From an uncultured Bacteroidota bacterium (GTDB taxonomy: Bacteria > Bacteroidota > Bacteroidia > AKYH767-A > JABDAW01), in contig CAIWCG010000072.1 of assembly GCA_903911135.1 (NCBI GenBank), positions 1 through 48,898 on the forward strand: a stretch of 48,898 nt of DNA. The letters are read 5' to 3'. Shown here piece by piece: positions 1 to 48,898 of this stretch (within the stretch, counting starts at the first letter, position 1; each line of letters begins with the position of its first letter). Both the position numbers and the translations under genes were made by a program. The notes beneath the pieces are model-generated. The model was not told the DNA's origin and searched no databases. It saw nothing but the letters and a program-made list of their open reading frames with translations.

Positions 1-99
1 ATAGTAGCGGCAGCCCGCTGCTTTGTTTCGGAAGTGGGGATGCAGCGGCTACAGCGGATAGCGGGACTGGCCATGATACGAGAAGAAACCGTAGGCTCC
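1..99 (+). repeat. Dispersed conserved non-coding element (here called AGCGG element), copy 1, 3' part, cut by window start
   Basis: Collinear with 28211-28309 (88 of 99 identical by hand count; 1-26, 36-81 and 92-99 identical). The 30-nt core GGATGCAGCGGCTACAGCGGATAGCGGGAC recurs at 48869-48898 on the minus strand. No coding support. Confidence 0.8.
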
Positions 100-105
100 T
101 TGAAA

Positions 106-149
106 GAGTTATGAGTTATGAGTTATGAGTTATGAGGAGGAGGAGGAGG
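106..149. repeat. Microsatellite (GAGTTAT)x4 followed by (GAG)x5
   Basis: Read directly: 7-bp units at 106-133, GAG triplets at 134-148. Lies between element copy 1 and the start of the PLD-family gene. Confidence 0.9.
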
Positions 150-191
150 TTGCTTGGGGTTTTGCTAATTTTGCTTGCAAAATAAATTTAT

Positions 192-1388
192 TTGACGATG
201 GCTAGAAATACTTTCCCTGATATACGGTCGTATCGCCCTGGCAACGAGGTGAAATGGCTGACGAGTGGGGAGGATTTTTTTACTCATCTGAATGGGTTGA
301 TAGCGGGGGCGCAGGAGTTGATTCATCTTCAGTTTTACATTTTTGAGCCCGACGATACGGGGAATGAAACTATAGAACGGCTGATAGAAGCGGCAAAAAG
401 GGGTGTGAAGGTGTTTGTGGTGATTGATGCGTTCGGCTCGAACAAAATGACTAAAAAGAAGGAACAGGAGATGAAATCGGCGGGGATAAATATCCGGCGG
501 TTTGCTCCTTTTATGGAGAATAAGTTCATCTTTATCGGGCGGCGGCTGCATCATAAAATTTTGGTGGTGGATGATAAAACGGCGCTGGTGGGTGGCATAA
601 ACATAGCGGATAAATATCGTGGGACTGCGAAGGAAGTGGCTTGGGTGGACTTTGCCGTGATGGTGAAAGGGAACTTGTGTGTGGACTTGTCGAAGATTTG
701 CAATCGGATATGGCTGAAACAGTTTGAGGCGCAGATTAGGTTCAATAAACCGAAACTGCCCAAGTTTTCTAAGATGGAACCTGGGGTAACGCTGATTCGG
801 GTGGTGGAAAATGATTGGCTAAGGGGCAAAAAGGCGATTACGGTGAGTCATAGGCGTGCCTTTAGGGCAGCGAAAAGCTCTATCGTGATAGTTGGAAGTT
901 ATTTTTTGCCTGGGATAAGGTATCGACAACTGATGAAGAAAACCGCCAAGAGGGGTGTGAAGATTCAGATTCTTTTGACGGGATTTGCTGATGTGCCGAT
1001 GGTGAAGAACGCCACCAGATACTTGTATTCTTGGTTGCTGCGGAACGATATCACCTTTTATGAAATAAAGGATAGGATGCTGCATGGCAAGGCCATGGTG
1101 GTGGATGACATGTGGACAACGATAGGGTCGTATAACATCAACGACTTGAGCATCTATAACAATGTGGAATGCAATATAGATGTGCTGGATGAGGGGTTTG
1201 CAATGGATTTCAAGAAGCATGTATTAGGTTTGATAGAAAAGCAATCCGTTTTGATTACAAAGGAGGATTATGAGCAGAAAATAAACCTATGGGGTAAGTT
1301 TTATGACTGGATTTCGTATCAGGTGATGATCTTCAGCGCGAGGATACTTTTGTTCTTCACTCATAAAATAAACAGGCGGGAGGAATAA
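192..1388 (+). CDS. Phospholipase D / cardiolipin synthase family protein (two HKD motifs)
   Basis: 398-aa ORF with HHKILVVDD..GGINI and LHGKAMVVDD..GSYNIN (HxKxxxxD twice) and a C-terminal hydrophobic helix. Position 192 is TTG; the first ATG is at 198. Confidence 0.8.
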   Translation: MTMARNTFPDIRSYRPGNEVKWLTSGEDFFTHLNGLIAGAQELIHLQFYIFEPDDTGNETIERLIEAAKRGVKVFVVIDAFGSNKMTKKKEQEMKSAGINIRRFAPFMENKFIFIGRRLHHKILVVDDKTALVGGINIADKYRGTAKEVAWVDFAVMVKGNLCVDLSKICNRIWLKQFEAQIRFNKPKLPKFSKMEPGVTLIRVVENDWLRGKKAITVSHRRAFRAAKSSIVIVGSYFLPGIRYRQLMKKTAKRGVKIQILLTGFADVPMVKNATRYLYSWLLRNDITFYEIKDRMLHGKAMVVDDMWTTIGSYNINDLSIYNNVECNIDVLDEGFAMDFKKHVLGLIEKQSVLITKEDYEQKINLWGKFYDWISYQVMIFSARILLFFTHKINRREE

Positions 1389-1405
1389 CCTACAGAACTA
1401 TTTTA

Positions 1406-1413
1406 TATTTTTG
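1406..1413 (+). promoter_or_regulatory. Bacteroidota-type -7 promoter box (TAnnTTTG) for ccmB
   Basis: TATTTTTG followed by CGGCG, 26 nt upstream of the ccmB ATG. Confidence 0.5.
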
Positions 1414-1438
1414 CGGCGTATAGTAAACAAAACCCTGC

Positions 1439-2101
1439 ATGCTGCTGAAAGAAGTCAAATCATTAATAAAGAAGGAAGTTGCCTTGGAAATAAGGCAGAA
1501 GTATGCTTTCGGGGGCTTGCTGCTGTATGTCATCTCCACCGTTTTCATCTGTTACTTATCTTTTAAAAGGGTAATAGAACCGCCAGTTTACGTGGCGCTG
1601 TTTTGGATCATCATGTTGTTTGCTGCCATCAATGCCATCGCCAAGAGCTTTCTTTCGGAGAGCCGTGGCTTGCAGCTTTACTTCTATTCACTTGCCAGTC
1701 CAGAGGCGGTCATCTTGTCAAAAATCATTTACAATCTGGTTTTGATGCTGCTGTTATCACTTATCAACTTGTTCTTTTACATCTTATTCTTAGGAAACAT
1801 TATCCAAGACATGCCCATGTTCCTATTATCATTGATATTAGGCAGTTTTGGGTTTTCATCTGTCATGAGCATGGTTTCCGCCATCGCATCGAAGGCTAAC
1901 CACAATGTAACTTTAATGGCTATTCTAAGCTTCCCAATATTGATTCCATTGATAATGACCGTTATCCGATTCTCGAAGAATGCCATCGACGGATTAGATT
2001 TTTCAGTTAATTATCAGTACATTGTCATGCTGGTGGGCCTAAATGTGATAGTGATAGCACTTGCTTATATTTTGTTTCCTTATCTTTGGCGCAATGAATA
2101 A
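1439..2101 (+). CDS. ccmB: Heme exporter protein B (cytochrome c maturation, System I)
   Basis: 220 aa with about 6 hydrophobic helices. Resembles CcmB (e.g. MAILSFPILIPLIM region). Its stop overlaps the ccmC start (ATGAATAA). Confidence 0.7.
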   Translation: MLLKEVKSLIKKEVALEIRQKYAFGGLLLYVISTVFICYLSFKRVIEPPVYVALFWIIMLFAAINAIAKSFLSESRGLQLYFYSLASPEAVILSKIIYNLVLMLLLSLINLFFYILFLGNIIQDMPMFLLSLILGSFGFSSVMSMVSAIASKANHNVTLMAILSFPILIPLIMTVIRFSKNAIDGLDFSVNYQYIVMLVGLNVIVIALAYILFPYLWRNE

Positions 2102-3170
2102 AAAATCTAATCTCTGGTGGAAAATCCTTTGTGTGGTCTTTATGACCTACACTTTATTAATGGGCTTAATGGTTCCTCTCGGTTCAGGAATTGTAGCTGT
2201 AAATCCAAAAGTCGCTTCGGTTTCGGATACGATTTCCGTTGACATTAAAGGTTATAATACCCATTTTCAAGAAGCGGGTTCATCGATAAAGGCTTGGCTT
2301 AAGATAGATACCTTGAAGCTTATCAGTTGTGCCACTTCTGTTTCGGTTGCTAACGATCAAAGCATCACGGCAAAGTTCCATGTTCCGAGCATTAAGCTTA
2401 GCAAAAACGACTATCTGTTTGCTGATGTGGTGGTTAACGATTCGAAGGACGGCAATGTAATGTTGGACGAGGCAATAAGAATTACCAATAAATCCGATGA
2501 TACTTTGGCTGCGATGAGTTCCAGTGCCGCTTCAAGCAATTGCATCGATGACATTAAAAATACCAAGGCCACTTACCTTCATTTTCCATATCGTTCGATA
2601 CTTTATGAGTCCATCAGGAACCTATATTTCCATGTTCCGATGTGGTTCACCATGATGCTCATCATTACCATTTCTTTGGTTTACAGCATCAAATACCTTC
2701 GCACTTTTAACCTCAATGATGACATCATAGCCGTAGAGGCATCGAAAGTAGGCATCTTTTTCGGCGTTTTGGGATTGATTACTGGCAGCATTTGGGCACG
2801 TTTTACTTGGGGAGCCTGGTGGGTAAACGATGTTAAAGTGAATGGTGCTGCCGTTACGCTCCTCATTTATTTCGCATACCTCATCCTTAGGAACTCGATA
2901 GATGATGAACAGAAACGGGCAAGGATTGCAGCCGTTTACAGCATCATTGCCTTCACCATGCTGGTGTTGTTTTTGATCATTTTCCCTAGGATGAACGACT
3001 CGCTACATCCCGGCAATGGCGGAAACCCAGGCTTTAACAAGTATGACCTAGACAGTAGCATGCGTATGGTTTTTTATCCTGCCGTCATCGGTTGGTGCTT
3101 GCTCGGGATGTGGATTTTAAACATCCGAATCAGAATGAATCGCATTACTAAATACTTCTTCGAAAAATAA
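2094..3170 (+). CDS. ccmC: Heme exporter protein C (CcmC) with a large insertion in the first periplasmic loop
   Basis: Has the WWD motif WGAWWVNDVKVNG, conserved His contexts (YFHVPMW and SLHPGNGG) and multiple TM helices. ATG at 2094 chosen (MNKKSNLWWK); the ORF-track start at 2061 is an alternative codon inside ccmB. Confidence 0.8.
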   Translation: MNKKSNLWWKILCVVFMTYTLLMGLMVPLGSGIVAVNPKVASVSDTISVDIKGYNTHFQEAGSSIKAWLKIDTLKLISCATSVSVANDQSITAKFHVPSIKLSKNDYLFADVVVNDSKDGNVMLDEAIRITNKSDDTLAAMSSSAASSNCIDDIKNTKATYLHFPYRSILYESIRNLYFHVPMWFTMMLIITISLVYSIKYLRTFNLNDDIIAVEASKVGIFFGVLGLITGSIWARFTWGAWWVNDVKVNGAAVTLLIYFAYLILRNSIDDEQKRARIAAVYSIIAFTMLVLFLIIFPRMNDSLHPGNGGNPGFNKYDLDSSMRMVFYPAVIGWCLLGMWILNIRIRMNRITKYFFEK

Positions 3171-3171
3171 A

Positions 3172-3405
3172 ATGACTATGATAAAAAAAATAATCCTTTC
3201 CTTAACTTTTATCCTTGCTTTGATTATCAATATTTCGGCTCAACCGATGAATTCGGCAAGTGGGCTGGAGCAAACCATGGTGAGTGGGGGCAAAATATAT
3301 GTTGCCATTGCCGTTTTGTCGGTCATTCTGGTGGGCATTTTCTTTTACCTTTTCTCCATCGATGCCAAGCTTCGAAAATTGGAGGATAAGGCTAAGCAGG
3401 ACTAA
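3172..3405 (+). CDS. ccmD: CcmD-family small membrane protein (Bacteroidota-type)
   Basis: 77 aa with an N-terminal signal-like helix plus a C-terminal TM (IYVAIAVLSVILVGIFFYLF) followed by a charged tail. Starts 1 nt after the ccmC stop. Confidence 0.6.
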   Translation: MTMIKKIILSLTFILALIINISAQPMNSASGLEQTMVSGGKIYVAIAVLSVILVGIFFYLFSIDAKLRKLEDKAKQD

Positions 3406-3499
3406 GTTTCATTAGCAATGATTTTTGCCTTTATAATGATTATGGAGGCTTATAATCATCATTAATAAGTTTAGAAACAGTTATAATACCTTTATGATT

Positions 3500-3709
3500 G
3501 GCCAAAATCAATTTGGATTTTGGCTAAATCAATTTTGATTCGTGTGAAAACCATTTTGATTTGAGTGAAATCAACTTTGATTTAGGCAAAATCAAAGTTG
3601 ATTTGTGTGAAAACCATTTTGATTTGGGCAAAATCAAAGTTGATTCGGGTGAAAGCGCAATTGATTTGAGTGAAAACCATTTTGATTTAGACAAAATCAA
3701 TTTTGATTT
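3500..3709. repeat. TR-1: tandem array, 10 units of 21 bp
   Basis: Units end in TTGATTT/C at 3520, 3541, 3562 ... 3709. Six units contain the 16-bp palindrome AAATCAA-NN-TTGATTT. Confidence 0.9.
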
Positions 3710-3899
3710 GAGCCATATTTAAGCATGATTAGGGGTTTACAAGTCTGCGATTCAGGTTTTACAAGGCTCAACTATACATTTCTTAGCTTATATCAGTATA
3801 ATAGCATCGCCATTAGCGTGCCATCATACTGATATGATAGGTATCCTTTTGATAGTCATTAAAAGTAAATTTGGCTTGATGGATATACGGTTTTGGCAT

Positions 3900-3937
3900 A
3901 AAAAAAACGGATTATCCTGCCTGATGAGGATAATCCG
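3900..3937 (-). terminator. Rho-independent terminator of the fasciclin gene
   Basis: Perfect 10-bp stem CGGATTATCC (3908-3917) / GGATAATCCG (3928-3937) followed on the minus strand by eight T. Confidence 0.8.
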
Positions 3938-3959
3938 CAATTTAGATAAAAATGTTAAA

Positions 3960-4532
3960 CTATTTCTTTTTGGGAGGCAAAAGCACGGCATCCACCACAT
4001 GAATAATGCCATTGGAGGCGGGAATGGAGGCCAAAATGTTGGCGCCATTGACAGTAGGTTTACCGTTGACCATCTTGATGGTTACGTTGTCGCCATTAGC
4101 TTGGCCAATTACCTGACCATCCTTGAAACTTTCGGCTTTGAAGACACCCACCGACACATGATACTCCAAAATGTTCCTCAAGTCTTTCTTTGCTTCAGGT
4201 TTCAAGAGACCTTCTACCGTTCCCTTTGGCAATTTGTCGAAAGCGGCATTGGTAGGCGCAAAAACGGTGAAAGGACCGGTGTTTGCAAGCACATCGACAT
4301 ACTCGGCAGCCTTTATGGCAGCAACCAAAGTGGTGTGGTCCTTGGAACCAACTGCAACTTTAACGATGTCCTTTGCACTTTGATCATCTTGCACAGAGGC
4401 CTGACCGCCAGCAGGAGTGGCTTCGGTTTTAGCTGCATCTTCTTTTTTTTCTTCATTTGGAGCATTGCAAGAATAAATGCTTGGCAGCAGCAAAGCCACT
4501 ACCATCAACGATTTCAATAAGTTCTTTTTCAT
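3960..4532 (-). CDS. Fasciclin (FAS1) domain lipoprotein
   Basis: 190 aa with a signal peptide and lipobox (IYSC). FAS1 signatures TVFAPTNAAFDKLP and NGIIHVVDAVLLP. Confidence 0.85.
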   Translation of the reverse strand: MKKNLLKSLMVVALLLPSIYSCNAPNEEKKEDAAKTEATPAGGQASVQDDQSAKDIVKVAVGSKDHTTLVAAIKAAEYVDVLANTGPFTVFAPTNAAFDKLPKGTVEGLLKPEAKKDLRNILEYHVSVGVFKAESFKDGQVIGQANGDNVTIKMVNGKPTVNGANILASIPASNGIIHVVDAVLLPPKKK

Positions 4533-4591
4533 TTTATAAAATATTAATTATGTTATAGCGGCAAATTAAAGACATGTTTATCCTTTATTAA

Positions 4592-4605
4592 ATGACATAT
4601 CTCAT
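4592..4605. promoter_or_regulatory. Candidate CRP/FNR-like box ATGAC-ATAT-CTCAT
   Basis: TGA-N6-TCA core in the divergent fasciclin/rrf2 spacer. The left half is identical to the nosZ box at 5243. Confidence 0.3.
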
Positions 4606-4610
4606 TTTGG

Positions 4611-4624
4611 GTGATGATATTCAT
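4611..4624. promoter_or_regulatory. Candidate CRP/FNR-like box GTGAT-GATA-TTCAT (inside palindrome TGATGA-TAT-TCATCA)
   Basis: TGA-N6-TCA core, 19 bp from the previous box. Confidence 0.25.
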
Positions 4625-4716
4625 CAGTCTAAGGATTTTAATCAAAGGCCAATTTTGCCAAATCAAATCATTAAGGAATTTTCGAAGAGTAAATTAATCA
4701 AAAAAACAGTTGGATT

Positions 4717-5151
4717 ATGATGTTTTCAAAAAAATGTGAGTACGCCCTAAAAGCAGCTATATATTTATACATTAAAAGTATAGACGGAAAAAAATTGGGT
4801 ATAAAGGAATTGGCTAAGGAAATAGAAAGCCCAGAACCATTTACAGCAAAAATATTGCAGGAATTGGTGAGGGCAAAAATCATTTCGTCCAATAAAGGAC
4901 CGAATGGGGGATTTTACATCGATCCAAAAGCAAAACCGGTACTGGTCATTGATCTTATTGATTTGATTGATGGCAAAGATTCGTTCGATCGTTGTGGATT
5001 AGGATTGAAAGAATGCTCCGAAAGCCACCCCTGCCCTATCCATAAAGAATTTAAAAGCTATTCATCTCGGTTAAAGAAACTATTAACAACAAAAACCTTA
5101 AAGGAATTTGCTGAAAGCGTAGAGTTAGGAGATGCTTTTATCAACAATTAA
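4717..5151 (+). CDS. Rrf2-family transcriptional regulator (IscR/NsrR-like, probable Fe-S ligands)
   Basis: 144 aa. N-terminal wHTH (MFSKKCEYALKAAIYL) and a C-x6-C-x5-C cluster (CGLGLKECSESHPC) where Rrf2 Fe-S ligands lie. Directly upstream of nosZ. Confidence 0.85.
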   Translation: MMFSKKCEYALKAAIYLYIKSIDGKKLGIKELAKEIESPEPFTAKILQELVRAKIISSNKGPNGGFYIDPKAKPVLVIDLIDLIDGKDSFDRCGLGLKECSESHPCPIHKEFKSYSSRLKKLLTTKTLKEFAESVELGDAFINN

Positions 5152-5208
5152 TTTATACCGATTAAATGTAATGTCCAATGCATATTAAAATATATAACTT
5201 TCTATTAC

Positions 5209-5240
5209 ACAAAAGGACATTAAGACCTTTTTGTCTTTAT
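5209..5240 (+). terminator. Probable terminator after the Rrf2 gene
   Basis: Stem ACAAAAGG / CCTTTTTGT (one bulged T) with a 9-nt loop and a T-rich tail CTTTATTT. Confidence 0.45.
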
Positions 5241-5242
5241 TT

Positions 5243-5256
5243 ATGACATTAATCAT
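5243..5256. promoter_or_regulatory. Candidate CRP/FNR-like box ATGAC-ATTA-ATCAT upstream of nosZ
   Basis: 5-4-5 inverted repeat with a TGA-N6-TCA core. Overlaps a second palindrome, AATCAT-N8-ATGATT (5251-5270). Lies about 45-60 bp upstream of the -7 box. Confidence 0.35.
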
Positions 5257-5300
5257 ATCTATGAATGATTGTCCTCATTGCCAAAAGGGTTATTAGAAAG

Positions 5301-5308
5301 TAATTTTG
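5301..5308 (+). promoter_or_regulatory. -7 promoter box (TAATTTTG) for nosZ
   Basis: Exact TAnnTTTG followed by CC, 80 nt upstream of the nosZ ATG. Confidence 0.5.
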
Positions 5309-5387
5309 CCCTTGTTAAATTATAAAAAATCAATATCGATAAACAATAATTAATTCACAGAATAACTTAAAATAAATTAAAACAAGT

Positions 5388-7364
5388 ATGAAAAAAGTAA
5401 CAGTAAAAACACTCATAGCCGCAATTGTCGGTATAATGTTTGTTGGCGGTTTGAGTAGTTGCAAACCGAAAAAAATCGAAGCAGCAGCAGCAGGAAATGC
5501 AGCTGAAAAAGTTTATGTAGCACCCGGAAAGAAGGATGAATTATATTTATTCACTTCTGGAGGCTTTAGTGGCCAAATTGGTGTTTATGGCCTACCATCA
5601 GGGCGTTTATTCAGGGTAATTCCAGTATTCGCTCAAAATCCGGAGAATGGTTATGGCTACAGTGAAGAAACCAAACCAATGTTAATGACATCACATGGTT
5701 TTGTTCCTTGGGATGATAGCCACCATCCACAATTATCAAAGACAGATGGAAATGCAGATGGTCGTTGGATTTTTATAAATGGAAATAACACACCTCGCAT
5801 CGCAAGAGTTGATTTAGGTAATTTTAGAACAGAAGAAATCATTGAATTGCCAAATACAGGAGGAAATCACGCCTCACCGTTTTTAACCCAAAATTCAGAA
5901 TATGTAGTTGGAGCTTCAAGATTTACAGTTCCATTTGATAATGATGGAGAAGCATCAATCGCAGACTTCAAGACAAAATTCAAAGGTTCTATTTCGTTTA
6001 TCAAGATTGACAAAGAAAGTGGAAAAATGGATTTGAGTTTCCAATTGCTTGTCCCTGGTGTCGATTATGACCTTTCTAGAGCAGGTAAAGCAATTTCAAA
6101 TGGTTGGAGTTTCTTTAGCTGTTATAATACAGAGCAAGCACATACGCTATTAGAAGTAAATGCAAGTCAAAGAGACAAGGATTTTATCATGTGTGTAAAT
6201 TGGAAAAAGGCGGAAGAATATTTGGCCCAAGGTAAAGGAAAGAAAACTCCAGCTAAATATGCGCACAATATATATGATGAGAAAACACATTCTGCTTCTT
6301 CTGAAATGAAAACAGAAGTTACTATAATGGATGTTAAAGATATGCCTGGTATTTGTTATTTCATTCCATGTCCAAAGTCTCCTCATGGTTGCGATGTTGA
6401 TCCAAGTGGAGAGTATATTTGCGCATCAGGAAAATTAGCAGCAGTAATACCTGTGTTTTCATTTAGCAAGATACAAAAAGCAATTGAAGCGAAGAGTTTC
6501 GAAGGAAATTTTGATGGCGTTCCAATCATAAAATATGAAGCAGCTTTGGATGGCGAGGTTGAAAAACCAGGCTTAGGCCCATTGCATACTGAATTTGATG
6601 ATAAAGGTAATGCTTATACTTCTTTCTTCGTATCATCTGAAATTGTTAAATGGAATGTAAAAACCAAAGCAATACTTGACCGAGTTCCTACCTACTATTC
6701 AATTGGTCATTTATGTGTTCCTGGCGGAGATTGCATTAAACCTTATGGAAAATATGTAATTGCCTTGAATAAAATCACTAAAGATCGTTATTTAGAAACA
6801 GGTCCTGAATTGACCCAATCTGCACAATTATATGATATAAGCGGAGAAAAAATGCAATTGCTTTTAGACTTTCCAACAATTGGTGAGCCTCATTATGCTC
6901 AAGCATGTCCAACTGATATTATTAAGAAGCATGAAGTTAAATTCTACAAACTTGAGGATAATATGCATAAATATGCTACAAAATTTGAAAAGGATGCAAG
7001 GGTTGTAAGAAAAGGAAAGGATGTTGATGTCTATATGACAATGATCCGTTCGCATTTTACACCTGATAACATAGAAGGTTTAAAGGTAGGAGACAACGTA
7101 TATTTTCATATTACCAATCTTGAACAAGATTGGGATGTTCCTCATGGTTTTGCAGTAAAAGGAAATAATAATGGTGAACTTCTTGTTATGCCTGGAGAAA
7201 CACAAACATTAAAATGGATACCAGATGTTGTTGGTGTTGTCCCTTTTTATTGTACCGATTTCTGTTCAGCTTTACATCAAGAAATGCAAGGATACATAAG
7301 AGTATCACCTACAAACTCAAATACCGCTTTAAAATTCTCAACAGGTGAAGAAGATAAAAAATAA
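5388..7364 (+). CDS. nosZ: Nitrous-oxide reductase, clade II (Sec-dependent) type
   Basis: 658 aa. Lipoprotein-type Sec signal (GGLSSC, no twin-arginine). His motifs DDSHHPQ and GGNHASP. C-terminal CuA site C-TDF-C-SAL-H-QE-M. Followed by nosL/D/F/Y. Confidence 0.95.
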   Translation: MKKVTVKTLIAAIVGIMFVGGLSSCKPKKIEAAAAGNAAEKVYVAPGKKDELYLFTSGGFSGQIGVYGLPSGRLFRVIPVFAQNPENGYGYSEETKPMLMTSHGFVPWDDSHHPQLSKTDGNADGRWIFINGNNTPRIARVDLGNFRTEEIIELPNTGGNHASPFLTQNSEYVVGASRFTVPFDNDGEASIADFKTKFKGSISFIKIDKESGKMDLSFQLLVPGVDYDLSRAGKAISNGWSFFSCYNTEQAHTLLEVNASQRDKDFIMCVNWKKAEEYLAQGKGKKTPAKYAHNIYDEKTHSASSEMKTEVTIMDVKDMPGICYFIPCPKSPHGCDVDPSGEYICASGKLAAVIPVFSFSKIQKAIEAKSFEGNFDGVPIIKYEAALDGEVEKPGLGPLHTEFDDKGNAYTSFFVSSEIVKWNVKTKAILDRVPTYYSIGHLCVPGGDCIKPYGKYVIALNKITKDRYLETGPELTQSAQLYDISGEKMQLLLDFPTIGEPHYAQACPTDIIKKHEVKFYKLEDNMHKYATKFEKDARVVRKGKDVDVYMTMIRSHFTPDNIEGLKVGDNVYFHITNLEQDWDVPHGFAVKGNNNGELLVMPGETQTLKWIPDVVGVVPFYCTDFCSALHQEMQGYIRVSPTNSNTALKFSTGEEDKK

Positions 7365-7375
7365 TTTTCAAGAGG

Positions 7376-7411
7376 TTGGGGTGCATGAACATCATGCCCC
7401 CAATTTCTTGT
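7376..7411 (+). terminator. Intra-operon hairpin / partial terminator after nosZ
   Basis: 11-bp stem (TTGGGG-T-GCATG / CATGC-CCCCAA, one bulge) with a 5-nt loop, then TTTCTTGTT. Confidence 0.5.
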
Positions 7412-7449
7412 TGAGTTATACCAAATGGATTAGCGAACAAACTACAAAT

Positions 7450-8022
7450 ATGAGAACGATGAAACCGATATCTAGAATAGTAATATTCTTATGCGCCATG
7501 GCAATGATTCCATCGCTTTATATGTCGGTTTGGCAAATACAATTGGAAGCTCCTCAATATCCTGAAGGCTTGAAGCTTGAACTATGGAGTACCAAGATAG
7601 CTGGAGATATTGATAAAATAAATGGGTTAAACCATTACATCGGCATGGATCAGATTCATCAAGAGAACTTTAAAGAGTTTCAAGTCATGTCCTATATGAT
7701 TTGGGCGATGATTGGATTTGCAGTTCTTGGGGCAGCCACAGGTAAAAAGATATTTTTATGGATTCTTTCTGCATATCTTATCGTTTGTGGATTATGGGGA
7801 ACTTATGATTTCTGGCATTGGGAATATATATATGGTCACAATCTGAATCCACATGCAGCAATTAAGATTCCCGGAATGGCTTATCAGCCCCCTTTGTTTG
7901 GATGGAAACAATTATTAAACTTTACTGCGGGTTCTTTCCCTGATATTGGCGGTTGGCTTGTAATTGGCCCCTCGATAATGATAATTTTAATACTCATATA
8001 CGAAAAATTTATCAGGAAATAA
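7450..8022 (+). CDS. Integral membrane protein in the nosB position of clade II nos clusters
   Basis: About 190 aa from the ATG at 7450 (MRTMKPISRIVIFL), with several TM helices. Lies immediately downstream of nosZ. The ORF-track start at 7345 overlaps nosZ and spans the hairpin, so it was rejected. Confidence 0.55.
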   Translation: MRTMKPISRIVIFLCAMAMIPSLYMSVWQIQLEAPQYPEGLKLELWSTKIAGDIDKINGLNHYIGMDQIHQENFKEFQVMSYMIWAMIGFAVLGAATGKKIFLWILSAYLIVCGLWGTYDFWHWEYIYGHNLNPHAAIKIPGMAYQPPLFGWKQLLNFTAGSFPDIGGWLVIGPSIMIILILIYEKFIRK

Positions 8023-8059
8023 TCAATATATGGAATTCTATAACCATAATTATGAGTTT

Positions 8060-8122
8060 CGAGACCTTAACTTCGAGAGCCGAAACCTTTGCTTCGAACG
8101 TCGAAACCTTGGTTTCATTCAT
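8060..8122. repeat. TR-2: mini-array, 3 units of 21 bp (CGARACCTTnnnTTCnA...)
   Basis: Units at 8060-8080, 8081-8101 and 8102-8122, in the spacer between the nosB-like gene and nosL. Confidence 0.65.
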
Positions 8123-8196
8123 TCAAGTCATGGATTCCTAAGTTCAATCTTTGTATTTGATTGTCAATTAAATTCATAAACAGAAGTATCTTTATT

Positions 8197-8622
8197 ATGA
8201 AATATCTGACAATATTGCTTTCTGTTTTGTTTTTTTCATCTTGCAGTAAAGAACCCCATGCTATCAATTATGGAAAAGATATTTGCGAAAACTGTAAAAT
8301 GACGATTATGGATATGAAATTTGGTGGTGAATTGATTAACAAAAAAGGGAAAGCATTGAAATTTGATTCTGGAGAATGTATGCTTAAATATCTATATTCG
8401 CATCCAGAATTTAAAGTTGATAAATATCTAATAGTTAATTATTCAAATCCTGGTGAAATGATTGAAGCAAAAAAAGCTGTATTTATTATTGGAGGAAATG
8501 TAAAGAGTCCGATGGGAGGTGCTTTGGCGGCTTTTGCCAATAATGCAGATGCAATGAATACGAATAAACTATTAGGAGGTAACATAAATTCATGGGAAAC
8601 AATATCGCATATGGAATTTTGA
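8197..8622 (+). CDS. nosL: Copper chaperone NosL (lipoprotein)
   Basis: MKYLTILLSVLFFSSC lipobox and the CENCKMTI motif typical of NosL. ATG at 8197 preferred over the TTG at 8161. Confidence 0.85.
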   Translation: MKYLTILLSVLFFSSCSKEPHAINYGKDICENCKMTIMDMKFGGELINKKGKALKFDSGECMLKYLYSHPEFKVDKYLIVNYSNPGEMIEAKKAVFIIGGNVKSPMGGALAAFANNADAMNTNKLLGGNINSWETISHMEF

Positions 8623-9857
8623 TGCGTTATCTATCCTTTTTTTTCAATTGTTTAATTTTAGTTTTAGGTGCGGAAGCACATACGGTAAACGTGTGTGCTT
8701 CCTGTTTTGATAAGGATTTCCAATCTGCTATCAAAAATGCAGGTGTTTACGACACAATCATTCTTAAACAAGGCATTTACAACTCAATAAATACCATCAT
8801 TAACAAACCTTTGACCATTATTGGGGAGAACTTCCCTATTCTTGATGCAAAAAATCAGGATGAAGTCATTTCCGTTATTGCAGATCATGTGAATCTGATT
8901 GGTTTAGACATACGAAACACCAACGAAGGTAGCATAAAAGATTATGCGGGAATAAAAGTGTATAAAGTCAAATACATAAATATCATCAACTGCCAACTTA
9001 ACAATACTTTATTCGGTATATATATAAGTGATGCTTCCCATGTAATTATAAAAGGTAATCACCTAAAGGGCTTGAACTACGGCAAAAGCAATACTGGCAA
9101 TGGAATTCAAATATGGAAAAGCGATAGTGTGGTGGTGGAAGATAACCACTCCGAAGGTCATCGAGACGGAATCTATCTTGAATTTGCAAAACATTGTATT
9201 ATTAAAAACAATTTAAGCGAACAAAACTTTCGTTATGGATTGCATTTCATGTTTTCTGATGATGACACGTATATAAACAATATTTTCAAGCATAACGGCA
9301 CAGGTGTGGCAGTTATGTATACTAGACGAGTACAAATGATCAACAATAAGTTCATTGACAATTGGGGAGATGCATCTTATGGCTTATTGCTGAAAGATAT
9401 GACAGGTGGCCTAATATCTGGCAACACATTTAGCAACAACACGATTGCCATTACCATGGAAGGATCTGACAAGATGAGATTTGAGAAAAACGATTTTTTA
9501 AAAAACGGTTACGCCATTAAAATCATGGCCAACTGTATGCTTGATACCTTTATGCTAAACAACTTTTCAGGCAATACATTCGATGCTGCAACCAATGGAC
9601 AATTGATGGATAATCTCTTTAAGAATAATTACTGGGATAAATATGAAGGGTATGATTTAAACCATGATAAGGTTGGTGATATTCCATATTGTCCTGTTAG
9701 TTTATATTCCGTCATAGTGGAACAAATGCCTTATGCCGTGATGTTATTAAGAAGTTTCACTGTAGATTTGTTGAATCGAGCTGAAAAAAATATTCCTTCC
9801 ATTATTCCTGAAACATTCCAAGACTTCGCACCAATGATGTCAATGCATAAACGATGA
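8622..9857 (+). CDS. nosD: NosD, periplasmic parallel beta-helix copper-maturation protein
   Basis: About 410 aa with a signal peptide and repeated beta-helix segments (NxxxGIxL pattern). The start ATG shares its A with the nosL TGA stop, and the stop overlaps the nosF ATG (ATGA). Confidence 0.9.
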   Translation: MRYLSFFFNCLILVLGAEAHTVNVCASCFDKDFQSAIKNAGVYDTIILKQGIYNSINTIINKPLTIIGENFPILDAKNQDEVISVIADHVNLIGLDIRNTNEGSIKDYAGIKVYKVKYINIINCQLNNTLFGIYISDASHVIIKGNHLKGLNYGKSNTGNGIQIWKSDSVVVEDNHSEGHRDGIYLEFAKHCIIKNNLSEQNFRYGLHFMFSDDDTYINNIFKHNGTGVAVMYTRRVQMINNKFIDNWGDASYGLLLKDMTGGLISGNTFSNNTIAITMEGSDKMRFEKNDFLKNGYAIKIMANCMLDTFMLNNFSGNTFDAATNGQLMDNLFKNNYWDKYEGYDLNHDKVGDIPYCPVSLYSVIVEQMPYAVMLLRSFTVDLLNRAEKNIPSIIPETFQDFAPMMSMHKR

Positions 9858-10567
9858 TCAGAACAGAAAATATTGTAAAGAAATTTGGGAAACTTCAAGT
9901 TTTGAAAGGTGTTAATACACTGTTTCAAAGTGGAGAAGTTATCTCTGTTATTGGGCCAAATGGTTCTGGGAAAACAACATTAATCAAATGTATTTTAGGC
10001 ATGGTTGTTCCTGACAGTGGTAAGATTTTCTTTGATGGCAAGGATATCAGTAATGATTTCTCCTACCGGAAAGACATTGGTTTTATGCCTCAAATTGGCC
10101 ATTATCCTGAAAACATGAAAATTGGACAACTGTTTGCGATGATGAAGGATTTAAGACGGATTTCATCAGAATTAGATGAAGAACTTTTGGAGGAATACGA
10201 CCTTAATAACATGTATCAAAAGGCTATGCGAACCCTCTCTGGAGGAACCACCCAAAAGGTAAGTGCTGCTCTGGCTTTCATGTTTAATCCCAAAGTACTT
10301 ATTCTAGATGAGCCTACAGCAGGACTTGACCCATTAGCAGCAGAAATCCTTAAAGAAAAAATATTAAAAGCAAAAAAACAAGGGAAACTCGTGATTATAA
10401 CCTCACACATCATGAGTGAAGTTGATGAATTGGCAGATAGCATCATGTATCTGTTCGAAGGTAAGATTCTCTTCAATAAAACAATCATGAACATCAAAAC
10501 TGAAACAGGTGAGGACAAACTGGGTAAGGCAATTGCGAAAATAATGAAACAAAACAACCATGTTTAA
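9854..10567 (+). CDS. nosF: NosF, ABC transporter ATP-binding protein
   Basis: Walker A GPNGSGKTT, signature LSGGTTQK and Walker B LILDEP. Overlaps nosD and nosY. Confidence 0.9.
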   Translation: MIRTENIVKKFGKLQVLKGVNTLFQSGEVISVIGPNGSGKTTLIKCILGMVVPDSGKIFFDGKDISNDFSYRKDIGFMPQIGHYPENMKIGQLFAMMKDLRRISSELDEELLEEYDLNNMYQKAMRTLSGGTTQKVSAALAFMFNPKVLILDEPTAGLDPLAAEILKEKILKAKKQGKLVIITSHIMSEVDELADSIMYLFEGKILFNKTIMNIKTETGEDKLGKAIAKIMKQNNHV

Positions 10568-11327
10568 GATAAGCAAATATGTTTTTTACGATATCCTTCG
10601 AAGTAAGGTAATAATCGCGTACACTCTATTTCTTCTTATCATATCATGTGGTCTTTTCATTTTCCAAAACGACATATCAAAAAGCATCATCAGCATCATG
10701 AGCATCATCATGATCATCATTCCACTTGTGAGCATTGTTTTCTCCACTACCTATTTTTACAATGGCTACGAATTCATTGAATTATTATTGGCACAACCTT
10801 TAAGTCGTCGCACCATAATCCTGGGTGAATTTATAGGGATTGCATTTTCATTGGTAACTGCTTACTTGATCGGGGTTGGCATTCCAATACTTATTTATGC
10901 TGCAAACGCCACTGGAACAGTCATCATCATTTCAGGAATTGCACTTACCTTAACCTTCATTTCTCTTGCTGTTTTAGCCTCCGTGGCCACCAGAGACAAG
11001 GCTAAAGGGATCGGTATTTCCTTGATGCTATGGTTTTATTTTTCAATAATTTATGACGCAATCATCTTGGGCATCCTGTTCGCCTTCAGCGACTATCCTT
11101 TAGACAAAGCCGTTATCGTATTGGCATCATTGAACCCGATAGATTTGGGCAGAATAATCATTCTGCTAAAGCTCGACATTTCTGCATTGATGGGATTTAC
11201 GGGCGCAGTTTATAAAGAATTCTTTGGAAGCAACTTCGGACTCATTTATTCCATTTCCATCATGATTGTCTGGATTATTCTTCCGCTTTCCATATCCATC
11301 AAAATATTTAAAAAGAAGAATCTATAA
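10560..11327 (+). CDS. nosY: NosY, ABC-2 type permease
   Basis: 255 aa with about 6 TM helices. Overlaps nosF by 8 nt. Last gene of the nos cluster. Confidence 0.85.
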   Translation: MFKISKYVFYDILRSKVIIAYTLFLLIISCGLFIFQNDISKSIISIMSIIMIIIPLVSIVFSTTYFYNGYEFIELLLAQPLSRRTIILGEFIGIAFSLVTAYLIGVGIPILIYAANATGTVIIISGIALTLTFISLAVLASVATRDKAKGIGISLMLWFYFSIIYDAIILGILFAFSDYPLDKAVIVLASLNPIDLGRIIILLKLDISALMGFTGAVYKEFFGSNFGLIYSISIMIVWIILPLSISIKIFKKKNL

Positions 11328-11379
11328 TTATTGAAGATTCCTATTTTCGATGCTCAAAAACCGATTTTTAACTTAAATA

Positions 11380-11556
11380 GACATGGATTATTCACAATTA
11401 GCCATGGCAGATTCACAGTCTGCCATGGCAGATTCACAGTTAGCCATGGCAGATTCACAGTTAGCCATGGTAGATTCACAGTCTGCCATGGTAGATTCAC
11501 AGTCTGCCATGGCAGATTCACAGTCTGCCATGGCAGATTCACGGTTAGCCATGGCT
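11380..11556. repeat. TR-3: tandem array, about 8.4 units of 21 bp (GCCATGGCAGATTCACAGTYW)
   Basis: Each unit carries the 8-bp palindrome GCCATGGC. Four of six frames are stop-free, which produces the overlapping ORFs 11331-11682. Confidence 0.95.
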
Positions 11557-11602
11557 AAAAAATGGGATTTCAACCAAAATTGCAAATGTTTGGACGAGAA
11601 AC

Positions 11603-11731
11603 CTGCCATCGGGCATAGCCCTGACATGCCCAAGGTTATCCTTTTGTGCGTTGGCATTTTTGGGGGGGTATGGAAAAGATAACTGATGGCTGGCAGGTAG
11701 CACCAAATAACGCGAGGTGTCTGTCGGCTTC
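11603..11731 (+). repeat. Possible diverged relative of the AGCGG element (copy 4?)
   Basis: Patchy collinear similarity to 28189-28309: TGCCATCG..GCATAGCCC, CTTT(T)GTG.CG...TTTGGGG, and CGAG-N9-GGCTTC against CGAG-N11-GGCTCC. The stem GTTATC(C)TTTT/AAAAGATAAC replaces CCGCTGC/GCAGCGG around the same G-rich loop. Confidence 0.35.
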
Positions 11732-11798
11732 AAAAAAGAATTATTGATTATCCATTTTTAATTGAGCGGAGTTGAGTTAGATGTATCCCATTTATTTA

Positions 11799-11806
11799 TA
11801 CATTTG
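11799..11806 (+). promoter_or_regulatory. -7 promoter box (TACATTTG) for the POT transporter
   Basis: Exact TAnnTTTG followed by CCGC, 27 nt upstream of the ATG at 11833. Confidence 0.5.
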
Positions 11807-11832
11807 CCGCATTAATAATCAATAATGGATTT

Positions 11833-13371
11833 ATGGAAAAATCAATGACAATAGCAGAAATTCAGGACTTCAAAGGGAAGTATCCAAAACAGCTTTGGTA
11901 TCTTTTCTTTTCCGAGATGTGGGAGCGTTTCAGCTTTTATGGAATGCGGGGCATGCTTACCTTTTTCATGGTGAATCAGCTGATGATGGATGAGAAGGTG
12001 GCTAATCTTCAATACGGCTCTACCCAAGCGTTCGTGTATGCATTCACCTTCATCGGTGGCCTGTTTGCCGATAAGATTTTAGGGTTCAGAAAGTCCTTGT
12101 TTTGGGGCGGTTTATTGATGATCACTGGCAGTTTGATATTGTGCATCAATCCGAAGGACTTCTTCTTTTTGGGAATCAGCTTCAACATCATCGGAACGGG
12201 TTTCTTCAAACCGAACATTTCGACGATGGTGGGTGCTTTATACCACGGCAATGACAGTCGCAGGGACGCTGGATTCTCCTTATTTTATTCAGGAATAAAC
12301 ATCGGAGCGTTGTTGGGCGGATATGCCTGCATTGCGATAGGAAAAGGCAACCTTCTGGCTGATTTGGTACCAGAACATTTGCGATGGAATGTGGCCTTTG
12401 GTCTTGTTGCAATCGTGATGACGATAAGTCTGATAACCTTTACTTATACTCGCCACACCTTGGGGCCAATAGGCTTGTCCCCATTGAAACCAATCGAGGA
12501 CAAGGATGGTGACGGCAAACTGGATTCAGGAAAGAAATGGTATGAATATGCTGTATATATAGGCGGTTTGATGTCGGTGCCATTGATAATGAAAATGGTG
12601 GCGAACACGGTTTATACGGATTGGTTCATGATGATAATCGGCCCTTTCAGTTTGATTTATCTGCTATATGAAATGACAAAACACTCGAAAGAAGAAGTAA
12701 AGAAACTCATTGCAGCCCTTCTTTTCATCATTTTCTCCGTCATGTTTTGGGCCATTTACGAACAGGCCGGAGGTTCCTTGAGTCTGTTTGCCGCCAACAA
12801 TTTAAATGGCAGCTTCCTCGGAACGTTCACCTTGGATCCAAACGGTGTAAACAATGCTGCGAACTCCTTGTTCGTCATCATCTTCGCTCCAATCGTAGGG
12901 CTGTTGTGGGTAGGCATGGCTACAAGAAAAATTGAGCCGAATACGGTCATTAAGTTCGGGTTCGGATTCCTATTTTTAGGTTTCGCGTTCTATACGTTTT
13001 ATGCCACAAGATTATTTGCCAACGCTCAAGGTATCGCCACATTGGATGTCTTCACACTAGCCTATTTCATTGTCACTTTGGGCGAGTTGTGTTTGTCGCC
13101 AATAGGCTTGTCAATCATGACGAAGCTATCACCAGCAAGATTGCAGGGAGTGATGATGGGAATGTGGTTTTTGGCAAGTGCTTACGGTCAATATGCAGCA
13201 GGACTTTTCGGAGCAAGCATAGTTTCGGAGGTAAAGAATGCCACAACTATGGACAAACTGATTTCTTATACCGACGGCTACAAGCAATTTGCCCTCTATG
13301 CAGTCATTAGTGGCGTGATTTTGATAGCCATTTCGCCACTGGTAAAGAAGCTGATGCAGGACGTAAAATAA
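11833..13371 (+). CDS. POT/PTR2-family di/tripeptide:proton symporter
   Basis: 512 aa. PTR2 signatures FSEMWERFSFYGMRG and FGLFYSGINIGA-like. About 14 TM helices. Confidence 0.9.
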   Translation: MEKSMTIAEIQDFKGKYPKQLWYLFFSEMWERFSFYGMRGMLTFFMVNQLMMDEKVANLQYGSTQAFVYAFTFIGGLFADKILGFRKSLFWGGLLMITGSLILCINPKDFFFLGISFNIIGTGFFKPNISTMVGALYHGNDSRRDAGFSLFYSGINIGALLGGYACIAIGKGNLLADLVPEHLRWNVAFGLVAIVMTISLITFTYTRHTLGPIGLSPLKPIEDKDGDGKLDSGKKWYEYAVYIGGLMSVPLIMKMVANTVYTDWFMMIIGPFSLIYLLYEMTKHSKEEVKKLIAALLFIIFSVMFWAIYEQAGGSLSLFAANNLNGSFLGTFTLDPNGVNNAANSLFVIIFAPIVGLLWVGMATRKIEPNTVIKFGFGFLFLGFAFYTFYATRLFANAQGIATLDVFTLAYFIVTLGELCLSPIGLSIMTKLSPARLQGVMMGMWFLASAYGQYAAGLFGASIVSEVKNATTMDKLISYTDGYKQFALYAVISGVILIAISPLVKKLMQDVK

Positions 13372-13395
13372 TTTCCAATAATCAATTCAAACGCT

Positions 13396-14076
13396 GTGTA
13401 TCAAAAAGCAATACAAGTTGTCCGCCATTCCATCTTTCCTATTTTCCTTACCAAAACGGAGAACGGAAAACATATTCTTACCGCTGCTGGTTCTGGTTTT
13501 TTCATTAATGATAAGGGTTATTTCCTTTCGGCTCACCACGTCTTTCATTCCAATCCCGACCGAACCTTCATGCCAGTGTTTCTGGGTAATCTACCCTTCC
13601 AAACTACCAACAAGATGGTGGAAATAGAGGAAATTTATTCCGACCCAAGCCGTGATGTTTTTTTAGGCAGGGTGAGTAGTGAGTTTCTAACACCGGTAAA
13701 GATGAATTTCGAGCCACAAAATGAGGGAAAGTCGGTGGTACTTTCGGGATATCCCATGCCTATCATCACCGTCAATCCTCAACATGGAGGTTTCGAACTT
13801 GGCAATGTGAGGCAATACTGGCAGCCTACCATCATCATCGACCAGTTCGAGAAATTTGCCATGAATAAAGCAGTTCCAAACGTTTTCATGACACAGCATG
13901 CGGCACTGAATGGAATGAGTGGCGCTCCAACTTTCGATTTGGATGGCACAGTAATAGGCATGTCCATTGCCACTTCTAACCGCAAATTGCCACAAAGCGA
14001 TGGTGAAATGCGAGTTGACAATGGCATCGTGGTAAAGTTGAGTTCACTCCGAGATGTAATCGATTTGGCGGGATAA
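13396..14076 (+). CDS. Trypsin-like (S1/S1-like) serine peptidase domain protein, no signal peptide
   Basis: 226 aa. Candidate catalytic triad contexts SAHHV, SRDVFLG and NGMSGAPTFD. GTG start. Confidence 0.55.
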   Translation: MYQKAIQVVRHSIFPIFLTKTENGKHILTAAGSGFFINDKGYFLSAHHVFHSNPDRTFMPVFLGNLPFQTTNKMVEIEEIYSDPSRDVFLGRVSSEFLTPVKMNFEPQNEGKSVVLSGYPMPIITVNPQHGGFELGNVRQYWQPTIIIDQFEKFAMNKAVPNVFMTQHAALNGMSGAPTFDLDGTVIGMSIATSNRKLPQSDGEMRVDNGIVVKLSSLRDVIDLAG

Positions 14077-14198
14077 GCCCCCTACCCTATTCAACTCGAT
14101 TTCCTTACCTTCAATATTTAATAATATCAGTCCAAACATGTTTGGCAAATAGGTTAATTGCCAAAATAAACATCAAAACTCGTATTGACAACAAACAT

Positions 14199-14607
14199 AT
14201 TATTGGATGTGTTCAATACGACCATATTGGGTCAATACATATTAATGGATGTGTTCAATACGACCGTATTGGGTCTATCTATATTTATGAATCCAGTCAA
14301 TACGACCGTTTCCAGTCAATCACTAAGTAGTAATCCATTCAAAACGACCGTTTCCAGTCAATCACTAAGTAGTAATCCATTCAAAACGACCGTTTCAAGT
14401 CAATCAATAAGTAGTAATCCATTCAAAACGACCGTTTCCAGTCAATCATTAGGTAGTAATCCTTTCAATACGACCGTTTCCAGTCAATCACTAGGTAGCA
14501 ATCAATTCAAAACGTCCGTTTCCAGTCAATCACTAAGTAGTAATCCATTCAAAACGACCGATTCCAGTCAATCACTAGGTAGCAATCAATTCAAAACGTC
14601 CGTTTAT
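14199..14607. repeat. TR-4: tandem array, about 9.7 units of 42 bp
   Basis: Unit boundaries at 14199, 14241, 14283, 14325 ... 14577. Core AAACG-AC-CGTTT in each unit. The first 2-3 units are a diverged variant. Confidence 0.95.
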
Positions 14608-14627
14608 CCCAACTATTAGAATTTATG

Positions 14628-14650
14628 ATAATAGCTTCTTTTCAAGCCAT
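14628..14650 (+). repeat. 23-nt motif ATAATAGCTTCTTTTCAAGCCAT flanking TR-4 (identical copy at 45667-45689)
   Basis: Identical 23-mer in the same orientation downstream of TR-4 (20 bp away) and of TR-12 (69 bp away). Confidence 0.85.
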
Positions 14651-14693
14651 CATCATAAATTCATCAGGAAGAAAAGGAAACTCCTGATGATGG

Positions 14694-16190
14694 TTAAAAT
14701 TGGAAATAAATGAACGGTTTTACATCGGCACTCATAGTTTGAATGACGAGATAAATTACCAATGTAAGGATAATTGCCTTGATGAAGGGGTGCGATTTAG
14801 TGAAGATTCTCTGCCCCATTTCCTTGAATCTCTTGGGAATAAAATGGATGATGAACCCAAAAACGATGAGGGCGAAAACATCCTTGTATGCATCGATGAT
14901 CTTTAGGAATTCTCCACCTGATTTCATGAAAATAGCTGCCTGACTTATCAATTGCCCTGCAATGGTGAAATCTTTGGCCCGGAAGAAAATCCAACAGAAA
15001 CACACGAAATGAAAAGTGATCAGAACAGAAACAATTCTAAGCCACTTGCGTGGTCTTAACTTTACAATAGACTGGAAGGCCTTTTCGACAGCAAGAGCCG
15101 TACCGTGGAGACCACCCCAAATGATGAACTTCAAAGATGCTCCGTGCCATAATCCTCCCAAGAGCATGGTAAGGAAAAGGTTGATGTAGGTGCGAATTTT
15201 GCCTCTGCGGTTGCCACCCATCGAAATATATAGATAATCTTTCAACCACGATGATAAACTGATGTGCCAACGCCGCCAGAATTCGGTGATGGAGCCTGAA
15301 ACATAAGGCGCATTGAAGTTGACTGGCAAGTGAAATCCTAGGAGAAGGGCAATGCCGATGGCCATATCGGAATAACCAGAAAAATCACAGTAAATCTGCA
15401 AGGCATAACCATACATGGCGCCGAAATTTTCGAATGGTGAATAGAGCATTGGGTTGTCGAAGACTCGGTCAACGAAATTGCCAGAAATATAATCGGAAAT
15501 GACTGCCTTTTTGATCAATCCGGCCATGATGAGAAACAAGGCCTTGCCCAAATCTTCATTGCTCAAGAAAGGCTTTTTATGAATCTGCGGGAGGAAATCA
15601 GTTGCCCGAACGATAGGTCCTGCAACGAGTTGCGGAAAAAATGAAACGAAGAAACCATAGTCGATAATGCTGTTCAATGGTTTGATGTTTCCGCGATAAA
15701 CATCGATGGTATAGCTCAAAGATTGAAAAGTGAAAAAGGAAACTCCCACTGGCAAAAAGATGTCATAATGTTTGAAGTCGAGTGAACCGGAACTGGAGAA
15801 AATGCTTGTATATAAATCATGAAAGATATCCAAAAAGAAATTGGTATATTTGAAATAGGCCAGCATGCCAAGGTTCAATACCAGGCTGAAAACAAGGTAG
15901 AACGACTTGCGTGCCTTAGATAAACTGTCATTTATCAAATGCGATAGAAAGTAATCGACTATGGTGCTTCCGATTAGAATCAAAAAGTAAATTCCACTCG
16001 ATTTGTAGTAAAAGAAATAGGAAAAGAGAATGACATAAATGATTCGTCCACGTTGGCGATTCCTTAGCAATAGATATCCTGCATAAAAGAACAGGAATAG
16101 GATGAGAAAGAAGCCCGTATTAAAGAGAATGGGGCTCTTCTTATCGTAAACGAACAGGTTGAGAAACTTATCTATGTCTATCTGATTCAT
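14694..16190 (-). CDS. MBOAT-family O-acyltransferase (AlgI/DltB/PatA-like)
   Basis: 498 aa, polytopic. Conserved region FWRRWHISLSSWLKDYLYISMGGNRRG ... LWHGASLKFIIWGGLHG. Confidence 0.9.
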   Translation of the reverse strand: MNQIDIDKFLNLFVYDKKSPILFNTGFFLILFLFFYAGYLLLRNRQRGRIIYVILFSYFFYYKSSGIYFLILIGSTIVDYFLSHLINDSLSKARKSFYLVFSLVLNLGMLAYFKYTNFFLDIFHDLYTSIFSSSGSLDFKHYDIFLPVGVSFFTFQSLSYTIDVYRGNIKPLNSIIDYGFFVSFFPQLVAGPIVRATDFLPQIHKKPFLSNEDLGKALFLIMAGLIKKAVISDYISGNFVDRVFDNPMLYSPFENFGAMYGYALQIYCDFSGYSDMAIGIALLLGFHLPVNFNAPYVSGSITEFWRRWHISLSSWLKDYLYISMGGNRRGKIRTYINLFLTMLLGGLWHGASLKFIIWGGLHGTALAVEKAFQSIVKLRPRKWLRIVSVLITFHFVCFCWIFFRAKDFTIAGQLISQAAIFMKSGGEFLKIIDAYKDVFALIVFGFIIHFIPKRFKEMGQRIFTKSHPFIKAIILTLVIYLVIQTMSADVKPFIYFQF

Positions 16191-17505
16191 ATTTGTTCAA
16201 ACCTTTTTCAATGGCGTCAAAAAACAACTTCGCCTGCAACTCGTAGCCTGCCCTTGTGAAGTGTACACGGTCATATTGCGACAACCCGGATTTATACCAT
16301 GTTGCCACCGAATTCAATCCGCCCATGATGGAGTGAAAATCCCAGTAAGCAATGTTGTTTTGTTTGCAATAATCCTTGATCATCTCGGCAGCGGTTTGCA
16401 TGTCTGGATTCTTCAGGCGATAGCGTCTGTAGGAATCTGCAGGAGTGGTAAGCAAGATGACAGAATTGGGGTTTCGTTTTTTCACGGTGGTGAGGAAGTT
16501 GTTGAGATTATCGTAAAATTCGTCCTTCTTGAAAGGGGGATTGTAAGCATCGTTGGTGCCCAATGAAACGATGATCAAATCGGGGTATAAAGCCACCAGT
16601 TGGTCTTGAAAATAGACCGACTCGTTGTAGTCTCTGAACTCTGCTCCGTTAACGCCGATGGTATTGTAAAGAATTCCGCCGGAACCGTTTTCCAAAAGGA
16701 TGCCATAAATCTGCGAAGAGGTTTGAACCGTGTCCCTTTTGTAGGCATTGATGACACAGGAATGCAGCATGGTGTCCAGTTGCACCTCTGAAACGAAAGC
16801 CGGGCCTTTCTTGATACAAGAATTGATGTATCCCAATACAAAACCAGATGAATCACAGACGAAATAGTCGTATTCGTAGGCACTTTGGTCATGGAACAAG
16901 GTGAGTTTGTTGAAGGCATAACAAATCGCATCCGCATCATAAATATTAAGGTTTATTGCGGCACGCTGATTTTTCGTTCGGATGGTGATTCCGCAAACCC
17001 CGATAGGCATCGGGTTGTTCAGCATGACGTTTCGTTTTGCATCCCATTTAACATTGGTGGAAGACCTAAAGTTGTTCGTTCCATTGGTGTTCGCCAACTT
17101 GAAAGGAAACATCAAACCTCGGCCTGCATTGCCAAATTCACCTTGCAGCAACTTCCTTACTTCGCCAGAAAAGAAGTCGGCCTGAAGATGCGAGTCGCCA
17201 ATGTGAACGATGGATATTTTCTGCTTCCTATTGCTTCGCTGCTGCGACATCTTTTGGTAAAAAGAGGCCAAGGCTATAGAGTCATTCTCTATCTTGTTGA
17301 GGTTAAGTTTCAGGAACTTGTACTTTAATGAAAGGCCATCTTTAGGAAGCGTTACACTATCGGAAACCAAGGTCAGGCTGTCCATCTTTTGCGCCACGCT
17401 GTCTTTCAAAACGGTATCCTTTTGTGCAAGAACATTGCCCAAGATGACGATATTCAACAACAGGAAAAGTAGCAGCCTATTTATGTTTCTTTTCATAGTC
17501 ATCAT
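16168..17505 (-). CDS. SGNH/GDSL-family hydrolase or acyltransferase, secreted
   Basis: 445 aa with a signal peptide. Block I IVHIGDSHLQ, block III SLGTNDA, block V DRVHFT. Its 3' end overlaps the MBOAT start by 23 nt. Confidence 0.75.
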   Translation of the reverse strand: MMTMKRNINRLLLFLLLNIVILGNVLAQKDTVLKDSVAQKMDSLTLVSDSVTLPKDGLSLKYKFLKLNLNKIENDSIALASFYQKMSQQRSNRKQKISIVHIGDSHLQADFFSGEVRKLLQGEFGNAGRGLMFPFKLANTNGTNNFRSSTNVKWDAKRNVMLNNPMPIGVCGITIRTKNQRAAINLNIYDADAICYAFNKLTLFHDQSAYEYDYFVCDSSGFVLGYINSCIKKGPAFVSEVQLDTMLHSCVINAYKRDTVQTSSQIYGILLENGSGGILYNTIGVNGAEFRDYNESVYFQDQLVALYPDLIIVSLGTNDAYNPPFKKDEFYDNLNNFLTTVKKRNPNSVILLTTPADSYRRYRLKNPDMQTAAEMIKDYCKQNNIAYWDFHSIMGGLNSVATWYKSGLSQYDRVHFTRAGYELQAKLFFDAIEKGLNKYESDRHR

Positions 17506-18922
17506 ATCCGTTAATCAGTTCTTTATATAGCATGTTTGCCACCTTTGCTGCGCCTCTATAATTGAGGTGTGTATAATCCTTGTTTGCCAATGCAGTATCT
17601 GCTGTAGCCCATGCTACCATTGAGTTGTGTCCTCCCATCGCTTCATAAAGATTCCAAAAGGATACATGGGCAGAATCAGCTAATCGCTTCTGTGTTTCAA
17701 CTAAAACAGGAACACCTATATCCGTTTCCATTTCGCCATTCACTTTGGTGCTTTTATCATTGACACTTACCATCAGGATGCTCGATTTCGGGAAGCATTG
17801 TGTGAATTGTTTCATCACCGTTTTCATTCCTCGCTCATACCATGAAAAATCCTTCTGATTCTTTGCAATTACATTCAAACCATAATGAACTATTATCAAA
17901 TCATATTCGAAAGTGGCGGCAAAATCCCTCATTAATTTATAGGGAACTACACTGAATGCTAGCCCAGAATTGCCTCTGAAAGAATAATTGTCGAGAAGCA
18001 CTCCATCAGCACTTTCAAAACTCAAACCATATACATTTATCTTCTCGCCGGCAAAGAAATTCACCTCGCATTTGCCTGCCGGAAGCTCCGTATTTAAAGC
18101 TGTTCGGTTCAAATCTTCAGCTCCATCCAGCGGTTTGTAAAGATTATCCTCGATACCCCAAGTATAATTTATGAAACTTCGAGGATTTCCTTTGCCATAA
18201 TACAAATAGGCCTCATCGAATTGCTTGGCATTGAAACAAGTTGGACAAGCATTATATTTTACCCAACTATGATTGAAGGAATGATGGGAAGAATCGGCGG
18301 CATTTATCCGGGAATCGATGAGAGGATTAAAAACATAGCCGGCAATGCCAATCATCCGGTCAGGTTTATTATTTTCTGTAAAGGAACTTGCAGCCCAATC
18401 GGTGGAAAATGTCTGAATTATCGTTTGCCGGAAACCTGCTACGGGAGAAGTTATCGGTACAAAACCGACTCCTTTTCCTCCAAATCGCGATTGCAGAAGT
18501 TCTCTCAATTCTCTTGTCAACAAATCGCCTTCTATCATCGAATCGCCGAAATAAGCTATCCGTGTTTTGTGTTTTCCTTTCTTTGTTTGCTGCAAGGATT
18601 TAAAAAATACGGTCATTCCTCCAGCCGAATCGGGGGCAAATTCAATTGTTCCTTGAGTAGATGGTAGTTTTTTCTTGAGTTTTGCCTTTGCCAATGAATC
18701 GACCATGACTGATTTCATGGAACCTGCGAATGAAACCGTGGAATCTACCCCATTTTTACCATCTTTTTGAGTATTTTTGGTGATATTTGAGAAAAGATTG
18801 ACCTTTTTTAAAGTAAATCCGCCAATAGTTACATCAAAATCAAGAAAAGCCCAAACATTCAGAATAACTATTGTAGCCGCAAGTATCCAAAGTGCTTGAG
18901 TTTGGCGATTATCTTTATTCAT
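17477..18922 (-). CDS. SGNH/GDSL-like protein, N-terminally membrane anchored
   Basis: 481 aa with an N-terminal TM. IAYFGDSMIEGD (block I) and DYTHLNYRGA (block V-like). Overlaps the downstream gene by 29 nt. Confidence 0.7.
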   Translation of the reverse strand: MNKDNRQTQALWILAATIVILNVWAFLDFDVTIGGFTLKKVNLFSNITKNTQKDGKNGVDSTVSFAGSMKSVMVDSLAKAKLKKKLPSTQGTIEFAPDSAGGMTVFFKSLQQTKKGKHKTRIAYFGDSMIEGDLLTRELRELLQSRFGGKGVGFVPITSPVAGFRQTIIQTFSTDWAASSFTENNKPDRMIGIAGYVFNPLIDSRINAADSSHHSFNHSWVKYNACPTCFNAKQFDEAYLYYGKGNPRSFINYTWGIEDNLYKPLDGAEDLNRTALNTELPAGKCEVNFFAGEKINVYGLSFESADGVLLDNYSFRGNSGLAFSVVPYKLMRDFAATFEYDLIIVHYGLNVIAKNQKDFSWYERGMKTVMKQFTQCFPKSSILMVSVNDKSTKVNGEMETDIGVPVLVETQKRLADSAHVSFWNLYEAMGGHNSMVAWATADTALANKDYTHLNYRGAAKVANMLYKELINGYDDYEKKHK

Positions 18923-19284
18923 TGCGGCGCAAATTAAGTATTATTTAAGGTAATCGTTTTGTTTTTATCAATAAATTGTAAAAGATGATACAAGACCCAT
19001 TGCAAGCAGAATCATTAACAAATCTGATGCCCAAAATTCTTCCGATTCTTATCGATGAGATCCAGCAGATGGGCAATATGATGAAGCTTTTCAGCCATTA
19101 CCTGCAATTGATTTCATAAAAGATATGACTAAAAATCATGGTTTTATTAATTATCATCCTCAAGATGCAGCATACCGATAAAAAGTCATCGATGATAAAT
19201 GATTAGCAATCATAAATTATTGATGACCATATAATAACAGTATAACAGATGGCGGTGAATGGGTAAGACATGCAGCTCTTTCTG

Positions 19285-19830
19285 GAAAAGCGATTCCTTT
19301 TTCCGAAAAAGCGATTCCTTTTCTCTGTTTTGCGATTGCTTTTTCTAGATAAGCTGCAGGTAAAACGGTTTTAGCTGCACCTTTTCCAACAAAAGCGATT
19401 GCTTTTCTTGAATTTGCGATTGCTTTTTCTCCATAACCTGCACCTAAAATCGATTTACCTACATGAAATCGAAAAAAAGGAATCGCTTTTTCGGAAAAAG
19501 GAATCGCTTTTTGATAATAAGGTGTAAGCTATGCTTGAAAAGGTTCAGGTTTTAATTGAAATGATGTAGGTGATGAAGAATAAGATGCATCTTTTGTTAG
19601 AAAAGGTTAAGCTAATGATAAAAAAGGTGTAACATCTGGCATTTTAGGTTAAGCTTTTGGCTAAAGAGATGCAGGTGATGACGAATCTGATGCAGGTTTT
19701 GATTGAAAAGTTTAAGCTATTTATAAAAAAAGTGCACCTCCTGGCTTTTTAGCTTATGCTTTTGATAAAACAGATGCAGGTAACGACGAATCAGCTTCAG
19801 GTTTTGATTGAAAATCTTAATCATCATGCA
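19285..19830. repeat. TR-5: degenerate tandem array, 26 units of 21 bp with a 105-bp (5x21) higher-order repeat
   Basis: The register holds from 19285 to 19830 (units start GAAAAG/AAAAAG/TTTTAG/AATMWG). 19600-19704 against 19705-19809 is about 81 percent identical by hand count. No ORF of 60 aa or more in 18923-19956. Confidence 0.85.
19286..19511. repeat. Perfect 37-bp inverted repeat pair inside TR-5 (arms 19286-19322 and 19475-19511)
   Basis: AAAAGCGATTCCTTTTTCCGAAAAAGCGATTCCTTTT and its exact reverse complement, separated by 152 bp. Confidence 0.9.
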
Positions 19831-19924
19831 ATAATTGCATCGCATTTCTGCGAGCTATCATGGCATAATGATTATCATTGCCAGCATTATCGGCAGTTTT
19901 TAAATTAAAGATGTGGTAATTTGC

Positions 19925-19932
19925 TATATTTG
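19925..19932 (+). promoter_or_regulatory. -7 promoter box (TATATTTG) for ettA
   Basis: Exact TAnnTTTG followed by CAGCCC, 25 nt upstream of the ATG at 19957. Confidence 0.5.
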
Positions 19933-19956
19933 CAGCCCTAAAAATAAATATTAAAC

Positions 19957-21633
19957 ATGGCAGACGACAAAAAAGTGATTTTTTCGATGGTTAACGTCAG
20001 CAAGACGTTTCCGCCGCAAAAACAGGTATTAAAGGACATCTATCTTTCGTTTTATTATGGCGCAAAGATTGGCATCATCGGATTGAACGGATCGGGTAAG
20101 TCCACCTTGATGAAGATTATCGCCGGAGTGGAGAAATCCTTCAACGGAGAGGTGGTTTATTCGCCCGGATACAAGGTGGGTTATCTGGAGCAGGAACCGA
20201 AATTGGACGACACGAAAACGGTGAAGGAAATAGTGCAGGAGGGCGTGCAGGAAGTGGTGGACATCTTGAAGGAATATGAAGAGATAAACAACAAGTTTGC
20301 CGAGCCGATGAGCGATGAGGCCATGGAAAAACTGCTGGACCGACAGGCAAAGGTGTCGGACATGATAGAACATCACAATGCCTGGGAACTGGACAACAAA
20401 TTGGAACGTGCCATGGATGCATTGCGCTGCCCGGAAGGCGATACACCTATCGTAAACCTATCGGGAGGCGAACGAAGACGAGTTGCCCTGTGTAGATTGT
20501 TGCTTCAGGAACCGGAGATATTGCTTTTGGATGAGCCCACCAACCATTTGGATGCGGAGTCGATAGATTGGCTGGAGCAGCACTTGAATCAGTATAAGGG
20601 AACCGTTATTGCCATCACCCACGATAGGTATTTCCTTGATAATGTGGCCGGCTGGATATTGGAATTGGACCGAGGTGAAGGCATTCCTTGGAAAGGGAAC
20701 TACTCCTCTTGGCTGGAGCAAAAGGCCAAACGTTTGGAGATGGAATCGAAGGGCGAAAGCAAACGCCAAAAGACCTTGGAGCGAGAGCTGGAATGGGTAA
20801 GGATGTCGCCAAAGGGCCGTCACGCCAAGTCGAAAGCACGTCTGCAGGCCTACGACAAGATGATGAACGAGGATGTGAAGACGAAGGAAGAGAAGTTGGA
20901 AATATTCATACCGAATGGTCCACGTTTGGGTAACGAAGTCATCGAGGCCATCAATGTTTCAAAGAGTTTTGGCGACAAATTGCTTTATGAGAATCTGAAT
21001 TTCAAGCTGCCACCTGCAGGTATCGTAGGTATCATTGGACCAAATGGAGCTGGAAAGACCACCTTGTTCAGGATGATCATCGGTTCAGAAACACCGGATA
21101 CGGGTGATATCAAGATTGGCACCACAGTTCGGGTGGGATATGTAGATCAAAGCCATTCGGAAATAGATCCTGACAAAAGTGTTTGGGAAGTCATTTCGGG
21201 TGGTCATGAGGTGATAGAAATGGGTGGCAAATCCTTGAATTCTCGTGCTTATGTTGCCCGTTTCAATTTCAGTGGGGCGGAACAAGGCAAGAAATGCGGT
21301 GTTTTGTCGGGTGGTGAACGAAACCGCCTTCATCTTGCAATGACCTTGAAGACAGAAGCGAATGTGTTGCTTCTGGATGAGCCGTCCAACGATATCGATG
21401 TCAATACATTACGAGCTTTGGAAGAGGCGCTGGAAGACTTTGCCGGTTGTGCCGTCATCATTTCCCACGACCGTTGGTTCCTTGATAGGGTTTGTACCCA
21501 CATTCTTGCTTTCGAAGGTGACTCACAGGTATATTACTTCGAAGGAGGATATTCTGAATATGAAGAGAACAAGAAGAAACGAATGGGCGACACAGGACCT
21601 CATAGAATCAGGTATCGCAAGCTTGTAATTTAA
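19957..21633 (+). CDS. ettA: Energy-dependent translational throttle protein EttA (ABC-F ATPase)
   Basis: 558 aa, collinear with EttA throughout (e.g. ITHDRYFLDNVAGWILELDRGEGIPWKGNYSSWLEQK). Two ABC cassettes. Confidence 0.9.
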   Translation: MADDKKVIFSMVNVSKTFPPQKQVLKDIYLSFYYGAKIGIIGLNGSGKSTLMKIIAGVEKSFNGEVVYSPGYKVGYLEQEPKLDDTKTVKEIVQEGVQEVVDILKEYEEINNKFAEPMSDEAMEKLLDRQAKVSDMIEHHNAWELDNKLERAMDALRCPEGDTPIVNLSGGERRRVALCRLLLQEPEILLLDEPTNHLDAESIDWLEQHLNQYKGTVIAITHDRYFLDNVAGWILELDRGEGIPWKGNYSSWLEQKAKRLEMESKGESKRQKTLERELEWVRMSPKGRHAKSKARLQAYDKMMNEDVKTKEEKLEIFIPNGPRLGNEVIEAINVSKSFGDKLLYENLNFKLPPAGIVGIIGPNGAGKTTLFRMIIGSETPDTGDIKIGTTVRVGYVDQSHSEIDPDKSVWEVISGGHEVIEMGGKSLNSRAYVARFNFSGAEQGKKCGVLSGGERNRLHLAMTLKTEANVLLLDEPSNDIDVNTLRALEEALEDFAGCAVIISHDRWFLDRVCTHILAFEGDSQVYYFEGGYSEYEENKKKRMGDTGPHRIRYRKLVI

Positions 21634-21791
21634 TATTTTAAGGCTTAATGAGGAGGGTAAATATCATCCTTTTATTGTTGCTCCAGAAGGGGTCGCAATC
21701 ATAAAAGGATTATCAAACCTGAATGGAGATTTGAATTCGTTAATTATATGTCTCCTTATATAAAGATTTAGTTTTAAACTTGCCATTTACC

Positions 21792-21955
21792 CAAACGTTA
21801 CCGTTTGAGTTCGAAACGTTACCGTTTGAGATCGAAACGTTACCGTTTGAGGTCGAAACGTTACCGTTTGAGGTTGAAACGTTACCGTTTGAGGTCGAAA
21901 CGTTACCGTTTGAGGTTGAAACGTTACCGTTTGAGGTCGCAACGGTGACGTTTGG
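21792..21955. repeat. TR-6: tandem array, about 7.8 units of 21 bp (GAAACGTTACCGTTTGAGGTY)
   Basis: Units at 21792, 21813 ... 21918. Core AAACG-TTAC-CGTTT inverted repeat in each. Confidence 0.95.
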
Positions 21956-21993
21956 CAAAAGCCTTAATTAACCCTTATTTCAAAGAATATTTC

Positions 21994-22044
21994 GTTCATC
22001 GTCGTGTGACTACGACCTTTTGGAAGTAGCAACACGACGATGAA
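21994..22044. other. Long hairpin (13-bp perfect stem)
   Basis: TTCATCGTCGTGT (21994-22006) pairs with ACACGACGATGAA (22032-22044). Inner CTAC/GTAG pairs. No T-run follows. Confidence 0.7.
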
Positions 22045-22064
22045 TAAACCAATTACGAATTAAA

Positions 22065-22110
22065 AATTAGAAATTAGGAATGCGCACATCGTAATTCCTA
22101 ATTCCTAATT
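22065..22110. other. Long AT-rich hairpin (16 of 17 bp) abutting the hisS promoter
   Basis: AATTAGAAATTAGGAAT (22065-22081) pairs with ATTCCTAATTCCTAATT (22094-22110). The 11-mer AATTCCTAATT also occurs at 48806-48816. Confidence 0.7.
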
Positions 22111-22116
22111 GGTTTC

Positions 22117-22124
22117 TATCTTTG
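22117..22124 (+). promoter_or_regulatory. -7 promoter box (TATCTTTG) for hisS
   Basis: Exact TAnnTTTG followed by CCGCC, 21 nt upstream of the ATG at 22145. Confidence 0.5.
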
Positions 22125-22144
22125 CCGCCTTATAAAATGATATT

Positions 22145-23524
22145 ATGAAACCGAGCATACCCAAGGGAACCCGCGATTTTTCTCCGGTTGAAATGTACCG
22201 AAGAAATTACATTTTTGATACCATCAAGAAGGTTTTCAAGAAGTACGGATATCAGCAAATTGAAACTCCTGCCATGGAGAATCTGGAAACGCTTACCGGA
22301 AAATATGGCGATGAAGGGGATAAATTGCTGTTTAAGATTCTGAATTCGGGTCCAGTTGTTGACCAAATCAACAATTCGGATGCTAATATTAAACTGAATG
22401 AAATCTCTGAAAAGGGATTGCGCTACGACTTGACCGTTCCTTTTGCCCGCTATGTGGTGATGCATCAAAACGAGATTAATTTTCCATTCAAACGGTATCA
22501 GATTCAACCTGTTTGGCGAGCCGACAGACCCCAAAAGGGTCGTTACCGCGAGTTCTATCAATGCGATGTAGATGTTATCGGTTCTGATTCCTTAATGAAT
22601 GAAGTGGAGCTGATACAGATTATTGACGAGGTGTTTACAAAGCTTGGGATGGAGGTAACCATTAAGATTAATAATAGGAAGCTGTTATCCGGAATATGCG
22701 AGGTTATCGGTGAGTCTGATAAATTTATTGACATCACTGTTGCAATTGACAAGTACGATAAAATAGGTTTTGATGGAGTGAAGAAAGAGTTGATGGAAAA
22801 AGGCTTAACCGATGCTTCAATCAATAAACTGGAGCCATTATTAAAGACTTCCAGATTGGATTCAATAATTATCGAAAGCTTATCAGAACTTCTTAAGAAT
22901 TCGACTATTGGAATGAAAGGCATTGAAGAAATAAGTACAATTCTTGCTTATTTATCCTCCATTAATTTCAATTTTGACAAGATTGTTTTGGATGGAACTT
23001 TAGCAAGAGGTCTTAATTATTATACAGGAGCCATCATCGAGGTAAAAGCGAACAATGTCTCTATGGGAAGTATCTGTGGTGGCGGAAGATATGATGATTT
23101 GACGGGTATTTTTGGATTGCCAAATGTATCGGGTGTAGGCATTTCATTTGGTGCCGACAGGATTTATGATGTAATGAATGAACTGAATCTCTTTCCTGAT
23201 TTCAACAATGATTCAACCCAAGTTCTATTTTATAATTATTTCACAAAAGATCAAAGCGTTTATTTAGGCTTGATAAATAAGGTAAGGGCAGTAGGAATCA
23301 ATGCGGAATTGTATCCCGAACCTGCCGATAAGGGAAATTCAAACAAACTTCAGAAGAAGCAGTTTGAATACGCAAAATCAAAAAACATTCCATTTACAAT
23401 AGCGATTGAAGAAATCAACAATTGGAAACCTGCAGTAAAAAGTGCTGCAAATAAAACTACCAAGATTTTGGAAACTGAAAGCTTCGTTGAAGACCTTATA
23501 TTGTTCATTGATTCAAATATATAA
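22145..23524 (+). CDS. hisS: Histidine--tRNA ligase
   Basis: 459 aa. N-terminus [17 protein letters not shown] and class II motifs ([22 protein letters not shown]). Confidence 0.95.
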
Positions 23525-23527
23525 AAC

Positions 23528-25024
23528 ATGAAGACTCATATTATTTCCTCTGAAAAGATAGATTTATCATTGATTAAGGATTTGCTTGATGCACCTTATG
23601 AATTGCAACTTTCTGAAGATTCTATAAACAGGATTGTTAAATGCCGGGATTATCTGGATAAAAGGATTGCTTCCGGCAATGAATCCATTTATGGAGTAAA
23701 TACAGGCTTTGGCTCGCTATACAACAAGAGCATTTCTTTGGAAGATCTCGATACCTTGCAAGATAATCTGGTGATGTCTCATGCTTGTGGAACAGGTGAT
23801 GAAGTGCCAAAGGATATTGTAAAACTGATGTTGTTCCTCAAGATACAAGGTTTGTCTTATGGTAATTCCGGCATTCAATTGGCGGTGGTAGAGCGCTTGA
23901 TATATTTCTTTAATAACGATATTCTCCCTGTTGTTTACCAACAAGGTTCACTTGGTGCATCAGGCGATTTGGCTCCGTTGGCGCATCTTTCATTGCCATT
24001 GATAGGTATGGGAGAAGTTTATCATAAGGGAGTAAAAAAACAAACGAATGAGGTACTTAAAGTCTTGAATTTAAATCCAATAAAGCTTAAGGCAAAAGAT
24101 GGATTGGCACTCTTGAACGGCACCCAGTTCATGGCTGCTTATGGCTGTTTTTGCTTGATTAATTCCAACAGGTTGTTCGATTTTTCTACCCTTATTGCTG
24201 CCATGTCCATCGATGCTTTCGATGGAAGAATAGAACCTTTTCATGCGAATATTCAAAACATCAGGCCGCATACGGGCCAAAAGATTACTGCAGAATATAT
24301 CTGTGAAATCTTAGAGGATAGTGAAATCATCAAACAGCAAAAAGCCCATGTTCAGGACCCCTACTCTTTCCGTTGCATTCCACAAGTTCATGGTGCCTCG
24401 ATTGATGCTATAGAATATGTGGCATCGGTGTTTCTTACCGAAATAAACTCTGTTACAGATAACCCCACTATCTTTCCTGATGACGATTTGGTTATCTCTG
24501 CTGGCAATTTCCATGGTCAACCTTTGGCTTTGGCTTTGGATTTTCTTGCTATTGCACTATCAGAATTAGGTAATATATCTGAAAGAAGAACCTACCAGCT
24601 TATTTCTGGTCAGCGTGGATTACCGCCTTTCTTGGTTGCTAATCCCGGATTGAACAGTGGATTGATGATTCCTCAATACACAGCCGCTTCCATCGTTAGC
24701 CAAAACAAGCAACTTTGCAGTCCAGCATCTGTTGATAGCATTGTATCTTCGAATGGTCAAGAAGACCATGTGAGCATGGGTGCCAATGCCGCCACCAAGG
24801 CTTTCAAAGTTGTGGAGAACTTGGAAAAGATTCTTGCCATCGAACTATTAACAGCTGCCCAAGCATTGGAATTCAGGAGGCCACTAAGGTCATCCAGCAT
24901 AATAGAATCCATGATTGAAAACTATCGAAAAACGGTTCCATTCATCAGTCAGGATAGGGTTTTATATGATGATATCAGGAAAAGCATTGAATTTATTAAA
25001 AATATTAATGGCATCATAGAGTAA
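23528..25024 (+). CDS. hutH: Histidine ammonia-lyase
   Basis: 498 aa. MIO-forming GASGDLAPLAHL motif and conserved NGTQ, QEDHVSMG. Confidence 0.95.
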   Translation: MKTHIISSEKIDLSLIKDLLDAPYELQLSEDSINRIVKCRDYLDKRIASGNESIYGVNTGFGSLYNKSISLEDLDTLQDNLVMSHACGTGDEVPKDIVKLMLFLKIQGLSYGNSGIQLAVVERLIYFFNNDILPVVYQQGSLGASGDLAPLAHLSLPLIGMGEVYHKGVKKQTNEVLKVLNLNPIKLKAKDGLALLNGTQFMAAYGCFCLINSNRLFDFSTLIAAMSIDAFDGRIEPFHANIQNIRPHTGQKITAEYICEILEDSEIIKQQKAHVQDPYSFRCIPQVHGASIDAIEYVASVFLTEINSVTDNPTIFPDDDLVISAGNFHGQPLALALDFLAIALSELGNISERRTYQLISGQRGLPPFLVANPGLNSGLMIPQYTAASIVSQNKQLCSPASVDSIVSSNGQEDHVSMGANAATKAFKVVENLEKILAIELLTAAQALEFRRPLRSSSIIESMIENYRKTVPFISQDRVLYDDIRKSIEFIKNINGIIE

Positions 25025-25042
25025 ATATAAAATCATTTATTT

Positions 25043-25050
25043 TATATTTG
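25043..25050 (+). promoter_or_regulatory. -7 promoter box (TATATTTG) for tRNA-Met
   Basis: Exact TAnnTTTG followed by CACCCC, 42 nt upstream of the tRNA 5' end. Confidence 0.45.
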
Positions 25051-25091
25051 CACCCCGATTCGCAAAAAGCGGTCGCAGTTCTTAATAGCAT

Positions 25092-25165
25092 GGCGAGGTA
25101 GCTCAGATGGTTAGAGCGCAGGATTCATAACCCTGAGGTCAGGGGTTCAACTCCCCTCCTCGCTA
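25092..25165 (+). tRNA. tRNA with CAU anticodon (elongator Met; the lysidine Ile2 alternative is not excluded)
   Basis: Cloverleaf folded by hand: acceptor GGCGAGG/CCTCGCT (G1-U72), D arm GCTC..GAGC, anticodon loop TTCATAA, T arm AGGGG-TTCAACT-CCCCT. CCA is not encoded. Confidence 0.9.
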
Positions 25166-25173
25166 CAAAAGAC

Positions 25174-25211
25174 AGCCCTTTGAAAATAAAAATTCAAAGG
25201 GCTTTTCATTT
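25174..25211 (+). terminator. Rho-independent terminator after the tRNA
   Basis: 11-bp stem AGCCCTTTGAA / TTCAAAGGGCT with an 8-nt loop, followed by TTTCATTT. Confidence 0.75.
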
Positions 25212-25283
25212 ATATACCACTTCGACAGTAAATAATTAGCTATTAAAATATACTGGAAGTATTATATTCTCCTCTTGAAATAC

Positions 25284-25291
25284 TACTTTTG
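25284..25291 (+). promoter_or_regulatory. -7 promoter box (TACTTTTG) for the Nramp-USP gene
   Basis: Exact TAnnTTTG. It overlaps the ORF-track TTG start at 25289, which argues for the ATG at 25346. Confidence 0.45.
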
Positions 25292-25345
25292 CATGGATTT
25301 TCGTTACCAATAATAATAACCATCCAACAAAATAAACAAAAATCC

Positions 25346-27262
25346 ATGAAGATTACTGGCGACAAAAATCCATCACTATCAGAAGTAAATGCTTCTGTGG
25401 ATATTAGTGCCAAGAAAGGAATCTGGAAAAAGATTTTGGCATTCATGGGGCCTGCATACCTGATAAGCGTAGGATATATGGATCCGGGCAATTGGGCAAC
25501 TGACATTGCTGGTGGAAGTGGATTTGGATATAAACTTATCTGGGTACTATTGATGAGCAACCTTATGGCCTTGCTGCTTCAAAGCATGAGTTCGCGATTA
25601 GGGCTGGTAACTGGACGCGATCTTGCACAAGCATCAAGAGAAACCTATTCCAAGACGGTCAACTTGTTTCTATATATATTAGCGGAGATAGCCATAGCTG
25701 CCTGTGATTTGGCTGAGGTGCTGGGAATGGCCATAGGTCTTAAGTTACTTTTTGGTTTACCCATGGTTTTTGGTGTATGCATTACCGTTTTGGATACCTT
25801 GCTCCTTTTGTTCCTAATCAATTACGGTATTCGAAAGCTGGAAGCATTCATCATTTCATTGATAGCCATGATTGGAATTTCATTTCTAATAGAGATGTTT
25901 TTTGCCAAGCCTGCATTTGGTGACATCATGCAAGGCTTTATACCCAGCCTTCCAGATAATCCCAATGGTTCAGGAAGCACTGCTTTGTATATTGCTATAG
26001 GAATTATTGGTGCTACAGTGATGCCTCACAATCTTTATCTTCATTCGTCATTGGTGCAAACGAGGAAATTTGCAAGGACTCATTTTGGCATCTCGAGAGC
26101 CATTAAGCTTAATATTCTTGATTCGGTGATTGCCTTGAATCTTGCTTTTCTTGTGAACTGTGCCATTTTGATACTTGCCGCTGCAACATTCTTCAAAAAT
26201 GGGATGTTCGAGGTGGCTGACATAAGTGATGCCCATAAATTCCTTGCTCCATTATTGGGAAATAGGCTTGCTCCTATATTATTTGCCATTGCATTGATAG
26301 TAGCTGGGCAAAGTTCTACGATTACGGGCACACTTGCTGGTCAGATTGTGATGGAAGGTTATCTAAACCTGCGCATTCAGCCATGGCTTAGAAGGATGAT
26401 TACCCGAATCATCGCCATCATTCCTGCCTTGATTACGATTCTTTTTATAGGCGAGCAGGCAATAGGCAGTTTATTGATATTAAGCCAAGTGGTGCTTAGT
26501 CTGCAGCTTGGTTTTGCCATTATTCCACTCATCCATTTCGTGAGCGACAAGGAACGAATGGGGAAATTCGTCATTCGGCTTCCGGTGAAGATACTCGCTT
26601 GGATATGCGCCATCATCATTGTGGGGCTTAACGCAAAGATGCTTATTGATCAGATTGGGGATTGGGTGGCAAATGCGGGCAATCATTCTTGGATATACTT
26701 TGTCACCATCATTCCTATTGCTTCGATGGCTGGGATGCTGCTGCTTTACATTACTTTTCGTCCTTTATTATTGAAAACAAAAACTTTTATGGCCAGCAAT
26801 ACTCCACATGGCATCATCCGCAAGTTGGAATTTCCTGAAAACAGTCCTTTCAACAGGATTGCGATAACGATTGATTTCTCTTATGCCGATTCGAAGACAA
26901 TAAGCGCTGCGACTAAACAAGGTGGAAAAGATGCCGAATACCTGCTGATTCATGTGGTGGAAACTGCCGGTGCCATCCTTATGGGTCAGGAAATCAATGA
27001 TTTGGAAACTTTGTCGGACAAGCAGCAACTGCAGTCTTATCTTTATGATTTGAAGCAAATGGGATATAAGGTGGACTATGCCCTAGGCTTTGGGAACCCG
27101 AAGAAGGCGATTCCCATCTTGGTGAATGATTATAACCCTGACATTTTGGTGATGGGTGCTCATGGACACAATCTTTTCAAGGATATCATCTTCGGAACGA
27201 CTGTGAATACGGTTCGGCATAGGGTGAAGATACCGGTGCTTATCATCAAGGACACCAAATAA
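25346..27262 (+). CDS. mntH: Nramp-family divalent metal:proton symporter fused to a C-terminal universal stress protein (UspA) domain
   Basis: Canonical motifs GYMDPGNWATD (TM1) and GATVMPHNLYLHS (TM6). The C-terminal 150 aa or so have USP features (IAITIDFS..., ILVMGAHGHN..FGTTVNTVRH). Confidence 0.85.
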   Translation: MKITGDKNPSLSEVNASVDISAKKGIWKKILAFMGPAYLISVGYMDPGNWATDIAGGSGFGYKLIWVLLMSNLMALLLQSMSSRLGLVTGRDLAQASRETYSKTVNLFLYILAEIAIAACDLAEVLGMAIGLKLLFGLPMVFGVCITVLDTLLLLFLINYGIRKLEAFIISLIAMIGISFLIEMFFAKPAFGDIMQGFIPSLPDNPNGSGSTALYIAIGIIGATVMPHNLYLHSSLVQTRKFARTHFGISRAIKLNILDSVIALNLAFLVNCAILILAAATFFKNGMFEVADISDAHKFLAPLLGNRLAPILFAIALIVAGQSSTITGTLAGQIVMEGYLNLRIQPWLRRMITRIIAIIPALITILFIGEQAIGSLLILSQVVLSLQLGFAIIPLIHFVSDKERMGKFVIRLPVKILAWICAIIIVGLNAKMLIDQIGDWVANAGNHSWIYFVTIIPIASMAGMLLLYITFRPLLLKTKTFMASNTPHGIIRKLEFPENSPFNRIAITIDFSYADSKTISAATKQGGKDAEYLLIHVVETAGAILMGQEINDLETLSDKQQLQSYLYDLKQMGYKVDYALGFGNPKKAIPILVNDYNPDILVMGAHGHNLFKDIIFGTTVNTVRHRVKIPVLIIKDTK

Positions 27263-27319
27263 GAATATTGCCAAAAAGTTAGGTTTCTGTCTTGGTGAGT
27301 TTGTAATTTATTGTTTTAG

Positions 27320-27550
27320 CTGTCGTCTGTCATAAGTTACCTGTCGTCTGTAATAAGTTGCCTGTTGTCTGTCAAAATTGTCTTGTCGTCTGTCATAAGT
27401 TACCTGTCGTCTGTAATAAGTTGCCTGTCGTTTGTCATAAATTGCCTGTTGTCTGTCATAAGTTGCTTGTTGTCTGTCATAAATTGCCTGTCGTCTGTAA
27501 TAAGTTACCTGTCGTTTGGCATAAGTTGCCTGTCGTTTGGCATAAGTTAC
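27320..27550. repeat. TR-7: tandem array, 11 units of 21 bp (CTGTCGTCTGTCATAAGTTRC)
   Basis: Unit starts at 27320, 27341 ... 27530. Internal direct half-repeat CTGTC-GT-CTGTC. Confidence 0.95.
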
Positions 27551-27672
27551 TTGGTGTCGGGGATTTAATGGTTGTGGATAGTTAAAAAATTAGAATAAAG
27601 TATAAAATGTTTAAAATTAGAGTTGGGAATAGATATTACCAATGTAAAAAGAGATGCTTTAGGTGGTTTTTG

Positions 27673-27903
27673 AGCTTATCTAATTGTTGTAATATGCTAT
27701 CTCGGGGTTGTAAAATGCTATCTCTTGGTCGTGAAATGCTATCTCGTGGTCATGAAATGCTACCTCGTGGTCGTAAAATGCTATCTCGGGATCGTAATAT
27801 GCTACCTCGTGGTCGTAAAATGCTACCTCGGGATCGTAATATGCTATCTCATGATCGTAAAATGCTATCTCGGGATCGTAAAATGCTACCTCGTTATCAT
27901 AAA
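27673..27903. repeat. TR-8: tandem array, 11 units of 21 bp (ATGCTAYCTCGKGRTCGTAAW)
   Basis: Unit starts at 27673, 27694 ... 27883. Sequence is unrelated to TR-7, which lies 120 bp upstream. Confidence 0.95.
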
Positions 27904-27950
27904 ATGAGAGTCATTTGAAAGATTTTAAGCTAAGAAGGGTGGAAAAGGGG

Positions 27951-28090
27951 AAATGTGGGTGGGTGTTTTGGGGTCTGGATTGCAAATCCAGACCAGCGGG
28001 AAAATGTGGATGGGTGTTTTGGGGTCTGGATTACAAATCCAGACCAGCAGATTGGGTGTTTTGGGGTCGGGATTGCAAATCCCAACCAGC
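27951..28090. repeat. TR-9: three copies of a 37-nt hairpin repeat (GGGTGTTTTGGGGTCTGGATTGCAAATCCAGACCAGC)
   Basis: Copies at 27961-27997, 28012-28048 and 28054-28090 (spacings 51 and 42 bp). 9-10 bp stem GGTCTGGAT/ATCCAGACC. Copy 3 has a paired T-A to G-C change. Confidence 0.9.
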
Positions 28091-28309
28091 GTGATAGTGA
28101 ACAACCTTACAGGACGGCGAGAAAAAAGCCGACCTGTCAGGATGTTCGCCGCAGCCAGGTATTGTATTGGAAGTTGTTTCGAGGCAACTTGCCATCGAAG
28201 CATAGCCCCGATAGTAGCGGCAGCCCGCTGCTTTGTGTCGGGTTTGGGGATGCAGCGGCTACAGCGGATAGCGGGACTGGCCATGATACGAGTGGAGGAT
28301 ATAGGCTCC
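28091..28309 (+). repeat. AGCGG element, copy 2 (only internal, probably full-length copy)
   Basis: 28211-28309 matches 1-99, and the core matches 48869-48898 (minus strand). Upstream part contains hairpins ACAGGACGGC/GCCGACCTGT (9/10 bp) and AAGTTG/CAACTT. CCGCTGC (28225-28231) can pair with GCAGCGG (28251-28257). Confidence 0.7.
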
Positions 28310-28534
28310 AAATTGGAATTCTTCATGCAAATCTTTTATCAATAATTGTTATGATTTTCATGGTAATTCATCGAGAAAAGTTCCAAGAGATTTGCGATAT
28401 TTGCGGCGTGAAAATCTATATCTCTATCCCAGAGGTTCGGGAATTCAACATGGAAACATTTTTTGTTGAGATAATTGATGGTCTGCTTGCCGATAGGCAG
28501 CCTATAGTTTTGAATAAAAGAACTTAAAAATACG

Positions 28535-30085
28535 ATGCGAAGAAAAATCAGATATTATCGATTGATATGGCTAAAGCATGATTTGCCGGCTGGATTATCC
28601 GTGTTCCTGGTGGCCTTGCCGCTTTGTTTGGGCATCGCCTTGGCATCGGGAGCACCGTTGTATGCGGGTCTTTTATCTGGAATCATCGGTGGAATATTGG
28701 TATCTATTTTGAGTGGTTCGCAGTTGGGAGTATCTGGTCCGGCAGCAGGTTTGACAACAGTAGTTGCCGCTTCGATCATCTCCTTGGGCGACTATAGAAT
28801 CTTCTTGTTGGCAGTGATGGTGGCAGGATTGTTTCAATTGGTTTTGGGTTTATTGAGACTTGGAGTGATAGCTTCTTACTTTCCCTCTTCGGTTATAAAG
28901 GGCATGTTGGCAGCCATCGGCATCATCCTGATATCGAAACAGATTCCACTGGCGATAGGCTATGACCAACCCGACTTTTGGACCAGCGGGTTTCCGAAAA
29001 TCTTCTCGGCAGAGAACATATTGGGCAACGTGGAAGCCTTCAACCACCACCTGACGAGAGGAGCCATCCTGACGACCGTGGTATCGTTGGGGGTATTGGG
29101 GATATTGCAGCAACCGTTTGCGAAGAAACTCAAAGTAATACCGGCACCATTGCTGGTAGTGGCCATTGGCATCATCACAAATATTCTATTTACCAATGCG
29201 GCATCGTTATTTTCATTGAAGCATACGCAATTGGTGAACATACCTTCCAACGTTTTCGAAAGTATTGCATTCCCTGATTTCTCTAAACTGTTCTCCACTG
29301 CTGAAATTTGGAAAGACGGGCTGATAATTGGTTTATTGGCCACTTTGGAAACCATGTTATGCGTGGAAGCTGTGGATAAATTGGATAAACGAAACAGAAT
29401 AACGCCAGTGAACAGGGAGTTGATAGCACAAGGGATAGGAAACATGACTTGTGGACTATTGGGAGCCATTCCAATAACGGCAGTGGTAGTAAGAGGAGCA
29501 GCCAATGTGGATGCAGACGGGAGAACCAAACTGTCGGCATTTACGCATGGCATATTCCTTTTATTGGCGGTATTGGCAGTTCCGTTTCTGCTGAACATGA
29601 TACCTTATGCATCGCTTGCAGCCATCCTCATCATCACGGGACTGAACCTTACCAAACCCAAATTATATTTGAACATGTGGAGCCTCGGATGGAAACAGTT
29701 CATCCCATTCATCATCACCATCGTAGTTATTCTTTCTACTGACTTATTGGTGGGGGTTTGCATAGGGCTGCTGATTTCGATTTATTTCATCATACAAAAC
29801 AACTTCAAAGCGGAATACAAGATATCGAAAACGATGATGCATGAGGTGGAGAATCATTTAATCAAATTAAACAGCAATGTCACCTTTCTGAATAAAGTCA
29901 AACTACGTAAGGCCTTGGACCAAATTCCAGAATACAGTGTTTTGACCATAGACGGAAGTGATAGTAACTTTGTAGATTATGATATTTTAGAGATTATCAG
30001 TGAATATAGCAACAAGGCACACGATAGACATATTGAACTGCACTTGAAAGGTATCGAAAAGGTAAACATCATAGCGGTTCATTAA
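28535..30085 (+). CDS. SulP-family anion transporter with C-terminal STAS domain
   Basis: 516 aa. N-terminal DLPAGLSVFLVALPLCLGIALASGAP signature, polytopic core and a soluble tail of about 100 aa. Confidence 0.9.
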   Translation: MRRKIRYYRLIWLKHDLPAGLSVFLVALPLCLGIALASGAPLYAGLLSGIIGGILVSILSGSQLGVSGPAAGLTTVVAASIISLGDYRIFLLAVMVAGLFQLVLGLLRLGVIASYFPSSVIKGMLAAIGIILISKQIPLAIGYDQPDFWTSGFPKIFSAENILGNVEAFNHHLTRGAILTTVVSLGVLGILQQPFAKKLKVIPAPLLVVAIGIITNILFTNAASLFSLKHTQLVNIPSNVFESIAFPDFSKLFSTAEIWKDGLIIGLLATLETMLCVEAVDKLDKRNRITPVNRELIAQGIGNMTCGLLGAIPITAVVVRGAANVDADGRTKLSAFTHGIFLLLAVLAVPFLLNMIPYASLAAILIITGLNLTKPKLYLNMWSLGWKQFIPFIITIVVILSTDLLVGVCIGLLISIYFIIQNNFKAEYKISKTMMHEVENHLIKLNSNVTFLNKVKLRKALDQIPEYSVLTIDGSDSNFVDYDILEIISEYSNKAHDRHIELHLKGIEKVNIIAVH

Positions 30086-32001
30086 GTCTTGATAATTTTT
30101 TTGTTGATGTTTATGTCATTGCATTTCAGCTTCAAGACATATACTCCTGAACGCAGATTAATTGGAGAATTGATGATAAGGTCATTGGCAGAACCTGTCT
30201 TGGCCCAAACTTTATTCCCTAAAACATCAAATAACGTAACATCAATATTCGAGTTGGTGTTTATGCCTTCTATATAGATAGCGAAATCATCCATAAACGG
30301 ATTTGGCGAGATGGAAATTTGAGGCAGGTGAATGATGGTATTATTGTCTGAAATTATCCATGAATCGGGATCAAATATCAAGTCTTTGACATGATAATCA
30401 AGAATAGTGGTAAAGCTCTGTCCACTATATACATGATTGAAAGTAATGATGGCATCTCGGCCATTGCCAGTAAATTCAATGGGGATAGGCATCTCGAAAA
30501 ATGAAACGGAAGGATCGGAAGTAGTTTGATCAACTGTAAAAGAGACCTTGCTTCCTATCTGATTCCATGTTATTCGATAGGATGGAAATCCTTGATTGGT
30601 GTACCATTCATTAAAGAAATTGTCGAGGTTTTGTCCACTTGTCAGTTCAAGATTTCTTTTAAGATCGGCGGTTCGGGCAAAACGATAGGATAACAAAGGA
30701 TCATTCAGGTAATTTCTAAGCGACTGAAAGAAGACCGAGTCACCTAACTTCCATTCCAGCATGCGAAGTAACAATGAACCTTTATTATAAGACAATCTAC
30801 CATCGAATATTCGCCCAACATCGGTGGTATCATTAACCTTAACTGAACCGGAGGGATCGGAGCAAACGGTAGTTACTCGACTTTTCATGAGTCCCTTCCA
30901 TGCATCTGGGAAGAGGTACTTTTCGGTTATTCCTTCCATAAAAGTTGCAAAACCTTCGTTCAGCCATATATCCTCCCAGCTGCCACAAGTTATTCTATCG
31001 CCGAACCATTGGTGGGCACATTCATGGGCTATTAAGGCATTTTCGAAACCTGCCACGAATGACATGGTCTGATGTTCCATGCCACCTCCCCAAGAGAACT
31101 GTGCATGGCCATATTTTTCATCATGAAAGGGATATAAGCCAATAAGGCTGTCATAAAGCTTAATCACGTTGACAATATCAGGAGTCTTTACCCTTGCAAT
31201 GGAATCATACTCCGGATAAACATAGTTCAATACTTCAAAGGAGTCGTTGCCATAGGGTACATAATTGGAATAATAGGAGTAGTTGGTAACGGAGATTCCG
31301 ATAAGATAGGTTGCAATAGGATGACGATGTTTCCAATGATAAAGTTTATCCGATCCCTGATTTAGTTCTTCAACTAAAACCCCATTGCTTGCTACACGAT
31401 TAATCATGGGCGTGGTAACAAGAATATCAATCGAATCAATTTTGTCTGTTAAGGAATTCTTGCAAGGCATCCAATCCTGCGCACCATAGGGTTCTGATAA
31501 GGTCCACAAAACAGGACTAAGATTATGGTAGGTCGTATTGAAGGAACCAAAACCAGTTGAAACTGGAACCCCTTCATATTGAATTGTTACGGAATCAATG
31601 TTATTTATGGGGATAATGGAAGGAAGGTTGACTTGCAATAAATCTCCTGTTACCAATGAAAAACTAATTGTCTGGTTATGATATCTTATATAATCGATAA
31701 CAAGAAAATCGGAGCAGTCAAAATTTATTTGGTTGAAACTGTTATTTAAAGTCTTGAAATAATATGTGATTTTTCCTTTTATGGAATCAACTGCTGGATT
31801 GATATACCATTCATAACGGGCGTAAATCAAATCGTAATTATCAGTAAGAGGATTTGATAAAGCATGTAGTTTCCAAGCATTGTTATGTTTCTCTTGATTG
31901 ATGATTTTATCAAGGTAATCCTTAGCAACGGGAGTCTGTGCAATACCTGCAATCGTAGTCATCAACAAAACTAAAACAATGAATGGAAGGTTTTTTTTCA
32001 T
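30082..32001 (-). CDS. M1-family zinc aminopeptidase with T9SS C-terminal sorting domain
   Basis: 639 aa with a signal peptide. GGMEH (GAMEN-like), HECAHQWFGD ... WLNEGFA. C-terminus ISPNPF...GVYVLKLK...KKIIKT. Confidence 0.85.
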   Translation of the reverse strand: MKKNLPFIVLVLLMTTIAGIAQTPVAKDYLDKIINQEKHNNAWKLHALSNPLTDNYDLIYARYEWYINPAVDSIKGKITYYFKTLNNSFNQINFDCSDFLVIDYIRYHNQTISFSLVTGDLLQVNLPSIIPINNIDSVTIQYEGVPVSTGFGSFNTTYHNLSPVLWTLSEPYGAQDWMPCKNSLTDKIDSIDILVTTPMINRVASNGVLVEELNQGSDKLYHWKHRHPIATYLIGISVTNYSYYSNYVPYGNDSFEVLNYVYPEYDSIARVKTPDIVNVIKLYDSLIGLYPFHDEKYGHAQFSWGGGMEHQTMSFVAGFENALIAHECAHQWFGDRITCGSWEDIWLNEGFATFMEGITEKYLFPDAWKGLMKSRVTTVCSDPSGSVKVNDTTDVGRIFDGRLSYNKGSLLLRMLEWKLGDSVFFQSLRNYLNDPLLSYRFARTADLKRNLELTSGQNLDNFFNEWYTNQGFPSYRITWNQIGSKVSFTVDQTTSDPSVSFFEMPIPIEFTGNGRDAIITFNHVYSGQSFTTILDYHVKDLIFDPDSWIISDNNTIIHLPQISISPNPFMDDFAIYIEGINTNSNIDVTLFDVLGNKVWAKTGSANDLIINSPINLRSGVYVLKLKCNDININKKIIKT

Positions 32002-32149
32002 AAATAAAACTAAAAGTATTTGAGCGTAAAACTACGAAAAAGTATGGTTATAATAAGATGCCTAAAGGTAAAATAATCCAAAGATTTATTTCACTTCAAA
32101 TATTATTGCTATTTTCGTCCCCACAAAATAATTAAAAAACATATAAATT

Positions 32150-33745
32150 ATGAGTACACCGAATACCAATCAAGGACACCCGAAGGGTCTCTACCTGTTG
32201 TTCTTCACCGAGATGTGGGAACGATTCAGTTATTATGGCATGCGTGCTATTTTCATTTTATTCATGACCAAAGCATTGTTTATGGACAAGGCTGCGGCAT
32301 CAAACATTTATGGCAGCTACACCGGTTTGGTTTATCTCACGCCACTTTTGGGCGGGTATATTAGCGACCGTTTTTGGGGGAACAGGAGAAGTATTTTGGT
32401 AGGCGGAATCCTTATGGCTATCGGGCAATTCCTGATGTTTCTTAGCGGAAGCACCATCGGTGATGCAGGCCAAAGCGCTTCTGCAGTTTCGATGATGTGG
32501 GCAGGACTTACCTTCTTGATTATCGGTAACGGTTTCTTTAAACCAAACATTTCTACCATGGTCGGTCAGTTGTATCCAAAGGGCGATCATCGCATAGATG
32601 GGGCCTTCACCATCTTCTATATGGGAATCAATTTAGGAGCATTTTTCTCTCCGCTTATTTGCGGTGGGTTTGGCGATACCGGTAACATTCACGACTTCCG
32701 GTATGGATTTCTTGCCGCATGCATTGGTATGGTTGTAAGTACCATTTCGTTTGAATTTCTCAAGAATAAATATCTTGTTAATGCCGAAGGTGAAAGCATT
32801 GGAATGCCAAAAGCCAAGATGGATTCGAAGACCATATTTTCCATTTTAGGCTCGGTTGCATTAATATTCGGACTATTGAACTACAGAAACATCATCACTT
32901 TTTTTGCAGGTCCTGATGCAATATTGAACCCAGAAAACCTTTCAGCCAAACTTGCCGGATTGGATGTTATCGGATACTTGATTTATGCTGCCGGTTTTGT
33001 AATGGCAGGCATCATTTTTTCTGACAAATCCTTGACGCACGAAGAAAGACAGCGCATCAGCGTTATCTTCATCTTGGCATTTTTCGTAATCTTCTTTTGG
33101 GGATGTTTCGAACAAGCCGGTGCTTCGTTGACGCTTTTTGCTGACACTCAAGCCGACCGGCATATAGGCAGTTGGGAAATGCCTGCCTCCTGGTTTCAAT
33201 CCATCAATCCATTAGGAATCATTGTTTTGGCTCCGATGTTTACGGTATTTTGGAACATGCTCAGCAAACGCAAGATGGAACCTTCCTCTCCCATGAAAAT
33301 GGCTTTCGGTTTAGTACTTGTAGCTTTAGGCTATGTTGTCATTGCTTATGGCGTTCATGGTGTCGATTCTCAAACAAAAATCAGCATGTGGTTCCTCGTT
33401 TCGTTATATATCATTCATACCATGGGCGAATTATGCTTGTCGCCAATCGGCTTGAGCATGGTATCAAAATTAGCCCCTCTTCGGTTCTCCTCCTTGCTTA
33501 TGGGCACTTGGTTCTTGGCTAATGCGATGGCGAACAAGTTTGCCGGAACATTATCAGCATTGATACCTCCTGGTGCAGGTGAAGCAGCCGCAAAAGCTGG
33601 CGCTGTATATCCTTCCTTCTTGGGTATCGAAGTAAATAACCTGTTCACTTTTTTCTGCGTCTTCATAGGCTTGAGCGGTTCTGCTGCCTTGATACTTTTT
33701 GGCTTATACAAATGGCTCGAAAAGAGAATGCATGGAGTGAAATAA
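32150..33745 (+). CDS. POT/PTR2-family peptide:proton symporter (second paralogue)
   Basis: 531 aa. FTEMWERFSYYGMRA and FTIFYMGINLGA motifs. Confidence 0.9.
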   Translation: MSTPNTNQGHPKGLYLLFFTEMWERFSYYGMRAIFILFMTKALFMDKAAASNIYGSYTGLVYLTPLLGGYISDRFWGNRRSILVGGILMAIGQFLMFLSGSTIGDAGQSASAVSMMWAGLTFLIIGNGFFKPNISTMVGQLYPKGDHRIDGAFTIFYMGINLGAFFSPLICGGFGDTGNIHDFRYGFLAACIGMVVSTISFEFLKNKYLVNAEGESIGMPKAKMDSKTIFSILGSVALIFGLLNYRNIITFFAGPDAILNPENLSAKLAGLDVIGYLIYAAGFVMAGIIFSDKSLTHEERQRISVIFILAFFVIFFWGCFEQAGASLTLFADTQADRHIGSWEMPASWFQSINPLGIIVLAPMFTVFWNMLSKRKMEPSSPMKMAFGLVLVALGYVVIAYGVHGVDSQTKISMWFLVSLYIIHTMGELCLSPIGLSMVSKLAPLRFSSLLMGTWFLANAMANKFAGTLSALIPPGAGEAAAKAGAVYPSFLGIEVNNLFTFFCVFIGLSGSAALILFGLYKWLEKRMHGVK

Positions 33746-33769
33746 TCCTATCTAAAGGAAATCTTAAAA

Positions 33770-33801
33770 AGCCATTCTATTTATTTAGGATGGCTTTTTT
33801 T
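33770..33801 (+). terminator. Rho-independent terminator of the second POT gene
   Basis: 10-bp stem AGCCATTCTA / TAGGATGGCT (one G-U) with a 6-nt loop, followed by TTTTTT. Confidence 0.8.
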
Positions 33802-33824
33802 GTTTGATAATCATCCAAAACCTT

Positions 33825-34010
33825 AAAAAGGTCACCATGATCATAGTTTGGTATTTTGTAGCTTAAAAAGGTCAATCCATGATCATAGTTTGGGATTTTG
33901 TAGCCTAAAAAGGTCATTCCATGATCATCGATTGGGATTATTCAGCCTAAAAAGGCCAATCCATGATCATCGATTGATAATTTCCTTAAAAAGGACAATT
34001 GCTTATAAGG
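33825..34010. repeat. TR-10: tandem array, about 4.5 units of about 42 bp (AAAAAGGTCAWTCCATGATCAT...)
   Basis: Unit starts at 33825, 33865, 33907, 33949 and 33988 (lengths 40, 42, 42, 39). Palindrome ATGATCAT in each unit. Confidence 0.85.
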
Positions 34011-34065
34011 TTACCAATATATCTGTATATTTATCCTTGCCAAAAGAACATGGCCAAGAATGGAA

Positions 34066-34830
34066 TCAATTCATTGAAATGGTGCTATTTTGCGAATGAA
34101 AACCTGCTACCAGCAAATCTTCCAACTGCAATGCCTTGGGGAACAATAGATTGTTTTCAAGATGAATGTGCTTATGCAAATCCTCTTCGAATTCCTTCAA
34201 CTCGGCATAGCTCAACTTGAAAGTGGTGCAAGCATCGGCAGGGGGAGTGAATTCATTGGATAATTTTCTGATTTCTACCAGCAGCAAGTTCACTTGGTCA
34301 TGCTCGTCCAGCATCACGTTTATGGGGTTCTTGACAAATTCATGAATGGTATTGGAGGCAAACCCAATGTTTTTCACCTCTACCAACTTCTTGATATAGG
34401 GGAACAGGATGTTTTCCTCTTTCATCATGTGCATTTCCAAGTCGGTCACCACACGTTCAAAGTTTTCGAATATTCGCAAAGCTTCAGGATGACTCTCACC
34501 ATGCTTGATGGCCACTTTTCTCACATGAAACTGAATCATGGGCATCATTTCTTTCACATATGTATGATGCTTATGCACAATATAATCCGCCAACTCATCC
34601 AACTCCATGGTGTTGAAATTCAAGGTGTCATTCGATTGTTTTCGCATGTAGTCGAGCTCCTCTATTTCGTAGCGGGTGGTGCTCACATCAAGGCCGGCAT
34701 CCATGCAAGCCTGCTCCAAAGTCCGTTTTCCCTTGCAGCAAAAATCAAGGTGTTTGTCTTCAAACAATCTAGCCGTGGATGGGTTTTCAGAAACAATTTC
34801 TGCCAATGTCATTTGTTCTATCGTTTTCAT
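34066..34830 (-). CDS. ric: Iron-sulfur cluster repair di-iron protein (RIC/YtfE/ScdA family)
   Basis: 254 aa. ScdA_N-type N-terminus (LDFCCKGKRTLEQAC) followed by hemerythrin-like His/Glu-rich helices (HHTYVKE, HPEAL, EHDQV, HIHLENN). Confidence 0.85.
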   Translation of the reverse strand: MKTIEQMTLAEIVSENPSTARLFEDKHLDFCCKGKRTLEQACMDAGLDVSTTRYEIEELDYMRKQSNDTLNFNTMELDELADYIVHKHHTYVKEMMPMIQFHVRKVAIKHGESHPEALRIFENFERVVTDLEMHMMKEENILFPYIKKLVEVKNIGFASNTIHEFVKNPINVMLDEHDQVNLLLVEIRKLSNEFTPPADACTTFKLSYAELKEFEEDLHKHIHLENNLLFPKALQLEDLLVAGFHSQNSTISMN

Positions 34831-34871
34831 TTTATTGTGTTTTATGATTTATTATTGTTTTTTTATCGCCA

Positions 34872-34879
34872 CAAAAGTA
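34872..34879 (-). promoter_or_regulatory. -7 promoter box (TACTTTTG on minus strand) for ric
   Basis: Plus strand reads CAAAAGTA, 41 nt upstream of the ric ATG. Confidence 0.45.
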
Positions 34880-34901
34880 GTTTACCTATATGTCTAAATA
34901 T

Positions 34902-34915
34902 ATGATATGAATCAT
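34902..34915. promoter_or_regulatory. Candidate CRP/FNR-like box ATGAT-ATGA-ATCAT upstream of ric
   Basis: Perfect 5-4-5 palindrome (extends to TATGAT-ATGA-ATCATA). Its centre is about 33 bp upstream of the -7 box centre, roughly -40 from the expected start site. Confidence 0.4.
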
Positions 34916-35000
34916 AAATACTAATGAAGAATGTCAATTCCTTAACAATCAATATAGTGGAAGTTTTGCCCCCAACGAAACGTTTAAAATTAATTTGGAA

Positions 35001-36944
35001 TTACTGAACTATCTTGAACTCAGTTCGGCGGTTTAGGGCTCGGTGTTCGTCGCTGTCGTTGGGAACGATGGGCATGGTGTCGCCATATCCGTGGAAGGAC
35101 ATTCGGGCTTTGTCGATGCCTGCGGAGATGATGAAGCGATAGACCGACTGGGCTCTGTTTTCTGACAAGGTCTGGTTTAGGTCCTTGCCACCTACGTTGT
35201 CGGTGTGGCCACTTATTTCTATGTGGATGCTGCTGTTCTTGTTCAGGAAGGCGACCAAGGTGGCGAGTTCTACCTTCGATTCATCCTTGAGGTCATACTT
35301 GTTGGTCTCGAAGAAAATGTTTTTCAGCACCACCCTTTCGCCAATCTTGATGGGCTGCATCGGCACATCCTTGTTCACGGAGTCGATTCGGTTGCCGCTT
35401 TCCTTGAGAGAGAAGTTCTCGGAATAAAACAGATATCCGTCTTTGGAGGCATGGAGGGCATAGTCCTTGCCGGCTGGCAGACAGACCAAAAACTCTCCGG
35501 AAACCTTGTTGGAGTAAGCCTCAGTAATGGTTTTTCCGGAAGCAATATCCTGCAATTCAAAGTGTACCGAAAGCGGTTTTGTGGATTCCTTGTCGAAGGC
35601 CTTTCCCTTAAGATAAGCCACCTTGAAGGGACGTGCTTCAGGATACAGGTCAAAAGCATAGATGTCCATTCCACCCTTTCCTTCCTTTCGGTTGGAGGCG
35701 AAATAGGCCAAGTTTCCGGCTGCATTCACGATCAAACTGTTTTCATCGGCGAAAGTATTGATGGGGTAGCCCAAGTTTTCCGCTTCGCCCCACTCCCCTT
35801 TCTCGTTCAGTCTAGAAACAAAAATATCATAGCCGCCCATGCTCTTGTGCCCCTTAGACACAAAATACAAGGTCTGGTTATCGCTGTGGATGAAAGGTGC
35901 TCCTTCATTTTTGGTGGTATTTATCTTTGGGCCAAGATTGACCGGTTTGCCGAAATATCCATCGTCTTGCAAGGTGCTCTTGTAGATATCATAACCACCT
36001 ATGCCACCTGGCCTGTCGCTCATGAAATAGATCGTTTTTCCATCCGAAGAGATGCTGGGCTGAGACTCTCCATATTTGGTGTTTATCGGTGGACCGATAT
36101 TGACTGGTTTCACCCATGTGTTTCCCATCTTCTTCGAGATATAGAGGTCACAACTTCCTAAGCCATCCTCTCTGTCGCAAGCCACAAACAGCATCGTTTG
36201 TCCGTCGGCAGAGATGCACACCGCTCCCTCATTCCTATAAGTATTGATGGTTTTCCCCACATTCTCGGCCTTTCCCCAGATGCCATTGTTCCGTTGGCTG
36301 AAATAAATGTCCTCATCATAAATTACATCTATCATAGGCGAATTGGATGCTCTGGGCGATTGTCTAGTAAAGAAAAGTGTCTGATCATCGGCAGTGATGG
36401 AAGGGAAATATTCTTCGTTCTTCGAGTTGACGCTGTCGCCCAAATCAACGGGATGGAAAGGCACCGGATGCTTGATGGACCAGATGGCAAAATCCATGTT
36501 GTTCATATATTCCTGTGCCAGCTCCTTCGTCTTTGCATTGATGGTAGAATACTGCAAACAAGTGGTCAGGTTTTCTTTCGCCTCTTCATAGTTGCCCATG
36601 CTCATGAGGGAAAGCGCAAGACCGTAATAGGCTCGCGGTTCAAAATCGGGATTGATCTTTATCGCCTTTCTATATTCATTGATGGATTCGGTTATCTCAT
36701 CCAAATCATAACTTAACTGCGCCAACAAAAGATGGGCTTCTATGAAATTCTCATCTGCCCTTATCGCCTTGTTGAGTTCTTTCTTGGCTTCTTCTCCTTG
36801 GCGATTGTCCATGAAATGCAAGGCCGCATCAAAGGCTTTCTTCGCCTTGGAAGATTTGGTGGTGTAGAATGATTTATCCTGACCATAAACCTGCGCCAGA
36901 CTTAGCATCAAAAAAAGGAACAATATACTTTTTATCGGTTTCAT
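35001..36944 (-). CDS. OmpA-family protein with TPR and TolB-like (PD40) beta-propeller repeats
   Basis: 647 aa with a signal peptide, N-terminal TPR-like helices and repeated E..PSIS.DG..L.F.S.R motifs. C-terminal OmpA domain (GHTDNVGG...NRRTEFKIV). Confidence 0.85.
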   Translation of the reverse strand: MKPIKSILFLFLMLSLAQVYGQDKSFYTTKSSKAKKAFDAALHFMDNRQGEEAKKELNKAIRADENFIEAHLLLAQLSYDLDEITESINEYRKAIKINPDFEPRAYYGLALSLMSMGNYEEAKENLTTCLQYSTINAKTKELAQEYMNNMDFAIWSIKHPVPFHPVDLGDSVNSKNEEYFPSITADDQTLFFTRQSPRASNSPMIDVIYDEDIYFSQRNNGIWGKAENVGKTINTYRNEGAVCISADGQTMLFVACDREDGLGSCDLYISKKMGNTWVKPVNIGPPINTKYGESQPSISSDGKTIYFMSDRPGGIGGYDIYKSTLQDDGYFGKPVNLGPKINTTKNEGAPFIHSDNQTLYFVSKGHKSMGGYDIFVSRLNEKGEWGEAENLGYPINTFADENSLIVNAAGNLAYFASNRKEGKGGMDIYAFDLYPEARPFKVAYLKGKAFDKESTKPLSVHFELQDIASGKTITEAYSNKVSGEFLVCLPAGKDYALHASKDGYLFYSENFSLKESGNRIDSVNKDVPMQPIKIGERVVLKNIFFETNKYDLKDESKVELATLVAFLNKNSSIHIEISGHTDNVGGKDLNQTLSENRAQSVYRFIISAGIDKARMSFHGYGDTMPIVPNDSDEHRALNRRTEFKIVQ

Positions 36945-36962
36945 ATAAGGTTTGAAAAAATC

Positions 36963-37583
36963 TTATGGCACATGGATATATTTATGGTTCTGCAAGGAAA
37001 TGCTCCACTGCGGATGCGCCTTTACATAGTCTATAACCAGCGGAAGAACGGTTTCCTTTTGGTCCCATTCGGGCTGTAAATATAACCTGCAACCCGGCTT
37101 CACCTTTTTGGCATTCTCTTCTGCCCATTTAAAATCGGTCTTGTTAAAAACAACTACCTTCAATTCATCGGCCAATGCATAAACTTCGTCCAAGGGAGTC
37201 TTGAATTTCTTGGGAGACAGGCAAATCCAATCGAACTCCCCCGACAAAGGAAAGGCTCCTGAAGTTTCCAACCAAATATTGAAACCATTTGTGGCGAGAG
37301 CCCAGCACAAGGCATTCAAATCATGCTGCAAAGGTTCGCCACCAGTGATGATGACATTTCTGGAAGGATGTTTCATGGCACCAGCCACCAGTTCTTCTAT
37401 GCTTATCAAAGGGTGTTTCGCGATGTCCCAAGAATCCTTTACATCGCACCAATGGCAGCCTACATCACAGCCTGCAAGCCGAATGAAATAGGCAGCCTTG
37501 CCTGCGTTGGCACCCTCTCCCTGAATGGAATAAAAGGTTTCCATAACGGGAAGCGAAACAGTTTGGTAGGTGGTGGTATTCAT
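36963..37583 (-). CDS. queE: 7-carboxy-7-deazaguanine synthase (radical SAM)
   Basis: 206 aa. FYSIQGEGANAGKAAYFIRLAGCDVGCHWCD (CxxxCxxC). Typical QueE length. Confidence 0.85.
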   Translation of the reverse strand: MNTTTYQTVSLPVMETFYSIQGEGANAGKAAYFIRLAGCDVGCHWCDVKDSWDIAKHPLISIEELVAGAMKHPSRNVIITGGEPLQHDLNALCWALATNGFNIWLETSGAFPLSGEFDWICLSPKKFKTPLDEVYALADELKVVVFNKTDFKWAEENAKKVKPGCRLYLQPEWDQKETVLPLVIDYVKAHPQWSISLQNHKYIHVP

Positions 37584-37599
37584 CGTTTTATATGGTCGG

Positions 37600-37607
37600 C
37601 AAAGATA
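37600..37607 (-). promoter_or_regulatory. -7 promoter box (TATCTTTG on minus strand) for queE-ompA
   Basis: Plus strand reads CAAAGATA preceded by GGTCGG. 16 nt upstream of the queE ATG. Confidence 0.45.
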
Positions 37608-37743
37608 GGCATTGAATAGAATAAAATCGTTTTAAGGACTGGCTCTCTCATAAAATCATGCTACCTATATTATATATTCCAATAAATAGTAGTGCCTTAA
37701 AGATATTATTCCTAATTTTACCACCCAAACAAAATTATAAGCC

Positions 37744-38901
37744 ATGAAAAAATTCGTACTCCTAATCACCATTTCCTTCATCCTTATGTCTTCGATAAAG
37801 ATGCAGGCCCAATCCGTAAAAGGCCTTTATGTCGATGGATTCAGCAACATACTTGGCAACACGAACAGTGAAGACAGTCTGTTGCATTATGCTCACGACA
37901 ACGGGTTCAACTACCTTGCGCTATACGACCTTTGGCCGATACACGTAACCTATAACCTCACCAATTCGGCTACCTGCACGGTGTTGGCAAACTTCATACA
38001 ACGCGCAAAGCAAACCTACGGAATCACTCAAGTTGGCGCTATCGGAGAAAACTTTTTCTTCTTCAACAACGTCATCCAAATCTACAATCAGCAGCATAGC
38101 AACCCCTTGCAGAAATTCGATGTATATAATATAGAGTTTGAGTTCTGGAACACCACTTCGGTATCTTCCGGAAACTATTACTGCACCACCTATCTGCAGC
38201 CTGGTGGCTACAGTTGCGATACTTCCGGTGCCTTCAGCTTTTACAAAATTCTCATTCGCCAAGTTGATTCCATCGGCAACCTGATAGGCGTCTTCAGCGA
38301 AGCGTATGTTGGCTGGTTCAATCAAGGACAAGCCATCACCATTGCCAATACGGTGGACAGGATTCTGTTGCATGATTACATCAGCAATTATTCTTCCCTA
38401 TACAGTTATATACAGCAACGCTTGCAATTCATCGCTGCCAGAAACTTGCCTACCAAGGTCATCACCATATTTTCTGCCGAGACTTCTTTCATGGGGCCTT
38501 GGCTCTCCACTCATAATGTGCTCTTGCCATATACCGACCTCCAGACTTATCTTGCCAACGAAACCGGAAACTGGGTGCAGTACATCAGCTTGGTGGGGTA
38601 TCAATGGTTCGCCTATTCCGTCATGCCTTATCATCTGGCTACTTCGTACAACCCCCACTTTTTGGATAATTCCTTAAAGATATATCCCAACCCTGCCAAC
38701 GATTTGTTGAACATTCATATTTCCAATCTTGCAGCAAATCAACACGTTGTCATCACCGATTTGTTGGGGAATGAAATTTATTCTCAATTCATAAAAAACC
38801 AAGACACCCACATCAACATTTCCAACTGGAGCAGTGGTATCTATTTTTATGAAATTACCAATGATTCAGAAACGACAAGAGGTAAAATCATAAAGCAATA
38901 A
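37744..38901 (+). CDS. Secreted hypothetical protein with T9SS C-terminal sorting domain
   Basis: 385 aa with a signal peptide. C-terminus KIYPNPANDLLNIHI...GIYFYEIT...GKIIKQ. The N-terminal domain is not recognised. Confidence 0.7.
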   Translation: MKKFVLLITISFILMSSIKMQAQSVKGLYVDGFSNILGNTNSEDSLLHYAHDNGFNYLALYDLWPIHVTYNLTNSATCTVLANFIQRAKQTYGITQVGAIGENFFFFNNVIQIYNQQHSNPLQKFDVYNIEFEFWNTTSVSSGNYYCTTYLQPGGYSCDTSGAFSFYKILIRQVDSIGNLIGVFSEAYVGWFNQGQAITIANTVDRILLHDYISNYSSLYSYIQQRLQFIAARNLPTKVITIFSAETSFMGPWLSTHNVLLPYTDLQTYLANETGNWVQYISLVGYQWFAYSVMPYHLATSYNPHFLDNSLKIYPNPANDLLNIHISNLAANQHVVITDLLGNEIYSQFIKNQDTHINISNWSSGIYFYEITNDSETTRGKIIKQ

Positions 38902-38919
38902 GCAAGGAACTTTTTGGTT

Positions 38920-39882
38920 TTATATCGGCAATATCTTCACCAGATGAATGGTGTAGGCCGATACGCTTTTATCTATGATCACCAAAGGAAAAGCCAGGCT
39001 ATTGTAAAGCGGAGCTTCAATGTTTGCAACGGCTGCATCTATGATGGTGGTACTTAAAACAATGATGCCATCCGCTCCTCCGGTGCCCTTGTCTCCATTG
39101 GCATCTATCTGGGCTGTGGCTTCATCTACAGGCAATAAGGTGATGGAGTCGAGAACGGTAAACGTGATGTCGGCACCACTCCCTATCGAATAATATTTAT
39201 ATCCCCACAGCTTCAGATAATTTCTTTTGGTTGCATCAGCCACACCTACATAATAGGTCTCCCCTTCGCTCATCATCCGCTCTATCAAAATGTCGGCATC
39301 TACATTCAATGCCGCCACCACTATCAGTTGGTCTATGTATGCCTGTTCTGCCGAATTGGCCAAAGCAATTTTCAGCAACAAGGCCGTGTTGATGGAAACG
39401 ATGTCCGCCTTCGATGGGTTGGCCATGGCTGCTCCACCAGCAGTTACACGGTTGGCATCGCCATTGATTATCTGCAATAGAAAGGTCTTCACTTTTGTCA
39501 GGGAATCCAATCTTGGCACGTTGCCATTGCTCACCGGTTGTCCGTAATAGGCTCTGTCTGATGCTCTATACAGAGTCGTCAGGAAGGTAGGACTGATGAA
39601 TCTTTTCACTCCAAAGTTGAACACCTGGTAGAACTGTGATGCAGAATTGCGAGCCACCTCTTCAAAATAGTTCTGGTTTACATTTGCCTGCACTTTTGGG
39701 GCAGCCAAATTGTTCAACAAGGTTACTTCGGTGGCATAATTGGATGCCATCGTGTCCAAAGTGGTGCTGGTAGCGGTCGAATAAATGTCTACCACCAAAG
39801 CCGTGTTTTTCCTTACCTTGTTGTCATTTAGAAAACTATTTCTCTGATCATTTGTTTCCGGTTTCTGTCTTACTATTATCAT
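38920..39882 (-). CDS. Hypothetical protein (orphan; helical N-terminal part plus a beta-rich C-terminal 90 aa or so)
   Basis: 320-aa ORF with ordinary amino-acid composition and no competing ORF. No signal peptide, no motif I recognise, and no TAnnTTTG box upstream. Confidence 0.55.
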   Translation of the reverse strand: MIIVRQKPETNDQRNSFLNDNKVRKNTALVVDIYSTATSTTLDTMASNYATEVTLLNNLAAPKVQANVNQNYFEEVARNSASQFYQVFNFGVKRFISPTFLTTLYRASDRAYYGQPVSNGNVPRLDSLTKVKTFLLQIINGDANRVTAGGAAMANPSKADIVSINTALLLKIALANSAEQAYIDQLIVVAALNVDADILIERMMSEGETYYVGVADATKRNYLKLWGYKYYSIGSGADITFTVLDSITLLPVDEATAQIDANGDKGTGGADGIIVLSTTIIDAAVANIEAPLYNSLAFPLVIIDKSVSAYTIHLVKILPI

Positions 39883-40015
39883 TGGTATTTATTTTTTTTA
39901 TAATTTTATTGATATTATGAATTTACAATTGCTTATTGATTATTCTATTCAAGTAAATGTTTTTTTGACCAAAAAATGGCATTAGAGAGGCCCAGTCGTT
40001 ACTTTTTAGCCCTCT

Positions 40016-40245
40016 CTGATGGATGAGAACGGGGTAAAAAGTAATGCCCGAATACCTCCTCAGGATGAGATCATACCAAAAAGTACTGCCTGTATTCTTC
40101 CGAAGGATGAGAGCATACCAAAAAGTGGGGCCTGTATTCTTCCGAAGGATGAGAGACCACCAAAAAGTACTTACAAGGGCTTTTCCAAGAAAAGAGGAAT
40201 CCCAAAAACTGGTACCCGAGACCTTGTGGGCTTTTGGAAAAAATG
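40016..40245. repeat. TR-11: tandem array, about 5.5 units of 42 bp (CCGAAGGATGAGAGCATACCAAAAAGT...)
   Basis: Unit starts at 40016, 40058, 40100, 40142, 40184 and 40226, decaying outward. Lies between the GerE-like gene and the 320-aa orphan. Confidence 0.85.
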
Positions 40246-40369
40246 GAAATGAAATTTGCTCCGCTCTGTTCACGAGGCAAAATAGCAAATTATTTGTCTG
40301 CATTGATACCCCCAATCAGGGGTTTATGGAAAATAAAGTTTTTTTGAGCGCAAAAGCCTTGGCAATGTC

Positions 40370-40588
40370 TCACACGGCATATCCCATCCTGATGGCATAG
40401 GCAGCCAAGGCATTGATGGTATGAATCCGCAGCATGTCGTAGATTATTTTCAGATGCCCTTCAAAAGTGTTGAAGTTCATTTCCAGTTCTTCGGCCATTT
40501 TTATTTGAGTCATGTCCTTGACAGAAATGGTAATCACCCTCGCCTCATCCACCATAAATCCGTTAGCATCACGTGGTTTTAAATTCAT
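40370..40588 (-). CDS. Stand-alone LuxR/GerE-type helix-turn-helix protein
   Basis: 72 aa that aligns by eye with GerE over the whole HTH (MTQIKMAEELEMNFNTFEGHLKIIYDMLRIHTINALAAYAIRMG). Has its own -7 box. Confidence 0.55.
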   Translation of the reverse strand: MNLKPRDANGFMVDEARVITISVKDMTQIKMAEELEMNFNTFEGHLKIIYDMLRIHTINALAAYAIRMGYAV

Positions 40589-40632
40589 AATTTTTAAGGT
40601 TTAATTTTTAAAAGCGTTTTTGTTTCGAGATA

Positions 40633-40640
40633 CAAAAGTA
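40633..40640 (-). promoter_or_regulatory. -7 promoter box (TACTTTTG on minus strand) for the GerE-like gene
   Basis: Plus strand reads CAAAAGTA, 44 nt upstream of the ATG at 40588. Confidence 0.45.
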
Positions 40641-40696
40641 GGGAAACGTGGGGAAGTATTTATTTAAATGACATCTGGCAATAGAATTATTTTTTG

Positions 40697-40704
40697 TAAT
40701 TTTG
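40697..40704 (+). promoter_or_regulatory. -7 promoter box (TAATTTTG) for the lipoprotein gene
   Basis: Exact TAnnTTTG. It overlaps the ORF-track TTG start at 40702, so the ATG at 40726 is preferred. Confidence 0.45.
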
Positions 40705-40725
40705 CATCGATATAAAATTCCAAGG

Positions 40726-41391
40726 ATGAAATTGTCTTTAAGAATAATCACTTTTGATTTTTTTATAATCCTGTTGTTCGGATGCAATAAAGCCACTACT
40801 ATACCGGATAACAGCAGTAAAAGCCATCCGTGCGCTCCAACTTATACCAATACTATTGATACATTTCTTCTTAACAGTTTTTTGTTCAACAATGGAAGCT
40901 ATTGGATATACTTGGACTCCTTGAGCAATTCTTATGACTCCAGTTATTTGATTGAACCATTGATGCCTTATTTAACTTTTTATGAAGGACCATTTACCCC
41001 TGGACAAGGGCAATGTGAATATTTCATAAAATATGCATATAACTCAACAACGGTATCAAAACTCCAATATGAATATTATTTGCAAGGGAACAACATTTAT
41101 GTACTTAATCAAATGCAATCATGGAGCAATGGATACTTTCCAGATTTTTTATGCTATTCGGATAATGGAGTTTTGGTATTGGGAAGCAATAATTTTTTTT
41201 ACCCCAGCTATCAAATTGACAATACTACCTATACTAATGTATATAAATATCACTTCGATAACAGTTTTGACCAATCTCTTCCTGATAGTGGGTATTTTTA
41301 TTTGAAGGCGCATGTAGGAATCATTAAAACGGAGTTTTACTATAGCGGTTTAAAAAGAACTTATAAACTAATAAGGTCGCACATTCAATAA
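40726..41391 (+). CDS. Hypothetical lipoprotein
   Basis: 221 aa from the ATG at 40726. Signal plus lipobox (IILLFGC). Tyr/Asn-rich mature part, no recognised domain. Confidence 0.6.
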   Translation: MKLSLRIITFDFFIILLFGCNKATTIPDNSSKSHPCAPTYTNTIDTFLLNSFLFNNGSYWIYLDSLSNSYDSSYLIEPLMPYLTFYEGPFTPGQGQCEYFIKYAYNSTTVSKLQYEYYLQGNNIYVLNQMQSWSNGYFPDFLCYSDNGVLVLGSNNFFYPSYQIDNTTYTNVYKYHFDNSFDQSLPDSGYFYLKAHVGIIKTEFYYSGLKRTYKLIRSHIQ

Positions 41392-41571
41392 TTCATTAAT
41401 CGGTAATAAGTGGATTGAGGCAGGAATCATTGCTTCTGTTGATATCATCAATGGAAAAACCACTACCCCAAGTTTTTGGTTGGTCTATATTTTATTCATC
41501 ATTTTGGATACCATAATTGCTTCCGTCTGCGGAGTTATCATGGTATCAAAAAGTGGGGGTTGTAGTTTATA

Positions 41572-42453
41572 TTAGTTATAAACCTCCTTGCGGGCTGCTT
41601 TGAGTGTATTTTCGAGCAAGGCCACAATGGTCATCGGCCCTACCCCACCCGGAACAGGTGTGATGAAGGAACATTTTGGAGCCACCTGGTCGTATTCCAC
41701 ATCGCCCTTGAGGGCAAAACCGGTCTTCTTGCTGGAGTCTTCGATGCGGGTAAGCCCCACGTCTATCACCACGGCACCTTCCTTCACCATATCGTGGGTA
41801 AGGAATCCCGGCTTGCCCAAAGCCACGATGATGATATCGGCCATCAGCGTAAACTGACGGAGGTTTTGTGTGCGGGAATGGCAAAGCGTAACGGTGCAGT
41901 TGCCAGGGTTTCCATCACGTGCCATAAGTATGCTCATGGGTGACCCTACAATGTTGCTTCGGCCTATCACCACACAGTGTTTGCCCTTGGTTTCTATGTT
42001 GTAATGTTCGATGAGTTTGAGTATGCCGAAAGGTGTGGCAGCAATGTAGCAAGGCAGGTTCTTCACCATTCGGCCTGTGTTTTCGGGATGAAAGCCATCT
42101 ACATCCTTGGATGGTTTGATGGCATTGATGATCTTGTCGACAGCTATGTGCTTGGGCAAAGGAAGTTGCACGATGAAGCCGTCTATGTTGTCGTCATCGT
42201 TTATTTCTTGAATCTTTTCGAGAAGCGTTTTTTCGGAGATGTCGTTGGCAAAACGGAACAAGGAAGAATCGAAACCTACCTGTTCGCAAGCCTTTACCTT
42301 ATTGGCCACATAGGTTTCGGAAGCACCGTTTTCGCCCACCAAGATGGCGGCAAGATGTGGAACCTTCCCACCATTTTCCTTCATCTCAAGCACCTGCAAG
42401 GCAATCTTGTCCTTCAATAAAGCGGCTACTTCCTTTCCGTTGATCAGCTCCAT
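41572..42453 (-). CDS. folD: Bifunctional methylenetetrahydrofolate dehydrogenase / methenyl-THF cyclohydrolase
   Basis: 293 aa. Conserved [46 protein letters not shown]. Confidence 0.95.
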
Positions 42454-42475
42454 CAGTTATATTATAGGTATGGAA

Positions 42476-43804
42476 CTATCGTTTCGGCATCATGCTCTGC
42501 ATCTTCTTCATTGCAGCAGGGCTTACTTGTGCCTTCAACTGATTTCTAATATAGTCGAAACGTTGTATCAGCTGATTGATTTCTTGCATGCTTCGGCCAC
42601 TGCCTCTGGCTATCCTGTTCTTGCGGTTTCCATCGAGCTTCACCTTGCAGTCGCGTTCGGCGGGAGTCATGGAATTGATGATGGCAATCATGGGCTTGAA
42701 GTTTTCATCGCTGAAATCGACATCCTTGATTTGTTTTCCAATGCCAGGAATCATAGAAGCTATTTCCTTGAGGTTTCCCATCTTCTTCACATATCCGAAC
42801 TGCTCCAGCATATCATTAAATGTCAATTCGTTCTTGGCAATCTTGCGCTCCAGCTTCTTTGCCGACTCGTCATCATACACCGATTGGGCCCGCTCCACCA
42901 ACGATACGATGTCGCCCATTCCCAATATCCTGTCAGCCATACGTTCCGGATAAAAGACATCCAGCGCTTCCAGTTTTTCACCCGTACCTACAAACTTGAT
43001 GGGTTTGCTCACCACCGACTTGATGGACAATGCAGCTCCACCACGTGTATCGCCATCCATCTTGGTAAGCACTACGCCACTGAAATCAAGTCTGTCGTTG
43101 AAAGTCTTTGCAGTGTTCACGGCATCTTGTCCTGTCATGGCATCCACAACAAACAATATCTCGTTGGGATTGATGGCCTTCTTGATGGCAACTATTTCAC
43201 TCATCATCTGCTCATCTATTGCCAAACGACCGGCAGTATCTATGATAACCACATTATTTCCACTTTCCTTGGCCTTGCGAATTGCATTCTGGGCAATCTG
43301 AATAGGGTTCTTGTTCTCCAATTCCGAATAAACCGAAACTCCAATCTGTTCGCCAAGAACCGTAAGCTGGTTAATGGCAGCCGGTCTATAGACATCGCAA
43401 GCCACCAACATAACGGACTTACCCTTTTTGTTCTTCAGATAGAATGCAAGCTTGCCGGACAAAGTGGTTTTACCCGAACCCTGAAGACCAGACATGAGGA
43501 TGACAGCCGGATTTCCCTTCAAGTCAATCTCTTCTGCCTGGCCACCCATCAGTTGTGTGAGTTCATCATGAGTTATCTTCACCAACAACTGACCTGGCGA
43601 CACGGAGGTCAATACATTTTGTCCCAAGGCTTTCTCTTTTACGGTATCCGTAAAGGTTTTTGCCACCTTGTAGTTAACGTCGGCATCCAACAAGGCTTTT
43701 CTTACTTCCTTGATGGTCTCTGCCACGTTAATCTCACTTATTTTTCCTTGACCCTTTAATGTTTTTAGGGCTCTCTCCAGTTTCTCGCTTAAATTGTCGA
43801 ACAT
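42476..43804 (-). CDS. ffh: Signal recognition particle protein
   Basis: 442 aa. GTPase motifs GLQGSGKTT, DTAGR, TKMDGD. Met-rich M domain. Confidence 0.95.
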   Translation of the reverse strand: MFDNLSEKLERALKTLKGQGKISEINVAETIKEVRKALLDADVNYKVAKTFTDTVKEKALGQNVLTSVSPGQLLVKITHDELTQLMGGQAEEIDLKGNPAVILMSGLQGSGKTTLSGKLAFYLKNKKGKSVMLVACDVYRPAAINQLTVLGEQIGVSVYSELENKNPIQIAQNAIRKAKESGNNVVIIDTAGRLAIDEQMMSEIVAIKKAINPNEILFVVDAMTGQDAVNTAKTFNDRLDFSGVVLTKMDGDTRGGAALSIKSVVSKPIKFVGTGEKLEALDVFYPERMADRILGMGDIVSLVERAQSVYDDESAKKLERKIAKNELTFNDMLEQFGYVKKMGNLKEIASMIPGIGKQIKDVDFSDENFKPMIAIINSMTPAERDCKVKLDGNRKNRIARGSGRSMQEINQLIQRFDYIRNQLKAQVSPAAMKKMQSMMPKR

Positions 43805-43827
43805 GTTTATCTGATTTTTATCTGCCG

Positions 43828-43835
43828 CAAATTTA
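43828..43835 (-). promoter_or_regulatory. -7 promoter box (TAAATTTG on minus strand) for ffh-folD
   Basis: Plus strand reads CAAATTTA preceded by CTGCCG. 23 nt upstream of the ffh ATG. Confidence 0.5.
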
Positions 43836-43887
43836 TATTATTTCCATGAAGTCATTAAGAAATCTTCTTCTGCTCCATTTAAAAGGT

Positions 43888-43895
43888 TAATTTTG
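43888..43895 (+). promoter_or_regulatory. -7 promoter box (TAATTTTG) for the second Nramp gene
   Basis: Exact TAnnTTTG followed by CCGC. It ends only 4 nt before the ATG at 43900, which implies a leaderless or very short-leader mRNA. Confidence 0.4.
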
Positions 43896-43899
43896 CCGC

Positions 43900-45177
43900 A
43901 TGAATATTATTTCCCCTAGAAAAATTCGTTATAAGCTCCTTATCTATTGGAAAAAGCTTGGTCCTGGTTTGATAACTGGCAGCAGCGATGACGATCCGTC
44001 GGGGATAGCAACTTATTCGCAGGCTGGGGCAGCTTATGGCCTCACTACCCTTTGGACAGCCTTGATTACCTTTCCTTTGATGGCTGCAATACAAGAGATG
44101 TGTGCCCGAATAGGTATCGTTACCAGTGAAGGACTTACCGGTACGCTCAAAAAGCATTATCCTCGCCCCATTTTATATTTGATGTTGCTCTTTAGCTTTC
44201 CTGCTATCGTATTAAACATAGGTGCGGACATCGCAGGGATGGGTGCTGTAGGAAATCTACTCTTCCCTACCATCGATGCCACCTTCTTTTCCGTCGTGTT
44301 CACCATCATATTGCTGGTGGCCATCATCTATTTGCCCTATCAGAAACTTGCAGCGGCATTAAAGTACTTGTGCATCGTGTTATTGGTTTATGTTATCGTT
44401 CCTTTCCTCTATCATCAGGACTTATTGGAAATCCTTAAGGCCACATTCGTTCCCACTATCCATTTCGACATTACCTTTATCAGCATTTTGGTTGGCATAT
44501 TGGGAACTACCATTTCGCCATACCTCTTTTTCTGGCAGACTACCATGGAAGTGGAGAAGATGAAACAGAAAAAGTACCAGCTTATGGTCAACCACAACAT
44601 CATTAGGGAAATGAAGAAAGACGTGGACTTCGGGATGCTCTTTTCCAACCTCGTCATGTTTTTCATTATCCTCACCACAGGCACCGTTTTGTTCAAAGGC
44701 GGCATCCATCAGATAGATACCGTAGAGCAAGCCGCCCAAGCCCTAAAGCCTTTAGCCGGCAGGGCAGCCTATTTGCTCTTTGCCGTAGGCGTTATAGGCA
44801 CAGGGTTTCTCGCTATACCCGTTTTGAGCGGCTCTTTATCCTATATCTTCTGCCAAACCTTCGGATGGAAAGAGGGTCTCGACAAAACCTTCTACGAAGC
44901 CCGTCCATTCTACTCCATCCTCGCCATATCGCTCATCCTTGGCCTCTCGCTGAACTACATCGGCATCACACCCATACAGGCATTGATATATTCCGCCATT
45001 TTATACGGCCTTTCAGCCCCCGTTCTCATCGCCATGATACTCCACATCTCGAATAACAAGAAGATAATGGGCGAATTCACCAACAATAGGCTCTCCAACA
45101 TCTTAGGTTTCTCCGCCTTGGCATTGATGACGGTGGCAGCCCTAGTTTTAATCTACCTAACCATCTTCAAACCCTAA
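43900..45177 (+). CDS. Nramp-related transporter with a non-canonical metal-site signature
   Basis: 425 aa with about 11 TM helices. TM1 reads DDDPSGIATYS (not DPGN) and the TM6 region reads TTISPYLFFW (not MPH). Confidence 0.8.
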   Translation: MNIISPRKIRYKLLIYWKKLGPGLITGSSDDDPSGIATYSQAGAAYGLTTLWTALITFPLMAAIQEMCARIGIVTSEGLTGTLKKHYPRPILYLMLLFSFPAIVLNIGADIAGMGAVGNLLFPTIDATFFSVVFTIILLVAIIYLPYQKLAAALKYLCIVLLVYVIVPFLYHQDLLEILKATFVPTIHFDITFISILVGILGTTISPYLFFWQTTMEVEKMKQKKYQLMVNHNIIREMKKDVDFGMLFSNLVMFFIILTTGTVLFKGGIHQIDTVEQAAQALKPLAGRAAYLLFAVGVIGTGFLAIPVLSGSLSYIFCQTFGWKEGLDKTFYEARPFYSILAISLILGLSLNYIGITPIQALIYSAILYGLSAPVLIAMILHISNNKKIMGEFTNNRLSNILGFSALALMTVAALVLIYLTIFKP

Positions 45178-45387
45178 AAAACAAGCATTTTATCCATCCG
45201 TTCGATGATGCTTTTATGAGTTCGCCACTGCTGTGGACGAAATTATAAAAGCATCATGAATAAAGAAAACCGTCATTCATTATATATAGTCATCATTATT
45301 GATGATTTAAGTTTTTTTATGATTGCTAAATATCCCCTTTTGGCAAGTTTCAGCTTGAGATTGACCAAAACCACCTTAAAAGCACAG

Positions 45388-45597
45388 AAAAAAGAAGTCT
45401 TGTTTGGAAAAAAAGAAGTCTTGACGGGCAAAAAAGAAGTCTTGACGGACAAAAAAGAAGTCTTGACGGGCAAAAAAGAAGTCTTGATGAGCAAAAAAGA
45501 AGTCTTGACGAGCAAAAAAGAAGTCTTGACGAGCAAAAAAGAAGTCTTGACGGACAAAAAAGAAGTCTTGACGGGCAAAAAAGAAATCCTTTCGGGG
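45388..45597. repeat. TR-12: tandem array, 10 units of 21 bp (AAAAAAGAAGTCTTGACGRRC)
   Basis: Unit starts at 45388, 45409 ... 45577. One A6 tract per unit. Four of six frames are stop-free (ORFs 45256-45708 plus, and three on minus). Confidence 0.95.
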
Positions 45598-45666
45598 CAT
45601 TATCAAGCATCATTATCAATAATCAATACCTATATATATGGTATCATCATCAAAAATTTCAATATC

Positions 45667-45689
45667 ATAATAGCTTCTTTTCAAGCCAT
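45667..45689 (+). repeat. 23-nt motif ATAATAGCTTCTTTTCAAGCCAT flanking TR-12 (identical to 14628-14650)
   Basis: Exact 23-mer match in the same orientation relative to the array. Confidence 0.85.
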
Positions 45690-45764
45690 GATGCTATTGA
45701 AAGAATAAGGAATCTGGTTATAATTATTTAACTTCGCCCTCAATTAAAAATAAATGCGCTTAGG

Positions 45765-46787
45765 ATGAATAAGAACAGGGTTTATGTGATAGTGTTTCTG
45801 CTGCTGGCCATAACGGCTGGGGTGTTGGTTTTTACCAACCGAAAGAGCACCATCAAGGATGAGTTGAAGGATTTTGCGGTGAAGGATACGGCGGCAATAA
45901 CCAAGATTTTTATGGCAGATAAGAGCCCTGCACAAGTAACGCTGACCAAAGAGGGGCCAGGCATGTGGACGGTGAACGGCAAATATGCCGCCAGGAAGGA
46001 TGAAATGGATAATCTGCTGGAAACGATACATAATGTGGACGTGAGAACGCCGGTTTCGAAGGCGGGCTATAACAATGTGATAAAAGCATTGGCGGTGGCG
46101 AGCACCAAGGTGGAGATTTATGTAAAAGACAAGCTGATAAAGACGTACTATGTTGGGGGTTCTACGGCGGATAACATGGGTACGTTCATGATGATTGAGA
46201 ATTCGAGCACGCCATTCGTTACTTACATACCAGGGTTCAATGGTTATCTGACCACAAGGTATTTTACCAACGAAATGGCTTGGAGGGATAGGACCATATT
46301 CAACTATAATCAAGAAGAGATGGCGAGCATCAAGGTGGAGTATCCGGTGGTGGACAAAAAGCATTCGTTTGAGGTGATTCCAAAGACCTTTACGGTAAGT
46401 CAAGTGGGCGAAGCGCCAATAACGGATACGGCCAGAGTAGGACGATATGTGGGTTTGTTCAAACATGTCAACTTTGAGGGATTTGCAGATGGGGTGACCA
46501 AAGAAACACGGGATTCGGTGCTGAAAACAAAGCCTCTTTCTGTAATCACCATCACCGATACGAAGGGAAACAAGGATGAAATCAGGGCCTACTTGAAGAT
46601 GGTGAACAAAAAGGATTCGCTCATGGAGGATGAATATGGCAAACACATAATTTACGATGTGGACAGGATGTTTGCATTGATAAATAACGGGAAAGACTTT
46701 GTGGTTATTCAACATTTCATCTTTGATCCGATAATGGTGTCGTATGATTACTTCAAGAAAAGTTCGGTTAATAAGCCAAAAACATAA
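45765..46787 (+). CDS. Hypothetical membrane-anchored protein (DUF4340-like by recollection)
   Basis: 340 aa with an N-terminal TM (VYVIVFLLLAITAGVLVF) and ordinary composition. The antisense 323-aa ORF is His/Arg/Cys-rich and was rejected. Confidence 0.6.
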   Translation: MNKNRVYVIVFLLLAITAGVLVFTNRKSTIKDELKDFAVKDTAAITKIFMADKSPAQVTLTKEGPGMWTVNGKYAARKDEMDNLLETIHNVDVRTPVSKAGYNNVIKALAVASTKVEIYVKDKLIKTYYVGGSTADNMGTFMMIENSSTPFVTYIPGFNGYLTTRYFTNEMAWRDRTIFNYNQEEMASIKVEYPVVDKKHSFEVIPKTFTVSQVGEAPITDTARVGRYVGLFKHVNFEGFADGVTKETRDSVLKTKPLSVITITDTKGNKDEIRAYLKMVNKKDSLMEDEYGKHIIYDVDRMFALINNGKDFVVIQHFIFDPIMVSYDYFKKSSVNKPKT

Positions 46788-46825
46788 AATTATAAGAATT
46801 CATTCTTGATTTAGATAATATAAAT

Positions 46826-46833
46826 TATCTTTG
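46826..46833 (+). promoter_or_regulatory. -7 promoter box (TATCTTTG) for dnaN
   Basis: Exact TAnnTTTG followed by CAACC, 24 nt upstream of the ATG at 46857. Confidence 0.5.
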
Positions 46834-46856
46834 CAACCTTAATAAATAATAAAAAC

Positions 46857-47981
46857 ATGAAATTCATTGTATCCAGCGGGTCGTTATTGAAGAACCTGCA
46901 AAGCATAAGTGGGGTTTTGAATACCAATACGCCACTTCCCATCTTGGAAAACTTTCTTTTCGACATAACGGATGGTACCTTGACGATATCAGCCTCCGAT
47001 TTGGAAACCACCATGACCACCAAGATGAACATAGAGGCCAGAGAGAACGGAAAGATTGCCATTCCAGCAAGAATATTGCTCGATACATTGAAAACCTTCC
47101 CAGAGCAACCATTGACATTCACCTTCAAGGCAGAAGACTTTGCCATTGAGTTAAGCTCGGATTATGGTAAGTATAACCTGACTGGCCAAGACGGAGAAGA
47201 GTTCCCAAGAATCCCGATAATAGAGGACAGCAAGACGATAGAAATGCCTACCAAGGTATTGGCAGATGCCATCAGCAAAACGGTATTTGCCACCGGCAAC
47301 GATGAATTGCGCCCTGTGATGACAGGAGTGTTCTTTCAGTTAGGACTGGATAACATTACCTTCGTGGCAACCGATGCCCACAAGTTGGTACGTTATAGAA
47401 GGAACGACCTGAAGTCGGAAGTGGAGACCTCATTCATACTTCCAAAGAAACCATTGAACCTTTTGAAAAACACATTGCCTTTGGAAGACACCAAAGTGAA
47501 CATTGACTATAACAACTCCAATGCGTTCTTCTCTTTCAATAACATTTCCCTGATATGCAGGTTGATTGATGGAAGGTATCCTAACTATGAGGCGGTAATA
47601 CCCCAGGAAAACCCAAACAAGCTTACCGTCGACAGGATTTCATTCTTGAATTCCATAAGACGTGTAGCCATTTTCTCAAATAAATCCACCCACCAGGTAA
47701 GATTAAAGATTACTGGCAGCGAACTACAGGTATCTGCCGAAGACTTGGATTTTGCCAACGCAGCGGTAGAGCGAATGAGTTGCAGCTATGTCGGCGAAGA
47801 CATGGAAATAGGTTTCAATGCAAGATTTCTGTTGGATATGCTCAACAACTTAAGCACTGCCGAAGTGTTGATAGAGATGTCCACATCAAACAGAGCCGGT
47901 TTATTGCTCGAAGCACCCAATGAACGCAATAACGACGAGGATATCCTCATGTTGGTAATGCCTGTCATGCTGAACAGTTAA
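46857..47981 (+). CDS. dnaN: DNA polymerase III beta sliding clamp
   Basis: 374 aa. MKFIVSSGSLLKNLQSISGVL..PILENFLF, ATDAHKLV, LIDGRYPNY, MPVML. Confidence 0.95.
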   Translation: MKFIVSSGSLLKNLQSISGVLNTNTPLPILENFLFDITDGTLTISASDLETTMTTKMNIEARENGKIAIPARILLDTLKTFPEQPLTFTFKAEDFAIELSSDYGKYNLTGQDGEEFPRIPIIEDSKTIEMPTKVLADAISKTVFATGNDELRPVMTGVFFQLGLDNITFVATDAHKLVRYRRNDLKSEVETSFILPKKPLNLLKNTLPLEDTKVNIDYNNSNAFFSFNNISLICRLIDGRYPNYEAVIPQENPNKLTVDRISFLNSIRRVAIFSNKSTHQVRLKITGSELQVSAEDLDFANAAVERMSCSYVGEDMEIGFNARFLLDMLNNLSTAEVLIEMSTSNRAGLLLEAPNERNNDEDILMLVMPVMLNS

Positions 47982-48011
47982 TTCGCCGATCACAAACCGA
48001 ATAAAAATAAG

Positions 48012-48049
48012 AAAGCCCTCTGATAGTTTTATCAGAGGGCTTTCCTTTT
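48012..48049. terminator. Bidirectional terminator between dnaN and rpmA
   Basis: 14-bp perfect stem AAAGCCCTCTGATA / TATCAGAGGGCTTT with a 4-nt loop. T-rich on the plus side and A-rich upstream. Confidence 0.8.
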
Positions 48050-48063
48050 AATTAAAAGATAAA

Positions 48064-48336
48064 TTATGCCGTAGCAGTTTCTTCATGAGGTACCACAGAT
48101 ACCCAAGAACGATTGTCGGATTTCTTTTGATATTTCACCCTTCCATCTACCAATGCAAAAATGGTATGGTCTTTTCCCATGCCTACATTTACACCTGGAT
48201 GATGAACGGTTCCACGTTGACGGACGATGATGTTACCGGCTCTCACAATGTGATTGCCATAAATCTTGATGCCTAAACGTTTACTATGCGATTCTCTACC
48301 GTTTGACGAGCTACCCGCTCCTTTTTTATGTGCCAT
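48064..48336 (-). CDS. rpmA: 50S ribosomal protein L27
   Basis: 90 aa. [24 protein letters not shown]... Confidence 0.95.
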
Positions 48337-48365
48337 TTTCTATTTATTTTAATGATTTTTACAAA

Positions 48366-48677
48366 TTAACCTTTAATTTCGTTCACCATGATTTTGGTGA
48401 ATTGCTGACGATGACCAGTTCTTTTCTGGTATCCTTTTCTACGTTTTTTCTTGAAGATGATCACCTTATCGCCCTTGGCATGTTCCACTATGGTTGCCGA
48501 TACGGAAGCATTCTTTACTGTTGGAGTTCCAACCTTAACCTTACCTTCATTATCAACCAGATAGACATCATCAAAAGTCAGTTTATCTCCTTCATTTCCT
48601 TCTAACCTGTGAACAAACAAACTCATGTCTTTTTCAACTTTGAACTGCTGTCCTGCTATGTTTACAATTGCGTACAT
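48366..48677 (-). CDS. rplU: 50S ribosomal protein L21
   Basis: 103 aa from the ATG at 48677 (MYAIVNIAGQQFKVEKD). The longer ORF-track start at 48728 would run through the promoter box. Confidence 0.95.
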   Translation of the reverse strand: MYAIVNIAGQQFKVEKDMSLFVHRLEGNEGDKLTFDDVYLVDNEGKVKVGTPTVKNASVSATIVEHAKGDKVIIFKKKRRKGYQKRTGHRQQFTKIMVNEIKG

Positions 48678-48716
48678 TTTTATAATTATTAGATTTTTAT
48701 TCCTTATTTGGGGCTG

Positions 48717-48724
48717 CAAATGTA
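48717..48724 (-). promoter_or_regulatory. -7 promoter box (TACATTTG on minus strand) for rplU-rpmA
   Basis: Plus strand reads CAAATGTA preceded by GGGGCTG (i.e. TACATTTGCAGCCCC). 39 nt upstream of the rplU ATG. Confidence 0.5.
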
Positions 48725-48798
48725 GCAAAAGTATTTTATATTCCTAACAGACCCGATAATTTTTTATTGAAAACTACCCAATTCAATCCCCTGCTCCA

Positions 48799-48840
48799 CA
48801 TTTATAATTCCTAATTCATCATTTATAATTTCAATAAGGA
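48799..48840. repeat. Two 21-bp units (CATTTATAATT...) next to AGCGG element copy 3
   Basis: CATTTATAATT occurs at 48799 and 48820, exactly 21 bp apart. The remainder of the units has diverged. Confidence 0.4.
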
Positions 48841-48898
48841 GCCTATGCCCTCTTCTCGTCCCATCTACGTCCCGCTATCCGCTGTAGCCGCTGCATCC
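48838..48898 (-). repeat. AGCGG element, copy 3, 3' part, inverted orientation, cut by window end
   Basis: Minus strand reads GGATGCAGCGGCTACAGCGGATAGCGGGAC-GTAGATGG-GACGAG-AAGAGGGCA-TAGGCTCC. This is the same block order as copies 1 and 2, with the variable blocks differing. Confidence 0.8.

Follow-up and report, generated by a model that had tools for sequence, protein, structure and literature searches.

What could give tandem arrays of unrelated sequence a common unit length? The question is raised by a 48,898-nucleotide stretch of DNA (the window) from an uncultured freshwater member of the Bacteroidia, in which the longer gene spacers are filled with fast-changing tandem repeats. An earlier note, made from the sequence alone, had described twelve intergenic arrays there. 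Using Tandem Repeats Finder (TRF) and lag self-matching, we recovered an array at 12 of 12 positions, which confirms the observation. The arrays are given below by window coordinates, with the enclosing spacer where it is at least 320 bp long; none is assigned to a strand.

3500..3710 (spacer 3406-3959): about 10 units of 21 bp with a 63-bp higher order (TRF 21/42/63, best score 251, span 3503-3710; lag 21/63 self-match 0.69/0.80); units hold AAATCAA-NN-TTGATTT; flanked by a ccmD-like gene (+) and a fasciclin gene (-).
8060..8122: weak 21-bp repeat of 2.4-3 copies (TRF score 60, 80% matches; span 8060-8110; 71-80% matches; lag-21 match 0.71) in a 139-bp spacer within the nos gene cluster; marginal when taken alone.
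11380..11556 (spacer 11328-11832): about 8 units of 21 bp, GCCATGGCAGATTCACAGTYW (TRF period 21, 7.9 copies, 91% matches, score 248, span 11390-11555; lag-21 match 0.89), downstream of nosY.
14195..14607 (spacer 14077-14693): about 9.8 units of 42 bp in two related sub-families (TRF period 42, scores 149 and 513, end 14605), between convergent genes; lags 42/84/126 dominant, internal lag 19, no 21-bp substructure; weak terminator-like hairpins on the minus strand, with matches at 14360, 14444 and 14570.
19279..19830 (spacer 18923-19956): 26 diverged units that keep strictly to a 21-bp register, with higher orders of 84 bp (4x21) and 105 bp (5x21) (TRF 21/84/105, scores 75/200/287), in a divergent spacer upstream of ettA (ABC-F).
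21792..21959 (spacer 21634-22144): 8 units of 21 bp, GAAACGTTACCGTTTGAGGTY (TRF period 21, 94% matches, score 269, span 21793-21944), in the ettA-hisS spacer.
27320..27550 (spacer 27263-28534): 11 units of 21 bp, CTGTCGTCTGTCATAAGTTRC (TRF period 21, 10.9 copies, span 27320-27548; lag 7/14 match 0.44/0.43).
27673..27906 (same spacer): about 10.4 units of 21 bp with a 42-bp higher order (TRF 21/42, scores 268/303, span from 27689).
27947..28090 (same spacer): 3 copies of a unit with a 9-bp-stem hairpin, GGTCTGGATTRCAAATCCAGACC plus a G-rich linker (TRF periods 51 and 42).
33824..34010 (spacer 33746-34065): about 3.5-4.4 units of 42 bp without 21-bp substructure (TRF period 42, score 217, span 33824-33970), between convergent genes.
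40016..40245 (spacer 39883-40701): about 3.2 clear units of 42 bp plus decayed flanking units (TRF period 42, score 142 at 40036-40169; lags 42/84/126), without 21-bp substructure, in a divergent spacer.
45388..45597 (spacer 45178-45764): about 10 units of 21 bp, AAAAAAGAAGTCTTGACGGGC (TRF period 21, 93% matches, score 326, span 45388-45585), downstream of an Nramp gene; variable sites are restricted to one 4-bp patch of the unit (column variability); an ORF across the array was rejected as a real Pfam member, the match being spurious and repeat-driven.

In 11 of the 12 arrays the period is 21 or 42 bp, in some with higher orders of 63, 84 or 105 bp, the last of these being the one that the earlier note had reported. 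Its statement that every unit is 21 or 42 bp, to which it had itself made an exception of one 51-bp spacing, fails for the hairpin array 27947..28090, where the spacings are 51 then 42 bp in the window and 44, 51 and 42 bp in strain L001; the 21-bp rule is thus not strictly obeyed there, and this array probably belongs to another kind of repeat, best handled apart. Together the arrays occupy 5.7% of the window by the coordinates of the earlier note (2,797 bp, which it had put at about 2.8 kb or roughly 6 percent) and 5.3% by TRF clusters. Gene maps from Pfam and gene calls contain nine non-tRNA spacers of at least 320 bp, and each of them carries an array, as had been claimed. The number of TRF rows scoring at least 50 was 26 in the real window and 6 in total in 30 dinucleotide shuffles, none of the 6 having period 21.

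The unit sequences proved to be mutually unrelated, as first described: blastn between window spacers gave a sole match of 27 bp, outside the arrays, and we found no sequence similarity between the window arrays and 1.45 Mb of other Bacteroidia loci. Upstream of ettA, the arrays of the window and of the related contig L106 are also unrelated, yet the gene-adjacent 36 bp are conserved. Short motifs are weakly common (CAAAA in 7 of 14 units, AAAAAG in 5 of 14; P = 0.02-0.03), and the palindromes or internal repeats said to mark most units are enriched only marginally (P about 0.05). Variation within units tends toward one 3-6-bp patch beside a conserved core of 15-17 bp (Fisher combination of column-variability p-values, P about 0.02), a layout that resembles known protein-binding repeats. 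With a curvature model using assumed wedge-angle parameters, the predicted unit bend was raised in the window arrays (mean percentile 0.67-0.72) and not raised in relatives, where 18 independent arrays gave 0.52/0.48, so that selection for strong intrinsic curvature, plausible in the window, failed replication. Single-strand folding potential showed no overall rise across the arrays (0.58, z = 1.4), with some arrays, such as 3503, 11401, L084a and L106c, strongly self-complementary and others (27320, L012a, L025a) notably unstructured. Since curvature and hairpin potential are not consistently raised, length is the sole property that the arrays have in common. Sequence, coding, intrinsic bend and hairpins were all rejected as setters of the 21- or 42-bp length.

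Near-identical strains differ in the number of units. In strain L001, array 21792..21959 has 9 units compared to 8 in the window (+21 bp), array 27320..27550 has about 18 (17.9 copies) compared to 11 (about +147 bp), and array 27673..27906 has about 3.5 (region 9989-10061; about -147 bp), while in L102, which is 99.9% identical, array 33824..34010 has exactly one additional unit, a 42-bp length difference over 14.4 kb. Written as unit strings, array 27320..27550 reads ABCDBEFGHIJK in the window and ABLMNOGHPQIIANGPIJK in L001, with edge units kept and interior blocks duplicated or reshuffled. Other arrays showed no such change: 14195..14607 has unchanged length in strain L099, 19279..19830 is of equal length in L001 and 100% identical from 19482 onward in Logan contig L002, and 40016..40245 is identical in Logan contig L103. 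Because the strain differences are whole units, the arrays act as variable-number repeats, and we infer that they change by slippage or unequal exchange.

We found unrelated 21-bp arrays on the related contigs L106, L107, L084 and L105 as well. In this clade, every array of 4 or more copies (14 of 14) repeats at a multiple of 21 bp, and 15 of 24 low-copy repeats are 21 bp. The arrays are restricted by lineage: their share of the DNA is 5.3-6.2% for the window, L106 and L107 and 0-0.9% for L083 and L104, and L110-L112 yielded none. The ettA-hisS spacer is 511 bp long in the window and 0-48 bp in L083, L084, L104 and L110-L112. At orthologous sites, arrays are unconserved between genera and missing from some sister lineages. 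In other Bacteroidia loci the periods are scattered or the repeats are of 7 bp. A chromosome-level relative (OW818690.1, L025) has a 21/42-bp array of 16.5 copies, and the distant relatives with 21-bp arrays (L012, L013, L025, L028, L033 and L066) have many 7-bp arrays too, some of their 21-bp units being visibly three heptamers.

The earlier note was wrong in not recognizing a described repeat class here. By their properties, the arrays match an already described "constant size, variable sequence" class of 20-21 nt, of which Subirana and Messeguer reportedly gave an earlier account (J Bacteriol 2020;202:e00229-20). These repeats are of fixed size, variable in sequence, non-coding and species-specific, with a second size class of 51-53 nt, and have been found in Bacillus, Cyanobacteria, Actinobacteria and other groups, Bacteroidia being unmentioned (Subirana and Messeguer, Int J Mol Sci 2021; PMC8161180). 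Those authors take the repeat length as two helical turns and propose a protein that polymerises on DNA (PMC8161180). Both sets have many arrays per genome, a common 20-21-nt length and differing sequences, and the 51-53-nt size happens to equal the odd 51-bp spacing of the window. The window differs in being also rich in 42-bp units without 21-bp substructure, in its very high array density (5.3-6.2% of the DNA sampled) and in showing only weakly the species-wide short motif that the authors report. The head-to-tail units, whole-unit strain differences, stable edges and homogenised interiors are those of VNTR/MLVA minisatellites, but ordinary VNTR unit lengths are mixed within a genome, whereas here they are quantised over all loci. 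Iterons of plasmid and chromosomal replication origins, LytTR sites and omega/ParG heptads are phased protein-binding repeats, in which a spacing of about 21-22 bp sets bound proteins on one helix face; direct repeats of such spacing, and a core with a variable linker, are seen here too. Iterons, however, form one family beside an initiator gene and an AT-rich unwinding element, while at least 11 unrelated families lie in these 49 kb of ordinary chromosome without a rep gene. REP/BIME, BOX, ERIC, CRISPR and the minisatellite-bearing MITE of Porphyromonas gingivalis are likewise intergenic, with some palindromic units; as the earlier note held for all but the MITE, they do not fit, since in the window no common unit is dispersed, orientation does not alternate, the repeats are not parted by unique spacers, and cas genes and terminal inverted repeats are absent.

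Replication slippage on random seeds cannot explain a length quantum common to sequence-independent arrays, a point on which we agree with the earlier note. We regard the arrays as non-coding, hypervariable minisatellites and tentatively take DNA geometry as the most likely reason for the 21/42 rule. The arrays arose independently, each in its own gene spacer of this Bacteroidia lineage, and an existing array would then grow, shrink and reshuffle by in-register replication slippage or unequal recombination, a route that would keep the period automatically and yield the 63-, 84- and 105-bp higher orders. Units of 42 bp without 21-bp substructure equal four helical turns and are compatible with geometry. 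Geometry leaves unexplained the absence of 31-32 bp (three turns) and the abundance of 7-bp repeats in the distant carriers of 21-bp arrays; no structural property is common to all arrays, and the shared motif is weak.

Our preference is for a constraint of two helical turns. Its rival is a length-measuring generator: an enzyme or process, specific to the lineage and perhaps acquired horizontally, that would duplicate 21 or 42 bp of any sequence, for example through nicks staggered by 21 bp with fill-in and re-ligation, or by templated synthesis, leaving neutral or selfish by-products tolerated in spacers alone. Such a generator, which we consider possible though unlikely, would account for arrays that are alike in length and heterogeneous in sequence, bend and hairpin potential, for their patchiness among close lineages and occurrence in distant Bacteroidia, for short-lived arrays in spacers that look new (511 bp versus 0-48 bp), and for the dominance of 21 bp already among low-copy clade repeats. 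Those low-copy repeats may, however, be decayed old arrays and not births; nascent 21-bp duplications are absent from the window genes by TRF, although they would be in frame there; and we saw no candidate enzyme among the genes of the window and the related loci compared. No bacterial process is known to make 21-bp staggered duplications. The report of the class in several phyla (PMC8161180) would also require wide transfer of the factor.

Tandem heptamers, as in the cyanobacterial STRR and the TAACTGA repeats of Beggiatoaceae, Cyanobacteria and some Bacteroidetes (PMC4679880), are also intergenic and lineage-patchy, and 21 is 3 x 7, so that each unit could be three diverged 7-bp repeats and the true quantum 7 bp. 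The 7-bp arrays and three-heptamer units of the distant carriers argue for this origin, as do the lag 7/14 structure of array 27320, seven small 7-bp repeats in the window (TRF; a GAGTTAT repeat lies at 106-136) and a weak excess at lags 7, 21 and 42 in non-array spacer DNA. We nonetheless give it little credence, and the sampled sequence speaks largely against it: TRF found no arrays of 14, 28 or 35 bp in the window or close clade, lag-7 structure is present in just 3 of 25 unit consensuses (pooled z = 1.1), and the 42-bp units lack 7- or 21-bp substructure. A 7-bp sub-repeat is seen in two window arrays, 27320 (clearest) and 8060; the other units are not three heptamers, and the unit sequences are diverse and not one family.

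A role at the RNA level, in which arrays transcribed in untranslated regions or small RNAs would serve as repeated binding or pairing modules, as has been suggested for the 52-nt class in Bacillus, is a poor prospect. The 52-nt repeats of Bacillus coagulans are reportedly transcribed (PMC8161180), several arrays lie just 3' of genes on the gene map and would fall in 3' untranslated regions, and some arrays are strongly self-complementary, as noted above. However, no array matches an Rfam family, the folding results show no systematic rise and include some notably unstructured arrays, a strict 21-nt period has no obvious RNA meaning, and strand orientation is inconsistent among the convergent, divergent and co-directional spacers.

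A coding reading, with the arrays lying in small unannotated genes for proteins of seven-residue repeats, is highly improbable. Copy-number change in steps of 7 codons would leave the frame unaffected, several arrays are covered by small ORFs in the gene calls, the variable sites of array 27320 have a 3-bp periodicity (17/3/3), and one array-spanning ORF lies just above the Pfam cut-off for LbR_Ice_bind. Array translations and phase tests largely refute the reading: no frame is open through arrays 3500 and 19285, the open frames of the others are expected by chance, codon-phase bias is missing in 8 of 10 arrays, the translations look like low-complexity nonsense without signal peptides or domains, the LbR_Ice_bind match is driven by KKEVLTG x 9, and a frame constraint would permit any multiple of 3, not 21 alone. 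The arrays are non-coding, and the frame preservation offered by the earlier note is unsupported, while its other two proposals, a generator and selection for helical phasing, are both live; its interpretation as a whole is partly supported.

MEGAHIT and SPAdes both begin at k=21, and the array-bearing spacers resemble insertions relative to sister lineages, but neither k=21 de Bruijn artefacts nor minisatellites of a MITE or similar mobile element are credible sources, since SPAdes, MEGAHIT and Logan (k=31) assemblies, made independently and from different samples, agree on the arrays and on their unit variants, graph cycles cannot make the substitutions that the units carry, the chromosome-level assembly of L025 is also array-bearing, terminal inverted repeats and common flanks are both absent, and no spacer matches plasmid or phage collections.

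For the two-helical-turn reading, the lack of conservation at orthologous sites argues against a long-standing function and fits a mutational by-product equally well. We hypothesize that, because 21 bp is two helical turns, every unit would present the same face of the DNA, and that a putative sequence-independent, lineage-specific DNA-binding lattice of nucleoid type may bind and stabilise arrays of this length, and those alone.

We searched the whole window with Tandem Repeats Finder (TRF) and scored lag self-matches at the 12 positions where an earlier note, made from the sequence alone, had reported intergenic tandem arrays, and each of the 12 was recovered. The same two analyses bore out the reported unit length of 21 or 42 bp for 11 of the 12 window arrays and confirmed higher orders of 63, 84, and 105 bp.

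Tandem arrays in the window, located by TRF and lag self-match (the last by TRF)
3503-3710, 21-bp array
8060-8110, 21-bp array, weak, 2.4 to 3 copies
11390-11555, 21-bp array
14195-14605, 42-bp array without 21-bp substructure
19279-19830, 21-bp array
21793-21944, 21-bp array
27320-27548, 21-bp array
27689-27906, 21-bp array
33824-33970, 42-bp array without 21-bp substructure
40036-40169, 42-bp array without 21-bp substructure
45388-45585, 21-bp array
27947-28090, hairpin array with spacings of 51 and then 42 bp

The earlier note had counted the hairpin array with the rest. Because its spacings are irregular, both in the window (51 and 42 bp) and in a sister strain (44, 51, and 42 bp), we treat 27947-28090 as a separate, irregular hairpin repeat that stands apart from the 21-bp rule. 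The arrays cover 2.8 kb, or 5.7% of the window, by the coordinates first assigned to them and 5.3% by TRF clusters, close to the 6% originally estimated; their density is roughly one per 4 kb, making up about 5 to 6% of the sampled DNA. TRF returned 26 rows for the real window versus a total of six for thirty dinucleotide shuffles, none of the six with a period of 21. We built a gene map from Pfam matches and from genes called on identical contigs. On this map, each array falls between genes with Pfam support, every non-tRNA spacer of at least 320 bp carries one, and the flanking genes are convergent, divergent, and codirectional alike, as had been claimed. The units are also unrelated between arrays, with a blastn comparison among spacers giving a single 27-bp match, located outside the arrays. 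Separately, one 23-bp sequence, ATAATAGCTTCTTTTCAAGCCAT, is present in two exact copies in the window (14628-14650 and 45667-45689, both on the + strand), with no such repeat expected by chance. The copies lie 20 to 70 bp downstream of arrays 14195-14607 and 45388-45597, respectively; elsewhere the sequence was found only in L099, an orthologous strain contig.

The arrays are not an artefact. The host DNA, in which Pfam identifies T9SS sorting domains as well as a cluster of nos genes, is that of an uncultured freshwater Bacteroidia member, and this genome was sampled in lake metagenomes, the StratFreshDB BUCK21 set among them. An origin in assembly at k=21 was ruled out, since independent assemblies of different samples, made with SPAdes, MEGAHIT, and Logan (k=31), recover the same arrays down to their unit variants. 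Logan contigs terminate within the most uniform arrays, matching the expectation for genuine repeats, and a chromosome-level relative (L025, OW818690.1) contains a 21/42-bp array of 16.5 copies.

We found that copy number differs between close strains. In short-read assemblies, which make the exact counts provisional and leave the period secure, array 21792 (arrays are named by start coordinate) has 8 units in the window versus 9 in L001, a strain contig with 97.7% identity, array 27320 has 10.9 versus 17.9 units, and array 27689 has 10.4 versus 3.5. When the units of array 27320 were labeled one by one in the window and L001, the first and last units were conserved and the interiors were reshuffled and block-duplicated. 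A second strain contig, L102, is 99.9% identical to the window over 14.4 kb and has exactly one extra 42-bp unit at array 33824. Because L001 and L102 differ from the window by whole units, we class the arrays as variable-number tandem repeats, which gain or lose entire units between strains as minisatellites do.

We also compared the window with 80 loci around homologues of ettA (ABC-F family) from species-representative genomes, 16 hisS loci from metagenomes, and contigs of the closest ettA relatives. In the close clade (ettA 95 to 96% identical), L106 and L107 each have five or six strong 21-bp arrays, covering 6.2% of their DNA, with units entirely unlike those of the window (CGAGGGTCTGTCATGTTCCTT in 15.7 copies, AAACCTATTTGTGTTTGCGCC in 9.6, ACCTAACATTGAATCGATGTT in 8.6, TTTGGCTCAAACTTGAATACG in 11.5, and others). 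In the same clade, L084 has arrays of 21, 42, and 63 bp; a single decayed 21-bp array region is present in L105, L108, and L109; and L083 and L104 are almost free of arrays. None were found in L110 to L112, the next relatives (ettA 85 to 86%). When the clade was pooled, 14/14 arrays of at least 4 copies had periods that are multiples of 21, as did 15 of 24 low-copy arrays, so that the 21-bp rule extends beyond the window and holds across a clade. Elsewhere in the sampled Bacteroidia (1.45 Mb of loci), array frequency is lower by a factor of about seven, with periods spread over many values (29, 33, 35, 41, 44, 45, 62, 91, etc.). A few distant lineages, L012, L013, L025, L028, L033, and L066, are exceptions, in which 21-bp arrays are accompanied by plentiful 7-bp arrays that come in many different sequences.

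The window units had no match in the 96 other Bacteroidia loci (1.45 Mb), and genus-level relatives have different units in the corresponding spacer. The ettA-hisS spacer is 511 bp long in the window, whereas in six relatives it measures only 0 to 48 bp. Upstream of ettA, the window and L106 carry arrays that are unrelated to each other, even though the adjacent 36 bp is conserved. Because the window units are unmatched elsewhere, the ettA-hisS spacer differs in length, and the L106 array is unrelated, we conclude that the arrays arise independently and are lineage specific and evolutionarily short-lived.

Several other features were seen at these loci. The ettA-hisS junction (21634-22144 in the window; also in L083, L084, and L104 to L112) is a variable hot spot, where L105, L108, and L109 have a two-gene cassette (AAA_15 and DUF3226) with a decayed 21-bp array after it. 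Synteny is lost directly downstream of ettA in L106 and L107, which encode an identical EttA protein; at that point L107 has an HpaII-type restriction-modification pair. These two contigs have a common 21-bp array, AAACCTATTTGTGTTTG, upstream of a proline dehydrogenase gene (L106 6971-7172, 9.6 copies; L107 4703-4886, 8.8 copies), and this array sits at an exact synteny break, with a GPDH gene upstream in L106 versus DUF4440 and LigB genes in L107. The window spacer also contains three long hairpins, at 21663-21713, 21995-22044, and, just upstream of hisS, 22046-22115, the last with heptamer-repeat arms (AATTAGA AATTAGG ... TAATTCC TAATTCC) of 17 to 24 nt that are 88 to 94% complementary.

The only property that we found to be common to the units is their length. 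The earlier note held that most units contain palindromes; scoring each unit by its best inverted repeat gave just a marginal enrichment (P of about 0.05). Single-strand folding with ViennaRNA gave no systematic excess for arrays over shuffled-unit arrays (z = 1.4), the folding potential being heterogeneous, with certain arrays very stable and others notably unstructured. Intrinsic bend in a wedge model was raised in the window units (mean percentile of 0.67 to 0.72), but curvature as a general property was rejected when the effect did not replicate in 18 independent arrays from relatives (0.52 and 0.48). Among 14 units, no short motif was present in all, and A-tract k-mers are weakly common (CAAAA/TTTTG in 7/14, P = 0.016; AAAAAG in 5/14, P = 0.028). 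Variation within arrays tends toward one 3- to 6-bp patch beside a 15- to 17-bp conserved core (combined P of about 0.02, by our Fisher combination of per-array P values), which weakly suggests a "site plus linker" layout of the unit. Spacer DNA outside the arrays has a faint self-similarity excess at lags 21, 42, and 7 (z = 2.3, 2.1, and 1.8, respectively), a pattern that would fit the decay of old arrays into spacer sequence.

The earlier note did not recognize the arrays as a described repeat class; such a class exists, in the "constant size, variable sequence" repeats of Subirana and Messeguer (PMC8161180). These repeats are reported in only two sizes: one of 20 to 21 nt (20 to 23 nt), known from single species in many groups, Cyanobacteria and Actinobacteria among them, and one of 52 nt (51 to 53 nt), confined to Firmicutes (PMC8161180). 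They are noncoding and species specific, and the repeats of one species often have a common short motif (PMC8161180). The window arrays have the constant length, variable sequence, noncoding character, and species specificity of the class; a common short motif is seen only weakly, in at most 7/14 units. The window arrays are, on this comparison, a new and unusually clean case of a repeat type that is known but as yet unexplained. The case adds a host in Bacteroidia, a group not named in PMC8161180, and 42-bp units without 21-bp substructure. It further contributes a very dense set of arrays, whole-unit turnover observed directly among near-identical natural strains, co-occurring heptamer repeats in distant relatives, and negative curvature and hairpin tests.

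The arrays are thus born independently at 21 or 42 bp, gain and lose whole units, duplicate in blocks, decay, and are restricted to lineages. In an existing array, in-register replication slippage and unequal recombination would preserve the period and give rise to the 63-, 84-, and 105-bp higher orders. Because sequence, bend, and hairpin potential are not common to the units, the constraint would act on length alone. The authors of the class remarked that 21 nt equals two helix turns and proposed a DNA-polymerizing, nucleoid-stabilizing protein or small RNAs (PMC8161180). DNA geometry may fix the length, with two or four helical turns placing each unit on one helix face, where it could be read by a hypothetical sequence-independent, lineage-specific binding lattice. 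We lean to this whole picture of slippage dynamics plus geometry read by a lattice only tentatively, and give far higher weight to the class assignment and the slippage dynamics than to the lattice.

The main rival is a length-measuring mutational generator that leaves arrays without function. The brief evolutionary life and patchy distribution of the arrays argue for it, but no candidate enzyme was found in the window or the fetched loci, and we consider it rather unlikely. The dilemma posed in the earlier note, between such a generator and selection for helical phasing, stands, and its claims of novelty, palindromes, frame preservation, and hairpin-array membership do not.

An origin of the units from heptamers is doubtful. 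Heptanucleotide STRR and TAACTGA repeats have 7-bp units or subrepeats, unlike most window units, and TAACTGA repeats are known from Beggiatoaceae, Cyanobacteria, and some Bacteroidetes (PMC4679880). We rejected units made of three heptamers, since lag-7 structure was found in only 3/25 unit consensuses from the window and relatives (pooled z = 1.1); circular lag 7/14 was not enriched in the 21-bp units of this set, and within the window the signal is clear in array 27320 and weaker in 8060. In the same 25 consensuses, self-similarity within 21-bp units is in excess at circular lag 6/15 (z = 2.9) and depleted at 9/12 (z = -3.4). Long heptanucleotide arrays in the distant Bacteroidia include GAAGTAA (20 copies), ACCCAAA (14), AGTCCGT (15.6), and GGTAAAG (12.7), for example, at 8555-8801 and 16043-16145 of L025, and often have 21-bp, three-unit higher orders beside genuine 21/42-bp arrays. 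The window itself has GAGTTAT in 4.4 copies followed directly by five GAG (106-149, + strand), upstream of a phospholipase-D-family gene; its complement, TAACTCA, differs from the TAACTGA heptamer at a single position.

A function in RNA is very unlikely. Rfam 15 at gathering scores identified only tRNA-Met and a Flavo-1 motif, neither within an array. The Flavo-1 motif (RF01705; 28200-28282, + strand; 52.6 bits, gathering score 42) shares a 1.27-kb spacer with arrays 27320, 27689, and 27947 and is positioned upstream of the gene for a SulP transporter. We also rejected a promoter or terminator role for the arrays. Terminator-like hairpins, repeated and weak, occur in array 14290 only. A sigma-70-type promoter scan, which is not applicable to Bacteroidetes promoters, showed no enrichment, and the -33/-7 promoter spacing of Bacteroidetes does not fit a 21-bp period, being about 27 bp start to start by our arithmetic.

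Coding is scarcely credible, as two arrays have no open frame, 8/10 have no codon-phase bias at variable sites, and the translations are implausible; these checks also count against frame preservation, which the earlier note had offered as a reason for the unit length. An ORF at 45256-45708 (+ strand) across array 45388 gives the one Pfam match, to LbR_Ice_bind ("grass antifreeze beta roll") at 32.3 bits against a cutoff of 30, which is purely the product of KKEVLTG repeated nine times. Gene callers placed hypothetical ORFs over several other arrays. ORF and Pfam calls across arrays are an annotation hazard; in practice, the arrays inflate spacers, yield spurious ORF calls and Pfam matches, and break short-read assemblies. 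Variable sites in array 27320-27550 fall 17/3/3 by coordinate modulo 3, with changes that are mostly C/T and A/G and would be synonymous in one frame (VVCHKLP), at a site without a convincing covering gene, and region 19285-19830 has a milder 3-bp bias (81/89/47).

A mobile element or an artefact is equally hard to credit: a MITE with an internal minisatellite was rejected for want of flanking inverted repeats beyond the unit palindromes, no flanks are common to several arrays except one 23-bp repeat, and plasmid and phage collections gave no spacer matches. Replication-origin iterons form a single family beside an initiator gene or unwinding element; the window arrays differ, with at least 11 unrelated families and no adjacent rep or dnaA gene, and the dnaN gene (46857-47981) adjoins no array. 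The earlier note was right that CRISPR architecture does not fit, as the units abut head to tail with nothing unique between them and the window has no cas domains, and that REP/BIME does not either. REP/BIME elements are one dispersed imperfect-palindrome family, often in alternating orientation, whereas blastn between spacers confined every window unit family to one locus, and the hairpin unit at 27972 was found only in its own array and the L001 orthologue.

Fixed-length, arbitrary-sequence tandem repeats are an unexplained trait of some bacterial genomes. This lineage widens the range of the class to Bacteroidia, links it to the heptamer repeats of related genomes, and offers an unusually clean and dense case, with a strict 21/42-bp quantum, sister lineages with and without arrays, and strain-level copy-number variation visible in public lake metagenomes. 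Because density, strict quantum, sister contrasts, and strain variation combine here, it becomes possible to test by comparison which genes co-occur with arrays and to test in populations how arrays arise and are lost. It is a speculative and, we think, unlikely proposal that this lineage and the other scattered bacteria bearing the class have a molecular ruler of two helical turns, either an enzyme that would duplicate 21 bp of any sequence in tandem or a lattice of protein coating the DNA at a 21-bp pitch, which would select for such duplications. If true, such a ruler would generate new intergenic DNA amounting to about 6% of the genome, turned over within strains.

Follow-up and report, generated by a model that had tools for sequence, protein, structure and literature searches.

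What occupies the long spacer between two divergently transcribed operons in an uncultured member of the Bacteroidota, and does it serve either of them? On one side of this spacer (18923-19956) is the first gene of a minus-strand SGNH-SGNH-MBOAT operon, the products of which are 481, 445 and 498 aa long, and on the other is ettA, encoded on the plus strand. The window, that is, the whole 48,898-nt stretch of DNA analysed here, has the gene content of an ordinary Bacteroidota chromosome (nos cluster, POT transporters, hisS, hutH, Nramp, T9SS cargo, dnaN). An initial annotation had described the spacer as ORF-free and filled by a 26-unit tandem array in the shared control region of the two operons. 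We examined the structure of this array, searched for similar arrays in the window and in related genomes, and weighed the explanations that could account for it.

Structure of the array between the SGNH operon and ettA

The GC content of the spacer is 33.9%, compared with 40.7% for the window, and the longest ORF overlapping it encodes 50 aa, in agreement with the description of the region as ORF-free. Positions 19285-19830 form an AT-rich array of 546 bp that consists of 26 units, each exactly 21 bp long. The strict register proposed for these units was borne out by autocorrelation and by a weight matrix. The top twelve autocorrelation lags among 1-259 are multiples of 21, from 21 to 252, with values of 0.41-0.59 against a mean of 0.27, and on the plus strand the matrix derived from these units exceeds 8 bits at 24 of the 26 in-register positions and at no other offset. 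By TRF and autocorrelation, the array is a tandem repeat in the general sense of head-to-tail units of 10-100 bp. TRF delimited a 21-bp repeat at 19279-19327, an 84-bp (4-unit) higher-order repeat at 19306-19490 (2.2 copies, 75% matches) and a 105-bp (5-unit) higher-order repeat at 19563-19814 (2.4 copies, 80% matches, 0% indels), the last of which is kept in register from ~19537 to 19830 with an ungapped in-register identity of 72-78%. Both the 21-bp and the 105-bp periodicity expected from a self-alignment were thus found by TRF and autocorrelation. The 105-bp block had been reported as present twice at ~81% identity; the repeat is real, but it amounts to about 2.4-2.8 copies with an identity of 72-80%. 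The 84-bp structure of the left half was absent from the earlier description.

The focal units are alike at a mean of 9.8 of 21 positions (~47%). Their column consensus, AAAAAGCTGCAGCTTTTGATA, is composed of an exact 16-bp palindrome, AAAAGCTGCAGCTTTT, and ~5 variable bases. All 26 units have A or T at columns 2, 3 and 5 and C or G at column 13, and 22 of them have G at column 6; columns 18-21 are close to random. The cores of the units belong to different types, namely GCGATTCC and its inverse, CTGCAG-like and TTAAGC-like. The minus strand also scores as a focal unit in 13 of the 26 units, at a single fixed offset, and both halves of the array fold strongly as single strands (left half, DNA fold of -66.9 kcal/mol, z = -10.3 with DNA parameters; right half as RNA, z = -4.35). 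Both properties arise because the consensus is palindromic.

The perfect inverted repeat noted in the left half, made of two oppositely oriented units, was confirmed as exactly 37 nt long, with no single-base extension at either end. Its left arm at 19286-19322 on the plus strand comprises units 1-2 (type A, GAAAAGCGATTCCTTTTTCCG), and its right arm at 19475-19511 on the minus strand comprises units 10-11 (type A inverted); these exact arms sit within 89-nt arms of 73% complementarity. It had been suggested that the repeat could form a cruciform or a long RNA stem. A single strand would indeed fold strongly, but no promoter motif is placed so as to transcribe the array, and extrusion of a cruciform from duplex DNA is unlikely because the exact arms are 152 bp apart.

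To the left of the array, positions 18947-19284 are probably more decayed array, as suggested by in-register matrix matches and weak lags. Two of the three matrix matches above 8 bits in this part (19075 and 19264) are in register, where ~0.2 would be expected, and lags 105, 84 and 21 are, weakly, among the top five autocorrelation lags of 18923-19284. The 10-mer AATCTGATGC, previously regarded as a relic of older units, does occur at 19021 and 19684, but its copies are out of register (offset of 663 = 31x21+12) and occur at about chance level. The presence of decayed units upstream of the array is therefore probably better supported by the two in-register matches and the lags than by this sequence.

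The SGNH operon has a -7-like promoter box, AAATAATACTTAATTTGC, at 18929-18946 on the minus strand; this box is only a few bases away from the start codon of the SGNH gene and is the sole block conserved with the orthologous spacers of three relatives (L084, L083 and L087), the rest of which is unalignable. At the other end, the ettA -7 box, TATATTTG (19925-19932, plus strand), lies 25 nt before the ATG at 19957 and represents the single occurrence of TAnnTTTG in the spacer. The array ends 95 bp before this box, exactly as had been estimated, and an exact 15-bp palindrome at its right edge, ATGCAATAATTGCAT (19826-19840), is a possible operator. Judging from these motifs, both transcription start regions would lie downstream of the array, and neither mRNA would include it.

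Arrays of the same period in the window and in related genomes

The focal array had been treated as a lone special element. However, the window contains at least 12 intergenic arrays, the focal one included, that repeat every 21 or 42 bp and have mutually unrelated units. As detected by TRF, the others are located at 3503-3710, 8060-8110, 11390-11555, 21793-21944, 27320-27548, 27689-27906 and 45388-45585 and, with a period of 42, at 14195-14605, 27947-28090, 33824-33970 and 40036-40169. All 11 have a period of 21 or 42 (63 as higher order) and 0-1% indels. Arrays make up 5.3% of the window DNA and 28% of its intergenic DNA, at a density of about one per 4 kb, and are present in nine of the ten spacers of at least 300 bp. 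The spacers concerned are tandem, divergent and convergent (3'-3'), with three promoter-less convergent spacers among them. Pooled autocorrelation of the intergenic DNA, with the focal spacer excluded, gave peaks only at 21, 42, 63, 84, 105 and 126 (0.33-0.42 vs about 0.265), and the coding DNA of the window displayed only the usual 3-nt ripple. No motif common to the arrays was found, and three cross-genome unit pairs reach 15/21 matches. Some variant array units contain palindromes of 12-16 bp; as a general rule for the arrays, palindromic units were rejected, with only 3 of 19 consensus units significant.

We then compared the locus with its relatives, covering about 130 kb of clade DNA from uncultured Bacteroidota, several of them recovered from lake metagenomes. 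An initial scan of genome contigs with the SGNH protein found no relative, and a scan with EttA placed the closest GTDB species at no more than 84% identity. In L084 and L085, two loci from lake metagenomes with 63% identity in the SGNH protein, six arrays with a period of 21, 42 or 126 were observed, one of them just upstream of the true SGNH start. In L083 and L087 (53-58%), a 21-bp array, with 10.4 and 7.8 copies, respectively, immediately precedes the SGNH gene. L089 (HisS 74%) shows a decayed 21-bp register, ~600 bp in length, upstream of its ettA; the sequence of this register is unrelated to the focal array. Arrays of the 21-bp type are also found upstream of hisS in L090 and downstream of ettA in L013. 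The pattern thus holds in L084/85, L083/87, L089, L090 and L013; no such arrays were detected in L086 (46%, 21 kb) or L088 (HisS 77%, 13 kb). The comparison of related strains that had been proposed as a check therefore revealed same-period arrays in several relatives, mostly of differing sequence, and some relatives without arrays. In ~690 kb of control DNA (80 other Bacteroidia and Ignavibacteria loci, mostly MAGs), complex 21-mers are rare and the commonest periods are 7, 14 and 21, built from heptamers.

Closely related strains differ by whole units in some of these arrays. Relative to the window, L001 (97.7% identity) has an additional 21 bp at position 21832 and L091 (99.9% identity) an additional 42 bp in the array at 33824, and L084 and L085 differ by two 21-bp units with 0 mismatches over 13.8 kb; the copy numbers of such young arrays are those of short-read assemblies, which may have collapsed them. 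Gain and loss of whole units between near-identical strains is what replication slippage or unequal exchange would produce. The length of the focal array is unchanged in L001, L002 and L091, and a constant copy number is as expected for its diverged units. The spacer is identical in L091 and L002 over the covered part and carries 25 substitutions in L001, with no indels. Young homogeneous arrays (84-94% homogeneous) thus behave as VNTRs, and the focal array is old and no longer slips.

These observations bear on the proposal that the array occupies a shared control region. Its position upstream of both promoters stands, but the reading of a special element that controls one region is unsupported, because the array is one of many of period 21 or 42 that are distributed over tandem, divergent and convergent spacers, and because relatives possess same-period arrays of mostly different sequence, in the corresponding spacer or elsewhere, or none.

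Origin of the array and alternative explanations

Taken together, we propose, with a probability of roughly 60%, that the focal array belongs, as an old and decayed member with higher-order structure, to a set of lineage-specific, slippage-born satellites with a 21-bp quantum. A 21-bp unit would have been amplified, would have diverged and would then have been re-amplified as blocks of 84 and 105 bp, and one two-unit piece would have been duplicated in inverted orientation. In this class of arrays, the period would be fixed at 21 bp or a multiple of it, the unit sequence would be free, and, in this genome and in some related ones, nearly every long spacer would be filled; the quantum would correspond to three heptamers and to two helical turns. 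Any effect of the focal array on the divergent promoters would be architectural, exerted by a phased, bent and AT-rich spacer that is possibly coated by an abundant DNA-binding protein. Such an array would act without a gene product or RNA, and it may lack a selected function altogether.

The choice of 21 bp may reflect both heptamers and the helix. Within the units of 21 arrays, the 7-nt power is 0.115-0.133 vs a null of 0.077 (P≤0.002), and the unit profile of the focal array has a 7-nt harmonic (P about 0.03), with no peak at lag 7 or 14 in the autocorrelation of the focal region. The 10.5-nt and 3-nt power within array units is equal to the null. In prokaryotes, no intergenic repeat is more abundant than the heptamers, the function of which is unknown (PMC6344855); according to PMC4679880, Mrazek et al. 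2007 proposed that the 7-nt length originates from polymerase slippage. Among multiples of 7, only 21 and 42 occur as primary periods in the arrays, and not 14, 28 or 35, with 63, 84, 105 and 126 appearing as higher-order blocks. Periods of 21n are whole numbers of 10.5-bp turns, so that all units would face the same side of the helix, and the period would then be under a double constraint, from the heptamer quantum and from helical phase. A dinucleotide wedge model predicts that, among the 147-bp segments of the window, arrays supply 9-10 of the 20 with the strongest curvature. The bend of the units does not exceed that of shuffled units (median percentile 0.28-0.42) and 10.5-nt A/T phasing is absent in the arrays; the curvature of the arrays is thus predicted by the model to follow from the period alone. 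Two other origins of the period were rejected: selected curvature or phased A-tracts, given units that are not over-bent and a 10.5-nt harmonic equal to the null, and a 7-codon origin, given no 3-nt harmonic across the arrays and several arrays closed in all frames.

Some features of the focal array hint at constraint, which is not predicted by a pure junk model. Besides the palindromic consensus, the spacer diverges from L001 by 2.4%, and ettA differs from L001 by 36 changes, all of them synonymous, or ~9% per synonymous site by a rough estimate. The 13 array substitutions relative to L001 avoid the conserved, high-information columns (P=0.024), and focal unit A agrees at 15/21 positions with the unit of the array that occupies the orthologous place in L084 (maximum of 14 in 3000 trials of a shuffle null); this unit occurs in both orientations in the focal spacer and in the orthologous spacer of L084. 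A tentative further reading, to which we give less than even odds, is that a clade-wide ruler of 21 bp (three heptamers or two helical turns), which could be a property of the replisome or repair machinery or an abundant DNA-wrapping protein, filled nearly all long spacers, about 5% of the DNA covered, with satellites of constant period and changing sequence, and that the focal array is an ancient one that is read by a protein and kept in phase and partly in sequence.

The main rival, which we consider rather unlikely, is an operator- or iteron-like array. Its units would be sites for a dimeric DNA-binding protein with AAAAG/CTTTT half-sites one turn apart, and the 26 in-phase sites would nucleate a cooperative filament that sets the expression of the SGNH/MBOAT operon and/or ettA. 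The exact palindrome with its 5-bp linker and the conserved columns 2, 3, 5, 6 and 13 are consistent with this model, as are the fixed offset of the 13 minus-strand matches, the location of the L001 substitutions on low-information columns, and the unit found in both orientations upstream of the L084 ortholog, in spacers that are otherwise unalignable except for the -7 box. These statistics are modest, however, and the tests were chosen after inspection of the data. The cores of the units (GCGATTCC, CTGCAG, TTAAGC) differ so strongly that one protein would read the A/T flanks only, and no candidate regulator was found encoded nearby. Unrelated arrays of the same period also occupy other spacers, three of them convergent and without a promoter; those at the orthologous place in L083/87 and upstream of ettA in L089 are unrelated in sequence, and L088 has no array upstream of ettA. 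The 37-nt inverted repeat raises another regulatory model, in which a site-specific invertase acting at the repeats would flip the 152 bp between them (19323-19474) and phase-vary the SGNH operon, in likeness to the capsule promoters of Bacteroidales, the neighbour being an operon of the polysaccharide O-acetylation type. The repeat is exact, adjoins the SGNH-SGNH-MBOAT operon, and is far better matched than the remaining array, as seen from the 73% of the 89-nt arms. Nevertheless, such an inverton is very improbable: TAnnTTTG is absent from both strands of the segment, the SGNH and ettA starts are ~365 and ~480 bp away from it, respectively, no recombinase was found within the window, and the segment has the same orientation in all three assemblies that cover it, namely the window, L001 and L091. 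Moreover, the L001 arms differ at 2 of 37 positions, implying that they are not being homogenised, and the arms are simply two array units.

Explanations by a gene product or by the assembly itself are improbable as well. It is highly unlikely that the array is a decayed gene for a heptad-repeat (coiled-coil-like) protein, in which 21 nt would equal 7 codons, or that it still encodes a small protein. The plus-strand frame in phase with the units does read as heptads (EKVKLMI KKVHLLA ...) and has 6 stops in 182 codons, where ~13 are expected from base composition; a 3-nt harmonic is present in the column profile (P about 0.02-0.045, uncorrected), and the minus strand has a stop-free stretch of 104 codons. 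However, each of the six frames is interrupted by stops (6-21 per frame), the longest ORF has 50 aa, and heptads are mimicked on both strands because the unit is a DNA palindrome; the 3-nt signal is absent when all arrays are pooled, and several window arrays have no open frame. Conceptual translations of the array gave no Pfam match, and an ORF with a start codon together with homologues or purifying selection was not found. The 44-codon ORF placed by the public annotation in the left part of the spacer (18985-19119) is probably not a gene; it has 3 non-synonymous and 0 synonymous changes relative to L001, and no homologue of it was found. We regard a structured non-coding RNA, transcribed from the array and folding into long stems, as extremely unlikely. 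The strong predicted folds of the two halves (z = -10.3 with DNA parameters for the left, z = -4.35 as RNA for the right) would fit such an RNA, yet they are a trivial consequence of palindromic repeat units, and the two substitutions that separate the L001 inverted repeat from that of the window are non-compensatory in the stem. No promoter motif was found within the array or upstream of it, nor was any terminator-like site. Rfam searches of the spacer at E≤1 returned only sub-threshold plant and animal miRNA hairpins (17-37 bits vs thresholds of 88-160), and a scan of the whole window with Rfam 15 at gathering score returned a tRNA and Flavo-1 only, both outside the spacer. The ORF, Pfam and Rfam analyses therefore uphold the earlier claim that neither a small protein nor an ncRNA gene accounts for the region. 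An assembly artefact can practically be dismissed. The period does equal a common starting k-mer size, as of de Bruijn assemblers starting at k=21, but periods of 42, 84 and 105 occur too, and the focal units are too diverged for collapse or looping. In addition, the spacer is colinear and indel-free among records whose names (NODE_, k141_, Logan) point to different assemblers, and such arrays are lacking from the 690 kb of control loci from Bacteroidia, most of which are MAGs whose contigs are named in a similar way.

The arrays also matter for annotation and assembly. Gene callers put spurious ORFs on them, as illustrated by the 44-aa ORF, by the 623-aa, N-terminally extended SGNH protein of L084 and by a further ORF of 150 aa that matches an antifreeze-repeat Pfam family, and short-read assemblies may mis-size them. 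Possible relevance of the arrays themselves could lie in promoter insulation or nucleoid structure.

Comparison with known repeat systems

Plasmid iterons and partition arrays are 17-22-bp direct repeats with a spacing of about two turns, to which inverted copies at a promoter are sometimes added. The focal array resembles them in its ~21-22-bp period, in its direct and inverted copies and in its position upstream of promoters, but differs in its chromosomal housekeeping context without a rep or par gene, in its 26 diverged units and in the many unrelated arrays that accompany it. A plasmid iteron or partition array was rejected on the basis of its neighbours (SGNH/MBOAT, ettA, hisS, hutH, nos cluster), among which there is no initiator or partition gene. 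A mobile element was likewise rejected: blastn against plasmids and phages gave no match, and the focal unit is undispersed in the window. The 21-bp units abut without spacers and the window contains no cas domains, which excludes a CRISPR array.

With REP/BIME elements the arrays share extragenic palindromic units that are sometimes clustered, and the array at 27947-28090 is REP-like, with a hairpin core common to L084. In contrast to these elements, the focal unit is not dispersed, the arrays are head-to-tail and no RAYT-type transposase was seen. A search of 49 kb found matrix matches outside the spacer at background level, mostly in coding DNA, and an assignment of the focal array to REP/BIME was rejected.

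Mycobacterial MIRUs are intergenic tandem units of 40-100 bp. Like MIRUs and other VNTRs, the arrays described here are composed of intergenic tandem units of tens of bp, and strains differ by whole units; such variation in copy number was seen in the sister arrays, the focal array being unchanged in L001, L002 and L091. MIRUs, however, comprise few sequence families of variable unit length, whereas the present arrays have a quantised length and a free sequence. As a structural analogy only, eukaryotic satellite DNA also consists of diverged monomers that are re-amplified as blocks (84 and 105 bp here), with the period kept while the sequence turns over. The differences are that the host is a bacterium, that the unit length is tied to two turns or three heptamers and not to the nucleosome, and that there is no centromere role.

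A literature search on 21-bp intergenic repeats in bacteria returned no description of such a class, only the heptamer literature. LSSRs were reportedly described by Mrazek et al. in 2007. Heptamer repeats (LSSRs, STRR, TAACTGA) are intergenic, scattered over lineages and of unknown function, and are thought to originate by slippage (PMC6344855, PMC4679880). The present arrays resemble the heptamers (LSSRs, cyanobacterial STRR, and TAACTGA of Beggiatoaceae, Cyanobacteria and Bacteroidetes) in the 7-nt sub-period of their units. Moreover, heptamer arrays co-occur with the 21-bp arrays in the same genomes, and those of other Bacteroidia already show a 21-nt higher order. They differ from heptamer repeats in that their units are complex 21- or 42-mers, 3x or 6x only, with a locus-specific sequence and a very high density. 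The focal array itself is not a heptanucleotide LSSR or STRR with a 7-nt tandem unit, as it shows no lag-7 or lag-14 peak. A lineage in which complex units are locked to 3x7 or 6x7 bp offers a handle on why heptamers are the commonest, and its arrays are useful for this question, being dense, variable in copy number and decayed to differing degrees. On present sequence comparisons, the pattern appears to be confined to a small number of related uncultured Bacteroidota and is probably kin to bacterial tandem repeats and the heptamer LSSRs.

Arrays of period 21 or 42 bp across the window

Besides the focal array (19285-19830), the window carries eleven more intergenic tandem arrays, whose period is always 21 or 42 bp and whose unit sequences are unrelated to one another. 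They lie at 3503-3710, 8060-8110, 11390-11555, 14195-14605, 21793-21944, 27320-27548, 27689-27906, 27947-28090, 33824-33970, 40036-40169 and 45388-45585. Two known RNAs were also located, a tRNA-Met gene (25092-25166) and a Flavo-1 RNA (RF01705; 28200-28282, + strand; 52.6 bits, threshold 42), the latter sharing a 1.27-kb spacer with three arrays.

Such arrays give rise to spurious or extended ORFs, as illustrated at 45256-45708 (+) in the window and at 10001-11872 in L084, a relative from a lake metagenome. The former is a 150-aa ORF of KKEVLTG heptads, whose match to the Pfam family of grass antifreeze beta-rolls exceeds the threshold. The latter encodes the SGNH protein of L084, the annotation of which is 148 aa too long because the upstream array is open in frame.

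Surroundings of the focal array

At the right edge of the focal array we found an exact 15-bp palindrome, ATGCAATAATTGCAT (19826-19840), followed at 19865-19879 by ATAATGATTATCATT, which precedes the ettA -7 box by ~45 bp and is Fur-box-like as judged by the E. coli consensus only. On the other side, the 5' coding end of the gene for SGNH-481, the first protein of the divergent operon, contains phased T-tracts (18710-18857), because of which this segment ranks first or third in the window in predicted curvature; within the same 5' end, TRF reported a 10-bp period at 18764-18791. Further along, hutH and the following spacer (23528-25288) differ from the near-identical strain L001 by a single substitution, against a divergence of 2-3% for the genes on either side, and the stretch is probably a recent recombination tract.

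Related repeats in other genomes

Simple heptamer tandem repeats (GAGTTAT, GAATTAT, GGTAAAG and others) occur in genomes that also carry 21-bp arrays: at 106-136 in the window, and at 4897-5005 in L084 and 1840-3933 in L013, another relative. A further relative, L089 (HisS 74%), has a decayed 21-bp register of ~600 bp (43-640) upstream of its own ettA. Copies of the motif CTGTCA are spaced there by multiples of 21 nt, most often by 63, and the register shows no sequence relationship to the focal array.

Two 42-bp arrays, at 14195-14605 in the window and 2735-3107 in L084, have the core ACGACCGTTT in common, with 15/21 matches in one half-unit; both adjoin POT-family transporter genes, and the loci are non-homologous. 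A REP-like hairpin, GGTCTGGATTnCAAATCCAGACC, is present in three copies in the window (27970-28090). Its core, GGATTnCAAATCC, also forms a 21-bp array in L084 (14981-15014), where the locus is not homologous, and is absent from the 86 remaining loci. The hairpin core shared by the window and L084 may represent a mobile or convergent repeat family.

Follow-up and report, generated by a model that had tools for sequence, protein, structure and literature searches.

The window analysed here is a stretch of 48,898 nt from an uncultured Bacteroidota bacterium. Between its Nramp-USP gene and sulP lies an intergenic gap of 1272 bp (27263-28534), in which an earlier note on this DNA had described two unrelated arrays of 11 x 21 bp each, three hairpin repeats of 37 nt and a conserved 'AGCGG element', and for which it had seen no credible coding sequence. 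Two 21-bp minisatellites, TR-7 and TR-8, were indeed detected here, with copy numbers close to those claimed (Table 1). Their units are unrelated to each other, since the best circular match of 9/21 positions does not exceed the mean of 9.9 for shuffled sequence. They are followed by hairpin modules, designated A, B and C, and by the conserved element, the 5' end of which lies 270 nt from the end of TR-8. Taken together, the arrays, the hairpins and the element are well beyond chance expectation. In a second assembly, which originates from another sample (L001; L-numbers are our labels for related contigs and loci), the locus is identical, TR-7 included.

Table 1. Features of the spacer between the Nramp-USP gene and sulP, and related features elsewhere in the window.
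Feature	Position	Strand	Description
Element copy 1, cut by window start	1-99	+	Flavo-1 34.3 bits; followed by (GAGTTAT)x4.4 at 106-136
Array of second locus	11390-11555	.	21 bp x 7.9; unit ATTCACAGTTAGCCATGGCAG; TRF
Divergent subfamily element	11582-11734	+	Model R1 29.5 bits, E=5e-5
Nramp-USP gene	25346-27262		Left neighbour of the spacer
TR-7 minisatellite	27320-27548	.	10.9 x 21 bp, 84% matches; unit CTGTCGTCTGTCATAAGTTGC; TRF and repeat finder
TR-8 minisatellite	27689-27906	.	10.4 x 21 bp, 42-bp higher-order pattern; unit GTAAAATGCTATCTCGTGGTC; TRF and repeat finder
Hairpin A, three tandem copies	27947-28090	+	Cores 27972-27994, 28023-28045 and 28065-28087; 10-bp stem, GCA loop, 3' AGCGG flank
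Hairpin B	28105-28141	+	CCTTACAGGACGGC GAGAAAAAA GCCGACCTGTCAGG; same position in L010 and L014
Hairpin C, 3' half	28145-28156	+	TTCGCCGCAGCC; 5' half deleted in the window copy
Extended Flavo-1-type element	28167-28312	+	Model R1 168 bits; Rfam RF01705 match 28200-28282
sulP	28535-30085		Right neighbour of the spacer
Element copy cut by window end	48835-48898	-	Tail and 3' arm only; exact 23-mer match, partial R1 match; heptamer run 48800-48831 on the tail side (TRF)

The absence of a credible coding sequence held up, as the ORFs of the spacer have no Pfam match. A coding reading of these ORFs was rejected on this ground and because their sole homologues are spurious ORFs on other element copies: a 133-aa minus-strand ORF, annotated by a gene caller over the element, has nine database relatives, all of them short unannotated ORFs which lie over other copies. 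Altogether, three spurious 'genes' were called within the spacer. A scan of the spacer for sigma-70 promoters and intrinsic terminators revealed neither more frequently than in shuffled sequence. Folding of the hairpin and element region, which had been proposed earlier, was performed for positions 27940-28320; as RNA, this segment folds far better than shuffled sequence (z=-4.45). The closest homologues of the Nramp-USP gene (76-80% and 69% identity) have other neighbours and short spacers without arrays, and no homologous spacer for comparative folding was found via these homologues.

The second copy of the 'AGCGG element' proved to be real, and its identity, which had not been recognised in the earlier note, could be established: its core is Flavo-1 (RF01705), and the Rfam match spans the full-length model (positions 1-76) with 52.6 bits (gathering score, 42). 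The motif was defined bioinformatically in Bacteroidetes, has no known function and was graded as a probable RNA (Weinberg et al. 2010, PMC2864571). It was listed in a review among the most abundant small-RNA families (PMC9029176), and in the transcriptome of Flavobacterium psychrophilum its matches are sense or antisense to transcripts, many of them being untranscribed (PMC9723704). The occurrence in Bacteroidota, which characterises the Rfam family, applies to our copies as well, the neighbouring proteins and the related contigs being labelled as those of Bacteroidota or Bacteroidia MAGs.

An alignment of 39 copies, from which the model R1 was built, revealed that Flavo-1 is the core of an extended element with a length of 146 nt. 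This element comprises an invariant closing helix (TTCG/CGAG), a small 5' hairpin and the Flavo-1 hairpin with a variable apical loop. Its 3' portion consists of a variable insert of ~30 nt and a tail ending with TAGGCTCC or TAGGCTTC, while the tail of the window copy ends with GGCTCC. AT-rich heptamer runs (AATTATR or GAGTTAT) are usually found 3' of the tail. Elsewhere in the window, copy 1 stays below the Rfam threshold merely because the window start truncates it, and L003 extends it by 72 nt upstream, into hairpin C. The succession of an array and an element-like sequence, which the earlier note had seen at 11380-11731, is also genuine: the latter is a significant, divergent relative of the element, which starts 27 nt downstream of the array and shows two compensatory changes in the outer Flavo-1 stem. 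The same divergent subfamily flanks an array in L018.

Copies in other DNA were recovered by two routes. Spurious ORFs homologous to the element ORF led to three contigs of the MAG GCA_037134775.1 (Bacteroidota bacterium), and a 23-mer from the 3' arm, scanned on JGI metagenome contigs, led to 39 contigs; a first scan of genome contigs with the lineage-specific 23-mer gave no match. This resulted in 54 exact-core copies, 45 of them unique (39 metagenome contigs, 3 MAG contigs and the window). All data stem from short-read metagenome assemblies, in which array lengths may be inaccurate, and some of the copies counted as unique may be orthologues from related strains. The copies sit at the ends of the MAG contigs, and both ends of the window fall within copies, as is expected of repeats that break assemblies.

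Analysis of the region upstream of the element revealed three modules. Hairpin A has the consensus GGTCTGGATT GCA AATCCAGACC, followed by AGCGG. The three hairpin repeats described earlier are present, but not with a unit length of 37 nt: the copies in the window are spaced by 51 and 42 nt, and the repeated unit actually measures 42-51 nt. Since hairpin A was also found, in one to five tandem copies, upstream of the elements in L010, L026, L043, L040 and L021, the triplet is the reiterated form of a standard module of a mosaic. Its interpretation as a tRNA fragment was dismissed, as ARAGORN detects no tRNA there. The orientation of hairpin B is variable, as L008 has it inverted compared to the window. 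Hairpin C in its full form, which is found in most other copies, is the perfect GC-rich palindrome GGCTGCGGCGAAAAGGCnnnGCCTTTTCGCCGCAGCC; across the loci it is present, halved or absent. In other copies, these optional modules keep the fixed order A (1-5 copies), B and C. Small imperfect palindromes, which vary in number and orientation and are located between genes, are typical for repeats of the REP/BIME type, and the modules A, B and C correspond to this description.

The hairpins are under structural constraint at the level of the family. In the earlier note, base changes in the third copy of hairpin A had been taken as partial evidence that the hairpin itself is under selection. The changes are present (T to G at 28069, A to C at 28083, G to A at 28084), and selection is supported by the covariation in 17 copies of hairpin A: 95.9% of the cells are paired, four of the ten pairs show double changes, and one pair occurs as UA (8), GC (5), AU (3) and CG (1) with zero mismatches. 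This covariation was matched by 0/500 shuffles. What did not stand is the view of copy 3 as a fresh compensation of copy 1; it is more plausibly assigned to a GGTCGGG...CCCGACC variant that already existed (L021 and L026 have it as well), with the G to A mismatch acquired later. The Flavo-1 stem is invariant across the 39 lineage copies, the loop and the flanks being variable. Across the phylum, the pair in GATNG/GGANAG is AT in 49, TA in 45, GC in 11 and CG in one of the copies, with mismatches in 3/109. The Rfam definition of Flavo-1 as a bulged hairpin, the pairs of which are kept by compensatory change, is thus fulfilled. Altogether, this shows that the hairpins matter; the data are silent on the form in which they act, be it RNA, single-stranded DNA or a cruciform.

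The earlier note had further suggested that array and element form a modular unit rather than a coincidence, and had proposed to look for a 21-bp array on the same side of other element copies. For each copy, TRF arrays with a period of 21 or a multiple of it were recorded within 600 nt and oriented on the element strand. A 21/42-bp array was found 5' of the element in 28 of the 37 assessable copies, with a median gap of ~115 nt, and 3' of it in none of 34 (binomial p=7e-9 for the 5'/3' bias). Viewed from the arrays, 23 of 102 outward-read flanks carry an element within 260 nt, and all 23 elements face outward and none inward. The search with R1 added six divergent copies, of which three have the array 5', two have none nearby and one has it on the tail side. 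The latter, L021 3357-3503, with a 42-bp array 211 nt beyond the tail and two copies of hairpin A on the head side, is the sole exception to the polarity rule that we found. The recurring order is array, hairpin A (1-5 copies), hairpin B, hairpin C, Flavo-1 element, heptamer tail and gene boundary.

Thus, the modular unit stands with respect to recurrence, polarity and module order, but it is neither obligate nor general. No array accompanies the element in 9 of 37 copies, and only two of the ten arrays in the window have a detectable element; with the other eight lacking one, arrays do not need the element. The association between array and element is strong and polar, but not obligate. A general Flavo-1 pattern yielded a wider set of 109 copies in 106 loci, from genomes which include Flavobacterium, Chryseobacterium, Kaistella, Epilithonimonas, Pedobacter and Chitinophagales MAGs. 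Near these 109 copies in other Bacteroidota there are almost no tandem arrays and no multi-copy 21-bp array, and the coupling of arrays to Flavo-1 is lineage-specific. In the literature searched, we came across no previous report of a coupling between 21-bp arrays and Flavo-1.

The neighbours of the copies are diverse housekeeping genes, and no transposase, reverse transcriptase, integrase or RAYT was found among 55 ORFs neighbouring the copies. Both the element and hairpin A were absent from viral contigs. Repeats aside, we found no orthologous regions which link the window to the related contigs, so that an empty-site comparison is impossible. The tail of the element always lies at most ~225 nt from a long ORF, which is co-oriented in about half of the cases and convergent in about half. 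In at least six loci (L023, L045, L046/L033, L042, L029 and L018), outward-facing inverted pairs of elements flank a single array, and in L010 such a pair has no array between its members. Elements truncated at their 5' end abut arrays directly in L013, L017 and L022, while array-free copies start right after the terminator hairpin of the upstream gene in L015, L020, L022 and L037. On the far side of some arrays, we found a module H (a Flavo-like hairpin with the same apical-loop motif) or the divergent subfamily. A single element has no short terminal inverted repeats, as its ends (..TTTCGA.. and ..TAGGCTCC) are not inverted copies of each other; the inverted pairs consist of whole elements only. 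Outside the tails of five inverted pairs, no direct repeats indicative of target-site duplication were seen, the true termini being uncertain.

In 233 kb of DNA from the lineage, 50 distinct arrays were detected. Their units are unrelated between loci, and the period is 21 in 37 and 42 in 8 of them (45/50 together), with other periods in the remaining five. The density of period-21/42 arrays amounts to ~190 per Mb, compared to 2.5 per Mb in the other Bacteroidota sampled, where 800 kb of loci contained 22 arrays with a period of at least 8, two of them with a period of 21. For bacteria in general, more than 4 satellites per Mb were found in only 18 of 119 species surveyed (PMC6749651). In the window, every spacer of at least 320 bp holds an array (nine of nine), the tRNA-Met spacer excepted, and shorter spacers hold none; the ten arrays are found in tandem, convergent and divergent spacers.

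The units have a base composition of ~45% G+C without strong bias. Among 37 units we found neither a shared motif nor a sub-periodicity of 7 or 10/11 nt, and without a signal at lag 7 or lag 10/11 a derivation of the arrays from heptamers or from 10.5-bp phasing was rejected. Variable positions cluster weakly within units (Fisher p=0.006), which is due to a few arrays only (median p=0.38); a conserved binding core was discarded because the clustering is just weak and patchy. An origin from hairpin arms, with arrays ending in an inverted copy of the unit, was also discarded, as it would apply to about three arrays only (mean of 5.5 vs 5.0 nt in controls). Along the arrays no gradient of unit divergence relative to the element was detected (p=0.22), and thus polar growth from the element is not demonstrated.

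Direct evidence for amplification in place, with a 21-nt step, is provided by the array at 21793 of the window. In L010 its unit is present in a single copy, as the arm and loop of a small hairpin between two inverted elements, while in the window seven tandem copies precede the other hairpin arm. Copy number also varies between assemblies, although errors of short-read assembly cannot be excluded: for the array at 33824, the window shows 3.5 copies compared to 4.6 in L001, and those of L016 and L049 have 9.8 and 8.5, respectively. The latter two are apparent orthologous loci, which have retained an array with the same unit, although their flanks are just 84% identical. With slippage alone, it cannot be explained why the period is exactly 21 bp while the sequence is arbitrary.

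Based on these observations, our best explanation, for which we see about an even chance of being correct, is that the locus is one copy of a dispersed, non-coding and non-autonomous mosaic repeat, which is lineage-specific and recognised by its structure at the DNA level. We observed a recurrent polar architecture, a high copy number, constraint on the hairpins, one clear amplification in place, no coding capacity and no adjacent mobility genes. A protein encoded elsewhere, the existence of which we infer, would recognise the folded strands and so account for the hairpins being kept; recognition of folded strands is suggested by stems that are invariant within the lineage and covary between lineages. 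This protein may be a structure-specific transposase or recombinase, as for repeats of the REP/BIME or MITE type. The mode of spread is likewise an inference, given that no mobility gene is adjacent, that target-site duplications were not seen and that viral contigs lack the element. The elements would come to lie at those edges of spacers that are next to a gene, facing outward, and minisatellites would arise in place on their inner (5') side, where local 21-bp segments of any sequence are duplicated in tandem; their copy number would drift afterwards. It has not been shown whether the arrays are caused or targeted by the element, nor what sets the length of 21 bp.

One point against a role at the DNA level is that the strong covariation fits a role of RNA equally well. 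The hairpins and Flavo-1 could be transcribed as a structured non-coding RNA, or could serve as a polar terminator or insulator, which we regard as unlikely but worth keeping in mind. Stems covary strongly in hairpin A, in Flavo-1 and in the divergent copy, the hairpin and element region is predicted to fold well as RNA, and Flavo-1 was considered a probable RNA (PMC2864571). An insulator would block transcription that arises in the arrays or crosses them from entering the neighbouring gene; indeed, the tail always faces the nearest gene regardless of gene orientation, and inverted pairs guard both sides of an array. However, there is no U-tract terminator after the hairpin, the scan for promoters and terminators revealed no enrichment, and the matches in F. 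psychrophilum lie in either orientation and are often untranscribed (PMC9723704). The presence of tens of copies in the lineage, some of them truncated at the 5' end, also speaks against this possibility, and the invariant stem sequence within the lineage suggests sequence-specific recognition by a protein over the fold alone.

It is also conceivable, though rather improbable in our opinion, that the arrays themselves are functional as platforms for protein binding or DNA shape, with the Flavo-1-type elements as their boundary modules. As 21 bp correspond to two helical turns, every unit would be placed on the same face of the helix, and the sequence-independent period, the presence of arrays in every long spacer of the window except that of tRNA-Met, the same-unit array retained in L016 and L049, and the weak clustering of variable positions are in agreement with such a role. 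Yet the units have no motif in common and no sub-periodicity of 10.5 or 7 nt, the clustering is owed to few arrays, and arrays are found in convergent, divergent and tandem spacers alike. Moreover, helical phasing would also permit periods of 10-11 or 31-32 bp, none of which was seen. A further alternative is a neighbourhood by chance, as arrays fill long spacers and spacers are also where the element lodges. With an array in nine of the nine long spacers of the window (again except for the tRNA spacer), any element in a long spacer would lie near one, and most arrays of the window are without an element. But chance predicts equal sides and orientations, while 28 vs 0 and 23 vs 0 were observed, and it also fails to predict the fixed order of the modules A, B and C. 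The polarity excludes simple coincidence, and we consider this explanation very improbable.

Returning to the mosaic repeat recognised at the DNA level, it is tempting to speculate that a dedicated molecular ruler exists, although we think that this is probably not the case. An enzyme recognising Flavo-1-type elements and their relatives would add exact 21-bp tandem duplications of any sequence on the inner side; this could be an integrase that makes a staggered cut of 21 bp, or a template-jumping reverse transcriptase or polymerase. The intact 3' ends, the 5'-truncated copies and the short tandem heptamers at the 3' side could fit a retroelement-like version of such a ruler. If it exists, locus-specific minisatellites would be built chromosome-wide regardless of sequence.

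Compared with known systems, the element is a known motif in a new, lineage-specific context, and the mosaic has a plan similar to that of BrickBuilt or BIME. The likeness to Flavo-1 (RF01705) includes the match to the full model, the bulged hairpin with AGCGG boxes, the same covarying pair, and the occurrence in multiple copies in Bacteroidota. In contrast to Flavo-1 elsewhere, the copy of this lineage is embedded in the 146-nt element with its closing helix, the ~30-nt insert before the TAGGCTCC tail and the heptamer runs, and is coupled with fixed polarity to 21-bp minisatellites and to the modules A, B and C; none of these features was found around the 109 other copies. The closest described system is the MITE BrickBuilt of Porphyromonas gingivalis, which is non-coding, intergenic and multi-copy, also belongs to Bacteroidota, and contains a spacer-less minisatellite (23 nt) between a 'leader' and a 'tail' (Klein et al. 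2015, PMC4596501). Many of its copies have one flank or neither, the copy number is variable, and it has one shared unit as well as IS5-type terminal inverted repeats of 12 nt (PMC4596501). The repeat described here resembles MITEs, BrickBuilt included, in being non-autonomous, multi-copy and intergenic (45 unique copies, no coding capacity, housekeeping neighbours). It does not show the same minisatellite unit in all copies, the 50 distinct arrays having unrelated units of their own with period 21, and it differs further in the Flavo-1-type flanks and in that neither short terminal inverted repeats nor target-site duplications were seen.

The REP/BIME elements of Enterobacteria and the BOX elements of Streptococcus pneumoniae, boxA-boxB(n)-boxC, are found between genes as clusters of small imperfect palindromes, the number and orientation of which vary. 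They are modular, with one module tandemly reiterated, and the reiterated modules share their sequence across loci; REPs are tied to RAYT transposases. The locus resembles them as a modular palindrome mosaic with one tandemly reiterated module, but has in addition arrays with an exact period and unrelated units, and we know of no exact sequence-independent period in REP, BIME or BOX elements. Direct repeats of ~20-40 bp with a polar flanking 'leader' are reminiscent of CRISPR, iterons and partition centromeres, and the spacing of iterons is about two helical turns; here, however, the arrays lack spacers and have no cas, rep or par genes next to them, and tens of arrays per 100 kb have different units. 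A CRISPR array was ruled out, as the units are arranged head-to-tail without spacers and the called genes contain no cas domains. Iterons or a partition centromere, for which an array beside its rep or par gene and a single type of unit per replicon would be expected, were ruled out: the 49 kb of the window contain ten arrays, each with a unit of its own, and the flanking genes are Nramp, SulP, HisRS, nos and ccm genes.

The identification of this repeat is of importance for several reasons. Flavo-1 has been without function or context since 2010, and for one lineage its behaviour in the genome is now defined: it acts as the terminal module, facing outward, of a mosaic repeat that is linked to minisatellites. 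This lineage is in turn unusual in its array density (~190 vs 2.5 per Mb) and in combining an exact period with unrelated units. Thus, it becomes testable what sets a sequence-independent repeat length and whether Flavo-1 is an element at the DNA or at the RNA level. Last, from a practical point of view, these repeats break assemblies and generate spurious ORF calls.

Apart from TR-7 and TR-8, eight arrays with periods of 21, 42, 63, 84 or 105 are present in the window, and arrays fill all spacers of at least 320 bp, with the tRNA-Met spacer as the sole exception. The repeat units differ among all arrays of the window, and the arrays are found between tandem, convergent and divergent genes alike.

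Arrays in the window (other than TR-7 and TR-8) and copies of module H in other contigs
Feature	Sequence	Position
Array	window	3503-3710
Array	window	11390-11555
Array	window	14195-14605
Array	window	19279-19814
Array	window	21793-21944
Array	window	33824-33970
Array	window	40036-40169
Array	window	45388-45585
Module H	L011	right of array 398-591
Module H	L048	left of array 744-895
Module H	L014	right of array 903-1182

The unit AAACGTTACCGTTTGAGGTCG is repeated 7.2 times at 21793-21975 of the window and occurs as a single copy in a non-syntenic locus of a metagenome-assembled genome (L010, 6686-6904), where it forms one arm plus the loop of a hairpin located between two inverted elements. Based on this comparison of sequences, the difference between 7.2 copies and one points to an amplification in place of a 21-nt segment. 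A difference in copy number was also found for the 42-bp array at 33824-33970: the window shows 3.5 copies of the unit, and 4.6 are present in an assembly of another sample (L001, 15288-15478). This is either a true copy-number polymorphism or an artefact of short-read assembly.

In L011, L048 and L014, arrays with the Flavo-1 element on their near side carry on their far side a second conserved module of approximately 110 nt, module H. This GC-rich hairpin shares its apical-loop motif, TTTRTNTCGG...TGGGGAT, with the Flavo-1 element. A 27-nt motif, ATAATAGCTTCTTTTCAAGCCAT.ATG, was found at 14625-14651 and 45664-45690 of the window (96% identity), each time on the right side of a different array, and, judged by its sequence and location only, may be a further flank module.

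The rule that arrays lie on the head side of the element and not on its tail side has a counter-example in the contig L021 (2921-3600). There, a divergent element at 3357-3503 (-) is followed by a 42-bp array 211 nt past its tail, and two copies of hairpin A are located on its head side. The core of hairpin A, CTGGATTGCAAATCCAG (window 27976-27992), is, like the other cores, similar to the anticodon arm of tRNA-Cys (GCA). Since ARAGORN predicted no tRNA at the hairpin A cores, this likeness may be fortuitous.

In the named Bacteroidota genomes (loci L050-L155), the Flavo-1 hairpin is bracketed phylum-wide by the direct repeat TAGCCCC...TAGCTCC. Relative to the Rfam orientation, flanking genes are three times as often on the opposite strand as on the same one; both are on the opposite strand for 33 copies and both on the same strand for 10.

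Immediately upstream of sulP lies a putative 58-aa ORF (28351-28527, +) without a Pfam match. Although two other assemblies include it as a gene call, whether it is a real gene is unclear. Weak, sub-threshold His_leader matches on both strands at 47927-48133 (32 and 30.7 bits; gathering score 49) surround a terminator-like hairpin and are probably due to chance.

Both window edges cut an element copy, at 1-99 (+) and 48835-48898 (-); evidently, it was this repeat that broke the contig at either end. The tails of these copies are followed by AT-rich heptamer runs (GAGTTAT, AATTATR) at 106-136 and 48800-48831. A long hairpin unrelated to the element (21994-22043), on the right side of the array that starts at 21793, is followed by a similar run (22058-22110), immediately upstream of the HisRS gene.

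Follow-up and report, generated by a model that had tools for sequence, protein, structure and literature searches.

A lineage-specific subfamily of the Flavo-1 motif at intergenic sites of an uncultured freshwater Bacteroidota bacterium

The repeated element in the 48,898-nt stretch of DNA analysed here (the window) belongs securely to the Flavo-1 family (Rfam RF01705). It represents a new subfamily, specific to this lineage, of a motif listed in Rfam since 2010, and its novelty is low. The element occupies dozens of intergenic sites, if not more, in an uncultured freshwater Bacteroidota bacterium. With confidence that is about evenly balanced, we favour the view that it is a dispersed DNA repeat resembling REP/BIME sequences, transcribed passively and with a hairpin that would be recognised in trans, rather than a set of autonomous sRNA genes. 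The one-sided link between the element and 21-nt tandem arrays is new and unexplained, and is the sole part of these results that merits follow-up.

Assignment to Flavo-1

Weinberg et al. (2010, Genome Biol 11:R31) described Flavo-1 from 239 instances in Bacteroidetes. It is an irregular hairpin of 70–100 nt with conserved purine-rich internal loops, present in multiple copies in Bacteroidota genomes, and was rated 'probably RNA' ('y, COV') without cis-regulatory context. Rfam gives its type as 'Gene; sRNA', and it is among the most often annotated 'sRNAs', with no function assigned (PMC9029176).

A cmscan search of the whole window against Rfam 15 gave a clean Flavo-1 match for the internal copy of the element, copy 2 (52.6 bits, E = 1.2e-08; gathering score 42), which covers model positions 1–76 and thus the full model. 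The copy at the left end, copy 1, is a 5'-truncated match over 1–72 (34.3 bits, model positions 12–76) and falls below the threshold because the contig end cuts it. Copy 3, at the right end, is present in the window as the 3' arm only and was not scored by the Rfam model; its full locus on the metagenome contig L005 (597–679) is a Flavo-1 match of 53.5 bits. In all, the copies tested from 20 related contigs reached the Rfam threshold without exception (26 of 26, 42.0–58.2 bits). Altogether, 27 full-length matches scored at or above the gathering score, with one more at the threshold that is clipped by a contig end. Given 27 independent full-length matches, a spurious assignment is very unlikely. 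An earlier note on this DNA could match the element to no known RNA family and held that a clean Rfam hit would count against novelty; such a hit has now been obtained, and by that criterion novelty is refuted.

Alignment of copy 2 to the model yields the paired segments CCG/CGG, UA/UA, GC/GC, AGCC/GGCU and GCUGC/GCAGC, with G-A-rich symmetric loops. The pairing of CCGCTGC with GCAGCGG and of GTAG with CTAC that had been proposed from the letters proves to be an alternative register of this structure. The hallmarks of the family are present, namely the basal pairs, the symmetric purine-rich internal loops, a 5' side with UAGCC and GAU.G.AGC.GG, and a 3' side with AGCG.A.AGCGGGA. Specifically, the conserved UAGCC, CCGAUAGUAGCGG and AGCGGAUAGCGGGA fit the 'UAGCC..CCGAU' or 'UAGCC..CCGAU..AGCGGGA' subtype of the Weinberg alignment. 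The 45 rows of that alignment hold 792 Watson-Crick, 25 G-U and 11 A-C pairs, nine of the last sitting at one doubtful column, and the basal pair is swapped among CG (25), GC (16) and AU (4). The published hairpin is well supported because pair swaps in these rows are extensive. The window copy is compatible with the base pairs of the Weinberg rows; the stems of its own lineage are invariant, hence no informative covariation was found within it.

Copies in the window and the lineage-specific core

The three copies in the window and the features around them are listed in Table 1. Much of the earlier description stands. Positions 1–99 and 28211–28309 are identical at 88 of 99 sites, the differences between copies 1 and 2 being confined to the hairpin loop and the 9-nt block after ACGAG, and a third, inverted copy lies at the right end. 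The 30-nt block GGATGCAGCGGCTACAGCGGATAGCGGGAC is exact at 38–67 and 28248–28277 and recurs inverted at 48869–48898(-), where it is followed, as in the other two copies, by ACGAG and TAGGCTCC. A 23-mer from this block has three matches in the window against none expected from shuffles. As for the block-wise layout, the invariant blocks, including ACGAG and TAGGCTCC, hold, whereas the spacers do not strictly keep their length: variable block 1 has 10 nt in copies 1 and 2 (TGGCCATGAT) and 9 nt in copy 3 (GTAGATGGG). The five-fold iteration of AGCGG comes down to four occurrences on the forward strand, with the fifth on the complement. Finally, the conserved unit does not start at 28211, as had been thought; the Rfam match begins at 28200 and the family-wide core at about 28172.

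Table 1. Repeats and related features in the window
Feature	Position	Strand	Source
Copy 1, 5' end cut by contig start	1..99	+	cmscan; L003 sequence
Copy 1 3' tail: heptads GAGTTAT x4, then G-rich run	100..150	+	sequence
Tandem array, period 21/42 nt	3484-3731	.	TRF
21-nt tandem array directly 5' of E2 (repeat family D6; period class 21/42 nt)	11357..11587	.	repeat family D6; TRF
Diverged paralogue E2	11596..11749	+	nhmmer E=3.9e-4
Tandem array, period 21/42 nt	14170-14631	.	TRF
Array with 84/105-nt units	19296-19750
Tandem array, period 21/42 nt	21751-21975	.	TRF
Two period-21-nt tandem arrays, 5' side of copy 2 (27279-27609 and 27647-27940; period class 21/42 nt)	27279..27940	.	repeat families D1, D3; TRF
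Three copies of 51/42-nt unit with hairpin GGTCTGGATTGCAAATCCAGACC	27947..28090	+	repeat family D12
Repeated hairpin module, CCTGACAGG..GGC..GCC..CCTGTAAGG type	28104..28150	-	regex, shared 16-mers
Lineage-specific core, copy 2	28172..28309	+	alignment of 42 distinct copies
Copy 2 leader within core, NNNN-TTTCGAGGC-AAC-CTGCCRTC-RAAGCATAGCC		+	alignment of 42 distinct copies
Complete Flavo-1 hairpin, copy 2	28200..28282	+	cmscan
Tandem array, period 21/42 nt	33835-33983	.	TRF
Tandem array, period 21/42 nt	40015-40171	.	TRF
Tandem array, period 21/42 nt	45346-45630	.	TRF
Copy 3 heptad/G-rich tail: AAATTAT AAATGAT GAATTAG GAATTAT AAATGTG GAGCAGGGG..	48775..48837	-	sequence
Copy 3, 3' half; contig ends within hairpin	48838..48898	-	repeats; sister contigs

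Across the lineage, the 42-copy alignment defines a conserved core of about 140 nt that consists of a leader, the hairpin, GGGAC, variable block 1, ACGAG, variable block 2 and a tail. The consensus of the leader is AAAG-NNNN-TTTCGARGC-NAC-CTGCCRTC-RAAGCATAGCC. Variable block 1 occurs as few alleles of 9–10 nt, variable block 2 has 9 nt, and the core ends in TAGGCTCC or TAGGCTTC. Both the loop nucleotides and the 3' arm of the hairpin, which was left unconstrained by the search pattern, are almost invariant in the 42 copies. The profile built from this alignment matches 28165–28327 of the window with E = 1.5e-50.

No Watson-Crick covariation was found between the leader, the variable blocks and the tail; the pairs of high mutual information all reflect linkage of adjacent sites among the few alleles of variable block 1. 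RNAalifold suggested a possible closing helix, TTCG/CGAG, which is invariant across copies. Pairing of the leader CCRTC with GATGG of variable block 1 was considered and rejected, the A/G polymorphism of the leader being independent of the block allele.

The sequence 5' of the core is modular. In about half of the copies, a long perfect hairpin, GCGGCGAAAAGGC-NNN-GCCTTTTCGCCGC, with a stem of 11–17 bp, precedes the core (L003 1–20, L004 46–80, L005 520–556 and about 20 JGI loci). Its outer pairs covary, giving the variants GCAGCC, GAAGCC, GTAGCC and GCAACC, and in a subset the triplet in the loop repeats the sequence of the outer stem (GAAGCC..GAAGCC). The window lacks this hairpin, since both copy 1 and copy 3 are truncated short of it; contig L003 carries copy 1 for 72 nt further to the left, into the GGCGAAAAGGC hairpin module. 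The remaining copies have ordinary terminator hairpins or other repeated modules in this position, represented in the window by the hairpin module and the GGTCTGGATTGCAAATCCAGACC repeats 5' of copy 2 (Table 1). The former is separate from the element and has the opposite orientation to the copies of this module found in L012, L046 and L040. The latter also lies 5' of elements in L023, L038 and L041, in 3–5 tandem copies, and has a stem-loop that we presume to resemble the anticodon arm of tRNA-Cys (GCA).

Past the 3' end of the core, some 19 of 43 copies, including copies 1 and 3, continue into a tail with a period-7 autocorrelation peak. This tail is made of AT-rich heptads (GARTTAT, AAATGAT, GAATTAG and others) and ends in a G-rich run, GGGAGGGGA.. 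(L010–L049 and the window).

The diverged paralogue E2 shares the leader (..CTGCCATCGGGCATAGCCC..) and tail (..GCGAG..TCGGCTTCAAAAAAGAAT) of the element and has a different central hairpin, for which the Rfam model returned no Flavo-1 match even at E ≤ 10. It is one copy of a diverged sister family with homologues in L011, L015 and L017.

Protein coding was rejected: the open reading frames across the element, 27925–28326(-) and 27953–28345(+), have no Pfam matches, and the copies differ by 1-nt indels. A sub-threshold match to the S15-Flavobacteria leader at 28324–28390(-), on the strand opposite the SulP gene (25.3 against 46.5 bits, E = 0.24 in a 301-nt search), is probably due to chance.

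Source, copy number and contig ends

The loci of the window recur on ENA/Logan metagenome contigs, and 40 JGI lake-metagenome contigs hold an exact 29-mer from the element, which bears out the suggestion that it is abundant beyond the window. Counting the window loci, there are 54 copies in about 42 flank contexts; this set is biased in that every retrieved copy contains the 29-mer used as query, and it includes no closed genome, so that copy number per genome is an estimate only. The earlier characterization of the element as non-coding, hairpin-forming, dispersed and multi-copy is upheld. A scan of a genome collection with the 23-mer AGCGGCTACAGCGGATAGCGGGA gave no match, and 83 other Bacteroidota loci (about 1 Mb) contained neither the signature nor a profile match.

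The window is a metagenome-assembled contig that begins and ends inside copies facing inward, as the earlier note had it. Sister contigs L003, L004, L005 and L006 continue into or through the same copies, and the window ends are thus assembly breaks in the repeat; the full copy 3, on the last three of these contigs, lies upstream of rplU. A long, near-identical repeat breaks short-read assemblies, which accounts for both ends.

The DnaN protein is 87% identical to that of the lake MAG Umea1_bin-1585 and at most 69% identical to that of any other Bacteroidota. Its relatives are all Bacteroidota, and T9SS Por_Secre_tail domains are present. Comparison of orthologous sites through dnaN found a different gene order in the nearest genome, L050; the same comparison through the SulP neighbour found a protein that is 81–86% identical across many families, without conserved synteny.

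Three further features of the gene content were recorded. At 5388–11327, a nitrous-oxide reductase accessory cluster (nos_propeller, NosL, NosD and an ABC transporter) adjoins cytochrome c maturation genes, and the host therefore probably reduces N2O. Two POT/PTR2 peptide transporters that are paralogues of each other are encoded at 11833–13371 and 32150–33745 (DNA repeats D14 and D17), and two Nramp transporters at 25289–27262 and 43900–45177, one of them fused to a Usp domain.

Orientation, promoter signals and mobility

All copies are intergenic. The 3' end of the element always faces a gene 9–230 nt away, irrespective of the direction of that gene: about 15 downstream genes are co-oriented with it (70–230 nt away) and about 15 are convergent (9–190 nt). 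None of the 42 copies has the Bacteroidetes -7 box, TAnnTTTG, within its core. Within 120 nt 5' of the core it was found at 3 of 32 sites, against 9 of 32 on the 3' side, where the promoters of neighbouring genes lie. No promoter of its own (-33 TTTG / -7 TAnnTTTG) and no intrinsic terminator was detected as part of the conserved unit, and no U-tract follows the hairpin or TAGGCTCC. Compared with shuffled sequences, the forward strand showed no excess of folding (z = -0.86), and the complement gave z = -3.0.

In agreement with the earlier note, Pfam listings for the window contain no transposase, integrase or reverse transcriptase, and no other mobile-element gene is encoded there. Neither terminal inverted repeats nor target-site duplications were seen among the 42 aligned copies and their flanks, in which boundaries are fuzzy and short duplications are possible. 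No full-length parent element was present in 195 kb of element-bearing contigs. In L035, the ORFs of a 2.3-kb interval are, judged by eye, unlike mobility genes.

Contigs L005 and L006 are exactly alike in the flank on the rplU side and differ in the element and the left flank, a pattern that is consistent with exchange between copies. The contigs L022, L029 and L034, which have the same left and different right flanks, were not relied on as a sign of recombination, since the flank they have in common is probably a repeated module; similar sequences occur in L030 and L033.

One-sided link to 21-nt tandem arrays

TRF identified 68 tandem arrays, 52 with a period of 21 nt and nine with a period of 42 nt. 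They occur at about 2 per 10 kb, and the unit differs from array to array. This density corresponds to about 200 per Mb; in a survey of satellites, few bacteria exceeded 4 per Mb (PMC6749651). Nearly every long intergenic region holds an array, be the gap convergent, divergent or co-directional. The nearest relative, L050, also has arrays (1694–1927 and 7322–7513), and the other 83 Bacteroidota loci have about six in 987 kb.

The element is strongly polar with respect to these arrays. Of 36 copies, 25 have an array no more than 300 nt from their 5' end, and none of 31 has one near its 3' end (p = 4e-10). Elements at the edge of an array, with the 5' end towards it, are found in L015, L019, L026, L031/L045, L040 and L044, as well as at 27279–28309 and 11357–11749 of the window. 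All five divergent element pairs bracket an array; the possibility that such pairs enclose a gene was discarded, the spacers being tandem arrays. Paralogues of the E2 type have the same polarity in the window, L015, L018 and L011, with L017 as a counter-example. Seven of the nine window arrays have no element.

The arrays themselves offered few clues. Palindromes in the units are in weak excess only (mean best stem 4.0, against 3.3 in shuffles). Identity of the units to their consensus goes from 0.92 to 0.89 across quintiles, an unconvincing gradient, and no motif of the array units was found that accounts for the link.

Discussion

We favour, with the even confidence given at the outset, a dispersed DNA repeat resembling REP/BIME sequences. 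The conserved basal helix and loops would serve as the recognition structure for a trans-acting protein, which may be some kind of recombinase or transposase, or a nucleoid- or RNA-binding factor. Within the genome, the copies would spread and be homogenised, and their transcription would be passive only, as part of neighbouring transcripts. We prefer this reading because the copies are intergenic, mixed in orientation, devoid of the promoter box in the core and mosaic with other hairpin modules, and because Flavo-1 copies in Flavobacterium psychrophilum are sense or antisense to transcribed regions and many of them are untranscribed (PMC9723704). As to whether Flavo-1 is made as an RNA, that transcriptome is equivocal. 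Several observations speak against it. No transposase or RAYT could be linked to the element on the incomplete sequences covered, none is encoded in the window, and neither terminal inverted repeats nor target-site duplications were seen. A plain REP model gives no reason for the 21-nt arrays to lie strictly on the 5' side of the element. The tandem G-A loops are of a kind typically seen in RNA that binds protein. Moreover, block-wise variation and the near-invariant 3' arm indicate purifying selection on specific nucleotides, as might also be expected of a functional RNA. The excess of G-U over A-C pairs mildly favours an RNA on the annotated strand. Those near-invariant nucleotides, that excess and the block-wise variation keep an RNA reading alive, in which each copy would give rise to an RNA of about 80–140 nt whose irregular helix, repeated AGCGG and G-A loops bind protein. 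Such an RNA might act as a sponge, scaffold or processing signal, and the variable blocks might provide copy-specific pairing. The strong phylum-wide covariation of the hairpin, with its 'y, COV' rating, would suit it, as would the conserved, single-stranded segments of leader and tail beside the hairpin and the constrained length of the variable blocks there. We nevertheless regard it as possible rather than probable. The unit has no conserved promoter box in it or 5' of it and no U-tract terminator after it, its orientation is unrelated to that of neighbouring genes, and only the complement folds better than shuffles. The variable blocks come as few alleles that show linkage, and no Watson-Crick covariation, with any other segment. 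Together with the untranscribed or antisense copies of F. psychrophilum, the data fit a family of autonomous sRNA genes less well than a REP/BIME-like repeat.

The polarity towards arrays would be explained if the element were a polar end-piece of the arrays: a boundary or insulator between array and gene that stops array transcripts, a leader-like or nicking site that generates arrays, or an oriented insertion site. The one-sided counts, the bracketed arrays of the divergent pairs, the equal polarity of E2 and the gene that always lies off the 3' end agree with this. Against these stand the window arrays without an element, the 11 of 36 copies without a nearby array, the counter-example in L017 and the lack of a clear gradient of unit divergence towards the element. 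Array units do not recur 3' of the element, and hence there is no target-site duplication; some shared flanks are repeated modules, and the sites are therefore not all independent. In addition, array density is a trait of this lineage, whereas Flavo-1 is phylum-wide. We consider such a role quite improbable. That Flavo-1-type elements are oriented end-pieces of an undescribed array system, with the sister family likewise at array edges, 5' ends always turned to the array and often an element on either side, seems to us unlikely. If the element did seed, bound or insert at arrays, this would be the first function for Flavo-1 and a new mechanism generating fixed-period satellites in bacteria. 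A classical MITE, that is, an IS deletion derivative with terminal inverted repeats and target-site duplications mobilised by a transposase encoded elsewhere, would likewise have high copy number, intergenic sites, homogeneity within the genome and a tendency to break contigs. Here, the ends are not mutual inverted repeats (the 5' one reads AAAG-NNNN-TTTCGAGGC and the 3' one TAGGCTCC), no direct repeats flank the copies, the 5' boundary is modular and fuzzy, and the element-bearing contigs contain no full-length parent; we hold this origin to be very improbable.

The finding itself is of small weight: it adds a new subfamily to a known motif and explains the fragmented metagenome assemblies of the organism. 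It also contributes data on Flavo-1, namely a longer conserved unit, no promoter signal of its own, independence of gene orientation and the mosaic behaviour of a DNA repeat. On these grounds, the status of Flavo-1 as an RNA gene is worth re-examining.

Comparison with known systems

Like bacterial MITEs, the element is small, non-coding, multi-copy, structured and intergenic; it differs in having no detected terminal inverted repeats, target-site duplications or parent IS. The 3' tail, a short series of 7-nt direct repeats that often lies upstream of a start codon, recalls the TAACTGA-type intergenic heptamer repeats of Beggiatoaceae, Cyanobacteria and some Bacteroidetes (PMC4679880). One array unit here (L031) contains TAACTG and its complement. 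However, the heptamer here is GARTTAT and is joined to a Flavo-1 unit, and we treat the relation as a lead only.

With the REP/BIME sequences of Proteobacteria and their RAYTs (Nunvar 2010, PMC2817692), the element shares abundant intergenic imperfect palindromes in both orientations, their number per genome being an estimate here. Further shared traits are the position of many copies just past gene 3' ends, mosaic arrangement with small motifs, inverted pairs and homogeneity within the genome. In contrast, the hairpin here is 2–3 times longer (about 75 nt, in a unit of about 140 nt) than the REP palindrome of 20–40 nt. GTAG, the REP-type head, is present (GATAGTAGCGG) in a structure whose size lies outside the REP range. 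The inverted pairs are 370–650 nt apart and enclose arrays rather than forming tight doublets. No RAYT was identified, and we do not claim membership of the REP family.

The closest likeness is to Flavo-1 itself. The window copies have in common with it the basal helix and the conserved loops UAGCC, CCGAU.G.AGCGG and AGCGGAUAGCGGGA, a variable distal stem, a Bacteroidota host, many copies per genome and an inconsistent gene context. The subfamily differs in that its host is an uncultured lineage other than Flavobacterium, its copies are mutually more than 90% identical, and its conservation exceeds the Rfam model by about 28 nt on the 5' side and about 27 nt on the 3' side, to which optional modules are added. 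It differs, finally, in the one-sided link to very dense 21-nt arrays, which is absent from the Flavo-1 papers examined and is the part that could open something new.
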